A stretch of DNA of 64,000 nucleotides from Isurus oxyrinchus. Its lineage: Eukaryota. A model generated the notes under the pieces. The model was not told the origin of the DNA. It was given only the letters and a program-made list of their open reading frames with translations, and ran no database searches. The position numbers and the translations under genes are program-made. How positions within the stretch are numbered: position 1 is the stretch's first letter; each line of letters starts with the position of its first letter. The stretch is taken from contig JANJGN010000646.1 of the NCBI GenBank assembly GCA_026770705.1, positions 124,001 to 188,000 of the forward strand, written 5' to 3'. Of the stretch, positions 1 to 64,000 are shown one piece after another.

Positions 1-7
1 GTTTCTG
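1..7 (+). CDS. Locus 1 Siglec-like gene: last bases of V-set exon (...VS), rest upstream of window
   Basis: gtttctg|gtaagtgctgtg matches the 3' end and donor of the four complete V exons; the following intron matches the one after V exon 21590-21955. Confidence 0.8.
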
Positions 8-745
8 GTAAGTGCTGTGTTATAATTACTCAACATTTCACATTCAACACTCAATGGGAAATAACACAAACTATGATGTTTACATATTAACACAAAACAC
101 AGCTTATTATAACACACTGTCTGATTCTCAATAACCTGGTGATAGCTTCCAGTTCAGTCCTAAAGCAACCTCTAATACTCACTTTAATATCAATGATTAA
201 ATATATTGACTGTGTCCATCAATGTTATCAGGTTATCCACTCCCATCGATCTCTCTAATCCTAATCTCTAATGTCTCGAAGCCTGACATATCGACAGAAG
301 AAAGATTCACATTTCTATAGCACCTTTCACCACCTCAGAACGTACCAAATCACTTCACAGCCAATGAGCTGATTCCTGAATTGTAGTTACTGTTGTAATG
401 TGAGAAACACAGCAGCCAATTTGCGCACAGCAAGCTCCCACAAATTGCAAAGTAATAAATGGCCCAGATCGCTGAGTGAATGATGGGGTAGTGCACTCCA
501 AACTCTGGTCTGCTCCTCCACCCTCACCCACTATTATCAGTTCAAGTGTCTCGGAGTGAACGTGTGTTAAGCTGCGAGACAGAAACACCAAAGTGTCAAA
601 GCAGGAAATGCTCTCCTGATCATTGTAACCTCTCAGTTCTGATATCATCCTTGTAAAAGTGCTTTCTCTTGTGGGACTGTGGTTTCTATTTGAACTGATG
701 CTTCACGTTATATTTCTCTAAAAGGATCCATTCTCTGTCTGTTAG

Positions 746-1042
746 ATTTCACAGATAAACCCACGATATTCCCTGCTGAAATTATTGCAGGAAAGCGTGT
801 GGATGTAAGCTGCACCTTCAACACAACGTGCAATGGAACAGCAGCACCTGTCTTAACCTGGGACACTCCCACTGACGTACCTGGATCAGTCTCAAACACT
901 GTAACTCAGCATGGTGTCACTCTGACCTATACTTCTGTTCTGACCCTGATCCCATCACTCAAACACCACGGACACACTCTCAGCTGCAGAGTGAGATATC
1001 CATCTGTTTCATCGGAGCGGACCCTCGTACTAACTGTGCAAG
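746..1042 (+). CDS. Locus 1 Siglec-like C2-set Ig exon 1 (DFTDKPTIFPAEIIAGKRVDVSCTFNTTCNG...LTW...LSCRVRYPSVSSERTLVLTVQ)
   Basis: ttag acceptor, g|gtaag donor, phase 1-1, 297 nt; Ig C-W-C pattern plus the extra BC-loop Cys typical of Siglec domain 2. Confidence 0.92.
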
Positions 1043-1164
1043 GTAAGAACGGACACCCTTCCATCTACATTAGCTAGAAAGCTCTACATAGTACACTGCA
1101 AGATCCCACAACTGCATTGTGTTTAGCAACAAATCAATAGTCTTTAACTGATACAAATTCGCCT

Positions 1165-1660
1165 CTGACACTGCAGCAGTCCCTAAATACTGAATCTCCA
1201 ACACTGCAGCACTCCCTCAGTTCTGAACCTTCGATAGTGCAGCACTCCCTCAGTACTGACTCTTCAACAGTGCAGTGCTCCCTCAGTACTGGCCCTCCCA
1301 CACTGCAGCACCCCCCGAGTTCTGACCCTCCAACAGTGCAGCACCCCCTCTGGACTGACCATCAGACAGTGCAGCTGTCCCTATGTACTGAACCTCTGAC
1401 AGTACAGCACTCCCTCAGTACTGACTCTCTGACAGTGCAGCACTCCCTCAGTACTTACCCACCAACAGTACAGCACTCCCTCAGTAATGACCCTCTGACA
1501 GTGCCGCACTCCCTCAGCACTGAACCTCTGACGGTGCAGTGCTCCCTCAGTACTGACTCTCTGACAGTGCAGCACTCCCTCAGTACTGACCCACTGACAG
1601 TGCAACACTCCCTCAGTACTGACCCTCTGACAGTGCAGCACTCCCTCAGTACTGAACTGA
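1165..1660. repeat. 33-bp minisatellite (cagtgcagcactccctcagtactgaccctctga)
   Basis: Tandem copies; same family at 9890-10100, 24670-25265, 28960-30680, 42790-43040, 49030-49325, 51310-51585, 57360-57470 and 59515-59735; explains the TVQHSLSTDPL pseudo-ORFs. Confidence 0.95.
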
Positions 1661-1786
1661 AGTCTCTGCCTGGATTACGGGCTTTGTGAAAAAGAACCTA
1701 CATTGAGATCATACCTTTCACATTCTAAGTGTCTTTCAAAGTGCTTCACAGTCAGTGTAACTTAATTGATGTTTATTTGTTTATAG

Positions 1787-2068
1787 ATGCACCACAGAAT
1801 CTCTCAATTAATTTTCTTGATATGATTAACGCTTCATCGATCAATATAATTGAGGGGAATTCTGCAGTGATAATCTGCTCTGTCGAGAGCTTCCCAGCTT
1901 CTAACCTGACGTGGCGACATCTTAATGTCCCAATGAACAGAACAAGTTCCAACAATGAGCTGTGGTTGGTGATTCCTCACGTTACATCCAGGGACACTGG
2001 AGACTATCAGTGTGTGGCAGAGAATGAACATGGAGCAGTGGAGGGATTCATAAACATCACTGTGGAAC
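1787..2068 (+). CDS. Locus 1 C2/I-set Ig exon 2 (DAPQNLSI...ICSVESFPASNLTW...DTGDYQCVAENEHG...ITVE)
   Basis: atag acceptor, c|gtgagt donor, phase 1-1; C..P...W and DxGxYxC motifs. Confidence 0.92.
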
Positions 2069-2105
2069 GTGAGTTACACAGAATTGAACGTTCTCTTATT
2101 ATTAG

Positions 2106-3135
2106 CTCATGGGATGTGAGTATTGTTGACAAGGCCAGAAATTATTGCCCATCTGTAACTGCCCCTTGAGAAGGTGGTGGTGAGCTGCCTTCTTTAACCA
2201 CTGCAGTCCATGTGGTGTAGGTACACCCACAGTGCTGTTAGGGAGGGAGTTCCAGGATTTTGACCCAGCGACGGTGAAGGAACGGCCGATATAGTTCCAA
2301 GTCCCAGGGCAGACCACCACCTTAAGTTCGCCTCCAAGTCACACACCTCACTGACTTGGAACTGTCTTGGTGGAAGAGGTTAAGGGTTTGGAAGGTGCTG
2401 TCGAAGGAGCCTTGGTGAGTTGCTGCAGCGCATCTTGTACATGGTGCACACTGCTGCCATTGTGTGCCAGTGGTGGAGGGTATGAATGTTTATGCTGGTG
2501 GCTGGGCTGTCGATCAAACAAGCTGCTCCTGGATGGTGTCGAGCTTCTTGAGTGTTGTTGGAGCTGCACTCATCCAGCCAAGTGGAGATTATTCCATCAC
2601 ACTCCTGACTTGTGCCTTGTCCGATGGTGGACAGGCTTTGGGGGGTCAGGAGTTGAATTACTCACTGCAGAGTTCCCAGCCTCTTACCCGCTCTTGTAGC
2701 CACATTATTTCCTGTTGCTGGGTTGTTGCCAGGGCCAATAGCCTTTGCTGTATCCAGTATCATCAGCTGATTCCTGATGTCACGTGGAGTCAATCGAATT
2801 GTCTGAAAGCTGACATCTGTGATGCTGGGACCCTCTGGAAGAGGCCGAGATGGATCATCCACTCAGCACTTCTGGCTGAACATGGTTGCCAATGCTTCAG
2901 CCTTGTCGTTTGCACTGATGTGCTGAGCTCCCCCATCATTAAGGATGGGGATATTTGTGGAACATCCTCCTCCTGTTAGATCTTTATTGTCCATCACCAT
3001 TCATGACTGGATGTGGCAGGACTGCAGAGCTTAGATCTGACCCGTTGGTTGTGGGATCGCTTTGCTCTGTCTATAGCATGTTGTTTCCGCTGTTTGGTGT
3101 GTATGTAGTCCTGTGTGTCACCTCAGCAGCTTGGC
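2106..3135 (-). mobile_element. LINE (CR1-group) 3' fragment with internal deletions
   Basis: Minus-strand RT-tail peptides (SFTVAGSKSWNSLP, IRLTPRDIRNQL..LDTAKAIGP). Confidence 0.7.
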
Positions 3136-3332
3136 ACCTCTGTTATATGTGAATCCTCCTTATAGAAACCTGCATGTACATGGATATTATCAATAAATAT
3201 TACATAGATAAATGTTATTTGTATAGACCTTTCATGCATAGACAATATCACTTCACAAGTTCAGAATTACTACATGTACATAGGGAACCATTCTCAAACT
3301 GTACCGGAGTCATTCATTGGCTGATTTTACAG

Positions 3333-3429
3333 GGCGAGATTCCAATGAATGGAAAGCAGGATTGCTTGGAGCTGGAATCTGTTTGAGTGTTGGACTGAGT
3401 GGATTCTTCATCTTCAAGTGTGTGAGAAA
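3333..3429 (+). CDS. Locus 1 transmembrane exon (RRDSNEWKAGLLGAGICLSVGLSGFFIFKCVRK)
   Basis: ttttacag acceptor in phase 1 with the preceding exon; 20-aa uncharged hydrophobic stretch then a basic stop-transfer; aa|gtaagt donor (phase 2). Not in the ORF track. Confidence 0.85.
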
Positions 3430-3744
3430 GTAAGTGTGAAGGTTTAATTGGTTGTTTTTGAAAATGTTTTCTTCAAACTTCTCTCCTTATAGAAAGAACT
3501 TGCATTTCTATAGCACCTTTTACAATCCAAAATCCTTCGCAGTCCCTGAAGAGTTTTGATGTTCACCTAGTGTTTAACATCTCATCCAACACTCACTGTT
3601 TCACAACTCAGTCCTGTAACTGGCAGTGTTGACCCGGACCATAAAATAGCTTCTGACCTCCTGAGTTTGTGAATGCTGCTATACAAATAAAAACCTTTCT
3701 TTTGTTAGTGAATGCAATCTCTTTCCATTTTCCATGATTCATTC

Positions 3745-3945
3745 ACTCTCTCTTATCGCCACTAATGCACGCCTTCTCATTCTCTCTCTCATTCACTCCC
3801 TCTCTTATCTCCACTAATGCTCTCCTTCTCATTATCTCTCTCATTCCCTCTCTCTCCAATCTCCACTAATGCTCTCCTTCTAATTCTCTCTCTCATTCAC
3901 TCTCTCTCCTATCTCCACTAATGCTCTCCTTCTCATTCTCTCTCT
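3745..3945. repeat. ~51-bp CT-rich tandem repeat (about 4 copies)
   Basis: ccactaatgctctccttctcatt recurs. Confidence 0.85.
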
Positions 3946-4237
3946 CGTCCTCTTACACGTTGTTCAGTCTCTCACATTTTTAAGGAGTGCTGAGCAACAT
4001 CTGCTCCTTCAGAAGATCCACCTCAACACCTGGAGTGAGCAGTGAATTGAAACTCGCTCAACGACTGCTCAGCTTTACACAGGAATCACGTCACAGAGTC
4101 AGGACACAAAGGGTTAACTGTTTGCTTACAACACAACACTAAGGCCCTACATTTCAATGAAAGTGTTTTCACAATTGTTCCCCAATTCCTGATTTGACTC
4201 ACAGTGACACATCAACCCTTTCTCATTAAATACACAG

Positions 4238-4322
4238 AGGGATCAGCACAGGAAGAGGTCATTCAGCCCAAGCAGAGCGTGTGGGCAGTTCCTCCCCAGG
4301 CGAGCAGTCGGACAGGTCCTGG
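4238..4322 (+). CDS. Locus 1 putative cytoplasmic exon A (KGISTGRGHSAQAERVGSSSPGEQSDRSW)
   Basis: The only phase 2-to-0 exon I found linking the TM exon to 4834; cacag acceptor, tgg|gtaagt donor, open frame. Homologous to the 5'-UTR exons of loci 2 and 3. Confidence 0.55.
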
Positions 4323-4514
4323 GTAAGTAACAGAATGATTGGAATTCACTTCCACCACCAACACCGTCCTTTGTTGAGGTTGTGACTTTATAAAGACAGA
4401 TTCCAATGATTGATGCCTTTGAAAGATTTCTACTGATTATTGAGATCTGGGTGTGAGGCTCAAGTCTGTTGTACAGAACATCTTTCTGGTTAAATTGTGC
4501 AGACAGGTTACACA

Positions 4515-4765
4515 CAGTCTACGATTATATTCCCTCGGGTCTAGAAGATTAAGGAGGGATCTAACTGAGGGGTTCAAACTGATTAAACACTCGATAGGGT
4601 CGATAGAGAGAAGCTATTCCCTCGGGTGGGGGTGGGTGGTGGAGGTCGGGTGGAGTCCAGAACAAGGGGGCTGGAACTTCAGATTGGAGCCAGGCCATTC
4701 AGGGGTGATGTCAGGAAGCTCTTCTTCACACAAAGGGGAGTGGAAATCTGGAACTCTCTCCCCAA
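4515..4765 (+). mobile_element. CR1 LINE 3' fragment
   Basis: LYSLGSRRLRRDL and RKLFFTQRGVEIWNSLP motifs. Confidence 0.8.
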
Positions 4766-4833
4766 TAATCAAACCCAACACCGAATACACATCATGTTGA
4801 TTGTCACTCTGTCCATTTCCATCTCTATTACAG

Positions 4834-4938
4834 AAGAGAGGCAAGGGGAAAGCAGGAATCAAATCGACCCATCGTGTTGATGAACATCGAAGTCCTGTTT
4901 ATGAAAACTGTGAGCGTGGTTGGGCTTTGAGGAATCAG
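4834..4938 (+). CDS. Locus 1 cytoplasmic exon B (KRGKGKAGIKSTHRVDEHRSPVYENCERGWALRNQ)
   Basis: tattacag acceptor, cag|gtgagt donor, phase 0-0; tyrosine motif VYENC. Confidence 0.8.
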
Positions 4939-5070
4939 GTGAGTCACACACCACAGGATCCCCAGCCTCTCAGCTGCTCCAGTAGCCTGGTTATTGATAT
5001 GGCTGCTCCAGTCCTGTATCTGCAATGTTTTATACAGTCACTCCCAAACCCAACCAAACTCACACCCAAC

Positions 5071-5810
5071 ACCGTTCAGAATCAATAATCAAACCCCGTT
5101 CAGAATCAATAATCAAACCCCATTCAGTATCAATAATCAAACCCCATTCAGTATCAATAATCAAACCCCGTTCAGTATCAATAATCAAACCCCATTCAGA
5201 ATCAATAATCAAACCCCGTTCAGAATCAATAATCAAACCCCGTTCAGAATCAATAATCAAACCCCATTCAGAATCAATAATCAAAACCCATTCAATATCA
5301 ATAATCAAACCCCATTCAGTATCAATAATCAAACCCCGTTCAGAATCAGTATTCACACCCCGTTCAGTATCAATAATCAAACCGCATTCAGAATCAATAA
5401 TCAAACCCCATTCAGAATCAATAATCAAACCCTGTTCAGAATCAATAATCAAACCCCATTCAGTATCAATAATCAAACCCCGTTCAGTATCAATAATCAA
5501 ACCCCGTTCAGAATCAATAATCAAACCCCATTCAGTATCAATAATCAAACCCCGTTCAGAATCAATAATCAAACCCCTTTCAGTATCAATAATCAAACCC
5601 TGTTCAGAATCAATAATTAAACCCCGTTCAGTATCAATAATCAAACCCCCTTCATTATCAATAAACAAACCCGGTTCAGTATCAATAATCAAACCCCATT
5701 CAGAATCAATAATCAAACCGCGTTCAGAATCAATATTCAAACCGCGTTCAGAATCAATAATCAAACCCTGTTCAGAATCAATAATCAAACCCTGTTCAGT
5801 ATCAATAATT
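5071..5810. repeat. 24-bp minisatellite (aatcaaaccccgttcagaatcaat), ~30 copies, intronic
   Basis: Tandem copies between the two tyrosine-motif exons. Confidence 0.95.
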
Positions 5811-5907
5811 AATGTATCTATTGTGGGTGGAATTTTCGATTTGGATCAATAATACTAAACACTGATCACTCTGATTGTCACTCTGATCATTTCTGTTTCT
5901 ATTACAG

Positions 5908-6024
5908 AAGAAAGATGAGAAGGATCTGGAAATGAAATCTATCCGCGGAGTCAATCCTGATACAGATGATGATCTTTACGCAAACTGTGATTTTGCCAAG
6001 GATTCTGTTTATGGGAATTTATAA
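5908..6024 (+). CDS. Locus 1 terminal cytoplasmic exon (KKDEKDLEMKSIRGVNPDTDDDLYANCDFAKDSVYGNL*) with ITIM-like motif
   Basis: tattacag acceptor, phase 0, ends TAA at 6022-6024; SVYGNL fits the ITIM consensus (S/I/V/L)xYxx(L/V/I). Confidence 0.82.
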   Translation, partial: KKDEKDLEMKSIRGVNPDTDDDLYANCDFAKDSVYGNL

Positions 6025-7142
6025 ACTGAGCAAGAATGAGACACACACAGTGTGGGGAGAATACAGAACGGGAGAATCATTCAAAACTCCAATTTACCTT
6101 CCTAATATCCACAGGAACTCACTCCCAGGAAATAGATTTAAACCTCTTGTTACAATCTGATGGAATTTCTTCGGAATGATCTATCCAGGATGATTGTCTG
6201 TGGGTTTCAATTCGAACATCCTCCTTCAGAATTGTCCCTCACTGTTGGAAACATCCTTCTCTCCATTCTGATTGTAAATGTCTTTAGATATCATTCGATG
6301 ATGTACCAGGACAGAACGGACAAATTCAATCCCGTGTCCGTGATTATGAGTTAATTTTCATTCTGTTATTCACCTTCCTGTCTGTCAGTGTTTACAGAAT
6401 ATTCATCAGCCAGTGTAGACTTCAGGAAATGCAGGATCAGTGGATAATTGGAGCAGAGGAGATTGGCAAAATTTACTCAGCATTTTGTAATCAAATGTAT
6501 TTTCAGATATATATTTGGATTTTACACTTCATCGTTAAACAGCAAAACTAACAGCAATCCCAGAAACATGGAAACAATTTGTTTGGAGATTTGAGAAATT
6601 CTCTGCAGCTCAGAGGATAACAGATGTGCTACAGTGCCACTACTGGTGGGAGGACATCATTTCAGCGTGACATGTTTACATTGATGTTGCCAATGAACAT
6701 TGGAAATTATGATGTGAAAAATTGGTTGCAGGTTTACCTTCTTCAATATGTCATAGATGGATGAGACAGCTTTGATAACAGAATGAAATAGAGCTGCAAT
6801 AAACCACCATTTTAGTCTTTCACACTTGGAGAGTACAATTAGCATCCATTCTGAAGGCTGAGTGGATGGGTGGACTGTGCGATGTGTTACAGATCACAGA
6901 GACCAACATCCTTGATCCTGGATCTGCTCTATGTTTGATGAGATACTTGGATAAAAGATTGGGAAAATAAATAATCCTCCGGCCTTAACCTGTAACTGGT
7001 CTCCCCATCTGTCAATGTCCTGAGGACAGAATTGGGTTTGAGGTCCCAAATCAGACGCATACTTTGACTGCCCATTGAATAGGAACAGGAGGAGGCCATT
7101 CAGCCCCCTCGAACCTGCTACACAGGAACAAGAGAGCACCTG

Positions 7143-7324
7143 AAATAAAAACAGAAAATGCTGGAGAAACTGAGTAGGTCTGGCAGCATCTGTGGAGAGA
7201 TAAACGGAATTAACATTTCGAGTCCGTATGACCCTTCTTCAGAGTCTATGAGCAAAAATTCTGTTTCTCTCTCCACAGCTGCTGCCAGACCTGCTGAGGT
7301 AAGGCAGCATTTTCTGTTTTTATT
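7143..7324. mobile_element. Palindromic MITE-like element, Penelope-derived
   Basis: Terminal inverted repeats aataaaaacagaaaatgctg...cagcattttctgtttttatt with inner inverted arms. Confidence 0.65.
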
Positions 7325-7364
7325 GAAGATTTATAACATCTGCCGTATTTATTTTTAATGAGAG

Positions 7365-8030
7365 GAGGACATTCAGCCCCTCGACACTGTTACACAGGAA
7401 CAGGAGGAGGCCATTCAGCCCCCTCGAGCCTGTTACACAGGAACAGGAGGAGGCCATTCAGCCCCATGAGCCTGTTATACAGGAAAAGGAGGAGGCCATT
7501 CAGCCCCTCAAGCCTGTTACACAGGAACAGGAGGAAGCCGATTCAGCCCCTCGAGCCTGTTACACAGGAACAGGAGGAGGCCCATTCAGCCCCTCGAGCC
7601 TGTTACACAGGAACAGGAGGAGGCCCATTCAGCCCCTCGAGCCTGTTACACAGCAACAGGAGGAGGCCCATTTATAACTTCAAGCCTCTAACACCAGAAC
7701 GTAAGGACGTCATTTCAGCCCCATGAGCTTGATGAACAGGAACAGGAGGAGGTCCATTAAGCCCCTCAAGTCAGTTACATAGGAACAGGAGAAGTCTCAT
7801 TCAGCCACACGAGCATCTTATATAAGAACATGAGGGGGCCCAAACAGCCCCTCAAGCCTCTTACACAAGAAATGGAGGAGGAGATTCATTCAGTCCCTTG
7901 AGGCAGTTTTACAGGAACAGGAGGAGGTCCATTCAGCCACACAAGCCTCTTACACAGGAACAGGAGGAGGTCCATTCAGCCCCTCAAGCCTGTTACACAG
8001 GAACAGGAGGAGGCCCGTTCAACCACCTCG
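7365..8030. repeat. ~41-bp minisatellite (acaggaacaggaggaggccattcagcccctcgagcctgttac)
   Basis: Tandem copies; the unit resembles the CR1 3' terminus. Confidence 0.9.
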
Positions 8031-8139
8031 AGCTTCTTGCATGTGAACAGTCGATGGCCCTTCAGCCACATTCTTGGCACGCAAAGGGTTAACAGTTTTC
8101 TAACTGTGCGAGGCAAAGAGATGCTTTCTAACTTGGTAC

Positions 8140-8284
8140 TAACCACTTCCTCATTTTGTCTCACAGTGACACATCAACCCTTTCTAATTAAACACACAGA
8201 GGGAGCAGCACAGGAAGAGGTCATTCAGCCCAAGCAGAGCGTGTGGGCAGTTCCTCCCCAGGCGAGCAGTCGGACAGGTCCTGG
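8140..8284 (+). promoter_or_regulatory. Locus 2 promoter/5'-UTR exon module 1 with PU.1/ETS-like site
   Basis: cacttcctcattt (AAATGAGGAAGTG on -) at 8144-8156; donor tgg|gtaagt at 8284/8285, ~410 bp upstream of a leader exon; module repeated at 10325 and 30900. Confidence 0.55.
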
Positions 8285-8727
8285 GTAAGTAACGGAACGA
8301 TTGGAATTCACTTCCACAACCAACACCGTCCTTTGTTGATGTTGTGACTTTATAAAGACAGATTCCAATGATTGATGCCTTTGAAAGATTTCTACTGATT
8401 ATTGAGATCTGGGTGTGAGGCTCAAGTCTGTTGTACAGAACATCTTTCTAGCTCAAGGGATGAGGGAAGTGCAGGGACATGAGCTTTGGGGTGTCCTGAG
8501 CAGGTAAAAGGTGATATAGAAATGCAAGTCCTTCATTGTTTTACTTTCTTAAAGCCTTATAACTCTCTGCAGAGCAACTATCATCCCACAGAGAATGAAA
8601 TTAGTCTGTGAAGACATTGTCTAAAAGCAGTTCCGATCTCTCGAGAGGTGTCGGACAAGAGGTGAGGTCTCGTTAATTCATTTCTCTTTCACAGCTTGAG
8701 AACCAATGAAATACCTGGGAGTGTACA

Positions 8728-8767
8728 ATGATCAGGAAATATTACTTCCTCCTGTCACTTCTCCAAG
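8728..8767 (+). CDS. Signal-peptide (leader) exon 1, MIRKYYFLLSLLQ (exon starts 8695)
   Basis: tttcacag acceptor, acaATG, g|gtaat donor in phase 1; joins V exons to give MIRKYYFLLSLLQVGLSQ-EWK. Confidence 0.75.
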
Positions 8768-9554
8768 GTAATATCATTGTCAGCTCGGATAGATTTATGG
8801 CTAATCACCTTTGTAAAACATAATTCTTATTGAGCTCTGATTGGGAACAGATTCAGCAGTGAGCCAGTGTACAATCTCACACCAAGTCCCATTCACCCAT
8901 CACCCCTGTGCTCACTGATATACACTGACTCCCTGTCTGACAGCAGAATTGGAGGAGAGCAGAGGACTTTGAGGTTTGCATGGTTGGAGGAGAAAGTGAT
9001 TGGAGAAGAGGAATGGAGGGAATGGAAATTGAGGATGAGCGTCTTAAACTCGAGGCTCTGCTGGACTGGGAGCCAGTGCAGGTCAGCGAGTGGCAGAGGG
9101 TGTGAGGTGTTGAGTCGAGAAACAGTGATAAATACTGGGGGATGAAGTCTATCCTGATGCTTGGACTCTGATAGCAAAGGAATGAAATTTGTGTCTTTTC
9201 CTGATTTTAATCAGAATTTCCCATGAAGACAACACAGCAGCTCCTAGAATAGACAGGCTGTTCAGTGTCACACTTCCTGTCCATTCTCACCTTGCTAGAT
9301 ACTTCAATAAGGGAGCAAGATAACTGAAAGAGAGAAGGAAGGTAAAGCTGTCCGTGTGTAAAGGTGTCAATATTCAGTTTGCATATTTGTCTTTCTCTCG
9401 ACACATGCAGAGCTCAGGCTAGAGGCACTTTGTTAGTGTGTTTCACAGTGTCTGCTGGAGTAGGGTCAGTGCTGAGCTTGGGGACAAGTCAGTCTACAAT
9501 GCTGCATCGGAATCAACAATACAACAATATGGGGTTTGGATCAGAAATAATCCC

Positions 9555-9732
9555 TTAGACAATGAGGATCCAAAGAGATTCCATAGACAATGAGGATCCA
9601 AAGAGATTCCTTAGTCAATGAGGATCCAAAAAGATTCCTTAGACAATGAGGATCCAAAGAGATTCCTCAGACAATGAGGATCCAAAGAGATTCCTTAGAC
9701 AATGAGGATCCAAAGAGATTCCTTAGACAATG
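9555..9732. repeat. 28-bp tandem repeat (ttagacaatgaggatccaaagagattcc), ~6 copies
   Basis: Direct inspection. Confidence 0.92.
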
Positions 9733-10324
9733 AACATACAAAGTGCACCAATCAGATTGAATCAGATTAACCAATCAGCTGTGTTGAAGAGCAGACAGGA
9801 ATGTTAGGCTAATTAGTGATTCATGACGGTGATAATGGGGGGAGTTCTGAGGGCTCCTAATCCATTGTCCTGTCTTGTAAATCAGCACCTTAATACTGAC
9901 CCTCCAACAGTGCAGCACTCCCTCAGTACTGATCCTCCAACATTGCAGCACTCCCTGATTAATGTCCCTCTGACAGTGCAGCAATCCCTCAGTACTGACC
10001 CTCAAACAGTGGAGATCTCCCTCAGTACTGACCTTACAATAGTGAAACACTCGCTCAGTAATGACCATCCGACAGTGCAGCACTTGCTCAGTACTGACAC
10101 TGGGGAGTTTCAGTCTACTGTGTGGGGCAGACGTCCCCTGAATCGGGTCTTGAACCCCACAACGTTCTGACCCCCTGAATTTGGCTGTGAAACCCACTGA
10201 CCCAAAGGAGAAACTCCTGGTCAATGACTGTCCACCTGTGAGCAGAAATATCAACACAGGGACAGGACACAAAGGGTTAACAGTTTACCAGCATCTCAAA
10301 ACAGGAGCTGCTCTGTCACTTTGA

Positions 10325-10468
10325 TCCAACTTCCTCATTTTGTCTCACAGTGACACATCCACCCTTTCTAATTAAACACACAGAGGGAGCAGCACAGGAA
10401 GAGGTCATTCAGCCCAAGCAGAGTGTGTGGGCAGTTCCTCCCCAGGCGAGCAGTCGGACAGGTCCTGG
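10325..10468 (+). promoter_or_regulatory. Locus 2 promoter/5'-UTR exon module 2 (canonical donor mutated gtaagt>ttaagt)
   Basis: Near-identical to 8140-8284; ETS core acttcctcattt retained. Confidence 0.5.
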
Positions 10469-10918
10469 TTAAGTAACGGAACGATTGGAATTCACTTCCA
10501 CCACCAACACCATCCTTTGTTGATGTTGTGACTTTATAAAGACAGATTCCAATGATTGATGCCTTTGAAAGATTTCTACTGATTATTAAGATCAGGGTGT
10601 GAGGCTCAGGTCTGTTGTACAGAACATCTTTCTAGCTCAAAGGATGAGGGAAGAGCAGGGACATGAGCTTTGGGACATCCTGAGGTGGTGAAAGGTGCTA
10701 TAGAAATGCAAGTCCTTCACTGATTTATTTTTTTACAGCTTTTTAACTCTCTGCAGAGCACCTATCATCCCACAGAGAACCAAATTAGTCTGTGAAGACA
10801 TTGTCTAAAAGCAGTTCTGATCTCTTGAGAGCTGTCGGACAAGAGGTGAGGTCTCATTAACTCCTTTCTCTTTCACAGTTTAAGAGTCAGAAGCTAAAGG
10901 CATATCTGGGAGTGGACA

Positions 10919-10958
10919 ATGGTTGGGAAATCTTACTTCCTCCTGTCACTTCTCCAAG
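10919..10958 (+). CDS. Signal-peptide (leader) exon 2, MVGKSYFLLSLLQ (exon starts 10879)
   Basis: Paralog of 8695-8767 with intact acceptor, ATG and phase-1 donor. Confidence 0.75.
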
Positions 10959-11889
10959 GTAATAACATCGTCAGCTTGGACAGACTTATGGCTAATAGTC
11001 TTTGTAAAAGAACATTCTTATGGAGCTCTGATAGGGAACTGATTCAGCAGTGAGTCAGTGTACAAACTCACACCACGTCCCATTCACCCATCACCCCTGT
11101 GCTCACTGATATACACTGACTCCCTGTCTGACAGCAGAACTGCAGGACAGCAGAGACCTCAAAGGGTTTCAGGGCTGGAGGAGGTGACAGTGATAGGGAT
11201 TAGAGATGGAGAATGGAGGGATAAGGAATCAATGAAGAGATTTTGAAAATTGAGGCATTGCTGGACTGGGAGCCAGTGTATGTCAGTGAGTGACAGGGGA
11301 GCGATCGGCTGAATAGAGAAGCAGGGATAAAAACTGGGGGATGAAGTCTATCCTGATGCAAGCACTCCGATATCAATGCCCTGAAATTTTTCTCTCTTGC
11401 TGATTTTCATCAGAATTTCCCATGAAGACAACACAGAAGCTCTTAGATTAGACAGGCAGTTCAGCGTCACACTTCCTGTCCATTCTCACCATGCTAGAAA
11501 ATTCGATAAGATAGCAAGATAACTGATAGAGAGAAGGGAGGCAAAGCTGTCTGTATGTAAAACTGTCAAATATTCTGAGTTATCATGATTGTTTCTGATC
11601 TGCTGCAGAGTTTATATTTCATTGAAACTTATCACTTTGCAGCTCAGAGAGAGACCATTGACTCACTGCCTGAAAGGGCGGTGGAAGCAGATTCAACAGG
11701 AACTTTCAGAAGGGGAACTGGATAAATACTTGAAGGGGACATTTTGCAGGGCTGTGGGGGAGAGAGCAGAGGTGAGAGTGGGACTAATTGGACAGATCTT
11801 TCAAAGGCCCAGCACAGGCTCGATGGGCCAAATGGCTTCCTTCAGTTCCGGATCATTCCACAATCCGATAAATTAAATCTCTTATCAGT

Positions 11890-14800
11890 AACACTTCAGG
11901 CTCCCGCTGCAGGAATGGATCTTTGAGAAGGATAGGGAACAAGCGGTTTCTCATATCATGTTCATATTTATTGACAATTACATAAGTGCATGGAACTGTT
12001 GAATATTTGGCTCTCTAAAGTGTGGATTTAACCTTCTGGTCCACCCAGATCTTGTGCTGGTTACCTTGTCTGGAGGTGTCTTTAACTGCTCACAGTGGTC
12101 TGTGGGATTGTCACCCTTGGATGTTGTTCCTGATTTCATGTGGGATCTTCTCCTCGATGGAATAGGAGCGGGAATGGATCTGATTTATCCTCGGTTCCGC
12201 CTCACCGCTGTGCCCTTGTGTGTTTGACTCCATAGGCCCTTGGTTCTGAACAAATCCTTGTCACCTCGGCTGGTGGTCATGAACCTTCTGTGGGATCCTG
12301 GATGTGAACTTGTCCCAACTCTAAACTTGGCAACTCTGCACCTCCATTTTTATCATGAACATTCCTTATCTTCTCTTGTAGTTTTAAAAGCTGCCCTCTG
12401 GTTTCTGAGAGAGTAGAATGGGTAAGAGTAGCGAAATTGGTCACTACTGGCACACCAAACATGATCTCTGTCAGTGATGGAATAAGGTGAGGTGATGGTG
12501 TAGTGGTATTGTTGCTGGATGAGTAATTCAGAGACCCAGGGTAATGTCCTGAGGATATGGGTTCAAATCCGGCCATAATAGATGATGGAATTTGAATTTA
12601 ATAAAAATATGAAATTCAAAGTCTAGTGATGACCACAAAACCATTGTTGGAAATCCCACCTGGTTCACCAGTGCCCTGTAGGGAACAAAATTGTCTGGCC
12701 GACATGTGACTCCAGACTCCACGTCAATGTGGTTGACTCTTACATTAGGGATGGGTAATAAATCCTGGCCTCGCCAGTGACTCCCACATCCCATGAATGA
12801 ATTTAACAAAGTTGCAGTTGTAGGTGTCGATCTCAGATGTAACATTGCAATGTGTGGATCTTGCTTGGCCTGTCTACATTTGAGAATTAGGGATTTCACT
12901 GTGTGAATCATTCATTCAGCTATGCTGTTAGATCTGGGGTAATGAGGAGAAGAAGTAGTGTGATTGATATTCCAGATTATCTGTAATCATGTCCCTAGGT
13001 TCACCAAATAATCTGAAAATCGTGCTTAGAGTGTGTGCACCAGTTGTGCTCGGTGTGTTGTGCTATTTTTGAATAACGGGATATCTGGTAAAGCTGTCGA
13101 CGATGACGATGAAGTCAGTGACATGGACATGAAAGGATTCAGATGTGATTTTGGACTAAGAATAGGCAGGAATTTCCTGTGGAATCAGTGGTTCTTTGTG
13201 TTGACTTGGCTCATCCTCTTGACAAGCCTCGAACTTCCCTACAACAACTTCAAGGTCATTGTTAATACCCGGCCAGGGACTGTATCTCTTGTGAGTCTCC
13301 TTGTCTGATCTGTGCCCATGTGTGAGGGATGAAGTTGTTGAAGAATATAGGATCACAAATGTGCCGGTATGATGCCCTGCCTGCCAATTTAGAAGACTCC
13401 CTGGGAGATACCTCGCTTATCTCGATGAGGTCAAGTTGAATCAGGCCACCCTTTCAATGATATTTCCACAGTTCCTGCCGAATTTTTCACTGTTCCCTCT
13501 TGTAGCTGCTGGCATTTCTCTTGTGCTAAATGTACTGGATCAATTGACAGACTTGCATTCTCCTGCAGGTGTAATGTTGCAGCTCCCTTGAAACTGACAA
13601 TACTGTTGAAACTTTCTGCATATTTCAATGTTATGTCCATGAACTGAGTTGCTGGGGTAGTTTCTGAGTTTGACCCATGTGAGGTCTGACAGATTCCATG
13701 GATTGTCTCTAGGGTGAGGTCACCGCATGCCAGTAGACTTGCAATTGCTCAGCCTTTAGTCTCCACGATGTAGAACATCTGTGACACCCAGGAGGATTGA
13801 TTGTACTTGCACCCCAGGACTATGGATTCTGCACATGGAGTTGGTGAAGTGTTGTACACAGCAGTAGGTTTTCCCATGGACTCCCATGTCCTTGGATACA
13901 TGTCTTTGAAAATTTGCTGGGGTGGGCTGTGGGAGGGGAATGTTGGCACTTGCCCCTGTGTCAATCTTGGTCAATAAAGGGGAGGTTGCAACTTTCTCAG
14001 GGCAGAAAATTGGAATCTTGGCCAATAGTGCGGGTGATGTGACAGCATCTGTTCTCCGTGAGATTGATGGTGTAAAAGGTTTGAAATTGTTCAACAATTG
14101 TACAATACGTTGAGCACAAGTGCTGCACAAACTCTAGGCTGGGGTTTTCCGGCACAGTCATGATGGGCCCTGCCGTGGGAGATTGGACAAACATTGGCTT
14201 TCGGCCGGACCGGACAATCCTGGCAGTGGGTGGGGCCAGAAAATCCCACCCCTATGGGACATTTTCAGTTTATTTGATGTGCCCAGAGAGATCTTTAAAG
14301 ACAACAATCCACAATTTATTGGCAAGCCACGTCAGGATATGTGTGAGAGGTGGAATATCGATCACCACTCCTCGTCTCACCGTGTACATCATCGCCATTT
14401 CCTGGTTTGTCAGTCACCACATGTATATGTTCCTGATGGGATAGTGGATGGTCATTCTTATTGCTTGAAGGTTCCCCGTTGTGTAGGGTCTGTTTGGATC
14501 AGCGCACGGCTCTTTGTAGCTGCATGAGCCTTTGCTCTAGTGCCCTGCCGCTGTCAATGGCCCTTTCTGCCACAAGCCTTGCAGGATTGGTGGAAAGCTG
14601 GGCATTTCCTTGGTGCCTGCAGAAGGCCACACCTTCCACACTTCTCACTAGGTTTGGATGTTCTAGTGAGTGTGTCAACAATTGATGTTGTACTGAGGAC
14701 CTGTAATCTTCGTTGACCTGCGAGGATCACTTCGTATTTATGTCCATCCTTGAGTAGCTCTTCAATGCTATAGGCTTTGGTCGTATCTAGCAGTTCTCAC

Positions 14801-15250
14801 CATGAGGGATCCGTCTGCTCCCCAGCTCTTTACTTGAGCTCTTTCCCATCACTGTGTCTTCAAAGGTTTCCTGAGCAGTCAGTACACTGTGATTTCAACC
14901 ATCTCTGATGCTGTGTCTCTGTTGTGGTCTGACCAAAGCGTCGAAGCATGACTCATGTCATCTAGCTCGATCTAAGGTTGTTCACCACGTCATACCTGTA
15001 CTGAATCTTGCTGCCTGAATGTTTGGCCACCGCTGATCACCATGTTGTGTTTTTATAATGATATAAAGGCACCAGCCACTGATACGGAATTGGGTAAATA
15101 CATTGTGGGTTCAGTTATTTAGAATAGGGACATGAGAACAGATATACAAGGATAGAAAGCTGGGAGACACCTGCAGCCAAAGTGTGTGAGCTGTGTTCTG
15201 CTCACAGGCCAAAGTGAAACTTGGACTGGATGGTGTTATCATCCCAGCTG
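11890..15250 (-). mobile_element. Degenerate Ty3/Gypsy LTR retrotransposon (gag, protease and integrase remnants, PBS, LTR)
   Basis: Protease KIDTGASANI (~13960); gag CCHC knuckles (~14500-14660); integrase-like remnants (SPHYPRSNS/IHTVKSLILKC); PBS TGGTGATCAGCGGTGG at 15025-15042 next to an LTR end. Confidence 0.8.
12494..12810 (+). mobile_element. tRNA-derived SINE nested in the Gypsy remnant (relatives at ~43200-43330 and ~54850-55185 on -)
   Basis: A-box-like tggtgtagtgg and B-box-like ggttcaaatcc. Confidence 0.65.
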
Positions 15251-15251
15251 A

Positions 15252-16621
15252 TGTTGCTACTGGGCAAGTCAGATCCCAGGGTGGAGCTCAGCTTGATAGG
15301 TCCTAACTTTTATTTTTTATTTAGGAATGTGGAGTGCAGCTACTGAACAGAGTCACAGGAGTCATCTGATGAACTTCTAACAAAAGAATAAAACATTTAT
15401 TAAACTAGGAAAGACAAACTATATGACATTTCTCCTTCACCCAGACCTATACATTTACAGATATATACAGATTCATAAAGATCACGCAAGTTACAATAGC
15501 TATCTTATACTATCATGTTCACACTAAGTACACAGTCCATGTAAACCAATAGACGACCTGTGGTCAGGACACCACATTCTAAAATCAAGTGACAGAACCC
15601 ACTTGAAACAAATGCTATGTCTCCCTCCTCATCTGACCCCAGACGCTTGTTACACTGTGAGCCAACCAGTCACACTGAACTGAGATATCCATATGAGGGT
15701 TTCCAATCTCAAAGAGAGCCAAGTGCTCTCTTTGGAATCTTCTCCAACATGACACTTTCACTCAGACACCTTCCACAAGGGTCCACTTTCACTATTTCAA
15801 ACTCTCCTTCCCATGTTCCTGCCCCCTGGATCGCCACGTGCATTCAGCCTTCCTTCCACGCCCTGTCTCTCCAATGCTCAGCCGTGTCAATGGAACACCA
15901 GGCTTCACATGGCCGTAGTAATGAGTCACCAACCTGTGGTGTCTCCTAGGATCTTCTGGCTTCTCACAAGCCTATTTTGCTTTAGGCCTGTGTCCTGCTG
16001 CTTTCTCCCTTTAAGCTTGAAGCCTTCTTCTGCTCCTCACTCTTAACTTCACTTAACAGGGCCTTTTCCAGATTTGACTAGAAGGTTTTCTTGGGCCCTT
16101 TCTCCTGTTCCACTCGATAGTTTTGGCTTCATCTTTACTTTGGGACTGACTATCTGTCCCGCTCCTTTGCTGCTTCTCCTGGCAACTCCTTTCAACAGAA
16201 CTGAAAGTACTTTTCTGTTTTTCTCGGTCTCTGTGGGTCCTTCCCTCTGGATCACTGTTGCCAGGCAACAGCACAGTTTTTTACACCTTGTGTTTGTTTT
16301 GACTTCCTGCAAGAGTCTTAAAACCTCAAAGGAATGCTGGCTTATTTTTAGCTCAAGCTCCCCCTTTTCTCAACACCCAAATACAGAAATACAAATTAAA
16401 ATTAAACATAAATATATACCTTAAAGATACACCTTATGCCTAACACACAGAAATACACATAGAACTTACTTAAGCCAACCCCAGTTCCTAAAAATCACAT
16501 GACACACTTCCCCTCGAGTGATGTCATGCTGCTATCCCTGAAAGGCATATTATAACAGTGTTATCACTTGGCAGGTGATGTGTGCCAGGCAGACCAAGTC
16601 CCTGAGAGAAACCTGGTCACA
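15252..16621. mobile_element. Putative solo-LTR or unclassified interspersed repeat (copy at ~34918-36275)
   Basis: TG...CA ends, no coding capacity, present in both duplicates; classification uncertain. Confidence 0.3.
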
Positions 16622-17181
16622 CTATCATAATGATTTTTCAATTTGTATTTATTTTGAGATGTGTGCACTGAATTCAGAAGCAATGACTCCACCAAACTTT
16701 CAGAGATTTAAAACAATAAATTAAGATATTTGTCATCAAAATGAAAGATTTCAAGCACATACATAAGACTACAATGACTGCTATAATAACTCCTAAAATT
16801 CCTAATTAACCTGACTCCCAGTTACACTCCATTTAAGGCAACAGACCAAAATTATATGTTAGATTTAAAACAAATTCAACAAGTTAACACAATGCCCTGG
16901 ACAGTGGAATTCCAAATGGATTTTCCCCAACTTCAGTTCTGTTGGATAGCAGGCTTGTGCACAAACAGGGTCCTGAGGACCATGAGCCAATGTAGAATGA
17001 ACTTGTCCACTCCTGTGTCCAGGATTCTCTTCCATCCGTTATGAAACATTGGGGAGTTCCATGTGTGTCCTGTAGATGGTCCACACTGCAGCCACTGTGC
17101 CCCAGTGATGGAGGGGGTGGATATCGAGTCTAGTGGATCTACAAACCATCCAGAGTTAAATATTGATATTTCTCTCCCCAG

Positions 17182-17550
17182 TTGGACTGTCACAAGAGTG
17201 GAAAGGTGACACTCCACGAGAGGTGACAGCACAGAAAGGTTCGTGTGTACAGATTCCATGTAATTACAATTACCCATCACATTTGTTAGAGAAAACACGT
17301 GTTGGAATCTGGAAAATGAGAAGGGACAAATGGCATACATCGTCTATAGCCTTTCACTCCAAGGATCACAGTCACGAGTTACCACGGTTCCACCATCGGA
17401 CCCGGCTGTCTGGAGACCTGAAAGATGGTGACTGTTCCCTGACTATAAACAACATCAGACGGGAAGATGCAGGACCTTATTTTTTCACGATAAAATTTGG
17501 CAATGGTCCGAGCCATAACTATTACCCTGTAACCCAGCTTCACGTTTCTG
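17182..17550 (+). CDS. Locus 2 Siglec-type V-set exon V-A (lacks the essential F-strand Arg)
   Basis: ccccag acceptor, g|gtaagt donor, 369 nt open; Siglec hallmarks GSCVQIPC, RTRLSGDLKDGDCSL, DAGPYFF (B-E intra-sheet disulfide, no F-strand Cys); YFFT in place of YFFR. Confidence 0.9.
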
Positions 17551-17816
17551 GTAAGTGCTGTGTTATAATTACTCAACAATTCACATTCAACACTCAATGG
17601 GAAATAATAGTGTTTGATTTGCTTGTTTTTTGGCCGTGTTAACCAGCGTCACTATTTTTAATGATTTGTCTATTTCTGCTCCCAGATCCATGAGCTTATT
17701 GTGTGTGATTGAATCCACATCATAGCTGTAACGTAAACCGAGCTGAGGGGTGATGACACCTCCCCGCTGAGTGAAGTATCTCCTCCCCACTACACCTTCC
17801 ACCCCTCACACTGTCC

Positions 17817-18790
17817 GTGTAAACCCCTGTCCCATCTCCAGCCTCTCTTTCCCCTCCAAAGTCCTTGAACGTGTTTCCATCTCCCGAATCCGTTCCCATC
17901 TTTCCCGGAACTCCATGTTTGAATCCCTCCAATCAGGTTCCCACCCCAGCCACTGTGCTGAAACAGCTCTTATCAAGGTCACAAATGGCATCCTGTGTGA
18001 CTTTGACAAAGGTCAACTTTCCCTCCTCGTCCTTCTCGATCTGTCTGCAGCCTTTGACCCGCTCGACCACACCATCCTCCTCCAACACCTCTCCACTGTC
18101 GTCCAGCTGGGTGGGACTGCTCTCCCCTGGCTCCATTCTTATCCATCTCATCGTAGCCAGAGAATCACTTGCAATGGCTTTGCAGCATCATCTGAACAGT
18201 ATTAGTTTTCACCTGTCCACTGAGGATCCCCAGCTCTACCTCACCACCACCTCTCTCGACTCCTCCACTGCTGCTAAATTATCAGGCTGCTTATCCGACA
18301 TCCAGTACTGGATGGGCAGAAATTCCCTCCAATTAAATATTGGAAAGACTGAAGCCATTGTCTTCATTCCCCACTCCAAACTCTGTTCCCTCGCTACCAA
18401 CTCCATTCCTCTCCCTGGCAGCTCTCTGAGATTGAAGCCAATCTGTTCACAGCTTTGTTGTCCCATTTGATCCTGAGATGAGCTTCCGGCCTCATATCTG
18501 CGCCCTCACTAACACCGTCTATTTCCACCTCCGTAACATCGTACGACTTCACCCTGTCTCAGCTCATCTGCTGCTGAAACCCTCATCCACGCCTTCATTA
18601 CCTCCAGACTCGACTGTTCCAACACACGGTCTACACTCCATAAACTTGAGGCCATCCAAAACTGCTGACCACGTCCTTACTCACACCAAGTCCCATTCCC
18701 TTATCACCCGCTCTGCTCGATGACCGAGACTGGCTCCTGGTCAAGCAAAGTCTCAATGTCCAAATTTTCATCTTTGTTTCCTCACTATCT
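17817..18790 (+). mobile_element. L2-type LINE RT fragment (shorter copy at ~37480-38085)
   Basis: ETALIKVTN, LLDLSAAFD and LQLNIGKTE RT motifs. Confidence 0.85.
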
Positions 18791-19885
18791 CTGTAATCTC
18801 CTCCTCCTCCTCCGCCAGCCCCTACAACCCTCCCTATCTCTGTAACTTCTTTCAGTGACCAGAAACCACCCCTATCTCAGAACCTTCCTCCAGCTCCAAC
18901 AACCCTCCCTTTCTCTGCACCATTCTCCAGCCACTCCAACAAACCCTATCTCTAAACCCCCTTCCAGTCCCTACAGCAATCTCTATCTATGTATCCTCCT
19001 CCAGTCCCTACAACCCTCCCTATCTCTATAAACTCCAGTCCCTACAGCCCTCCCTATCTCTATAATCTCCTCCAGTACCTACATCCCTCCCTATTTCTAT
19101 AACCTCCTCCAATCCCTACAGACCTCCCTATGTCTATAACCTCCCCCAGTCCTTACAGCCCTCCCTATCTCTATAACCTCCTCCAGTACCTACATCCCTC
19201 CCTATCTCTATAACCTCCTACAGTTCCTACAGCCCTCCCTATCTCTATAACCTCCCCCAGTCCTTATAGCACTCTTTCTCACTGTAACCTCCTCCAATCC
19301 CTACAGCCCTCCCTATCTCGATAACCTCCTCCAGTCCCTACATCCCTCCCTATCTTGATAACCTCCTCCAGTACCTACAGCATTCTCTATCTCTGTAACT
19401 TCCTCCAGCCACAACAAACGTCCCTATCTCTGTAACCCAATCCTGTACCTACAAACCCCCTATCTCCATAACATTTCCCATTCCCGTCCACCCTCCCTAT
19501 CTCTGTTACTATCTTTTGCCCCTAAAGCCTCCCTTTCACTGTAAATTTCTCCAGTCCCTACAAACCCTCTGTCTCTGTAACCTACTCAGGCCCCTAAAGC
19601 CTCCCTTATCCTTTAACGTCCAACAGTCCCTACAATCCCCTTTTCGCTCAAAGCTCCTCAAGACCCAACAATGTTCCCTAACTCTGTAACCCCATCCTGC
19701 CCCAACAACCCTTCCTTTCACTGTAAGTTCCGCCAGACCCTCCAACCTTCCCTATCTCTGTAACCCCATCCTGCCCCTACAACCCTCCCTGGCTCTGTAA
19801 ACTCCTACAGCCCCTCCAATCTTTCCTACCTCTGTAGCCTCACTACAGCCTCTGTACAAACTACAGCCCCTACAACCCCCCGAGA
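18790..19885. repeat. ~38-bp minisatellite (cctacaaccctccctatctctgtaacctcctccagcc)
   Basis: Tandem degenerate copies at the L2 3' end; shorter arrays at 38085-38460 and 55335-55700. Confidence 0.9.
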
Positions 19886-20739
19886 TCACTGCGCTCCTCC
19901 AATTCCGGAATCTTGACCATCACCGGATGCTATCGCTCCAAAATTGGCGGCCGTGCCTTCTGTTGCCTGGGACCCTAAGCTCTGGAATTCCCACCCAAAT
20001 CCTCTCCCTATCTCTCTCTCTCTCTGTCTCTTTGTCTCTTTCTCTCTATCTCTCCATAACACCGACCTCTTTTGGTCAGCTGTCGCTAATATCTCCACAT
20101 GTGTCTGGGTGACATACTTTGTTTTATGACGCTCCTGTGTAGCACCTTGGGGTGATTTGTCATGTTAAAGTTGTTGTGTAAATATAAGTTGTTGCCCTTT
20201 GACCCTCGACCCCAGATCGAGTCTTATTTTTGAGGGAATGTACAACCTCCTTAGATTTCTGACCAAAATGTCATTTGATTATTTTTATTGAGCGAATGCC
20301 AAGCCCCAATACCGAGCGAGAGCCTCCTCATTTGCTGAGTTTAAGGTGATGAGTCAGCCCCTTAGTCCGTAGCGGGGATTCTCCTGGGTAATGTGCAGCC
20401 TTGTTTGTGTCTCTCCACAAGCGCATGAGGGGTTTGTACAGAGGCTGCAGCGCTGGAGGGGGTCTGCACAGGGGTCCTGGCCTGTCCTGAGCTGGTTTTA
20501 GCAAGGACCACTCTGGCCTTGGCAGCTGAAAGCCAGCCATTGGACAGACGGGGCCTGTCACAAGGAGCCTGTTAGTCACTCCCCCCAGTGTCTCCTGTGC
20601 TCGGATCCAGACCATGTTGGCTGGTGGATCTGGCTCAGGAAGGGTCGTCCCCATGGGACCCCCAGATGGAAGGTGGGTCGAGCGGGTCAGTCACTTGCAT
20701 GTTTATTCTGCAGCTTTAATATTTTAAGAAGGTAAGAAT

Positions 20740-21500
20740 GTAGGAACATAAGAAATAGGGACAGGAGCAGGCCATTCGGCCCCTCGAGCCTGCTCTCGCT
20801 GATCTGGTTGTGGCCTTAACTCCATTTTCCTGCCTGTCCCCCAAACCCTTGACTCCCTTGTCGATCAAAAACCTGCCTCACTCAGCCTTGAGTTTATTCA
20901 ATGGCCCAGTCTCCACTGCTCTCTGGGGAAGGGAATTCCACAGGCTAGCGCCCCTCTGAGAGAGGAAATTCCTCCTCATCTCAGTCTTAAATGGGAAAGC
21001 CCTCATTCCGAAACTGTGCTCCCTGGTTCTAGATTCCCCCACGAGGGGGAAACATCCTCCCAGCATCCACCCTGTCAAGCCCCCTCGGAATCGGATATGT
21101 TTCAATAAGGTCACCACTCATTCTTCTAAACTCCAATGGATACAGGCCCAACCTGCTCAACATTTCCTCACAGGACAAACCCTTTAATCCCAGGAATCAG
21201 CCCAGTGAAGTTTCTCTGAACTGCCTGTACACAATGATCCTGTTACAATCTCACCAACGCCCTGTGCAGCTGTTGCAAGACTTCCCTCCTTTTATACTCC
21301 ATCCCTTTGCAATAAAGGCCAACATTCCACTTGCCTTCCTCATTCCGTGGTGTTCCTGAATGCTGACTTTCTGTGATTCATGTACCAGGACACCCAGATC
21401 CCTCTGTACTGCATTCTGCAGCCTCTCTCCATTTTAATAATATTCTGTTTTACTATTCTTCCTGCCAGAATAATTTGTTGCCATTCTCCTCAGTATTGAC
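20740..21500 (-). mobile_element. CR1 LINE 3' fragment (copy at ~39330-40090)
   Basis: FKTEMRRNFLSQR..SLWNSLP and QRDLGVLV motifs on -. Confidence 0.8.
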
Positions 21501-21589
21501 CATCCTCCAAATTCAGCCACATCTGTAAATATCGGGTTCAGTGGATCCACAAACCATCCAGAGTTAAATATTGATATTTCTCTCCCCAG

Positions 21590-21955
21590 CTGAACCCTCA
21601 CAAGAGTGGAAAGGTGACACTCCACGAGAGGTGACAGCTCAGAAAGGTTCGTGTGTACAGATTCCATGTCATTACAGTTATCCATTGTGTCTGGAAAACC
21701 AACCGCGAGGTGGAGTCTGGTTTAATAATGAGGAATGGAGAACATCGTCTATAGCCTTTCACTCCAAGGATCACAGTCATGAGTTACCACGTTTCCACCA
21801 TCGGACCCGGCTGTCTGGAGACCTGAAAGATGGCGACTGTTCCCTGATTATAAACAACATCAGATGGGGAGATGCAGGACCTTATTTTTTCAGAATAGAA
21901 TTTGACAGCGGAAATAGATACAGCTACTATCCTGTAACCCAGCTTCATGTTTCTG
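21590..21955 (+). CDS. Locus 2 Siglec-type V-set exon V-B (essential Arg present, YFFRIE)
   Basis: Intact splice sites, 366 nt open, phase 1-1, same Siglec motifs. Confidence 0.92.
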
Positions 21956-22683
21956 GTAAGTGCTGTGTTATAATTACTCAACAATTCACATTCAACACTC
22001 AATGGGAAATAACACAAACTGTGCCGTTTACATATTAACACAAAACACAGCTTATTATAACACACTGTCTGATTCTCAATAACCTGGTGATAGCTTCCAG
22101 TTCAGTCCTAAAGCAACATCTAATACTCACTTTAATATCAATGATTAAATGTATTGACTGTGTCCATCAGTGTTATCAGGTTATCCACTCGCACCGATCT
22201 CTCTAATCCTGTCTCGAAGTCTGACATATCGATAGAAGAAATATTCACATTTCTATAGCACATTTCACCATCTCAGCATGGACCAAATCACTTCACAGCC
22301 AATGAGCTGATTCCTGAATTGTAGTTACTGTTGTAAAGTGGGAAACACAGCAGCCAATTTGTGCACAGCAATCTCCCACAAATTGCAAAGTAATAAATGG
22401 CCCAGATTGCTGAGGGACTGATGGGGTAGTGCACTCCAAACTCTGGTCTGCTCCACCACCCTCACCCACTATTATCAGTTCAAGTGTCTCGGAGTGAACG
22501 TGTATTAAGCTGAGAGACAGAAACACCAAAGTCTCAAAGCAGGAAATTCTCTCCTGATCGTTGTAACCTCTCAGTTCTGATATCATCCTTGTAAAAGTGC
22601 TTTCTCTTGTGGGACTGTGATTTCTATTTGAACTGATGCTTCACGTTATATTTCTCTAAAAGGATCCATTCTCTGTCTGTTAG

Positions 22684-22980
22684 ATTTCACAGATAAACCC
22701 ACGATATTCCCTGCTGAAATTATTGCAGGAAAGCGTGTGGATGTAAGCTGCACCTTCAACACAACGTGCAATGGAACAGCAGCACCTGTCTTAACCTGGG
22801 ACATTCCCACTGACGTACCTGGATCAGTCTCAAACACTGTAACTCAGCATGGTGTCACTCTGACCTATACTTCTGTTCTGACCCTGATCCCATCACTCAA
22901 ACACCACGGACACACTCTCAGCTGCAGAGTGAGATATCCATCTGTTTCATCGGAGCAGACCCTCGTACTAACTGTGCAAT
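22684..22980 (+). CDS. Locus 2 C2-set Ig exon 1
   Basis: Intact splice sites, 297 nt; about 3 nucleotide differences from 746-1042 by eye. Confidence 0.92.
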
Positions 22981-23274
22981 GTAAGTTGAGATATCCTTCA
23001 TTCTACATCAGCACTCCCTCAGCGCTGACCCTCTGACAGTGCAGCCTGTTCTCAGTGTCCACATTCTCATTCCTCTCAAAGTGCTTCACAGTCGATAGAA
23101 ATTAACTGATCTTTATTTGATTACTGCTGAATGAAGAGACAAGCTGTCTAAACTTTACACCTCGCACACATTATTTTCCATGGCAACACCTCCTCCAATC
23201 AGTGACCACTTGCCAACCAATCAGCACTCTCTTCCCATCAAGTATAAATTGTTGTTCACTTTCTGTTGGTAAAA

Positions 23275-23455
23275 CTGCGATCTGTCTGTTGAGTCCTGCC
23301 CTGACATCTGAATATCACAATGAACAGAACAAGTTCCAACAATGAGCTGTGGTTGGTGATTCCTTACGTTACATCCGGGGACACTGGAGACTATCAGTGT
23401 GTGGCAGAGAATGAACATGGACCAGTGGATGGGCTCATAACCATCACTGTGGAAC
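23275..23455 (+). pseudogene. Degenerate extra copy of C2 exon 2 (5' half disrupted)
   Basis: 3' half (MNRTSSNNELWLVIPYVTSGDTGDYQCVAENEHG...ITVE|gtgagt) retained; acceptor and 5' half replaced by unrelated sequence. Confidence 0.75.
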
Positions 23456-24282
23456 GTGAGTGTACACAGACTTCAACATCTCTCTCAGATTGAATCATGA
23501 CACAAACACACACAAATATACAGACCTAAATAGACACCTGCAGACACACAATCCCACATGTATGAGCACACACAATGACACACTCACAAACTAACACACT
23601 CAAACACATCTCCCCCGTGGGTTACCTGACCTCCATCAGTGCTGCATCGGAGAGTTGACGTAGATTCTGGGATTTGTGTTCCCATTCATATTTCTGGAAG
23701 AACATGGAAATTGCAAATTCTATTAGACACTCAAATGCACAGAGATACTTACAGATACTGATTGCCTCTCCAACTCTCTCTCTCCCTTGAAGAATCTTCT
23801 TCAAACCAAACCCTTTGACCAGGCATCTGTCCCAACTCCTCCTTCTGTGAATCTGTGTGAAATATTGTTTGAGTATCTGAGAGTAAGAGAGAGGTGGAGA
23901 GGTTTAGGAAGGGAATTCCTGTTGGTGAAAAGCTTACATCATGTTCCCACCTTTCCAGAGCCCATTTTGCACATGATGTCCAATGTCCCTGTTCATCATG
24001 GGGATTGCCTATGTAAACATCACGCTGTAGTTACACTCTCCTACCAGTGGTGGCACGGTAGCACTTAACCCTTGCATCTCCCAGATTTTCAAGCAATTTC
24101 ACTTCCCAATTTGCTACTACTCACCTCAACCACTCCCTGTGGGAGCGAGTTCCACATTCTCCCCTCTCTCTGGGTAAAGATTGGAACTGTTTATTAAGCG
24201 GGGGGTGTAAGTCCGTGGGGGAGTCCATCTCGATCCTGCCCGATTCGCACACAAGTCCGAGATGGATTTCCATCTTGCACTA

Positions 24283-24400
24283 AGAAAAGTGTTGACGTTT
24301 CGAGTCCTCATGACCTCAGTTCTGTCGAAGGGTCATGAGGACTCGAAACATCAACTCTTTTCTTCTCCCCCGATGCTGCCAGACCTGTTGAGTTATTCTT
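24283..24400. mobile_element. Core of the same palindromic element (~33-bp inverted arms)
   Basis: gttgacgtttcgagtcctcatgacc...ggtcatgaggactcgaaacatcaac. Confidence 0.65.
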
Positions 24401-24669
24401 AGCTGATGCTCGCTATCAATAACCAAGAGAGACCGACATTAGAACAAGCTGATTATTTATTGTAACAGAGGGCAGAGCACTAAATCCTTGCCTGCTCCCA
24501 CAGCCACCTCCAGCTCTAGACTTACAGTTAACCAGTGGCCCACACTGTCCAGTGATTGGTCAGTACTGTCACATGGTTTATCCACTTGTATTCTCTTAAA
24601 GGTACCTGGCACTCCACATTATCACAGGAGGCCTATAGTACACACATAACAGCATGTTTGCCTCCTCAG

Positions 24670-25265
24670 CACTGACCCTTCTACAGTGCAGCACTCCCTC
24701 ATTACTGACTCTCTAATAGTGTAATGATCCCTCAGTAGTGCTCCTCCAACATTGCACTGGTCAATCAGAACTGACGCTCTGACTGTGCAGTTTTACCTCA
24801 GCAGTAACCCTCCTACAGTGCAGTGCTCCCACAGTACTGTCCCTCCTACAGTGCAGCACTCCCTCAGGACTGACCCTCTGACAGTGCAGCACTCCCTCAG
24901 TACTGAACATCTGGCAGTGCAGCACACTCTCAGTACTGACTCTCTGACAGTGCAGCGCTCCCACAGTACTGTCCCTCCTACAGTGCAGCGCTCCCTGTCC
25001 CTCCTACAGTGCAGCACTCCCTCAGAAGCGAACATTTGACAGTGCAGCACTCCTTCAATACTGACCCTCCAACAGTGCAGATCTCCCTCACTACTGACCC
25101 TCCGACAGTGCAGCACCCCCTTAGGACTGACCCTCTGACAGTGCAGCACTCCCTCAGTACTGAACCTCTGACAGTGCAGCACTCCCTCAGTACTGACTCT
25201 CTGACAGTGCAGCACTCCCTCAGTACTGACCCTCTGACAGTGCAGCACGCCCTCAATACTGAACT
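24670..25265. repeat. 33-bp minisatellite array
   Basis: Tandem copies of the same unit. Confidence 0.95.
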
Positions 25266-25394
25266 GAAGTGTCTGCCTGGATTACGGGCTATGTGGTGAA
25301 AGAACCTACATTGACATCACACCTTTCACATTCTCAGTGTCTTTCAAAGTGCTTCACAGTCAGTGTAAGTTAACTGATCTGTATTTGTTTTTAG

Positions 25395-25676
25395 ACGCAC
25401 CACGGAATCTGTCAATTACTTCTCCAGATATGATTAACGCTTCATCGATCAATATAATTGAGGGGAATTCTGCAGTGATAATCTGCTCTGTCGAGAGCTC
25501 CCCAGCTTCTAACCTGACGTGGCGACATCTTAATGTCCCAATGAACAGAACAAGTTCCAACAATAAGCTGTGGTTGGTGATTCCTCACGTTACATCCAGG
25601 GACACTGGAGAATATCAGTGTGTGGCAGAGAATGAACATGGAGCAGTGGAGGGGTTCTTAACCATTACTGTGGAAT
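25395..25676 (+). CDS. Locus 2 C2/I-set Ig exon 2 (YAPRNLSI...DTGEYQCVAENEHG...ITVE)
   Basis: ttag acceptor, t|gtgagt donor, open frame, close paralog of 1787-2068. Confidence 0.92.
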
Positions 25677-27380
25677 GTGAGTGTACACAGACTTTAATAT
25701 TTCTCTCATCTCCGAACACATATACTCAGATGCTCTCCCACACACACACACAAGCACTCACAAATGTACAGACCCAAACTGCATGCACACACACAATCCC
25801 ACACTCATGAGCACACAGAAAGACACACTCACACACAAACACAGTAGTACACACGCCCCTGTGAGTTACCTGACCTCCCTCAGTACTGCACTGAAGAGTT
25901 CTCCTGGATTCTGGGATATGTGTTCCCATTCATATTTATCGAAGAATATCCAAATTACAAAGTCTATTCCAGAAACTCACATGCACAAAGATTCCAACTG
26001 ATACTCCCCACCTCTCCGTGTATCTCTCTCCTCCTTTAAAAAGCTTCCTAATCCCTAACTCTTGCCTGTCCTAACTCCTCCTTATAATGCCCTGTGTCAA
26101 ATTTTTTGTGTATCTGAGAGAAAGGGAGAGATAAGGAAGTTTAGGAAGGGATATCCTGTTCGTGAAGAGCTTACTTCTTTTTCTCACCTTTCCAGTGTTC
26201 AGTTTTGCCATCATGTCCAATGACCCTGTTTATAATGGGGGCAACATATGTAAACGTCACACTGTCTTTACATCCTCCCACCAGTGATGGCACTGTGGTG
26301 CTTAAGCTTGCACCTCCCAGCTTTTCAGCCAACTTCACTTCACAATTTGCAACACATGCTGTAAGTTCATCGAAATTAACTTATGTATCAAATGGTAGAT
26401 TTGATAATACAGTTTATTGAAAGGTTCATCCGCGCTCTGGGAAGGGTTTGCACTCTCCAGGAAGCAGGAATAGGCTGGATGTTGGGGAGTTCATCTTTTC
26501 CCAGAGAGTAGGGATCCTCGGGAATGTGCTGTCAGTGGGTGTGGTGGTTGCTGTCTCTCTGTTGCCTTCAAGAGGGATCTGGAGTGGTTACTAACTGGGG
26601 GAGAGATCATAGAAGCGGAGAATGATACAGCACAGGAGGAGGCCATTCAGCCCATTGTGCCTGTGCCAGGTCTTTCAATGTTCTATCCAATCAGATCCAC
26701 TAACCACTACTCCACTTTGCCCCCATCATCCTCCTTCAAGTGTTTATCCAATTTCCCTTTTGAAAGTTCCTATTGAATCTGCTTCCACCGCCCTTTCAGG
26801 CAGCACCTTCCAGATCACAACAACTCGCTCTGTCAAAACAAATTCTCCTCATCTCCCCCTCCGGTTTGTCAATCTGTGTCCCTCTGGTTACCGACCCTCC
26901 TGCCCCTTAAATACATCGATACTGTTCACCTCAACCACTCCCTGTGGGAGCGAGTTCCACATTCTCCCCTCTCTCTGGGTAAAGATTGGACCTGTTTATT
27001 AAGCGGGGGGTGTAAGTCCGTGGGGGAGTCCATCTCGATCTTGCCCGATTCGCACACGCGTCCGAGATGGATTTCTACCCTGCACTAAACGTTTCCAGAA
27101 TTTTCTACAGCACAATCCTGTACACAGCGATGGAGAGAAACATTGGACAGGGAGTCCAACAGCACAATGATCCATTCTCACCAATGTTCCACGCTAAGGG
27201 GAAAGTTCCGATTGTCCACTCTTAGAGTGTTTACAATGAAAACATTCATTCCACATTGAATCCCAGTGGATGGGTCAATATTACAGCAAATGTTGCAGTG
27301 ATATGAAGCTTGATTGTTCAGCCAGAGTGAGAGATTGAAAGCGGAGAGTCAGTGATGATTTCTTTCTGTGTGTTCTCTAG

Positions 27381-27520
27381 ACAGTGGAGGAGAGATTCTG
27401 CACGTGATCCTGATCCTGGGAATACGAGCTGTGATATTCCTTGTGGCTGTGGTTATCACTATCGCTGGAGTCTGTGTCTGGGAGAGACAAACAGTGCAAG
27501 GAAGTCGACAGATTGTTTGA
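27381..27520 (+). CDS. Locus 2 TM plus short-tail exon, activating type (YSGGEILHVILILGIRAVIFLVAVVITIAGVCVWERQTVQGSRQIV*)
   Basis: ctctag acceptor in phase 1; long hydrophobic segment with Arg (CGA 27425-27427); stop at 27518-27520; donor at 27542/27543. This frame is not in the ORF track. Confidence 0.85.
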
Positions 27521-27634
27521 AGCTTTGTACAGCAACAATCTGGTAAGTCAGTGCGGACAAATAACGTGTGATGTTGGGTTAAGTGTAATGAAACTGGTCA
27601 GTGTCCTGGTTAGAATCACCTTCGTATCAGAGAG

Positions 27635-28240
27635 GCATTCCAGCACAGTGGGAGCCTATTCAGCCCATTGAGTCTATGCTGTCTCTCTGTAGAGCAATCC
27701 AGTCAGTCCCATTCCCCCGCTCTATCCCCGTATCCCTGTGAGTTTATTTCCCCTCAAGTGTCCATCCAATTTCCTTTTGAAATCGTTCATCGTCTCCACT
27801 TCCACCATCCTCGTAGGCAGCGAGTTCCAGCTCATTACCACTCGCTGTGTAAAAAGGTTCCTCCTCACATCCCCCCTCTGCCCACAACCTTCAATCTGTG
27901 TCCCCCAGTCCTTGTCCCATCAGCTAATGGCAACAGCTTCTCTTTGTCTACCTTATCTAAACCCATCATCATCTTGTACACCTCGATCAGATCCCCCCTC
28001 AATCTCCTTTGCTCCAAGGAGACAACCCCAGCTTCTCCAACCCAACCTTGTAGCTAAAATCCCTCATCCCTGGACCCATTCTGCTCAATCTCCTCCCCAC
28101 CCTCTCAAGGACCCTCACTTCCTTCCCAAAGTGAGGAGACCAGAACTGGACACAATACTCTAGCTGTGACCTAACCAGAGCTTTATAAATGTTCAGCATA
28201 ACCGCCCTGTGTTTGTTCTCAATCCCTCGATTTATGAAAA
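27635..28240 (-). mobile_element. CR1 LINE 3' fragment
   Basis: YKALVRSQLEYCVQFWSP on -. Confidence 0.85.
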
Positions 28241-28595
28241 GCTTATTCTTTCCATCAGCACAAACAGCAATTTCCAAGCGGACTCCCATCAGCAGACAGA
28301 GTGCAATGAAACATCGGCATGCCTGCTTCTTAATGTACGGAGAGAAACCTGCAACGAGAGATTCTCCTTCTTCTCCTCAGCAAGCTGAAACTTTTCCTTA
28401 TACCTGGTGCTCCCCAGTCCTGCTGTGTGGACACATCATAACCACGGCATTGTCTGGCTGTGTGCAGCCAACATGGTCGAATAGGAATGAACAGAAATGT
28501 GCCGTTGCTAAACTCTGTTCTCTGATTGGAATGTGCTTTCTGAATGCTGCACCTTTTTCATGCTGCGATAGATTGTAAGAAGCATTTGGGTTATG

Positions 28596-28601
28596 AATAA
28601 A
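28596..28601 (+). terminator. Candidate polyadenylation signal for locus 2
   Basis: AATAAA in unique sequence after the CR1 insertion downstream of the TM exon; candidate acceptors near 28259-28381. Confidence 0.3.
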
Positions 28602-28959
28602 ATTACATTGACTAACACAAGTGATTAAAATGCTCAGCCTGTTCTGTAGATATTTATAGATTAAAATTCTTATTTTGAAGCCAAATTTTTGACTCAAAGA
28701 CATTACTTCATGTTGTCACATTTGTTCTATCATACGAATTCCTGTGCCCAGCTTTATAATAGAAATTTCCCATGTAAACATGTCACATTGTAGTTTCACA
28801 CTCCTGCCAGTGGTGGTGCCATTCCAAAGCTGTCTTGCTGCACCGAACAGTGAGAAATATTCTCGACGTGTACATGATGTTGTTGTTACACGGACATCAG
28901 GCGGAACCTTGGGCAGTGCCTAGAATGCACTTTGGACAGTGCAGACCACGCTCAGAACT

Positions 28960-30680
28960 GATAGTGCAGCATTTCCTCAGTGCTGACCCTCCGTCAGTGC
29001 TGCGCTCCCTCATTACTGTCCCTCTGACAGTGCTGCACTACCTCATTATTGACCCTTTTCAAGTGCAGCACCCCGTCAGCACTGACCTTCTGACAGTGCA
29101 GCACTCCCTCATGTCTGACAGTCTGACAGTGCAGCACTCCCTCAGTACTCACCCACCCATAGTACAACACTCCCTCAGTACTGATCCTCTGATACTGTAT
29201 CCCTCCCTCACTACTGACCTTCCGACAGTTCGGCACTCCCTCGGTACACACCTTCTGACTGTGCAGCACTCCCACAGTGCTGACAAACTGACAGTGCAGC
29301 ATTCCCTCAGTACTGACCCTCTGACACTGTATCCCTCCCTCACTACTGACCTTCCGACAGTTCAGCACTCCCTCAGTACTGACGCTCCCACAGTGCAGCA
29401 CTCCCTCAATTCTCACCCTCCCACAGTGCAGCACTCCCTCAGTACGCCCCCTCCCACAGTGCTGTGTGAATTGTTTCAATCAAGACTGATGCCCAAAGAG
29501 GGAGGTTTCATTGCTAAATCATTGAAATCTGTGAAAATTATTTTTAGGCTTACGGGAACAAGACTTAGTTCCTCAAATCCTTTCTTTTGCAATAACACAC
29601 AGTACAAGAAACTCTGTTTAAATAAATTCCAGTTAAACTTTGCCATGAAAGGATATCTTCTCACACTCCTCTCTACCTCAGTACTAACCCTCCCACAGTC
29701 CGGCACCCCCTCAATACTGACCCTCCAACTGTGCGGAACTCACTCAGTACAGACCCTCCGACGGTGCAGCACTCCCACATTACTGACCCTCTGACAGTGC
29801 AGCCCTCCCACATTACTGACCCTCTGACAGTGCAGCACTCCCTCATTACTGACCATCTGACAGTGCAGACCTCCCACATTACTGACCCTCTGACAGTGCA
29901 GACCTCCCACATTACTGACCCTCTGACAGTGCAGCCCTCCCACATTACTGACCCTCTGATAGTGCAGCACTCCCTCATTACTGACCACCTGACAGTGCAG
30001 ACCTCCCACATTACTGACCCTCTGACAGTGCAGCCCTCCCACATTACTGACCCTCTGACAGTGCAGCACTCCCTCATTACTCACTCTCCCACAGTGCAGC
30101 ACTCGCTCAGTACTCACACTCCCACAGTGCAGCCCGCGCTCAGTACTCACCCTCCCACTGTGCTGTGCGAGTTGTTTCAATCAAGATTGGTGCCCAAAGA
30201 GGCAGGTTTCAATGCTAAATCATTGAAATCCGTGAAAATTATTTTTAGGCTTACGGGAACAAGACTTAGTTCCTCAAATCCTTTCTTTTGCAATAACACA
30301 CAGTACAAGAATTGTGTTTAAATAAATTCCAGTTAAACTTTGCCATGAAAGGATATCTCCTCACACTCCACTCTACCTCAGTACTAACCCTCCCACAGTC
30401 CAGCACCCCCTCAATACTGACCCTCCAACTGTGCGGAACTCACTCAGTACAGACCCACCGACAGTTCAGCACTCCCACATTACTTACCCTCTGATAGTGC
30501 AGCATTCCCTCATTACTGACCCTCTGATGTTGCAGCACTCCCACATTACTGACCCTCTGACAGTGCAGCCCTCCCACATTACTGACCCTCTGACAGTGCA
30601 GCCCTCCCACATTAGTGACCCTCTGATAGTGCAGCACTCCCACAGTACAGTGCCGCTGACAGTGCAGCACTCCCTCCGTA
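28960..30680. repeat. 33-bp minisatellite array containing a duplicated ~200-bp AT-rich insert (~29465-29670 and ~30165-30375)
   Basis: Direct inspection. Confidence 0.9.
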
Positions 30681-30899
30681 ATGATAACAGGGATTGTTGA
30701 AATGTATCATAAGGCCAGAGACCTGTATTGGGAACTCTTATCGCCTGAGTTTCAGCCTCTGAGATGAGGGGGAGGAGTCTAATCCCACGGAGCCAATGGA
30801 GAAGCTTGATGACTACAGCTGCCCAAATATGAGCTGACAGATCATCACATGGTAAACGTTTTGCTGAGAGCACAAAACATCCTCGATCTTCTCACTGAT

Positions 30900-31044
30900 T
30901 ATCCACTTCCTCATTTTGTCTCACAGTGACACATCCACCCTTTCTAATTAAACACACAGAGGGGGCAGCACAGGAAGAGGTCATTCAGCCCAAGCAGAGC
31001 GTGTGGGCAGTTCCTCCCCAGGCGAGCAGTCGGACAGGTCCTGG
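30900..31044 (+). promoter_or_regulatory. Locus 3 promoter/5'-UTR exon module with PU.1/ETS-like site
   Basis: cacttcctcattt at 30904-30916, donor tgg|gtaagt; paralog of the 8140 module. Confidence 0.55.
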
Positions 31045-31493
31045 GTAAGTAACGGAACGATTGGAATTCACTTCCACGACCAACACCGTCCTTTGTTGAT
31101 GTTGTGACTTTATAAAGACAGATTCCAATGATTGATGCCTTTGAAAGATTTCTACTGATTATTGAGATCTGGGTGTGAGGCTCAAGTCTGTTGTACAGAA
31201 CATCTTTCTAGCTCAGGGATGAGGGAAGTGCAGAGACATGAGCTTTGGGACGTCTTGAGGTGGGGAAAGGTGCTATAGAAATGCAAATCCTTCAATGTTT
31301 TTCTTTCTTAAAGCCTTGTAACTCTCTGCAGAGTACCTATCATCCCACAGAGAGTCAAATTAGTCTGTCAAGACATTGTCCAAAAACAGTTCTGATCTCT
31401 TGAGAGCTGTCGGACAAGAGGTGAGGTCTCATTAACTCCTTTCTCTTTCAGAGTTTGAGAGTCAGAAGCTTATGAAATATCTGGGAGTGGACA

Positions 31494-31533
31494 ATGATCA
31501 GGAAATCCTACTTCCTCCTGTCACTTCTCCAAG
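31494..31533 (+). CDS. Locus 3 leader exon MIRKSYFLLSLLQ
   Basis: Paralog of the other leader exons; intact donor g|gtaat. Confidence 0.72.
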
Positions 31534-32459
31534 GTAATAACATCATCAGCTCGGACAGGTTTATGGCTAATAGTCTTTGTAAAAGATCATTCTTATTGAG
31601 TGTGATTGGGAACAGATTCAGCAGTGAGCCAGTGTACAAACTCACACCAAGTCCCATTCACCCATCACCCCTGTGCTCACTGATATACACTGACTCCCTG
31701 TCTGACAGCAGAATTGGAGGAGAATAGAGATCTCAGAGGGTTTTAGGGTTGGAGGAGGTTACAGGGATCGGGAGTGTAGAGGGGGGATGGTGGGGTAAGA
31801 AATCGATGATTAGAATTTGAAATTTGAGTCATTGCTGGACTGGGAGCCAGTGTAGTTCAGCCAGTGACAGGGGAGCGATCGGCTGAATAGAGAATCAGGA
31901 ATACCAACTGGGGGATGAGGTCTATCCTGATGCTGGGACTCGGATAACAATGCCCTGAAATTTTGTGTCTTTTGCTGATTTTGTCAGAATTTCCCATGAA
32001 GACAACACAGCAGCTCCTAGAATAGACAGGCTGTTCAGTGTCACACTTCCTGTCCATTCTCACCTTGCTAGATACTTCAATAAGGGAGCAAGATAACTGA
32101 AAGAGAGAAGGAAGGTAAAGCTGTCTGTGTGTAAAGGTGTCAAATATTCTGAGTTATCATGATTGTCTCTGATCTGCTGCAGAGTTTAAAGTTCTCAGAA
32201 CATTAGCACTTTGCAGCTCAGAGAGAGACCATTGACTCACTGCCTGAAAGGCCGGTGGAAGCAGATTCAACAGGAACTTTCAGAAGGGGAACTGGATAAA
32301 TACTTGAAGGGGACATTTTGCAGGGCTGTGGAGGAGAGAGCAGAGGTTAGAGTGGGACTAATTGGACAGATCTTTCAAAAGCCCAGCACAGGCTCGATGG
32401 GCCAAATGGCATCCTTCTGTTCCGGATCATTCTACAATCTGATAAATTAAGCCCCACAT

Positions 32460-34915
32460 CAGTAACTCTTCAGGCTCCTGCTGCAGGGATGGATCTTTGA
32501 GAAGGACAGGGAACAAGAGTTTCCTGGTATCATTTTCATATTTCTTGACAATAAAATGAGTGCATAGATCTGTTGAATATTTGAGTCTCTAAAGCGTAGA
32601 GGTAATCTGCTGTTATGTCGAGATCTTGTGGTGGCAAAATTGTCTGGAGGTATCTTTAATTGCTCACATTGATCTGTGGGATTGTCATTCTTCGATGTTG
32701 TCCCTGGCTTCAATTGACATTACACCCTTGATGCAATTGAGGAGGCTTTAAACTAAGATGACAGGGGATGGGATCCCGAGAGGAGGTTCAACAGAGAGAG
32801 ATGCACAGCCAGAATTAGAAGAGAGAGCAAATGAACCTGGAAGGCATAGAAATTATTGGCCATTTAAGGCTCAAGATAGCGTGGCAAAGTTGGATTGTAT
32901 TAATTTTAATGCAAGGAGTCTGACAGACTTGCATTCTCCTACAGGTGTAATGTTGCAGCTCCCTTGAAACTGCCAATATTGTTGAATCTTTCTGCATATT
33001 TCAATGTTATGTCATGAACTGAGCTGATGGGATAGTTTCTGAGACTGGGACAGACATAAATCCATTGGCTTTCGGCCGGACCGGAAAATCATGGAAGTGG
33101 GTGGGGCCAGAAAATCCCACCCCTATGGGAACATTTTCAGTTTATTTGATGTGCCCAGAGAGATCAATAAAGACCACAATCCACAATTTATTGGCAAGCC
33201 ACGTCAGGATATGTGTGAGAGGTGGAATATCGATCTCCGCTCCTAGTCTCGTCGTGTACATCATCGCCATTTCCTGGTTTGTCAGTCACCACATGTATAT
33301 GTTCCTGATGGGATAGCGGATGGTCATTCTTATTGCTTGAAGGTTCCTCGTTGTGCAGGGTTTGTTTGGATCAGCGCACGGCTCTTTGTAGCTGCATGAG
33401 CCTTTGCTCTAGTGCCCTGCCGCTGTCAATGGCCCTTTCTGCCACAAGCCTTGCAGGATTGGTGGAAAGCTGGGCATTTCCTTGGTGCCTGCAGAAGGCC
33501 ACACCTTCCACACGTCTCACTAGGTTTGGATGTTCTAGTGAGTGTGTCAACAATTGATGTTGTACTGAGGACCTGTAAGCTTCGTTGACCTGCGAGGATC
33601 ACTTCGTATTTATGTCCATCCTTGAGTAGCTCTTCAATGCTATAGGTTTTGGTCTTATCTAGCAGATCTTTCTGGAAGGCTTCCATGGGAGTGGATGCGA
33701 TCACCAACTCAACAACTCTGTCTGCAGACTCTGTGTTTGAAATCACAGTGCGTACCCTTTTCTCTACATCGGCTGATGAAGTGGTCTATGGATTGTGTAG
33801 GCTGATGAAATGACATAAACTCTAGTTGATGAATATGGAGCTTAACCTGATTCTGAACCTGTCTTCCAATATCGTCCATATCTATTGGGGATCCTTTCAC
33901 TCTTCTGCTGTTAATCCTGATGTGCTCAGCCTGTGTAGACCTTCATTCCCAATCGCGAGGTGAATTTTTATGGGTGGCTCGTCTGGTTCAGTCACAGCTG
34001 AATCAGGAAACCAGAGCTCTGTACGCTGTTTAAACATTCTGAATTCAGATAGTCGGTCAGCTACATCCCAGTTCAAACTGGGGAATTTCGTGGACATTCT
34101 GACAATATTCCTTTGATCTTCCTTCTCCTACAGGATCTGGGATGAGTGTCGCTTTAGCCCCTTTTGTGTGCTTTTCCGAAGCTCCGCCCACGAAGACGGG
34201 TTGTGGCAGGAACACACCACGGAGTAATGGAGTCTTTGTTTTTTATTCAATTTACTGTTCAGCAATCTCGAAGCCGCCCGTTATAATCACTAACTTCTCT
34301 GGGCTGATTTTTATAATGGTTTTTGTGTGTTTGACTCTCCCTCACTCACTATCGATCCAGCCCACACCCTGGTCACTCGCCTTCCCTGACTGAGCTAACC
34401 CGCTGCTGGTCCTGGCGATACACACTGTCCCACTCACTGACCTACAGGCTGTGTGCTGTAATCTCACCACGAGGGATCCGTCTGCTCCCCAGCTCTTTAC
34501 TTGTGCTCTGTCCCGTCACTGTGTCTTCAAAGGTTTCCTGAGCAGTCAGTACACTGCGATTTCAACCCTCTCTGATGCTGTGTCTCTGTTGTGGTCTGAC
34601 CAAAGCGTCGAGGGTCGTCTCATGTCATGTAGCTCGATCTAAGGCTGTTCACCACGTCATACCTGTACTGAATCTTGCTGCCAGAATGTTTGGCCACCGC
34701 TGATCACCATGCTGTGTTTTTATAATGATATAAAGGCACCAGCCACTGATACGGAATTGGGTAAACACATTGTGGGTTCAGTTATTTAGAACAGGGACAT
34801 GAGAACAGATATACAGGATAGAAAGCTGGGAGACACCTGCAGCCAAACTGTGTGAGCTGTGTTCTGCTCACAGGCCAAAGTGAAACTTGGACTGGATGGT
34901 GTTATCATCCCAGCT
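32460..34915 (-). mobile_element. Duplicate Gypsy remnant retaining more gag and less pol
   Basis: gag ORFs FPSLNWDVADRLSEFRMFKQR and CGRCG...CPAFHQSCKACGRKGH; PBS at 34692-34709. Confidence 0.82.
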
Positions 34916-36835
34916 GATGTTACTACTGGGCAAGTCAGATCCCAGGGTGGAACTCAGCTTGATAGGTCCTAACTTTTATTTTTTATTTATGAATGTGGAG
35001 TGCGGCTACTGAACAGAGTCACAGGAGTCATCTGATGAACTTCTAACAAAAGAATAAAACATTTATTAAACTAGGAAAGACAAACTATATTACATTACTC
35101 CTTCACCCAGACCTATACATTTACAGATTCATAAGTAGAACACAAGTTACAATAACTATCTTATACTCTCATGTTCACACTAAGTGCACAGTCCATGTAA
35201 ACCAATAGACGACCTGTGGTCAGGGACACCACATTTTGAAAGAAACTGACAGAACCCACTTGGAACAAATTCTATGTCTCCCTCCTCATCTGTCCCCAGA
35301 CGCTTGTTACACTGAGCCAACCAGTCTCACTGAACTGAGATATCCATATGAGGGTTTCCAATCTCCACTCTCCAAGAACTCACTTTGGAATCTCCTCCAA
35401 CATGACACTTTCGCTCAGACACCTTCCACAAGGGTCCACTTTCACTATTTCAAACTCTCCTTCCCATGTTCCTGCCCCCTGGATCGCCACGTGCATTCAG
35501 CCTTCCTTCCACGCCCTGTCTCTCCAATGCTCAGCCGTGTCAATGGAACACCATGGCTTCACATGGCCATAGTAATGAGTCACCAACCTGTGGTGTCTCC
35601 TAGGATCGTCTGGCTTCTCGCAAACCTTTTTTGCATTAGGCCTGTGTCCTGCTGCTTCTTCCTTTAAGCTTGAAGCCTTCTTCTGCTCCTCACTCTTAAC
35701 TTCACTTAACAGGGCCATTTCCAGATTTGATAAGAAGGTCTTCTTGGGCCCTTTCTCCTGTTCCACTCGATGGTTTTGGCTTCATCTTTACTTTGGGACT
35801 GACTATCTGTCCCGCTCCTTTGCTGCTTCTCCTGGCAACTCCTTTCAACAGAACTGAAAGTACTTTTCTGTTTTTCTTTGTCTCTGTGTGTCCCTCCCTC
35901 TGGACCACTGTTACTCGGCAACAGCACAGTTTCTTCTACCTTGTGTTTGTTTTGACTTCCCTTCAAGAGTCATAAAAACTCATTAGATAGGTGGCCTCTT
36001 CCAAAGTGAAACCAAAACTCAAGTATTCCCTTTTCTAAACACCCAAATACAGAAATACAAACTAAACTTGAACTGAAAGATATACCTTATGCCTAACACA
36101 CACAAATACACATCGAACTTACTTAAGCCAACCCCAGTTCCTAAAAATCACATGACACACTTCCCCTCGAGTGATGTCATGCTGCTGTCCCTGAAAGGCA
36201 TATTACAACAGTGTTATCACTTGGCAGGTGATGTGTGCCAGGCAGACCAAGTCCATGAGAGAAAGGTGGTCACATGATCATAATGATTTTTGATTTTTTT
36301 ATTTATTATGAGATGTGTGCACTGAATTCAGAAGCAATAAGTCCACCAAGACCTTTAGAGATTTAAAAAAGTAAATTAAATATTTGCCATCGAAATAAAA
36401 GATTTCAAGCACATACATAAGACTACAATGACTGCTATAATAACTCCTAAAATTCCTAATTAACCTGACTCCCAGTTACACTCCCATTAAGGCAACAGAC
36501 CAAAAATAGATGTTAGATTTAAAACAAACTCAGCAAGTTAACCCAATGCCCTGGACAGTGGAATTCCAAATGGATTTTCCCCAACTTCAGTTCTGTTGGA
36601 TAGCAGGCTTGTGCACAAACAGGGTCTTGAGGACCATGAGCCAATGTAGAATGTACTTTTCCGCTTGTGTGTCCAGGATTCTCTTCCATCCATTGTGAAA
36701 CCTTGGGGAGATCTCTGTGTGTCCTGTAGATGGTCCAAACTGCAGCCACTGTGCCCCAGTGAAGGAGGGGGTGGATATCGAGTCTAGTGGATCTACAAAC
36801 CATCCAGAGTTAAATATTGATATTTCTCTCCCCAG

Positions 36836-37213
36836 TTGGATTGTCACAAGAATGGAAAGGTGACACTCCACGAGAGGTGACAGCGCAGGAAGGTTCGTGT
36901 GTACAGATTCCATGTCATTACAGTTATCCAGCACATCTAGTAGGGAGAGCATGTGTCGGAATCTGGTATATGAAATGGTACACATGGAATACATGGTCTA
37001 GAGAGACCATAGCCTTTCACTCCAAGGATCACAGTCACGAGTTACCACGGTTCCACCATCGGACCGGGCTGTCTGGAGACCTGAAAGATGGCGACTGTTC
37101 CCTGATCATAAACAACATCGGATGGGGAGATGCAGGATATTATCATTTCAGAATAGAATTTGACGGCAACAATAGTTACAGCTACTATCCTGAAACCCAG
37201 CTTCACGTTTCTG
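36836..37213 (+). CDS. Locus 3 V-set exon V-C (open; YHFRIE, long Trp/Tyr-rich C-C' region)
   Basis: 378 nt open with intact splice sites; Siglec motifs; downstream exons of this locus are disabled. Confidence 0.8.
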
Positions 37214-37479
37214 GTAAGTGCTGTGTTATAATTACTCAACAATTCACATCCAACACTCAATGGGAAATAATAGTGTTTGATTTGCTTGTTTTTTGGCCGT
37301 GTTAACCAGCGTCACTATTTTTAATGATTTGTCTATTTCTGCTCCCAGATCCATGAGCTTATTGTGTGTGATTGAATCCACATCATGGCTGTAACATAAA
37401 CCGAGCTGAGGGATGATGACACCTCCCCCCTGAGTGAAGTGTCTCCTCCCTACTACACCTTCCACCCCTCACACTGTCC

Positions 37480-38085
37480 GTGTAAACCCCCGTCCCATCT
37501 CCAGCATCTCCTTCCCCTCCAAAGTCCATGAACGTGTTTCCATCTCCCGAATCCGTTCCCATCTTTCCCAGAACTCCATGTTTGAATCCCTCCAATCAGG
37601 TTCCCACCCCAGCCACTGTGCTGAAACAGCTCTTATCAAGGTCACAAATGGCATCCTGTGTGACTGTGGCAAAGGTCAACTTTCCCTCCTCGTCCTTCTC
37701 GATCTGTCTGCAGCCTTTGACACGCTCGACCACACCATCCTCCTCCAACACCTGTCCACTGTCGTCCAGCTGGGTGGGACTGCTCTCCCCTGGCTCCATT
37801 CTTATCCATCTCATCGTAGCCAGAGAATCACTTGCAATGGCTTTGCAGCATCATCTGAACAGTGTTAGTTTTCACCTGTCCACTGAGGATCCCCAGCTCT
37901 ACCTCACCACCACCTCTCTCGACTCCTCCACTGCTGCTAAATTATCAGGCTGCTTATCCGACATCCAGTACTGGATGGGCAGAAATTCCCTCCAATTAAA
38001 TATTGGAAAGACTGAAGCCATTGCCTTCATTCCCCGATCCAAACTCTGTTCCCTCGCTACCAACTCCATTCCTCTCCCTGGCGGC
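37480..38085 (+). mobile_element. L2-type LINE RT fragment (duplicate)
   Basis: LLDLSAAFDTLDH motif; collinear with the 17817 copy. Confidence 0.85.
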
Positions 38086-40177
38086 TTCCCTATATCTGTA
38101 AATTCATCCTGCCCAACAAACCTACCAATCTCTGCAACCTCCTCCAGCCACTACAAATCTCCCTATTTCTGTAACTTCCTCCTGCCCCTAAAAGCTTCCC
38201 TATCTCTGTAGCCTGCTCCAGTCCTGACAACTTTCCCTGCCCCTGTAACCTGCCCCAGTCACTACAACCCTCCCGACCTCTGCAAACACCTCCAGACCCT
38301 ACACTCTCCCAATCTCTCTTAACTTTTCCAGCCCCTACAAACCTCCCTATCGCTATAACTCCTCCAATCACTACAAACCTCGCTATCTCTGTAACCTCCT
38401 CCAGCCCCTACAACCCTCCCTATCTCTGTAACCTCCTCCAGACCCACCAACCTTCAGAGGTCTCTGCGCTCCTCCAATTCCAGCCTCTTGACCATCCCCC
38501 GATCTCAACACTCTAACATTGGTGGCCATGCCTTCAGCTGCCTGGGGACCGAGCTCCGTAATACCCTCCCTTAAGCCCTCTCCATCCCTCACACTCACTC
38601 TCTCTCTCTCACTAACCATTTCATCCCTCTTTTAAGTTTCTCCATAACACCGACCTCTTCTGGTCAGCTGTCGCTAATATCTCCACATGTGTCTGGGTGA
38701 CATACTTTGTTTTATGACGCTCCTGTGTAGCACCTTGGGGTGATTTGTCATGTTAAAGTTGTTGTGTAAATATAAGTTGTTGCCCTTTGACCCGCGACGC
38801 CAGCTCGAGTCTTATTTTTGAGGGAATGTACAACCTCCTTAGATTTCTGACCAAAATGTAATTTGATTATTTTTATTGAGCGAATGCCAAGCCCCGATAC
38901 CGAGCGAGAGCCTCCTCATTTGCTGAGTTTAAGGTGATGAGTCAGCCCCTTAGTCCGTAGAGGGGATTCTCCTCGGTAATGTGCAGCCTTGTTTGTGTCT
39001 CTCCACAAGCGCATGAGGGGTTTGTACAGAGGCTGCAGCACTGGAGGAGGTCTGCACAGGGGTCCTGACCTGTCCTGAGCTGGATTTAGCAAGGACCACT
39101 CTGGCCTTGGCAGCTGAAAGCCAGCCATTGGACAGACGGGGCCTGTGACAAGGAGCCTGTTAGTCACTCCCCACCGTGTCTCCTGTGCTCGGATCCAGAC
39201 CATGTTGGCTGGTGGATCTGGCTCAGGAAGGGTCCTCCCCATGGGACCCCCAGATGGAAGGTGGGTCGAGCGGGTCATTCACTTGCATGTTTATTCTACT
39301 GCTTTAATATTTTAAGAAGGTAAGAATGTAGGAACATAAGAAATAGGGACAGGAGCAGGCCATTCGGCCCCTCGAGCCTGCTCTCACTGATCTGGTTGTG
39401 GCCTTAACTCCATTTTCCTGCCTGTCCCCCAAACCCTTGACTCCTTTGTCGATCAAAAACCTGCCTCACTCAGCCTTGAGTCCATTCAATGGCCCAGCCT
39501 CCACTGCTCTCTGGGGAAGAGAATTCCACAGGCTAGCGTCCCTCTGAGAGAGGAAATTCCTCCTCATCTCAGTCTTAAATGGGAGAGCACTCATTCCGAA
39601 ACTGTGCTCCCTGGTTCTAGATTCCCCCACGAGGGGGAAACATCCTCCCAGCATCCACCCTGTCAAGCCCCCTCGGAATCGGATATGTTTCAATAAGGTC
39701 ACCCCTCATTCTTCTAAACTCCAATGGATACAGGCCCAACCTGCTCAACATTTCCTCACAGGACAAACCCTTTAATCCCAGGAATCAGCCCAGTGAAGTT
39801 TCTCTGAACTGCCTGTACACAATGATCCTGTTACAATCTCACTAACGCCCTGTGCAGCTGTTGCAAGACTTCCCTCCTTTTATACTCCATCCATTTGCAA
39901 TAAAGGCCAACAATCCACTTGCCTTCCTCATTCTGTGGTGTTCCTGAATGCTGACTTTCTGTGATTCATGTACAAGGACACCCAGATCCCTCTGTACTGC
40001 ATTCTGCAGCCTGTCTCCATTTAAATAATATTCTGTTTTTCTATTCTTCCTGCCAAAATAATTTGTTGCCATTCTCCTCAGTATTGACCATCCCCCCAAT
40101 TCAGCCTCATCTGTAAATATCGGGTTCAGTGGATCCACAAACCATCCAGAGTTAAATATTGATATTTCTCTCCCCAG

Positions 40178-40546
40178 TTGGACTGTCACAAGAGTGGAAA
40201 GGTGACACTCCACGAGAGGTGACAGCACAGGAAGGTTCGTGTGTACAGATTCCATGTCATTTCAGTTATCCATCGTGTCTGGAAAACCAACCGCGAGGTG
40301 GAGTCTGGTTTAATAATGAGGAACATATTCCCTGGGCTCCCATTGACTTTCACTCCAAGGATCACAGTCACGAGTTACCACGGTTCTGCCATCGGACCCG
40401 GCTGTCTGGAGACCTGAAAGATGGCGACTGTTCCTTGATCATAGACAACATCAGATGAGAAGATGCGGGACCTTATTTTTTCAGAATAGAATTTGACAAT
40501 GGTCCAAGCCATAACTATTACCCTGTAACCCAGCTTCACGTTTCTG
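40178..40546 (+). pseudogene. Locus 3 V-set exon V-D with premature stop
   Basis: In-frame TGA at 40456-40458 (NIR*EDAGPYFFRIE); otherwise a full Siglec V exon. Confidence 0.88.
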
Positions 40547-41272
40547 GTAAGTGCTGTGTTATAATTACTCAACAATTCACATTCAACACTCAATGGGAAA
40601 TAACACAAACTGTGACGTTTACATATTAACACAAACACAGTTTATTATAACACACTGTCTGATTCTCAATAACCTGGTGATAGCTCCCAGTTCAGTCCTA
40701 AAGCAACCTCTAATACTCACTTTAATATCAATGATAAATGTATTGACTGTGTCCATCAATGTTATCAAGTTATCCACTCCCATCGATCTCTCTAATCCTG
40801 TCTCGAAGTCTGACATATCGACAAAAGAAAGATTCACATTTCTATGGAGCCTTTCACCACCTCAATATGTACCAAGTCACTTCACAGCCAATGAGCTGAT
40901 TCCTGAATTGTATTTACTGTTGTAATGTGAGAAACACAGCAGCCAATTTGCGCACAGCTAGCTCCCACAAATTGCAAAGTACTAAATGGCCCAGATCACT
41001 GAGTGAATGATGGGGTAGTGCACTCCAAACTCTGGTCTGCTCCTCCACCCTCACCCACTATTATCAGTTCAAGTGTCTCGGAGTGAACGTGTGTTAAACT
41101 GAGAGACAGAAACACCAAAGTCTCAAAGCAGGAAATTCTCTCCTGATCATTGTAATCTCTCAGTTCTGATATCATCCTTGTAAAAGAGCTTTTTCTTGTG
41201 GGACTGTCATTTCTATTTGAACTGATGCTTCACGTTATATTTCTCTAAAAGGATCCATTCTCTGTCTGTTAG

Positions 41273-41568
41273 AATTCACAGATAAACCCACGATATTCCC
41301 TGTGAAATTATTGCAGGAAAGCGTGTGGATGTAAGCTGCACCTTCAACACAACGTGCAATGGAACAGCAGCACCTGTCTTAACCTGGGACACTCCCACTG
41401 ACGTACGTGGATCAGTCTCAAACACTGTAACTCAGCATGGTGTCACTCTGACCTATACTTCTGTTCTGACCCTGATCCCATCACTCAAACACCACAGACA
41501 CACTCTCAGCTGCAGAGTGAGATATCCATCTGTTTCATCGGAGCGGACTCTCGTTCTAACTGTACAAG
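41273..41568 (+). pseudogene. Locus 3 C2 exon 1 with 1-bp deletion frameshift
   Basis: 296 nt versus 297; ccctgtgaaa versus ccctgctgaaa near 41302. Confidence 0.85.
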
Positions 41569-41854
41569 GTAAGTTGAGAAATCCTTCTACATCAGCACTC
41601 CCTCAGCGCTGACCCTCTGACAGTGCAGCCCGTTCTCAGTGTCCACATTCTCAGACCTCTCAATTAGCTTCACAGTCCATAGAAGTTAATTGATCTTTAT
41701 TTGATTGTTGCTGAATGAAGAGACAAGCTGTTTAAACTTTAAATCTCACACACATTATTTTCCATGGCAACACCTCCGAGACCACTTGCCAATCAATCAG
41801 CACTCTCTTCCCTTTAAATATAAATTGTTGTTCACTCTCTGTTGGTAAACATGC

Positions 41855-42032
41855 GATCTGTCTTGTTGAGTCCTGCCCTGATATCTGAATATCACAATGA
41901 ACAGAACAAGTTCCAACAATGAGCTGTGGTTGGTGATTCCTCACGTTAAATCCAGGGACACTGGAGACTATCAGTGTTTGGCAGAGAATGAACATGGAGC
42001 AGTGGAGGGATTCATAACCATCACTGTGGAAT
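41855..42032 (+). pseudogene. Locus 3 degenerate C2 exon 2 remnant
   Basis: Same 5' disruption as 23275-23455; no intact C2-2 or TM exon found downstream. Confidence 0.75.
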
Positions 42033-43419
42033 GTGAGTGCACACAGATTTCATCATCTGTCTCAGATTGAAACATGACACAAACACACACAAATATACAG
42101 ACCTAAATAGACACCTGCAGATACACAATCCCTTGTATATGAGCACACACAAAGACACCAACAAACACACTAGCACAATACTCCCCAGTGGGTTACCTGA
42201 CCTCCCTCAGTGCTGCACTGGAGAGTTGACCTGGATTCTGAGATTTCTGTTCCCTTTCATGTTTATGGAAGAATATGGAAATTGCAAAGTCTATTACAGA
42301 CACTCAGATGCATAGAGACACTCACAGATACTCTCTGTCTCTCCAACTCTCTATCCTCCTTTAAGAAGCTTCCTGAAACCTATCCCTTTGACCAGTCACC
42401 TGTCCCAACTCGTCCTTATGTGATTTTGTGTGAAATTTTGTTTGAGTATCTGAGAGTAAGAGAGAGGTGGAGAGGTTTAGGAAGGGAATTCCTGTTGGTG
42501 AAAAGCTTACATCATGTTCTCACTTTTCCAGTGCCCGTATTTCACCTGATGTCCAATGTCCTTGTTTATAATAGGGATTGCCTATGTAAACGTCACGCTG
42601 TAGTTACACTGTACCACCAGTGGTGGCAAGGTAGCACTTAACCCTTGCATCTCTCAGCTTTTCAAGCAAATCCACTTCCCAGTTTGCTACACAAAAAAAA
42701 AACAGCGAGAAATATTCTTGTTTTTGCATGAACTTCATGTGTGCATGAAACACAGGCATCAGAAGCAATTTTGTACAATGTTCTTTAGGCAGCGCAGCAC
42801 TCCCTCTGTTCAAACCCTCCAACAGTGCAGCACTCCCTCAGTTCAAACCCTCCGACATTGCAGCTCTACCTCAGTTCAAACCCTCCGACAGTGCAGCACT
42901 CCCTCAGTTCAGACCCTCCGACAGTGCAGCACTCCCTCAGTTCAAACCCTCCGACAGTGCAGCACTCCCTCAGTTCAGACGCTCTGACAGTGCAGCACTC
43001 CCTCAGTACTGATCCTCCGACAGTGCTGCACTACCTCACTAATTAGCGACTGGAAGGTTTATGTTCATTTATCTTTATTTTCCATTCCTATTGAGCTATG
43101 GAGCTCCTGATTTGTCACCTTTCTGTACCTCGTCCAATGCTTCTGTTATCAGGACTTCCACATCGATGTGAAAGAGCCATGATGATAGCAGACAGTCGCA
43201 CAATGGGAATGGCACTAGGCCAGTGATCCAGAGGCCCAGGTGAATGCTTTGGAGGTAAGGGTTCAAATCCCACCACGGCAGCTGGAGGAATTTAGATTCG
43301 ATTAATCAATAAATTTAATTGATTGATACATTTTTTTCTTATTCATTTCAGGGATGTTGGTGTCGCTGACTAGGCCAGTATTTGTTGCCCATCCCCAATT
43401 GCCTTTGAGAACATATGGA

Positions 43420-44360
43420 TATCTGAGTTAGGATCAGGAGTAGGTCACTCAGCCCCTCGAACCTGCTCCGCCATTCAGTAAGATCATGGCTGATCTGATT
43501 GTCACCTCAACCTCACATTCCTGTCTACCCCCAATGACCTTTCACCCCCTTGTTAATCAAGAATCTATCTAGCTCTGCCTTAAAAATATTCAAAGACCCT
43601 GTTTCCACTGCCTTTTGAGGCAGAGTGTTCCAAAGACTTACTACCCTCTGAGAGAAAACATTTCGCCTCATCTCTATCTTAAATGAGCGACCCCTTATTT
43701 TTAAACCATGACCCCCTAGTTCTAGATTCTCACACAAGAGGGAACATCCTCTCCATATCCACCCTGTCAAGACTCCCCTGGATCTTAAAGGTTTTAATTA
43801 AGTCGCCTCTTACTCTTCTAAACTCCAGTGGATACAAGCCTAACCTGTCCAACCTGACCTCATAAGACAACCCGCCCATTCCTGGTATTAGTCAAGTAAA
43901 CCTTCTCTGAACTGCTTCTAATGCATTTACATCTTTCTTTAAGTAAGGTGACCTTACTGTACAGAGTACTCCAGATGTGGTCTCACCAGTGCCCTGTACA
44001 ACTGAACATAACCTCCCTACTTTTCTATTCAATTCCCCACACAGTAAATTATAACATCCCATTAGCTTTCCTCATGACCTGCTGTATCTGCAAACCAGCC
44101 TTTTGTGATTCATGCACGAGGACACCCAGATCCCTCTGCATCTCAGAGCTCTACCATCTCTCACCTTTTAGATAATAATCTTCCTTCTTGTTCTTTCTGA
44201 CAAAATGAACAATTTCACATGCGCCCACATTATACACCATTTGTCAGATCTTTGCCCACTCACTTAACCTATCGATGTCACTTTCTAACCACCTTACATC
44301 CTCTTCACAATTTACTTTCCAACCTATCTTTGTGTCAGCAGCTCATTTAGCCGCCATTCC
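43420..44360 (-). mobile_element. CR1 LINE 3' fragment
   Basis: FKIEMRRNVFSQRVVSLWNTLP on -. Confidence 0.8.
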
Positions 44361-44839
44361 TGGGCAGTCCAGGTGCTTCTCCACCGAGGTTCAAATGAGC
44401 ACAGTTTATATATTTTTACTCTCAGTTACAAGGTAATGGTATTAGTTAGACAAAGGCCACAGCACAATGACCCTCCGGTGGGCTGATAATTGTGTGCTTG
44501 TACAGTAATTACAGGGCAGAAACTGGCTATTGTCCTTTTGAGACAGCAAAGAATCTATGTTTGTTCAATACAAAAGGTTTCCGGAGGCTGACTGGATGTG
44601 GTTCAAGGCCATCGGACGGTGTGAAATAACCTTCCCCATTTCTTGATTGAGTCACCCTGTGTCCTTGTGTGTGTGTCTCCCATTTCCTCATTGCAAATTT
44701 ACAGCTGAACCCTTTGTACAGGTTTTTAGCTTTCACGTAAGGATGTGATTGTCTGTGTACGCTTTGTCACCCTAGCTGCTAGTCCTGGCTGGCTCTTTAA
44801 AATAAATCCAAATTTTCTGCACCTTCAATGAGATTCTCT

Positions 44840-45910
44840 CTTGTTGAAGCTGGTCATTGCCTGGCACTTGTGTGGCATGAATGTTACTTGTCACCTGTCA
44901 GCCCAAGCCTGGATGTTGTCCAGGTCTTGCTGCATTTGGACATAACTTGCTTCAGTATCTGAGGAGCCGTGAATGGTGCTGAACATTGTGCAAACATCAG
45001 CAAACATCCCCACTTCTGACCTTATGATGGAAGGAAGGACATTGATGAAGCAGCTGAAGATAGTTGAGCCTAGGACACTACCCTGAGCAACTCCTGCAAT
45101 GATGTCCTGGAACTGAGATGATTGACCCCCAATAATCACAACCATTTTCCTTTGTGCTGGGTATGACTCCAAGCAGCAGAGAGTTTTCCCCCGATTCCCA
45201 TTGACTCCAGTTTTGCTCGGGCTCCTTGTTTTGCCACACTCAGTCAAATGCTGCCTTGATGTCAAGGGCAGTCACTCTCACCTCACCTCTGGAGTTCAGC
45301 TCATTTGTGCATGTTTGAACCAAGGCTGTAATGAGGCCAGGAGCTGAATGATCCTGGTGGAACACAAACTGAGCGTCAGTGAGCAGGTTCTTGGTAAGCA
45401 GGTGCTGCTTGCAAGCGCTGTTGATGACCCCTTCCATCACTTTAGTAATGATCAAGAATAGACTGCTGGGGAATTGGCTGGGTTGGATTTGTCCTGCTTT
45501 TTGTGTACAGGACGTAACCCATAGACAGGTAGTTGCCAGTGTTGCAGCTGTACTAGAAAATTCCAGAAAAGCTTGGCTAGGGGCGCAGCAAGTTCTGGAG
45601 CACAAGTCTTCAGTACTATTGCCGGAATAATGTCAGGGCCTGGAGCATTTGCAATATCCAGTGCCTTCAGCCCTTCCTTGATATCACATGGAATTAATCG
45701 AATTGGCTAAAGATTGGCATCTCTGATGCTGGGGACCTCCGGAGGAGGCCGAGATGGATCACCCACTCAGCACTTCTGGCTGAAGATTGTTGCGCATGCT
45801 TCAGTCTTGTCTTTTGCACTGGTGTGCTGGGCTCCTCCATCATTGAGGATGGGGATATTTGTGGAGACTCCTCCTCCAGTGAGTTGTTTAATTGTCCACG
45901 ACTGGATGTG
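44840..45910 (-). mobile_element. LINE RT fragment
   Basis: ALDIKAAFD, GVAQGSVLG and MFADVCT RT motifs on -. Confidence 0.85.
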
Positions 45911-47769
45911 ACATCTGGAATGCGAAGCTAGTCTCAGTAATGGTGACCATGAAACTAAGGCCAATTGTTGCAAAAACCCATCTGGGTCACTAATGCCCTT
46001 TGGGGAAGGAAACCTGCCGTCCTTACCCATTCTGGCCTACGTGTGACTCCTGACCCACAGCAATGTGGTTGACTCTTAACTGGCCCCTGAAATGGCCGAG
46101 CAAGCCACTGAGTTATATCAAAACCCGCCACAGACCAGTCAAACCAGGCGAACTGCAGCACTTCGAAAAGGCAGCTCAGCACCCCCTTCTCAAGGGGTCA
46201 GTCAGGAACAGGTAACAAACGCTGTCCACATCCCGTGAAAGAATTTTGGTAAAAAGGTAGCCGTGTATCACCACCCACGGCCAGCGCCAACCCCCCCACC
46301 CCTACCTGATTGCACCAGTTTCAGATTACACCAGGTCAATGAACGGATAGAAACTCAAACCAATGAGATGAGCACAGAGAAGGATCAAGCCAGAGAGAGT
46401 TGGTGGGAAGAATTGGGAAAGCAACAAAAAAGGCAGAGCGGACACTAACACTATAACAAAGTAAAGACCAGAGGAGGAAGGAAGCAAGTGTGAAGAGGAA
46501 TTGAGAGCAGAGCTGGTAGGCTGCTTGTTGAAGCCAAGGACCCTCCATAGGTCACACCCACAGTGCTGTTGGGGAGAGAGATACATGATTTTGACCCAGG
46601 ATCATCAAGTTTTGCACTGGCAGAGCCTTTAAAGAAAAGGGACCTTCACTACCCGTGTCCCCCGCCCAACAAAGCTGTTGACATGCCGAGTCCACCTGTA
46701 CAGGCAACCTCCAGACAGTTGACTACAAAGGCCATTGCAGCTGCTGAATATGACTTCCAGTTTCAAAACCTTCATGAATACAAGGATGGGGGATTCAGCA
46801 GGAATATTCCTGCACATCCTGTGGCAGATCCTGTAAATAAAAGGGACCTTCACTCACTCCTCAAAGCTGCTGACCTGCTGATTCACATCTACAGGCAACC
46901 TTCAAACAGTCGACTAGAGAAGACAATGCAGCTGCTGAATGTGACTCCTAGTTTCAAACCCTTCACTCTGGAAAGAAGGAATCCAGAGCAATGGGCCTCA
47001 CTATGAAACTTGACAGAAACTGATTTTAACTCTCATCTCTAAGTATTATTTTTCCTTTGCTTACATTTTAATCCTTGCACCTGATGGCTTTATCGCTTCA
47101 ACTTAAATAACTTTCAGCAGGAGCCAGGTTCAAATTGAATGGACAAGCAGGCTTGGGGGGCCAAAAGGCCTACTCCTGCTTCTGTTTATTTATGTTTGTG
47201 TTGTTATGTAGTGGAACTAGAGAGGTTATAGCAGTTATGAGAGCATTAAGCAAACAGCAGCAAGAATTGAACACCTACGTTGTGGTTTATGAAAAGCTTT
47301 TCTACCTGGTCAACTGGTAAAATCTGTTGAAAGTGGGCTATCATGGCGTGTGCCCTTTGTGTGATATTTGTAACAACGTTCTCGATGTCGGAACAGCTTG
47401 CATTGAACAAAGCTGATCTTTACCCAGAACTTCAGAGGAAGGGGGGACAATTGTTCCCTGGTGTGGGGGGCATGGTGGGGGGGGAGGGTGAGGGGGAGAC
47501 AAGTAGCCTGAAATACCAAGCCAGACACTTTGCGAAGACAGAAGTTGTTTATTCATTTTTATTTACAAATCATCATCTTTACAATTAAAGTCCCGACAAG
47601 ATAATGGTGAATCATGAACACATTGTCGGGGTGAATCTGTGCCCGGGAGCATAAAGCAGCAAAATCAGGAGCCCGCTTTACATCTCTCTGAATTTTAACT
47701 ATCATTAACCCCAGTAACATCCATTCAAATGACTTAGTCATAAGATTCCTCACACATTCACTTGCACAC

Positions 47770-48089
47770 TCACACACCAACACCCACACAGACACACTGA
47801 CACACTCACTCATTCACATTGACACACACTGACAGTCACACACATCCACACAGACACACTGACACACTCACTCATTCACATTGACACGCACTGACACAGT
47901 CACACACACCCACACAGACACACTGACACACTCACTCATTCACATTGACACACACTGACAGTCACACACACCCACACAGACACACTGACACACTCACTCA
48001 TTCACATTGACACACACTGACAGTCACACACACCCACACAGACACACTGACACACTCACTCATTCACATTGACACACACATATTGACAG

Positions 48090-48120
<31 letters not shown>
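47770..48120. repeat. CA-rich ~60-bp tandem repeat
   Basis: Direct inspection. Confidence 0.9.
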
Positions 48121-48649
48121 TAAAGACAGACACAAACACAGTCACGTGAGGTGAATAGTGTCGATGTATTTAAGGGGAAGCTGGATAAACACACGAGGGA
48201 GAAATGAATAGAAGGATATGGTGATGGGGTGAGATGGAGAAGGGGTGGGCGGAGACTCGTGTGGAGCAGAAACACCAGCATGGAGCAGATGGGCCGAATG
48301 GCTTCTTTCCCTGCTGTAAAACGCAGGTAAAGTTTCAGTTGGAATTAATGAACAGGGCCTGTGTTAAATAGATTGCTAAGCAGTAGATAAGGAGGGGAGA
48401 GGCTGTGGCATGGTGCAGGATGACCTTGCGTGAATGAGGCCAGGGTCTAAAATCTACAGCAGAGACCACAAGTCTCATTTGGTTCTCTCCAATTACAGCA
48501 GTTACAGCAGAATCTGCAGAGCTGCTGTCTGCCCATTCTCTTCTGGCGCTGCAGCAAGGAGCCCTGGAAAAGCAGGAGGACAATAGGTGAGAACATTCCG
48601 GAAAGAAAGAAGGCATCATTTCAATCAGGCGCGTCATTGGAAGGAGGAT

Positions 48650-49330
48650 GGCGCATTTCTATAGCGCCTTTCCCCTCCTCAGGATGGCCCAAAGTGTTCC
48701 ACAGCTGAAGGAAGGACTTTTTCTGAAGTGAGCTCACCGCTGTAATGTAGGAAACGCAGCAGGCAATTCACGCACAGCAAGATCCCACAAACAAAAATGT
48801 GATAATGGCCCCGATTTTCAGTTTTTTACCAATGTCAGTTGAGGGATAAATGTTTGCCCCAGGAAAGCGGACATAACTGCATCCCATCCACCCCCCACCA
48901 CCCCCTCCACACATACCCCCAACTCCTGACGCACTTCATTTAAATTGTGGCCATGGAATCCTCTACATCCATCTGAGAGGGCAGATGTTGACTCAGTTTA
49001 ACATCTCATCTGAAAGACAGCGCCTTCAACAGTGCAGCACCCCCTCAGTACTGACCGTCCGACTGTGCAGCACTCCCTCAGTACTGACCGTCTGACAATG
49101 CAGCACCCCCTCAGTACTGACCCTCCAACAGTGCAGCACTCCCTCAGTACTGGCCGTCTGACAATGCAGCACCCCCTCAGTACTGACCCTCCGACTGTGC
49201 AGTCCCCCGCCGGTACTGACCCTCTGACAGTGCAGCACTCCAAGACTGACCGTCTGACAATGCAGCACCCCCTCAGTACTGACCCTCCGACTGTCCTGCC
49301 CCCCCGCCGGTACTGACCCTCCGACAGCTC
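48650..49330 (-). mobile_element. Deu-domain-like SINE with internal 33-bp expansion (relatives at ~300-480, 50995-51600, 57870-58130)
   Basis: Recurrent cacagcaagatcccacaaa and catttctatagcgcctttc segments adjoining the 33-bp unit. Confidence 0.6.
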
Positions 49331-50624
49331 GGTAATTTCTCAATTATGCCTGGTGGTCCTTTTAACTCAGAGCTGAGAGTTGCAGAGAATCGAGCACACA
49401 TCCTGAACTGACACTTGCAGTGCAAGTACTGGGAGCGCGCTGGTCATTATCATGCTGCTGTCTGTGGGATCTTACTGTGCGCCAATGGCTGGTTCTTTTC
49501 CCACAGTACATCAGTGACCTCACATGAAAGAAAAAAAGCACTTGATTGTCTGCGAAACACTTTGGGACGTCCTGATGTGTTGGAAGGCGCTAGAGAAATG
49601 CAAGTCCTCTTTGTCTTTCACTCGATCCTCTAAGGTGTCTGTTGATTAACCAGCCTCTCGGTGTTTGATGTAGGCCTGGTTATAAACAGTTAGAAGGATC
49701 AAATATCAAAAGTGCTTTGGCTGACAGTCAAACCGATTGTGCATTCGGAGAGATTAGATATGGTCTGCACACAATGACTCCAGTCTCTGGCACTGACTGC
49801 CGCCTGGGGTCTCCCTTCCACATAACACTCACAACTTGCATTTACACAGCGCCTCTGACATTGCAAAATGTCCCAGCCCACATTACCGGAGCGTAAATCA
49901 GAGAGAAGTCTAACACTGAGTCACATATGGAGATATTAGGGTTAGGTGACCAAAAGCTTGGTCAAAGATGTCAGTTTTTAAGGAGCGTCTTAAAGGAGAG
50001 AGAGAGAGAGAGAGGCAGAGAGGTTAAGGGAGGGTATTCCGGAGCTCAGGGCCCCAGGCAGCTGAAGGCACGGCCACCAATGGTGGAGCGATGGGAATCA
50101 GGGGGACCCGGGAGATGCAGTAATGTCAGAGATTTTGGAGGAACATCGGGACCGGAGGAGGTGTTCTCCTGCTCCATATCTCTCTCTCTCTTCCTCTCAT
50201 CCACTCCTCCTCTCCCTGTCTCTCTCTCTCCTACTCTTCCTCTCAATTGCCCTCTCTCCCAATCTTTCTCTCCTCTCTCCCCTGTCTCCTTCTCCCACTC
50301 TGTATCTCTCCCTCTCTCTCACACTATTTTTGTAACTTTTGCTCACTCTGTAACTCTCCCTTTCCTGTTAATTTCTCTCTCTTGGACAATCTCTCTTCCC
50401 TTTTCACTTTCCCTCACTCTGCATCTCTTCTTTAATTTCTCCCTCTGTCACTCTCTCCCACCTATGTTCTTTCCCTTTCACCCCTCCCCGTCCCACTCTG
50501 TGTCTCTCTCTTCCAATCCCTCCCTCCCCCATTCCATCCCTCTCTCCGACTCTCGACTCCCAGCCTCTCTTTAACCCACTCCCAGGCTGGATCAGTCTCC
50601 CTCTCACTATTCCCGGCGTGGGTT

Positions 50625-52977
50625 ACATTTAAAATTCCTGTGGGGATATGTTCACTTCCTTGGAATTGCCTCTTCCCAGCTTTGCAAAAAAAGGGGGGGC
50701 GGGGGGGGCTCGATTTCAAACATGCCTCCTGAGTATAACCGAGACAGACTGCCACTGAAATCAGCTTGAAATCAGAAAACTTTCTGTGGAAGAAACGAGC
50801 AGGGAGAAACCTTAAAATAAGGAATGAATTTCCACCTACCGTGTCCGGGGAATCCACAGATTTCTCAATCGTCGAAGAACCTAAAGCAGTGTCAACCTGC
50901 AAAAAGAAAGAATTTATCAGGGAGAAAGTGAGAGGAGGATTGAGGGAGAGGGAGAGAGAGAGAGAGAGGTACAGGAGAGAGAGGGGGAGGAGGACAGACT
51001 TGCATTTCTCTAACGCCTTTCACCACATCCCAAAGCATTTCACAGCCACTGAAGGATGTTTTTGAAGTGCACTCACACTGTAGGAAATGTGGCAGCTGAT
51101 TTGTGCACAGCAAGATCCCACAAATAGCAATGTGATCATGGCCTAGATCATCTGTTTTTGGTGATGTTGGGTGAGGGATAAATATTGGTGCCAGGACACC
51201 GGGGAGAACTCCCCCTGCTCTTCCTCCAAATAGTGGCTGTGGGATCTTTCACACCCGCCCGAGAGGGCAGACGGGGAACTCAGTTTAATGTCTCATTCAA
51301 CATTGTTGTGCTCCCTCAGTACTAACCCTTTGACACTGCAGCACTCCCTTAGTATTAACCCTTCGATAGTGCTGCGCTCCCTCAGTACTGTCCCTCCGTC
51401 AGTGCAGCGCTACCTCAGTACTGACCCTCCGACAGTGCAACACTTCCACAGTACTGACCCTGTAACAATGCAGCACTTCCTCAGTACTGACCTCCGACAG
51501 TATAGCACTCATTCAGTACTGTCCCTCCAATAGTGCAACACTTCCACACTACTGACCCTCTGACAGTGCAGCACTCCCTCAGCACGGAGTGTTGACCGAC
51601 GTTATGGGACTGAATTCCCTGGAGTGAGACTCAGACCAGAGATTTAGGTAGGGTTGTTCCGGCTGGAGGAGGTTACAGAGATAGGGAGGGTTGTAGAGGC
51701 TGTAGGAGATAACAGAGATAGGGAGGGTTCTAGAGGCTGCAGGAGGTTACAGAGATAGGGAGGGTTGTAGGGGCTGTAGGAGGTTACAGAGATAGGGAGG
51801 TGAGTAGGGGCTGTAGGAGGTTAAAGAGATGGGGGGGTTGTGGGGGCTGGAGGAGGTTACAGATGTAGGGAGGGTTGTAGAGGCTGGAGGAGGTTACCAA
51901 AATAGATACTGTTGTAGGGGCCACAGTAGGTTACAGAGATAGGGAGAGTTATAGTGTGGAGAGGACGTTATAGAGTTCATGAGCATTGTAGGGGCTGGAG
52001 GAGGTTACAGTGATTCTGAGTGTCGTGGGGCCTGGAGGAGGTTACAGAGATAGGGAGGGTTGTAGGGTCTGGAGGAGGTTACAGAGATAGGGAGGGTTGT
52101 AGGGTCTGGAGCAGGTTACAGAGATAGGGAGGGTTGTAGGGTCTAGAGGAGGTTACAGTGATCATGAGGGTTGTGGGGCCTGGGGGAGGTTACAGAGATA
52201 GGTAGGGTTGTAGGTGCTGGAGGAGGTTACAGAGATAGGGAGGGTTGTAGGATCTGGAGGAGGTTACAGTGATCGTGAGAGTTGTGGGGCCTGGGGGAGG
52301 TTACAGAGATAGGGAGTGTTGTGGGGACTGTAGGAGGTTACATAGATAGGGAGGGTTGTCGGGTCTGGAGGAGGTTACAGAGATAGGGAGGGTTATAGGG
52401 ACTGGAGGAGGTTACAGAGATAGGGAGGGTTGTAGAGACTGTAGGATGTTACAGAGATAGGGATTGTTGTAGGGGCTGGAGGATGTTACAGAGATAGGGA
52501 GGGTTGTAGGGGCTGGAGGAGGTTACAGAGATAGGGAGGGGTGTAGGGGCTGGAGGAGGTTACAGAGATAGGGAGGGTTGTAAGGCCTGGTGGAGGTTAC
52601 AGAGATAGGGAGGGTTGTAGGGGCTGGAGGAGTTTACAGAGATAGGGAGGGTTGTATGGGCTGGAGGAGGTTACAGAGATAGGGAGTCGCTGAGGAGGGA
52701 TTGAAAACAAGAATGAGAATTTCAGGGGAAACGACAGAAGGAAATGATGTTAAATTCATAGAGGGCGACAATATTAAAGGCACGAACATAATATCAAACT
52801 GCGGAAGAGACCAGTCTATCTGGGTGGTAGACGTAGAGTCATGTGCAAGAAACACCTCACCCAGAGGGACATCTCTTAGCTTAACCTCGACAAGGAGAAG
52901 AAGTGACTCAGCTGCAGGGAGAGCAGCAAAGTCAGAGTGAACAAGACAAGTCGCCATTTCATCTGGGAGCTTCCCAT
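50625..52977 (-). pseudogene. Candidate decayed 3-exon secreted prepropeptide gene (exons 52977-52861, 50896-50840, 50754-~50625)
   Basis: Signal-peptide-like MGSSQMKWRLVLFTLTLLLSLQLSH; three GT-AG-bounded phase-0 exons; LRRHV* resembling a furin RxxR site with CGA>TGA; two in-frame stops. Confidence 0.42.
51660..52686. repeat. ~38-bp minisatellite, reverse orientation
   Basis: ggaggttacagagatagggagggttgtaggggctgga repeats. Confidence 0.92.
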
Positions 52978-53654
52978 CTCTGCCTGTCTCTTCTGATCTT
53001 CTGGCTCTGCTTTGATGCTTTGGTTTGTAACTAGAGGAGCTTCCTGCTCTTATACCTGAAACACTTGAAGGGGACAGCCGCGGGTGGGTAGCTGTGTGGT
53101 ATCACACCCATTTCTGGATATTGCAGTGTCGATGTTCCCTGTCCCACTGGCCTGGGACCAGCAGTAAGGTCACTGGGACATTGACTGTCTGGCGCCGAGA
53201 ACTATCAGTCCCTCCGCAACGCCCTTCACCTTGTGCAAATATGTGTTCATATTGATGCAACACAACATAGCAAAAACATAGGGGCTGGTTCTTATGTCGG
53301 CAAATCAGGTGAAGCGCACGCCCCCTAACCCCTTACTCCTCTCATTGCTCCTCCTTCCTGCCAGACACTTACTATTTTACAAATTGTGTGCATTGCTTTT
53401 ATTTCGGACAAGGGGCCTCGAGGGGGAACTGATTTACGCTGAGGTTTAGGGGTTAACAGCCATGTCATGTGTTGATCGGTCAGTGTTTACCATGTGGAGA
53501 CTGTCTGTCACCAGCTTTGTTAATGGTTTATCCAGGAACATTGAAGGGCATGAACGTTCTTGCTTTGTATGGAACAAGTTACCAACTGGGTTCAGTCATC
53601 GACTCAGACTCACATCAACATAAAATGGCTTCTGACAGGTAAGTTTCTATTACA

Positions 53655-54262
53655 TAAGGGTAGGAGGAGGCCATTTGGCCCCTCGAGCCTGCTCCACCAT
53701 TCAATGAGATCATGGCTGATCTGCAAACTAGCCCCATATGCCTTTGTCCCATCTCCTTTAATACCTTTGGATAACAAAAATCTATCAGTCTCACAGGTTT
53801 AAAATGAACAACTTGATCGTGCATCAGTTTCCTGTTTGGGGAAGAGAGTTCCAAATTTCTCCCACCCTTTGTACTTCCTAATTTAATTCCTTTTTAGGCT
53901 CTGACCCCGAGTCCCAGACTCCCCCCAACCAGGGGAAATGGTTTCTCTTTATCGCCCCCAATCTGTTCCCCTTAATATCATGCGAACTTTCATCAAATCT
54001 CCTGCTTAACATTCTAACTTCCAGGGAATACAAGCCGAGTTTGTGTTTAATCTCTCCTTGTGATTTAACCCTTGGAGTCCCGGTCTCATTCTGGTAAACT
54101 GACACTGCTCTCCCTCCGAGGTCAATATATCCTTCCTAAGGTGTGGGGCCCAGAATGTCTCACAGTGACTCCAGGTGTGGTCTAGCCAGGGCTTTATGTA
54201 GACTGAAGCATGACCTCTGCCCCCTTATATTCTAATCCGTGAGATAGAAAGGGCAGAGTTCC
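53655..54262 (-). mobile_element. CR1 LINE 3' fragment
   Basis: KLGLYSLEVR motif and CR1 3' tail. Confidence 0.75.
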
Positions 54263-56049
54263 AGAATTGTTGTGTTTATTCGACAACAGAATAACAGAGG
54301 AAGGTTTCCTCTCTGCCCTCTTCAGCCCCACTGGGAAGGTCAGGATGAGAAGGTTGGGCTGGGTCCCCTGTACTGGACACTCGCTGAATCTTCCAATGAT
54401 AGTTCTGGGCTGGATTTCAAAACGCATAGACAAGGATTCAGTGTTCCATCACATTCTGCCTTTGTCTCTTTTCCTCTCGTTCTCTTTCTCTACCATCCTC
54501 TCTCTCTATCTATCTATCTTTCTCCTCATTCTCTCCTGCTTCATCTCTATCACTTTCTTTCTACTTCTTTGTGTGTCTCTGTCTGTCTCTCTCTCTCACT
54601 CTTTCTTTCCTTGTCCTTATCTCTTTCAGTGTCTCCCTCTTTCTCTCTCTCTCTCTCTCTCTAAATGTGACCCTCTCTAACAGTTTGGCCCAGTACTCTT
54701 ATTTCCCTGTTTTACTGGTGTTCCATTTGAAGGTATACAAGACCAGATCAGACCAGAATGTTTATTTTCCAGTGTTTACTGTGTTTTTTTCATTCTGGGT
54801 GTCTCTCGACTCTGTCTGTCCCTCTCTGTCCTTTTATTTCATTCTTTCATGTGATGTGGACATCACTGCCCAGGCCAGCATTTATTGCCCAACCCTAATT
54901 GCCCTTGTTCAGAGGCCACTTTTTAAAAGTGAACCACATTGCTGTGGGTCTGGAGTCACATGTAGGCCAGACCAGGTAAGGACAGCAGATTTCCCTCCCT
55001 AAAGGGCATTTGTGACCCAAATACAAGAATCAGCAATGGTTTCCTGGTCATCATCGGACTTTTAATTCCAGGTTTTTATTGAGTTCAAATTCCACCAACT
55101 GCTGTGGTGGGATTCTAACCAGGGTCCCAGGAGCATTACACTGGGTCTCTGGATTACTGGTCCAGTGAAAATACCATCAGGCCAACACCTCCCCACTCTT
55201 CCCTTCCACCATCTTTCACACTTGTTCTCTCTCTCTCTCACTCTCCTTCTCTCTTCTCCCTCTCTCAGTCTCTGTCTGTCTCTCAATCTCTCTATCGCTC
55301 TCTCTCTCCCTGTCGCTCTCTCTCTGACTGTCTCCCTCCCTATATCTGTAACCTCCTCTCTCTGTCCCTTTCCTCCAGCCCCTACAACCCTCCCTATCTC
55401 TGTAACCTCCACCAGCCCCTACAATCCTCCCCATCTCTGTAACCTCCTCCACCTCCCACAACCCTCCCTATATCTGTAACCTCCTCCACAAGCCCATACA
55501 ATCCTCCCTATCCCTGTAACAACCTCCAGCCCGACAACACCCCTATACATGTCACCTCCTCTAGCCACTGTAACCCTAATAATCTCCCAAGCCTCCACCA
55601 GCCTTGACAATCCTGCCCATCTCTGTAACCACCTTCAACCCCTACACCCCTCCCTATACCTGTAACCTCCTCCAGCCCCTGTAACCCTCCCTATCCCTTG
55701 AAGGGTTCTCAAAATTCCCACATTTTCCATATCATCAACAAGGATATCACTTTTGCACCTTTAAACTGCTAAGTGGAAAACCCTGCAGACAGGAGGCTGG
55801 GCCCATGAAGGCCTGGGGCTGCACATGTCCGGGCTTATTGAGAGCAGTGTGGAATGTTTGGCCTGAAACCAGACAACGAGAGGAGACAGAATACGCATTC
55901 TTCCCTTTAATACAATCAACCCAGAGAAAGACTTCACTTCACACGCAACTGAAGCCCATCTAAATCTTGCATCAGTAATCGCTCCTAACTTCTGAGGCCG
56001 GCAATTTAATTATGCGAACCCATCAATACTCCACACATACAATGGCTTT

Positions 56050-57290
56050 CACAATCTCTCTCTATCACACTCCTGTGCTCTCTCTCTCTCTCTCACACAC
56101 ACACATTCTCTTTCTAACACTCACAATCTCTCTCTATCACACTCTTCTGCTCTATCTCTCTCTCACACACACACACATTCTCTCTCTAACACTCACAATC
56201 TCTCTCTATCACACTCTTCTGCTCTATCTCTCTCTCTCACACACACACATTCTCTCTCTAACACTCACAATCTCTCTCTATCACACTCTTCTGCTCTGTC
56301 TCTCTCTCACACACACACATTCTCTCTCTAACACTCACAATCTCTCTCTATCGCACTCTACTGCTCTCTCTCTCTCTCTCACAAACACAATCTCTCTCTA
56401 TCACACTCCTCTGCTCTATCTCTCTCTCTCACACACACACATTCTCTCTCTAACACTCACAATCTCTCTCTAAAACACTCCTCTGCTCTATCTCTCTCAC
56501 ACACACACACACATTCTCTCTCTAACACTCACAATCTCTCTCTATCGCACTCTTCTGCTCTCTCTCTCTCTCTCACACACACACATTCTCTCTCCAACAC
56601 TCACAATCTCTCTCTATCGCACTCTTCTGCTCTATATCTCTCTCACACACACATTCTCTCTCTAACACTCACAATCTCTCTCTATCACACTCTTCTGCTC
56701 TATCTCTCTCTCACACACACACACATTCTCTCTCTAACACTCACAATCTCTCTCTATCACACTCTTCTGCTCTCTCTCTCTCACACACACACATTCTCTC
56801 TCTAACACTCACAATCTCTCTCTATCGCACTCTTCTGCTCTATCTCTCTCTCTCTCACACACACATTCTCTCTGTCTCCCTCCCTCAAATACATTCTCTC
56901 TCTCTCTCAGACACAAACACTCTCTCACACACTCACACACTTTCCCTAAAACTAACACAATCTCTCTTTCTGTCAAGCACACACTCTCTCTCACACACAC
57001 ACACTCTCTCTCTCAGACACACACATTCTCTCTCTCTCAAACATTTAACATTTCTCTTCATCTCGATCTTCTGCTGTCTCTCTCTTTCTCTCCCTCGCAC
57101 ACACACACACTCTCTGTCACAAACACACGCTCTCTCCCACACACTCTCTCTCACACATTCTCACATGCACACTCTCTCCCTCATATACAAACACTCTCCC
57201 TCACACATGCACACACTCTCTCTATCTCTTTTTCTCTCTCACACAGTCTCTCTGTCTCTCTCTCTCTCTCAGACACTCTCTCTCTCTCTG
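56050..57290. repeat. CT/CA-rich ~62-bp tandem repeat and low-complexity tract
   Basis: aacactcacaatctctctctatcacactc unit recurs. Confidence 0.9.
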
Positions 57291-58607
57291 ATAAAGAATG
57301 TTTTAAGACCTGCTCATGATTTCAGCTCAAAACTCAGGTAGATTCTCCCCAGTGAGGGAGTGGTGAGGGAGTGCTGCACTGTCAGAGGATCAGTACTGAG
57401 GGCATGCTGCACTGTCAGAGGGTAAGTACTGAGGGAGTGCTGCACTGTCGGAGGATCAGTACTGAACACAATGTCCATTCAGAACAGCTCGGTCCCCGAT
57501 CAGAGAAACAGCCTCAGACAGAACCAACTGACGCTGGAATCCATACAATTCATCAACGTGTTGGGAGTTAGTTTGATGTCGGAGATGGAGTGTTACTGGG
57601 AAGGAGGGAACCCGTCAGGATGAACAGCTCGATGTACGATAAGGAAAGGATGAGCTAAGAGGGGTTGGCCACGGACAGACGGAGCATGTGAAGACTCAAC
57701 AACCTAATGGCAGGTGAAGAGCTGGAAAGGTGTCTTTTCAACACAAGGTTTAGACACAGATCTCGATGTTTGATCGGGTATTTCAAACCAGAGAAACTCT
57801 TTACAGGGTGAATGGACCTTGTCAATAATCCATCCAGCCAACCTCGCCTGGAGATTAGTTCCATATTAGACACTAAACCGAGTCCCCCGTCTGCCCTCTC
57901 GGGCGGGTGTGAAAGATCCCACAGCCACTATTTGGTGGAAGAGCAGGGGGGAGTTCTCCCCGGTGTCCTGGCACCAATATTTATCCCTCAACCAACATCA
58001 CCAAAAACAGATGATCACATTGCTGTTTGTGGGAGCTTGCTGTGCGCTAATTGGCTGCTGCGTTTCCTACATTACAACAGTAACCACACTTCGAAAAAAG
58101 GGTGAACTCTGTTGTAAAGTGTTCTGGGACATCCAGAGACCATGCTGTACAGAAGAGATTTGACAGGAGCAGCAAGTGTTTTACTTACAGGAGAATGAGT
58201 CCCCAGGGTTGTAGAGTCAATCCTGTCAGATGAATGTCTAACTGGAGACACTTCAGGGAGCTGATCTCATTCTGGAAATGTTCAGTTTACCAGGATCGGA
58301 GGAGAGATGATCTTCCTCTCCTGACTGCATCGGACACGAGGTGAACTGGCTCTGGGAGGAGGGTCAGTGTTAACCCAGTTTTTCTGTGTTTGAGGGAGAT
58401 GTGAAACTGGGGAAGTCACGTGGTTTTTTGGTGTGGTCACTCCATGTCTTTATTTGGTGCAGCACTCATTTAGTTCATGTCGTTGTTTCAATGCTACAAA
58501 ACCACAACGCATTCTGGACTATTTCTGCCTGACCTGCTGTCAGATACACACAGTCTGACAGAGAGGCGGAAAAGTGATCCCTAGCAACGTGTGAAACTGT
58601 GAACTCG

Positions 58608-61600
58608 NNNNNNNNNNNNNNNNNNNNNNNNNNNNNNNNNNNNNNNNNNNNNNNNNNNNNNNNNNNNNNNNNNNNNNNNNNNNNNNNNNNNNNNNNNNNN
58701 NNNNNNNNNNNNNNNNNNNNNNNNNNNNNNNNNNNNNNNNNNNNNNNNNNNNNNNNNNNNNNNNNNNNNNNNNNNNNNNNNNNNNNNNNNTCAAACACAC
58801 ACTCTTTTGCACAAACACTCTCACGCACACACATGCACACACACACGCACACAAACGCACAAACTCACTCACACACAAACCCTCACACACACAGACACAA
58901 ACATTAGCACACACACACACACACACTCACACATGCACACATACTCTCAAACACACACTGTTTTGCACAAACACTTTCTCTTTCACACACACACATACAC
59001 ACACACTCTCTCTCTCACACACATGTTCTCTCTCACTCCCTGTCTCAAACACACAATCTCCCCCTCCCTCAAACACTCACACCATCTCTTTCTCGCACAC
59101 TCCCTCTCTCAAACACACACACCCTCTTTCTCAAACACACACACACACCATCTCACACACACACTCTCACATACACAAACACTCTCTCACAGACACACAC
59201 TCTCTTTTGCACACACACTATCTCACACGCACATTCTCTCTATCTTTCTCTCTCACACATAAATTCTCTCTGACTCTCACAGACGTTCTCTTTCTCTCAC
59301 ACACACTCTCTCTCTCACACACACAAGCTACCTCCCTCTCTCATGCACACACACTCTACCTCTCTTTTGCTCTCTCACACATACACACTCTCAGTCTCTC
59401 ACACATACATTGTCTCTCTCTCTCACATAAACGCACTCTCTCTCTCTGAGATGGAAGGTTGGGATTTTGAGACCGTCTCAAGGTTTCAGCTTAAAATGCG
59501 GACGGACTCTTCCCAGTGAGGGAGTGCTGCACTGTTGGAGGGTCAGTACTGAGGGAGTGCTGCACGTCCAGAGGGTCGGTACTGAGGGAGAGCTGCACTC
59601 CCAGAGGGTCAGTGCTGAGGGAGTGCTGCACTCCCAGAGGGTCAATACTGAAGGAGTGCTGCACTCTCAAAGGGTCAATGCTGAGGGAGTGCTGCACTGT
59701 CAGAGTGTGGGCACTGAGGGAATGCTGCTCTGTCAGACCTGCCATATTTCAGATGACATTTGAAATTAGCAACATGCCTCATGTATAATTATATATCATC
59801 AGCTCAAAATAAATAGATTATTCCTGTACGTTTCACTTTACTGTAAATTGTTTGCAGTTTCATTTCCTTAGAAACCAGGCTTGTGTGATCACTATTTTTA
59901 AATAACGTTAATAATAAAGATGCAACAATCCACACGCACACATGTACACACACACACACACACTCACTCACAAGGGTACATAGACACACACTCACNNNNN
60001 NNNNNNNNNNNNNNNNNNNNNNNNNNNNNNNNNNNNNNNNNNNNNNNNNNNNNNNNNNNNNNNNNNNNNNNNNNNNNNNNNNNNNNNNNNNNNNNNNNNN
60101 NNNNNNNNNNNNNNNNNNNNNNNNNNNNNNNNNNNNNNTTAGAGCCCAATAAAAATTTAAAAGAATATATGATTAATACAATTGCTTGTCTTTGAGGTGT
60201 AGATTGTTGACGTTTGCAGCTGATCAAGGTTAATTGGTTTCCTGTGGCATCCTGGTGGTGATTTGATTCAGATTTGCACTTTGTTGAAGATGCGCTGTTA
60301 GCTTCAGAAAGAGAGAGAGAGAGAGAGAGAATTTCTGCTCTTTTCCAGCAGTGTTTTTGAGTGACTGCCATCTTTCTTTTTCCTCCTACTTTCTCTTATA
60401 TCTGCTTGACAGAACCTGTTGTTAAACTCCTGTCTGTATATTCCCAAAGGGAATTCGATCAGCATGTCTTGCATTCATTGTTACAGACCAAGTAATCCCT
60501 TTTTTGATCTTTGCATCTCTGAAACATTTGATGCATTTCAAGATATAAATCAACAGGAGATGAAGGCATTTCATCCTCCACAAGAGGTTTTGAATGACTG
60601 ATGAATATCTGCATGGTGAGCAGTTCCCATTAGCTTGATAGACCTACAGTGATCAGAGTCCAGCGCTTTGCATTTTTAATGGAGCCCCTGTTTCAGGTGG
60701 ACCCTGACACACCTCAGTGAGAACTTTCATGCAACATGTCTGTAGTGCAATTCATTTGAAGCTTTCCAGAGAAGTGATCAAGTTTGCAGTATCAGCAATC
60801 AGGTGACTCGTGACAGCCATTTTTGATCAATGCCTAATCTTGTACTTTTGAAAAACAGGTCTCCTTTAAACAGTTCAATACATTTTTGGCTCATTGGTTA
60901 AGTTGAAGGAAGCTCTGTTATGACATAACAGATGGTAAATGCTGAGCTGTTCAAATCCTGGAGGGAAACTTGAAACAACTGTCACAACTAATTTCCAACT
61001 TGTATGTTTTGAGATGTGGGCTTTGAATTCAGTAGTAATGAGATTAAGATATTTAAGAGGTAATTATGGTTGGTTGAAAAAAAGGGTTTAAAATATAATT
61101 TCCCCCAAATGCAATTTCCAAAGCAAGTCTCTTTGATTGTTAAGAATGAACCAATTAAACCACGTTTGGTGGAGTCAAAGAAAGAGTAAGTTTATTAGTT
61201 ACCTAACTGGAGGAAAAATAATTAAAATGGGACAAAACACACACACAAATGCACACATACACACACACACACACAAACGCACATACACACAGATAGGTGC
61301 ACAGACATACACACACAGACAGATACACACAGACAGGCTCACATGCACAGACAGACAAATGCACACACACAGNNNNNNNNNNNNNNNNNNNNNNNNNNNN
61401 NNNNNNNNNNNNNNNNNNNNNNNNNNNNNNNNNNNNNNNNNNNNNNNNNNNNNNNNNNNNNNNNNNNNNNNNNNNNNNNNNNNNNNNNNNNNNNNNNNNN
61501 NNNNNNNNNNNNNNNNNNNNNNNATAATTATAGAGTCCAATAAAAAATTAAAAGAGTTGTTTGCTTGTACTACAACGTAGGCTGTGAAGTTTGAAGCTGT

Positions 61601-62692
61601 TTTAAATTAGTTGGTTTTCTGTAGATTCCTGTATTTTATCTGGCTCAGACTTGCACATTGTTGAAGACATTCTGTTAGCTTCAGACAGAGAGAGAGAGAG
61701 GGAGAAATCATTTCTGCTCTTTTCCAGCAGTGTTTGTGGAAGACTGCCATATTTCTTTTTCCCCTCCTTTCTCTTATATCTGCTTGGCAGAACCATTTGT
61801 TAAACTCCTGTCTGTATATCCCTGAAGTCAATTCGATCAGCATGTTTTGCATTCATTGTTATAGACCAAGTATTCCCATTTTTTTATCTTTGCATCTCTG
61901 AAACCTTTGATGCATTTCAAGATATAAATCAACAGGAGACGGGGGTATTGTATCCTCCACAGGGGGTTTTGAATGGTTGATGATTATCTGCTTGGTGAGC
62001 AGTTCCCAATGTTTTGATTGAACTACAGCTGATCAAAGTCCAGCACTTTACATTTTAATGCCTTCCTTTTAAGAGTGTCTCTATTTGAAGTGGACCCTGA
62101 CACACCCCAGGCGTGAACTTCCATGCAACAGGTCTGCAGTGCAATTCATTTGAACCTTTCCAGAGAAGTGATCAACTTCACAGTATCAGCAATCAGGTGA
62201 CTTGTGTCAGCCATTTTTGATCTGTGTACAATCTTGTATTTCTTTGAAAAACAGGTCGCTTTGAGACAGTTCAATATGTCTTTGGTCTCTTAGTTAAGTT
62301 GTAGGAAGCTCTTAATCGCAGTTTGTTGTCATTGGGATATTGTCTTTGTGTGTGTGTTTGTGTGTGTGAGTGAGTGTGTGAGTGAATGTGTGTGTGTGAG
62401 TGAATGTGTGTGTGTGTGTGAATGTGTGTTTTTGTGTCTGTCTGNNNNNNNNNNNNNNNNNNNNNNNNNNNNNNNNNNNNNNNNNNNNNNNNNNNNNNNN
62501 NNNNNNNNNNNNNNNNNNNNNNNNNNNNNNNNNNNNNNNNNNNNNNNNNNNNNNNNNNNNNNNNNNNNNNNNNNNNNNNNNNNNNNNNNNNNNNNNNNNN
62601 NNNNNNNNNNNNNNNNNNNNNNNNNNNNNNNNNNNNNNNNNNNNNNNNNNNNNNNNNNNNNNNNNNNNNNNNNNNNNNNNNNNNNNNNNNNN
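58608..62692. other. Four N runs (58608-58790, 59996-60138, 61373-61523, 62445-62692)
   Basis: Gaps or masking, each adjoining CA/GT microsatellite sequence. Confidence 0.95.
60139..62310. repeat. Diverged ~780-bp direct duplication (60139-60920 versus ~61530-62310)
   Basis: Collinear shared blocks such as ctcttttccagcagtgttt and gcatttcaagatataaatcaacaggaga. Confidence 0.85.
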
Positions 62693-63414
62693 ACAGAGTG
62701 AAACCTCCTTGAGTCTGGCCACTGTGTTTAACATTTAAGGCACACAGACAGGATGTGGTTAAAAGGTGAAACCACAAGGAGTGAGTGACTTTCTCAGTGA
62801 CTGTCTCTCTGTGGGTTTCCTGTGGGTTTCTATGAACTGCCTGTGGTTTTAAAAAAAATCTTCCAACCCCACATGCACGGCATCAAATAAGGATTTGGAA
62901 GCTGCAGCTCAGAGAGTAACTAGTCCCCCGAGAATTCACAGCCCCTCAAACACAGATTAACAGCATTAATCCTGACCGTCAGCCCACTCACTCATTGCCT
63001 CTTGTCTCAGACACTAGAAAGTGGAAGTTAAGGCCGGATTTTCACTCCCGGGTCGGGGGTCACAGAGACGGCAGGAAAAAATAACAAAATATGTCTCGAG
63101 CACACAGAGCTCCAAGGGAAGGGTCGTGCTGCAGCTAAGGTGTGAGACATGGCACATTCCCCGGATGCAGCATTGAGGCTTGTATGTCTACACAGCTGAT
63201 GTAGGTGCACATGGAACACATGTGAATGAGCACTGTGATGCACACACACCCTGGAGAGTAATATCCCTCCATGCACTACATATCAGGCTAACATCAACTC
63301 ATGTTGTCATTGCTGACCAACAGGGTTGAAGCAGGTCACAGAGACGGCTGCGTCTGGGGTTGGGCCAGCCTCCCTGAGACTCACCGTCCTAACATTTGAT
63401 TGGATCACGTCCGA

Positions 63415-63915
63415 TCTGTATCTTAACCCCATCCACCCGCCTCGGTTCTGTAACCCTTAACCCCCCGACCCAACAAACATCTCCCAATCTCAGTTTTGAA
63501 ATTTACAATTGACCCCTCCCAGTCTCGACAGCTTTTTCTGGGGGAGAGAGTTCCAGATTTCCACCCCCGCTTTGTGTGAAGAAGTGCTTCCTGACATCAC
63601 CCCGTGAACGGCCTGGCTCCAATGTTAATGTTCTGCTCCCTTGTTCTGAACCCTCCTCACCTCAACCCCATCGAGGAAATAGTTTCTCTCTATTGCCCGT
63701 AACAAAGCCTTTAATCAACTTAAACCCCTCGATTAGATCACCCCTTAATCTTCGAGACTCGAGGGACCACAAGCCTGGTCTGTGCAACCTGTCCTCGGGA
63801 TTTAACCCTTTCAGACCCGGGATCATCCTGGTGACTCTGCACAGTACCCCCTCCAAGGACAATATATCCTTCCTAAGCTGCTGGACCCAGAACTGAACCC
63901 AGTGACTCCAGATTG
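63415..63915 (-). mobile_element. CR1 LINE 3' fragment
   Basis: GLWSLESRRLRGDLIEGFK on -. Confidence 0.8.
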
Positions 63916-64000
63916 GATGTGAGGGGACCTTAATAAAACTGTGCCAGACACTTCAAAAATCTCTTCAATTCAACCTTGTAAACGCAGTAGGAAAAATCCC

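Follow-up and report, generated by a model that had tools for sequence, protein, structure and literature searches.

Do two neighbouring immunoglobulin-type loci of Isurus oxyrinchus encode a braking and an activating form of one Siglec-like receptor? Elasmobranch CD33-like Siglec genes lie in tandem in the 64-kb stretch of DNA analysed here (the window), which takes in part of their cluster; every one of them is on the + strand. Locus 1 (746–6024) ends in an uncharged transmembrane (TM) segment with a tyrosine-motif tail, and locus 2 ends in a TM segment with an Arg (Arg-TM). As an explanation of the whole, a brake/accelerator Siglec pair has a probability of roughly 0.6. The first-pass annotation had read the loci as paired receptors, which stands with respect to the Siglec family and to very similar stalk exons carrying unrelated signalling ends, but is weaker on the word 'inhibitory', on one splice joint and on the gene models; the exons it named are right, but the models were incomplete, having missed the leader and both V exons of locus 2 and one cytoplasmic exon (cyA) of locus 1. 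Every search was run with single exons as separate queries, and masked runs of N lie at 58.6–62.7 kb of the window.

The nearest proteins are gene models of the great white shark, Carcharodon carcharias, named CD33-like or Siglec-12 and 89–98% identical in amino acids, in agreement with the cartilaginous fish origin suggested earlier. Siglecs bind the carboxylate of sialic acid through an essential F-strand Arg (YFFR.E) and are marked by a B–E intrasheet Cys pair; in addition, the B strand and the first C2 domain each carry a further Cys, and these two form an interdomain bond. Assignment to this family is secure: the V-set domain matches Pfam V-set (1e-10) and Ig_CD22 (9e-9), and its top 18 matches among solved structures are all Siglecs, including Siglec-5, CD33, sialoadhesin, Siglec-8, Siglec-10, Siglec-7, MAG and Siglec-15, with E-values that lie close together (1e-13 for Siglec-5 and CD33, 1.5e-12 for sialoadhesin, 4e-11 for MAG). 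The essential Arg aligns (YFFRIE in the inner V exon of locus 2, YFFRVE in Siglec-5), the Cys pattern follows that of Siglecs by sequence (GSCVQIPC, DCSLII, and an F strand without Cys), and SCTFNTTC in the first C2-set exon (C2a) aligns with VSCMVPDNC of MAG domain 2, where the extra Cys for the interdomain bond is found. There are no mammalian sequences among the best 150 matches, and in a tree built without mammalian Siglecs the V exons of the window belong to a clade whose 42 rows are all elasmobranch.

The leader and V exons of locus 1 would lie before the start of the window, and the locus would encode a type I receptor with two C2 domains, the uncharged TM and the tyrosine-motif tail. 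Its C2a exon (746–1042; 297 nt, AG and GT flanks, phase 1/1) matches Pfam C2-set_2 as well as MAG domain 2 and the CD33 C2 domain, and has the Siglec-type extra Cys; the second C2/I-set exon (C2b, 1787–2068) matches Pfam Ig_3/I-set. The TM exon (3333–3429) reads RDSNEWK-AGLLGAGICLSVGLSGFFIF-KCVRK and ends in the strong donor AA/GTAAGT in phase 2. The helix AGLLGAGICLSVGLSGFFIF contains no charged residue and is 97% identical in amino acids to the TM of C. carcharias XP_041037180.1 (P0013). The cytoplasmic exon cyA (4238–4322, GISTGRGHSAQAERVGSSSPGEQSDRSW) was placed by frame and splice sites, passes from phase 2 to 0, and matches residues 264–299 of P0013 at 61% in amino acids. It sits within a 306-nt module, copies of which repeat upstream of leader exons. 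Another reading frame of the module (4182–4487) puts the next exon out of frame; homology to P0013 gives 4238 as an internal acceptor, and with it all tail exons are in frame from the AA/GTAAGT donor. The next exon, cy1 (4834–4938, phase 0/0), contains VYENC (4897–4911), and its inclusion in the locus 1 mRNA is uncertain: P0013 has no counterpart, and P0007, a carpet shark model, has an exon at the same position in which similarity to cy1 was not detected. The last coding exon (5908–6024) contains LYANC (5974–5988) and SVYGNL followed by the stop (6004–6024). An uncharged TM followed by a tail with VYENC, LYANC and SVYGNL, as described in the first-pass annotation, is therefore present on the + strand, exon by exon and motif by motif.

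The label 'inhibitory' that had been attached to this tail has a single canonical ITIM behind it. Of the three motifs only SVYGNL, with which the protein ends, fits the consensus [S/I/V/L]xYxx[I/V/L]; VYENC and LYANC do not have the hydrophobic residue or Ser at −2 and the L, V or I at +3 that an ITIM requires. The genes could be real but unopposed, with a locus 1 tail that serves docking (Grb2-type or ITAM-like) or endocytosis instead of inhibition. Each of the three motifs is a YxN (Grb2-type) site, LYANC and SVYGNL have ITAM-like spacing (Yxx[C]-x7-YxxL), and a mammalian-style tail, with a membrane-proximal LxYAxL ITIM and a distal TEYxEI, is absent from the locus 1 tail and from the window, although C. 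carcharias and Cetorhinus paralogues have it (LLYANP or LLYINV followed by TEYAQI). Against such a role, SVYGNL fits the ITIM consensus, the terminal pair D[IL]YAN[CW]-x7-[SA][IV]YGN[IL]-end is kept in carpet shark (P0007) and in stingray (P0032, matched over those residues by P0056), and the first motif of the pair has C or W at +3, not L or I, and so makes no canonical ITAM. A non-inhibitory tail is thus judged unlikely, and the brake/accelerator pair remains the preferred reading.

Locus 2 is predicted to run from a leader at ~8.7 or 10.9 kb through two V-set exons, C2a and an optional C2b to the Arg-TM terminal exon. The first leader (signal peptide) exon (8728–8767, MIRKYYFLLSLLQ, phase 1) is the exact site of sequence found at the loose ends of RNA contigs, and the same leader occurs in shark models P0013 and P0004; a second copy (MVGKSYFLLSLLQ) lies at 10919–10958. 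The outer V-set exon (17182–17550) is intact, has Thr in place of the essential Arg (YFFTIKF), and groups in the V tree with domain 1 of shark models that have two V domains, a layout common to several shark species. The inner V-set exon (21590–21955) retains the Siglec Arg (YFFRIEF) and the B–E Cys pattern and is the putative sialic-acid-binding domain. An RNA contig with a loose end at 21589 corresponds to the end of one V exon joined to the next, and the GT..AG joint from the inner V exon to C2a is present in contigs of runs X1, X5 and X8. A LINE is inserted between the two V exons.

Downstream, C2a (22684–22980) is 98% identical in amino acids to C. carcharias model P0171, and an intact C2b lies at 25395–25676. 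Between them is the 3′ half of a C2b-type exon (23303–23455) with stops upstream. A complete exon whose 5′ half has diverged was considered, but all upstream frames are closed or not Ig-like, and the segment is therefore a relic. The terminal exon (27381–27519) reads SGGEILHVILILGIRAVIFLVAVVITIAGVCVW-ERQTVQGSRQIV-stop, with an intramembrane Arg (ILILGIRAVIF) and, after the TM, a tail of 12 residues without Tyr, as originally noted. This exon is kept at 77–91% amino acid identity in four species of three shark orders, with eight models having the Arg-TM: P0171, P0172 and P0174 of C. carcharias, P0173 and P0175 of S. canicula, P0125 and P0006 of S. torazame, and P0020 of C. punctatum. The tail keeps its length in these models, and the motif ILGIRA is invariant among them while neighbouring TM residues vary, a pattern expected of a specific intramembrane contact. 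A GPI-anchor signal is rejected, as a polar 12-residue tail of conserved length follows the helix.

The Arg-TM form might nevertheless act without an ITAM adaptor, through another partner, in retention or assembly control, or as a decoy competing for ligand. One study (PMC8102735) describes adaptor choice as set by the position of the Arg even within primate KIRs; the outer V of locus 2 has lost its Arg, and there is a short isoform without C2b. The invariance of the Arg and its flanks across three orders, amid variable TM neighbours, speaks against this, as does the polar tail against GPI anchoring, and the adaptor-free alternative is considered improbable. Under the preferred pair reading, locus 2 would be activating, its Arg pairing with the Asp in the TM of an ITAM adaptor (DAP12 or FcR-gamma type), locus 1 would be a brake whose ITIM, once phosphorylated, recruits SHP-type phosphatases, and similar ligands would drive opposite signals through the two receptors. 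Adaptor pairing, SHP recruitment and opposed signalling are all carried over by analogy from the mammalian Siglec-5/14, Siglec-11/16, KIR and LILR pairs.

How alike the two loci are varies along their length. Between the C2a exons there are 3 mismatches in 297 nt (99.0% identity), exactly the figure estimated at first as about three, and none of the changes is synonymous; the C2b exons differ at 15 of 282 nt (94.7%), so that the description 'near-identical C2 domains' applies to C2a but not to C2b. The aligned introns have 31 mismatches in 735 bases, a higher rate than that of C2a (Fisher p=0.007). The TM exons, in contrast, show no detectable similarity to each other in DNA or protein and are, as claimed, unrelated; neither reading frame appears among the ORFs of at least 70 aa, confirming their reported absence from the ORF track. 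DNA and protein searches found no further copies of the TM or tail exons elsewhere in the window. Within the window the likeness of the pair is seen in the stalk exons (C2a and C2b), the V exon of locus 1 lying beyond it. Three features place the overall pattern beyond chance: canonical, phase-compatible splice sites, the occurrence of both TM types in models from other sharks, and splicing of the Arg-TM exon in RNA-derived contigs.

The contigs, from runs presumed to be RNA, were compared with locus 2, and their exact GT..AG joints indicate that spliced RNA is present. Four runs (X1, X5, X6 and X8) have contigs in which the Arg-TM exon is spliced; the absence of spliced reads into either TM exon had been proposed as grounds for rejecting the pair. 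A joint 22978>27379 in X1, X5 and X8 fits splicing to the TM exon at 27381 from a C2a exon whose last letter is G, and the order V-V-C2a-TM is also that of the C. carcharias models. A joint 23455>27381 in X6 connects the half-C2b relic to the Arg-TM exon; the relic end at 23455 is also joined to 25397. The joint 25676>27381 anticipated earlier is absent among the 15 of 107 joints listed, in which joints into 27381 come from the C2a end and from 23455. In X1 the contig depth of the Arg-TM exon is ~10x that of the flanking intron. The C2a-to-Arg-TM contigs have G at 22980 where the window has T, and may therefore stem from an allele or a paralogue; likewise, every X1 contig differs from the window at C2b positions 25425, 25426 and 25565, two of which carry the locus 1 letter, so these contigs represent a paralogue or allele. 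One X1 contig matches 27080–27389 without a difference, and the locus 2 copy is therefore present in X1, at least as unspliced sequence.

Locus 3 (31494–42031) adjoins locus 2 and is a 92% duplicate of 14192–24117. It comprises a leader (31494–31533), a first V exon that keeps the Arg (36836–37213, HFRIEF), a second V exon with a TGA at 40456–40458 (40178–40546), a C2a exon with a frameshifting 1-nt deletion (41273–41568), and a half-C2b relic (41880–42031), all on the + strand. No TM exon or 3′ end is recognisable within the window by DNA or protein search, and locus 3 is therefore probably a pseudogene. It is very improbable that locus 2 is itself decaying and that the spliced contigs derive from other, intact members of a very large family. 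In favour of decay, locus 2 has the half-exon relic, the LINE and the Arg-less outer V, contigs and window disagree at the C2a/TM joint and at three C2b positions, and the neighbouring locus 3 has a stop and a frameshift. Against it, every coding exon of locus 2 is open and has intact splice sites, and one X1 contig is identical to the window over 27080–27389.

The arrangement favoured here, a tyrosine-tail form beside an Arg-TM form, resembles the primate pairs Siglec-5/Siglec-14 and Siglec-11/Siglec-16 in having adjacent genes with highly similar extracellular exons, an uncharged TM and tyrosine-motif tail in one and a basic TM residue and short tail in the other, and greater similarity in the exon than in the intron beside it, in keeping with sequence homogenisation. 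It differs in that the near-identity seen within the window is that of the stalk (C2a), the V domain of locus 1 lying outside it, the tail has YxN sites and one terminal ITIM rather than an ITIM and an ITIM-like motif, there are two V exons in the Arg form, and the lineage is elasmobranch. KIR, LILR and the teleost NITR/LITR follow the same principle, ectodomains that resemble one another being coupled to an ITIM tail in some members and to a charged TM in others, but belong to different Ig families that do not have the Siglec V-set signature. The closest counterparts are in C. carcharias, where P0171 has the locus 2 order V-V-C2a-ArgTM (98% amino acid identity in C2a, 91% in the TM) and P0013 corresponds to locus 1 (V-C2a-TM1-cyA-cy2, with the last coding exon as cy2); these are automatic predictions from another species, each differing from the window sequence.

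Automatic annotation already predicts both Arg-TM and tyrosine-tail Siglec proteins in several sharks, while paired activating and inhibitory Siglecs are described in published work from mammals only. A literature search on shark Siglec pairs found no paper, and one on DAP12 or FcR-gamma in cartilaginous fish found nothing specific. Fish genomes are said to have no CD33-related Siglecs, a statement that rests on teleosts (PMC7226832). An Arg-TM Siglec beside a tyrosine-tail Siglec in sharks would mean that this layout shares the age of the jawed vertebrates or else arose more than once, and either origin bears on host defence against sialic-acid-mimicking pathogens; the pair also offers concrete constructs for adaptor use in cartilaginous fish. 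More tentatively, the elasmobranch Siglecs may be a large, fast-evolving family with the same ancestor as the mammalian CD33-related Siglecs, in which both the pairing and the multi-V heads would be of ancient origin and kept diverse by patchwork exchange in the binding loops, a possibility rated below even odds. Such shared descent is suggested by the LxYxx..TEYxxI tail that some shark paralogues keep. The reading as a whole, if true, would overturn the textbook view of fish without CD33-type Siglecs and of paired Siglecs as a recent mammalian invention.

Human Siglec-12 provides a parallel for the head of locus 2, where a single leader likewise precedes two V-set exons in tandem and one of the pair has no essential Arg. 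The Arg of Siglec-12 was lost in humans, whereas in locus 2 the outer V has Thr and the inner V keeps the Arg, and the signalling end of locus 2 is the Arg-TM rather than an ITIM tail.

The two loci of the first-pass annotation, locus 1 (746–6024) and locus 2 (~8.7 or 10.9 kb to 27519), lie on the forward strand, and each contains two C2 exons, C2a and C2b. In locus 1, C2a (746–1042; 297 nt) has AG and GT borders, begins and ends in phase 1, and is followed by C2b (1787–2068) and a transmembrane (TM) exon starting at 3333 that encodes RDSNEWK, an uncharged helix (AGLLGAGICLSVGLSGFFIF) and KCVRK. Locus 2 has C2a (22684–22980), C2b (25395–25676) and a terminal Arg-TM exon (27381–27519) that encodes SGGEILHVILILGIRAVIFLVAVVITIAGVCVW followed by ERQTVQGSRQIV and a stop codon. 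Between the loci, exactly 3 of the 297 C2a positions are different (two changes are non-synonymous, one falls in the split last codon and none is synonymous), against 31 mismatches plus 10 gap columns in 745 nt of the intron upstream (Fisher p=0.007 for exon against intron). C2b shows 15 differences in 282 nt, which alter 9 codons non-synonymously and 3 synonymously, and the TM exons show no relatedness at either the DNA or the protein level. The annotation had described paired inhibitory (locus 1) and activating (locus 2) Siglec-like receptors with near-identical C2 domains, first C2 exons about 3 of 297 nt apart, unrelated TM exons and a tyrosine-motif tail behind the uncharged locus 1 helix. 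Examination of the exons and motifs and comparison of the loci bear out this observation, with 'near-identical' holding for C2a and not for C2b.

The Arg-TM exon is genuine, as seen from both its splicing and its conservation. Contigs from four public runs (X1, X5, X6 and X8), whose label as RNA was a guess, were placed on 21580–27560, and their exact GT..AG joints indicate that spliced RNA is present in the runs. The V-to-C2a joint is found in X1, X5 and X8, as is a joint written 22978>27379, which is the expected result of joining a C2a exon ending in G to 27381. C2a ends in G in locus 1 and in the Carcharodon carcharias gene models, giving the junction codon GAC (Asp); the T of the window itself would give Tyr, as in Scyliorhinus canicula model P0175. 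X6 contains a joint 23455>27381, and the 25676>27381 joint proposed in the first-pass annotation is not among the 15 of 107 contig joints listed. In X1 the contig depth of the Arg-TM exon bin is ~10 times that of the preceding intron, and one contig spans 27080–27389 without any difference from the window. A strong donor (CTG|GTAAGT) lies at 27542/27543, 23 nt past the Arg-TM stop codon, and one X5 contig stops exactly there; neither AATAAA nor ATTAAA occurs within 1 kb downstream, and a spliced 3′ UTR is possible.

Relatives were identified by searching the full library with the V exon, after which their names were looked up. In a V tree built without mammalian Siglecs, the window V exons fall in a clade of sharks and rays only (C. 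carcharias, Cetorhinus maximus, Mustelus asterias, S. canicula, S. torazame, Chiloscyllium punctatum, Hypanus, Hemitrygon, Pristis, Leucoraja, Rhinoraja, Mobula and Narcine), whose members are NCBI models labelled CD33-like, Siglec-5, -8, -12, -13, -14, -15 or MAG-like. The closest are from C. carcharias: P0171 ('Siglec-12') is 98% (C2a) and 91% (Arg-TM exon) identical to locus 2, and P0013 ('CD33-like') is 97% identical to locus 1 in the TM exon. The source of the DNA is therefore a shark related closely to the great white and most probably a lamniform. Four other species, belonging to three shark orders, have the Arg-TM exon in a total of eight models, with ILGIRA invariant, tails of equal length and the ending ...SRQTV. 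The C. carcharias models have the layout V-V-C2a-TM, as in the contigs, and in models of S. torazame and C. punctatum the TM exon follows C2b. Automatic annotation already predicts both the tyrosine-tailed and the Arg-TM form in several sharks; literature searches turned up no publication on paired Siglecs in sharks.

Searches made one exon at a time assign the receptors to the Siglec family, and all sequence features considered agree with this membership. The inner of the two locus 2 V exons (21590–21955) gives Pfam matches to V-set and to the CD22-type first Ig domain, and its 18 best hits among solved structures are Siglecs without exception (Siglec-5 at 1e-13, followed by CD33, sialoadhesin, Siglec-8, -10, -7, MAG and Siglec-15), with YFFRIE aligned to YFFRVE of Siglec-5. 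The V-exon cysteine pattern is of Siglec type (GSCVQIPC and DCSLII are present and the F strand has no Cys), and C2a has an extra Cys that lines up with the corresponding one in MAG domain 2.

The locus 1 tail contains VYENC (4897–4911), LYANC (5974–5988) and SVYGNL-stop (6004–6024). A cytoplasmic exon at 4238–4322, found by its match to P0013, joins a strong donor (AA|GTAAGT) at 3429 to the tail exons in frame. Inclusion of the VYENC exon (4834–4938) is unsure since P0013 has no counterpart, and the last exon, which encodes LYANC and SVYGNL, is matched in a carpet shark and a stingray. Of the three motifs, each of which is YxN (Grb2-type consensus), SVYGNL alone conforms to the ITIM consensus, and LYANC-x7-YGNL has ITAM-like spacing, so that an inhibitory receptor is the likeliest but not a safe reading. 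Unlike mammalian CD33-related Siglecs, the tail has no pair of ITIM and TEYxEI; a tail of the CD33-related type (LLYAxx...TEYAQI) is present in paralogues of C. carcharias and Cetorhinus. CD33-related Siglecs are stated to be absent from fish, i.e. teleosts (PMC7226832). A 24-nt tandem array of ~30 copies (5068–5809) occupies the last intron, between the VYENC and terminal exons.

The design of loci 1 and 2 corresponds to that of the mammalian Siglec-5/14 and Siglec-11/16 pairs. Beyond what sequence, conservation and splicing document directly, the mechanism is proposed by analogy: as in Siglec-14, -15 and -16, activating KIRs and LILRs, the Arg conserved within the membrane helix would most likely pair with the Asp of an ITAM adaptor. 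In macaque KIRs with Arg, the adaptor is FcR-gamma, not DAP12 (PMC8102735).

A leader sequence recovered from loose ends of the RNA contigs matches exactly at 8746–8767, 10937–10958 and 31512–31533, placing leader exons at 8728–8767, 10919–10958 and 31494–31533. This puts the start of locus 2 near 8.7 or 10.9 kb and gives the locus two V exons, of which the outer one (17182–17550) is intact with the essential Arg replaced by Thr. Another contig loose end corresponds to a V-exon end immediately before 21590. Some shark models have two to four V domains, and outer and inner V domains tend to cluster apart across species in the V tree, with weak support. An upstream ATG in a different frame (MKYLGV...) overlaps the leader exon (8706–8767); C. 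carcharias isoform X2 (P0021) begins with this reading, and its annotation may depend on an out-of-frame start. Locus 3 (31494–42031) is probably a pseudogene, as its inner V contains a TGA (40456–40458), its C2a has a 1-nt deletion and no TM exon was found within the window.

The DNA is of vertebrate genomic type (~45% GC) with satellite arrays and LINE reverse-transcriptase fragments, and self-comparison reveals a tandem array: 1–1047 matches 21949–22985 (95.8%) and 40540–41573 (95.4%), and 14192–24117 is repeated at 33063–42690 (92–96%). The Ig exons that a search of the window found are all on the forward strand: four V, three C2a and two intact C2b, together with two half-C2b relics. LINE-type fragments are at 17770–18470, 37430–38210 and 44890–45610 (reverse strand); the first two both lie between outer and inner V, in loci 2 and 3, so their insertion is older than that duplication. 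The four V exons (17182–17550, 21590–21955, 36836–37213 and 40178–40546) are of mosaic composition: their flanking introns and C-C″ region group 17182 with 36836 and 21590 with 40178, but their F-G loop segments group the other way round (17182 with 40178, 89%; 21590 with 36836, 87%), which suggests that patches have been exchanged in a loop contacting the ligand. A 33-nt satellite with several open frames (LSTDPLTVQHS...) occurs throughout the cluster in introns and intergenic DNA (1160–1660, 9890–10100, 24660–25265, 28960–30690, 42790–43040, 49020–49330, 51280–51590 and 59515–59740), and inside the C2a-C2b introns it may promote unequal exchange. A 306-nt module is present in four copies that are 94–96% identical (4182–4487, 8143–8449, 10326–10633 and 30903–31209). 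The first includes the locus 1 cytoplasmic coding exon (4238–4322) and the others lie ~280–580 nt upstream of each leader-exon ATG; the module is either a leftover of the duplication unit or an exon used repeatedly.

Follow-up and report, generated by a model that had tools for sequence, protein, structure and literature searches.

Locus 2 of the Isurus oxyrinchus contig analyzed here is an intact Siglec-like gene that consists of a leader, two V-set exons (V-A and V-B), two C2 exons, and a short membrane anchor bearing an arginine. The main product of the gene is probably a single protein, leader-V-A-V-B-C2(-C2)-membrane, with a likely bond between a cysteine in the BC loop of V-B and the A′ cysteine of V-A. 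Judged from the sequence, the inner V domain likely takes the disulfide that C2 takes in ordinary Siglecs. Reviews give a single V domain as the rule for Siglecs and Siglec-XII as the exception. The preliminary description treated Siglec-12 as the only tandem-V exception, a view contradicted by database models from frog, turtle, teleost, shark, and ray that are also tandem-V. No description of multi-V Siglecs in sharks was found in the literature outside subscription papers (the first Siglec-12 papers belong to the latter). The shark family is large, has 1 to 6 V exons per gene, and marks the inner position with a single codon, making it a clean natural experiment in the conversion of a terminal to an internal Ig domain. 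It gives a directly testable prediction of one disulfide and one point change, and suggests that cartilaginous fish have a paired-receptor system not yet described, whose exposed head may have abandoned sialic-acid recognition.

Exon organization of loci 2 and 3

All features described are on the + strand of the 64-kb window, which is the whole stretch of DNA analyzed. An upstream leader exon of locus 2 (L0, 8728..8767; 13 codons plus 1 nt, phase 1) is found in all five copies of the gene seen, and a second leader exon (L1) lies at 10919..10958. Leader-to-V joints with GT..AG occur in RNA-type contigs at the family level. The outermost V-set exon, V-A (17182..17550, 369 nt), and the inner V-set exon, V-B (21590..21955, 366 nt), are open, phase 1-1, and bounded by AG and GT. 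All five copies seen have an open V-A whose splice sites are intact. The arrangement reported earlier for loci 2 and 3, two phase 1-1 V exons each without a leader or C2 exon between them, was confirmed along with the AG/GT boundaries. Between V-A and V-B of locus 2 there is no leader-like sequence, the best match being 5/13 residues, and no C2 exon was found. The single weak hydrophobic ATG..GT candidate in this interval, at 20099, resembles no family leader.

V-A has an A′ cysteine (17244-17246), a histidine at BC+7, a long basic/aromatic C-C′ loop, and a threonine at the position of the essential arginine (codon 17487-17489). V-B retains the essential arginine, has its own A′ cysteine, and carries the extra BC-loop cysteine in the motif CHYSYPLC that had been noted before; its TGT codon (21688..21690) encodes the residue to which the A′ cysteine of V-A likely bonds. 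The AEPSQ start of V-B was also verified. The first C2-set exon (22684..22980) has a BC-loop cysteine (22767-22769) that is the probable partner of the V-B A′ cysteine.

A 5′-truncated remnant of a second-type C2 exon (23303..23456) precedes an intact second-type C2/I-set exon (25395..25676), for which inclusion and skipping are both possible. The exons for the proposed V-V-C2-C2 order are present in locus 2, but a C2-to-membrane-exon joint that bypasses the second C2 was seen in RNA-type contigs at the family level, and the second C2 of locus 2 may be omitted from the transcript. The membrane exon (27381..27520) encodes an arginine (27425-27427) followed by a stop about 15 residues downstream, and the short tail contains no tyrosine and no tyrosine motif. 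On sequence grounds, from its charged anchor and the lack of an ITIM tail, this exon is classed as activating. Spliced models give the ectodomain 10 or 12 cysteines in the full forms and 7 in a leader-V-B-C2 form; a leader-V-A-C2 model also has an even count.

Locus 3 is a degraded copy. Its leader exon (31494..31533) is followed by an outermost V exon, V-C (36836..37213), which is open and has no BC+7 cysteine. The inner exon, V-D (40178..40546), has the BC-loop cysteine in the motif CHFSYPSC, and starts with VGLSQ instead of AEPSQ. Locus 3 is a pseudogene because V-D contains a stop at 40456, the first C2 exon (41274..41568, ends approximate) is frameshifted, and no membrane exon is present within the 64-kb window.

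Siglec affinity and position of the BC-loop cysteine

The Pfam domains of locus 2 are V-set, Ig_CD22, and C2-set_2. The V-set domain is homologous to that of Siglec-5 (phmmer E 1e-13), and Siglecs are the top hits in the PDB by both sequence and fold. The V domain has the B/E-strand cysteine pair and no F-strand cysteine; both cysteines line up with those of Siglec-5 and CD33, and the V-B arginine aligns with the essential arginine of these proteins. The A′ cysteines of V-A and V-B and the BC-loop cysteine of C2 provide every residue that an interdomain disulfide would need. In CD33 (C169) and Siglec-6 (C46-C172), a disulfide between V and C2 has been documented (PMC7426717, PMC10122656). Locus 2 has two V exons rather than the single N-terminal V domain of Siglecs, and it was filed as Siglec-like because the N-terminal V-A has threonine at the essential-arginine position.

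Two folds of homologues were predicted (pTM 0.65 and 0.50). The V2-C2 model of a homologue fits Siglec-10 domains 1-2 with Z = 19.2 and an rmsd of 2.8 Å over 210 residues, and V2-C2 superposes on CD33/Siglec-10 domains 1-2 at 2.7-3.5 Å. The predicted V1-V2 pair is placed head-to-tail on the same CD33/Siglec-10 domains over 204-209 residues with a looser rmsd of 5.0-5.5 Å; its fit to Fab and scFv is 14-17 Å.

The genome survey covered 2.04 Mb of Siglec clusters containing 88 gene units and 136 V exons, 126 of them scorable. Two to six V exons are present in 37 of the 88 units. The BC-loop cysteine was found in 46/47 inner V exons and in 0/37 outermost V exons of multi-V genes, counts that are non-independent because many gene units are near-identical duplicates. 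Five of the 39 leader-bearing single-V genes have the cysteine; four of these are broken by a stop and a shifted leader, and one, C71:2197939, looks intact. The AEPSQ/KPSQ start occurs in 32/43 intact inner exons versus 0/55 intact leader-proximal exons. At least 15 of the 33 intact outermost exons have lost the essential arginine, with the arginine column misparsed in 3 of the 33. Multi-V gene anchors comprise 15 activating, 17 long-tail, and 5 unresolved cases.

Among 44 closely related V exons with 145 variable columns, inner position is most strongly tied to nt 98-102, which is the cysteine codon, and the columns adjoining the upstream intron rank behind it; the Fisher p-values count related copies as if they were independent and serve purely as description. 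V1 and V2 of one gene differ at 11/369 nt, with four differences at nt 1-8 and four at nt 98-102. A single clade of cysteine exons was rejected with the cysteine region masked (p-AU 0.0015). Just one independent cysteine/position pair lies on well-supported branches, leaving the pairs test without power.

The positional bias recurs in database models from sharks and rays, less strictly than in the I. oxyrinchus genome, with the BC-loop cysteine in 41/58 inner and 6/112 first V domains. This contrast was restricted to unique domains 105 residues or longer and omitted P0001 isoforms; an earlier contrast omitted 11 truncated and 4 after-gap domains. The inner-V cysteine is present in lamniform, carcharhiniform, orectolobiform, sawshark, and ray proteins. 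In ray four-V proteins, V2 and V4 are among the 17 of 58 inner domains lacking it. A leader sits directly on a cysteine-type V in four white shark models. The seven-V basking shark model P0001 looks like adjacent genes fused together, and the maximum V count excludes it.

Splice joints and alternative explanations

Splice evidence comes from short RNA-type contigs of one sample (run X2), whose RNA status is a guess. Three contigs in this run have V-exon-end letters immediately before a start of the V-B type; the run also has, at the family level, a joint between a V end and a V start. The last 12 letters are the same in 51/75 intact V exons, and because V-exon ends are shared none of the junctions can be assigned to locus 2 in particular. 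A V-to-C2 contig aligned to V-A with 6 differences in 201 nt. V-A differs from its own copies by 0-2 and from inner or single paralogues by 5-11. Since 6/201 exceeds the 0-2 of V-A copies, the contig more probably represents the normal junction of a paralogue, and a V-A-to-C2 joint produced by exon skipping was set aside. In a paralogous gene, four runs have leader-to-V and V-to-C2 joints and no V-to-V joint among those listed; run X14 of this set is flagged as probably DNA. Among the joints listed for the two contig sets, beyond which there were 270 and 66 more, no leader-to-AEPSQ joint occurs, which does not argue for its absence.

These joints bear on the proposal, raised earlier as an alternative, that the V exons are cassettes used one per transcript to give receptors of differing specificity from one gene. 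In arthropod Dscam, Ig exons that resemble one another and keep the frame lie in tandem as mutually exclusive cassettes. Every V exon is phase 1-1 and skipping would preserve the frame, the leader-V-A-C2 form has an even cysteine count, and one of the white shark models with a leader joined to a cysteine-type V, P0133, is an isoform of a two-V locus that skips V1. The V-to-C2 contig aligned to V-A would also fit, were it not more likely a paralogue's junction. However, the genes here differ from Dscam in that V-to-V joining occurs at the family level and the inner exons bear marks of an internal position. A leader-V-B form would expose an unpaired cysteine, and the AEPSQ/KPSQ start of inner exons alters the end of the signal-peptide region. 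Inner exons within one gene are frequently near-identical, which offers little diversity to choose from. Cassette use as the main design is distinctly unlikely, and exon skipping may occur as a minor form of locus 2.

A tandem V-V protein could instead use the extra cysteine to link two chains as a dimer or to pair with another protein, leaving the outer A′ cysteine free or paired elsewhere. Disulfide-linked dimers occur among Siglecs, Siglec-E being the case described in PMC6829431, and extra inner-V cysteines at other sites in rays, Xenopus, and a primate Siglec-12 imply that the geometry is not fixed. This explanation is unlikely: the V-B cysteine is in the same loop as the C2 acceptor, one residue further out, and it occurs exactly where an A′ cysteine would otherwise stay unpaired. 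A role in dimers also leaves its absence from the 37 outermost exons unexplained. Very improbable is a neutral origin, in which V-A is an orphan of duplication or deletion and the cysteine a passenger carried along when the inner exon was copied together with its intron. In its favour, genes of the cluster arise and are lost rapidly and pseudogenes are numerous, self-alignments show that the upstream intron of inner exons is common by descent, and duplicates inflate the cysteine counts. Against this stand the intact V-A in all five copies, the association peak at the cysteine codon rather than at intron-side columns, and the retention of the inner-V cysteine across several shark orders, where the remainder of the domain mostly clusters by lineage. 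The suggestion that V-B is an internal domain adapted to pair with V-A is supported by the position-specific cysteine in this genome and in other sharks, the even cysteine counts of the full spliced form, and the family-level V-to-V joints; the disulfide itself is a prediction.

Comparison with other Siglecs and a proposed relay

The shark V domains resemble those of the CD33-related Siglecs (CD33, Siglec-5, -7, and -10), MAG, and sialoadhesin in homology, the three-cysteine V pattern, and the C2 BC-loop cysteine. The mammalian CD33-related proteins have one V, whereas shark genes have 1-6 V exons, an inner V with the extra BC-loop cysteine, and an outer V that often lacks the essential arginine. 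The shark family is also far larger than the mammalian one, with 814 first-look V-exon candidates, 40 of which were scored. Tandem V domains, two or three in a row, were found in 8/132 new representatives, from frogs, a turtle, and a cardinalfish, which is a teleost; primates also have tandem-V models, likewise without the BC-loop cysteine. Models of frog, turtle, and cardinalfish, which are automatic annotations, share this arrangement with sharks, but 0/12 inner V domains of the tandem-V models from these other vertebrates has the BC-loop cysteine. Automatic scoring caught the wrong cysteine in two Xenopus domains, which were read separately.

Primate Siglec-12/Siglec-XII carries a pair of V-set domains ahead of its first C2, as locus 2 would, judging from exon order and family-level V-to-V contigs. 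PMC6288428 describes loss of the essential arginine from the outer V of human Siglec-XII (R122C), a loss shared with locus 2, and recruitment of SHP-2. PMC6829431 describes the arginine as missing from both V domains of human Siglec-XII; V-B of locus 2 retains it. The V2 of snub-nosed monkey Siglec-12 has no BC-loop cysteine and has an extra cysteine in the C-C′ loop, whereas the V-B cysteine is in the BC loop. Siglec-12 has an inhibitory ITIM-type tail and is fixed at two V domains; locus 2 has a short activating-type anchor and shark multi-V genes have two to six V exons. Independent origins of the primate and shark tandem V domains are likely. Paired Siglecs (Siglec-5/14 and Siglec-11/16) resemble the shark genes: near-identical heads are attached to a short charged anchor in some and to a tail with a tyrosine motif in others, and there are signs of sequence exchange (PMC4042635, PMC13358205). 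There are two such pairs, and dozens of shark genes with a variable number of V domains.

A disulfide relay may account for the shark arrangement. Every Siglec V would have an A′ cysteine normally paired with the BC-loop cysteine of the C2 beneath it, and duplication of the V would leave the outer A′ cysteine unpaired. A cysteine in the corresponding loop of the inner V would restore the relay, V1 to V2 and V2 to C2, and a restored relay would allow a gene to gain further V exons, to as many as six. The outer V may then serve as a diversified head, which frequently lacks the essential arginine and has a C-C′ loop that is longer and variable, and the inner V may retain the sialic-acid site. The arginine in the membrane anchor would recruit an activating adaptor.

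A tentative extension regards the shark V as a stackable, disulfide-relayed module. A fast-evolving, microbe-binding outer head without sialic-acid binding would sit atop one to five conserved, arginine-bearing, sialic-acid-reading V domains on activating or inhibitory anchors, and hundreds of genes would form a germline innate repertoire reading two ligands at once. Rays perhaps achieve the same cysteine parity through a second acceptor site. The pN/pS of the outer V is 0.82 against 0.57. This stacked-module reading draws on that ratio, on the arginine loss in at least 15 of 33 outermost exons, and on the longer basic/aromatic loop.

Anatomy of the two-V loci

Annotation of the window confirmed the preliminary description of two V exons in a row at loci 2 and 3. 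Locus 2 comprises leader exons L0 (8728-8767) and L1 (10919-10958), the outermost V exon V-A (17182-17550), the inner V exon V-B (21590-21955), a first C2 exon (22684-22980), a 5'-truncated remnant of a C2 exon (23303-23456), a second C2 exon that is intact (25395-25676) and a membrane exon (27381-27520) that encodes an Arg and a short tail. Every splice site is canonical, and splicing yields an open frame of 497 residues, or 403 if the second C2 is left out. V-A and V-B share 84% DNA identity; the position of the essential Arg that binds sialic acid is Thr in V-A, and the Arg is retained in V-B. Four more copies of locus 2 have the same layout and >99% identity across 10.9-16.5 kb, and part of these may be haplotype copies. 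In locus 3, which repeats the V-V layout, V-D contains a stop, the C2 is frameshifted and the window holds no membrane exon.

The two leader exons of locus 2 are both intact, and this tandem is retained in all five copies seen. Copies of the cytoplasmic-tail exon of the long-tail genes lie just upstream of leader exons at 8197-8297, 10381-10481 and 30957-31057; most annotated leaders have such a copy some 500 nt ahead of them. RNA-type contigs join a leader end (10956) to the start of one such copy (10382), perhaps by splicing of L0 into the 5' region of L1. 5'-truncated C2 remnants, like the one of locus 2 and another at 41880-42046, lie ahead of the Arg-bearing membrane exon in most activating-type genes annotated, and family contigs contain direct splices from the first C2 to the membrane exon. 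At its end (3332-6021), the upstream neighbour of locus 2 has a membrane exon that is uncharged and a tail whose two tyrosine motifs include an ITIM-like one in last place. This gene too has two V exons, with Thr instead of Arg in the outer V, so inhibitory-type and activating-type two-V genes lie side by side. On the minus strand, the introns between leader and V in loci 2 and 3 hold retroelement-like reading frames (12000-14800 and 33000-34200) that are broken and include a Cys/His knuckle. The segment 58000-64000 is low in GC (0.33 at 60-62 kb) and contains four runs of N and a 730-nt segment duplicated in direct orientation.

A cysteine tied to inner position

Searching the 4.98-Gb source genome with V-B DNA brought up 814 first-look candidates, of which 40 were scored, spread over at least 12 contigs. 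Annotation covered 2,043,184 bases on 8 contigs, picked around search matches and not at random, and yielded 88 gene units: 51 one-V, 30 two-V, 5 three-V, 1 four-V and 1 six-V. The residue seven positions after the B-strand Cys (BC+7) could be scored in 126 of 136 V exons. It is Cys in 46/47 inner exons and 0/37 outermost exons of multi-V genes, counts from this 2.04-Mb annotation that include many near-duplicates. The extra BC-loop Cys first described for second-position V exons is upheld. The Cys also occurs in 5/39 leader-bearing single-V genes, four of which have a stop and also a shifted leader, and the fifth looks intact. Of three single exons lacking a detected leader, two have the Cys as well; one of these lies at a block edge and the other is broken. 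Among 75 intact exons the codon is always TGT for Cys and otherwise CAT, TAT, GAT, AAT or CGT. The EPSQ/KPSQ start is found in only 32/43 intact inner exons, making it a weaker marker of inner position, and in 0 intact leader-proximal exons. One gene with an activating-type anchor (G000:C52:3101869-3124875, L041-L043) has six open V exons; the five inner ones, ~2.3 kb apart, all carry the BC-loop Cys.

A tree of 67 V exons was calculated with the first 11 nt and three codons around the BC-loop Cys masked. It sets a group of outermost exons apart from a canonical group mixing Cys and non-Cys exons (12 changes), a single clade of Cys exons is rejected on the masked data (p-AU 0.0015), and strongly supported branches hold just one independent pair; sequence exchange among copies weakens these trees. 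Among 145 variable columns in 44 canonical exons, nt 98, 99, 100 and 102 are most tied to inner position. V1 and V2 of one gene differ at 11/369 nt, 8 of these at nt 1-8 and 98-102, which is what homogenisation with a retained position-specific residue would leave.

Predicted disulfide relay and alternative readings

Disulfides that tie a V-domain Cys to one in the first C2 are described for CD33 (C169; PMC7426717) and for Siglec-6, where losing C46-C172 removed a binding activity (PMC10122656). A V stacked on a V would lose the usual C2 partner of its Cys. The extra Cys follows the B-strand Cys by seven residues in the shark inner V and by six in C2. The relay in locus 2 would consist of Cys35-Cys170 and Cys158-Cys287 disulfides, and the full ectodomain of the spliced model has an even Cys number, 10 or 12. 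The Cys position bias and even count favour the original proposal that V-B is an internal domain accepting the V-A disulfide; the bond itself is a predicted one. The product of locus 2 is probably a tandem V-V receptor with this predicted relay.

The predicted fold of a basking shark V-V-C2 homologue (mean pLDDT 81.8, pTM 0.65) matches domains 1-2 of Siglec-10 and CD33 in its V2-C2 part (Z 19, rmsd 2.7-3.5 Å). A V-V homologue fold (pTM 0.50) aligns over both domains on domains 1-2 of CD33, Siglec-10 and Siglec-5 with rmsd values of 5.0-6.2 Å versus 9 Å for MAG, 11 Å for PD-L1 and 14-17 Å for antibody fragments. This V-V alignment is compatible with a head-to-tail joint similar to that of Siglec domains 1-2; the superposition does not fix sulfur positions. 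A tandem V-V protein that puts the Cys to another use is unlikely.

Four runs from one sample gave contigs, RNA by software guess, with leader-to-V, V-to-C2 and C2-to-membrane joints that coincide with predicted GT..AG sites. In three contigs of run X2, the 11 letters ahead of a V-B-type start match a V exon end with agreement 1, and in one further joint of this run a V end and a V start are a single letter apart; V-to-V splicing thus occurs in the family. Identical 12-letter ends in 51/75 intact exons prevent assignment of these joints to locus 2, so V-to-V joining is seen in this sample at family level. Contigs placed on a paralogue, from three studies in all, show leader-to-V joints (X2, X6) and V-to-C2 joints (X2, X5, X6). 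V-to-V splicing argues against V exons serving mainly as cassettes, as does the odd Cys number, 7, of a leader-V-B form. The even number, 6, of the leader-V-A-C2 form and white shark model P0133, a V1-skipping isoform from a two-V locus, argue for cassettes, a main mode that we consider quite improbable. In humans, SIGLEC12 is also spliced to a shorter form that uses one V. That V-A is an orphan, or the Cys a passenger, is very unlikely.

Outermost exons are more diverse than inner exons (mean amino-acid identity 0.785 versus 0.902; pooled pN/pS 0.82 versus 0.57, from non-independent pairs), and the essential Arg is absent from at least 15/33 intact outermost versus 0/43 inner exons. The outer V may bind other ligands. 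Charged anchors of paired Siglecs recruit ITAM adaptors, according to PMC13358205 and PMC4042635, and by likeness the charged anchor of the shark receptor would do the same.

Tandem V domains in other species

The 114 protein relatives found are shark and ray models, 113 named (mostly Siglec-, CD33- or MAG-like) and 1 unnamed; among solved structures, Siglec-5, CD33, sialoadhesin and Siglec-8 match best. The tandem-V feature of locus 2 is real. In the 114 automatic gene models the BC-loop Cys occurs in 38/49 inner V domains; for first domains the figures are 0/81 where a leader is recognised and 1/24 where none is. Adding cluster members and removing duplicates gave 41/58 inner versus 6/112 first V domains, again in automatic models. 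Three of these six first domains are white shark models with the leader directly on a Cys-type V (P0133 is additional), and three are N-terminally incomplete. Several lineage-specific groups contain Cys-bearing inner domains in a quick tree of few columns. Ray four-V proteins (P0010, P0011, P0148, P0150) have the BC Cys in V3 only; V2 and V4 share another extra Cys, in the C-C' loop, which keeps the count at four Cys in every inner domain. The essential Arg is replaced in several of their inner domains.

Siglec-XII is named as the exception with two V domains in PMC6829431, and no account of shark multi-V Siglecs was found in the literature searched. Eight of 132 further proteins from a profile search have V domains in tandem; they belong to frogs, a turtle, a cardinalfish and a primate (Siglec-12). 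The earlier view of Siglec-12 as the lone two-V exception does not hold among database entries, since tandem-V models occur also in frogs, a turtle, a cardinalfish, sharks and rays. The BC-loop Cys is present in 0/12 inner domains of the 8 non-shark proteins. The inner V has an extra Cys in the A strand in P0178 (Xenopus laevis) and in the C-C' loop in P0273 (snub-nosed monkey Siglec-12), perhaps independent answers to one shared problem of an unpaired Cys.
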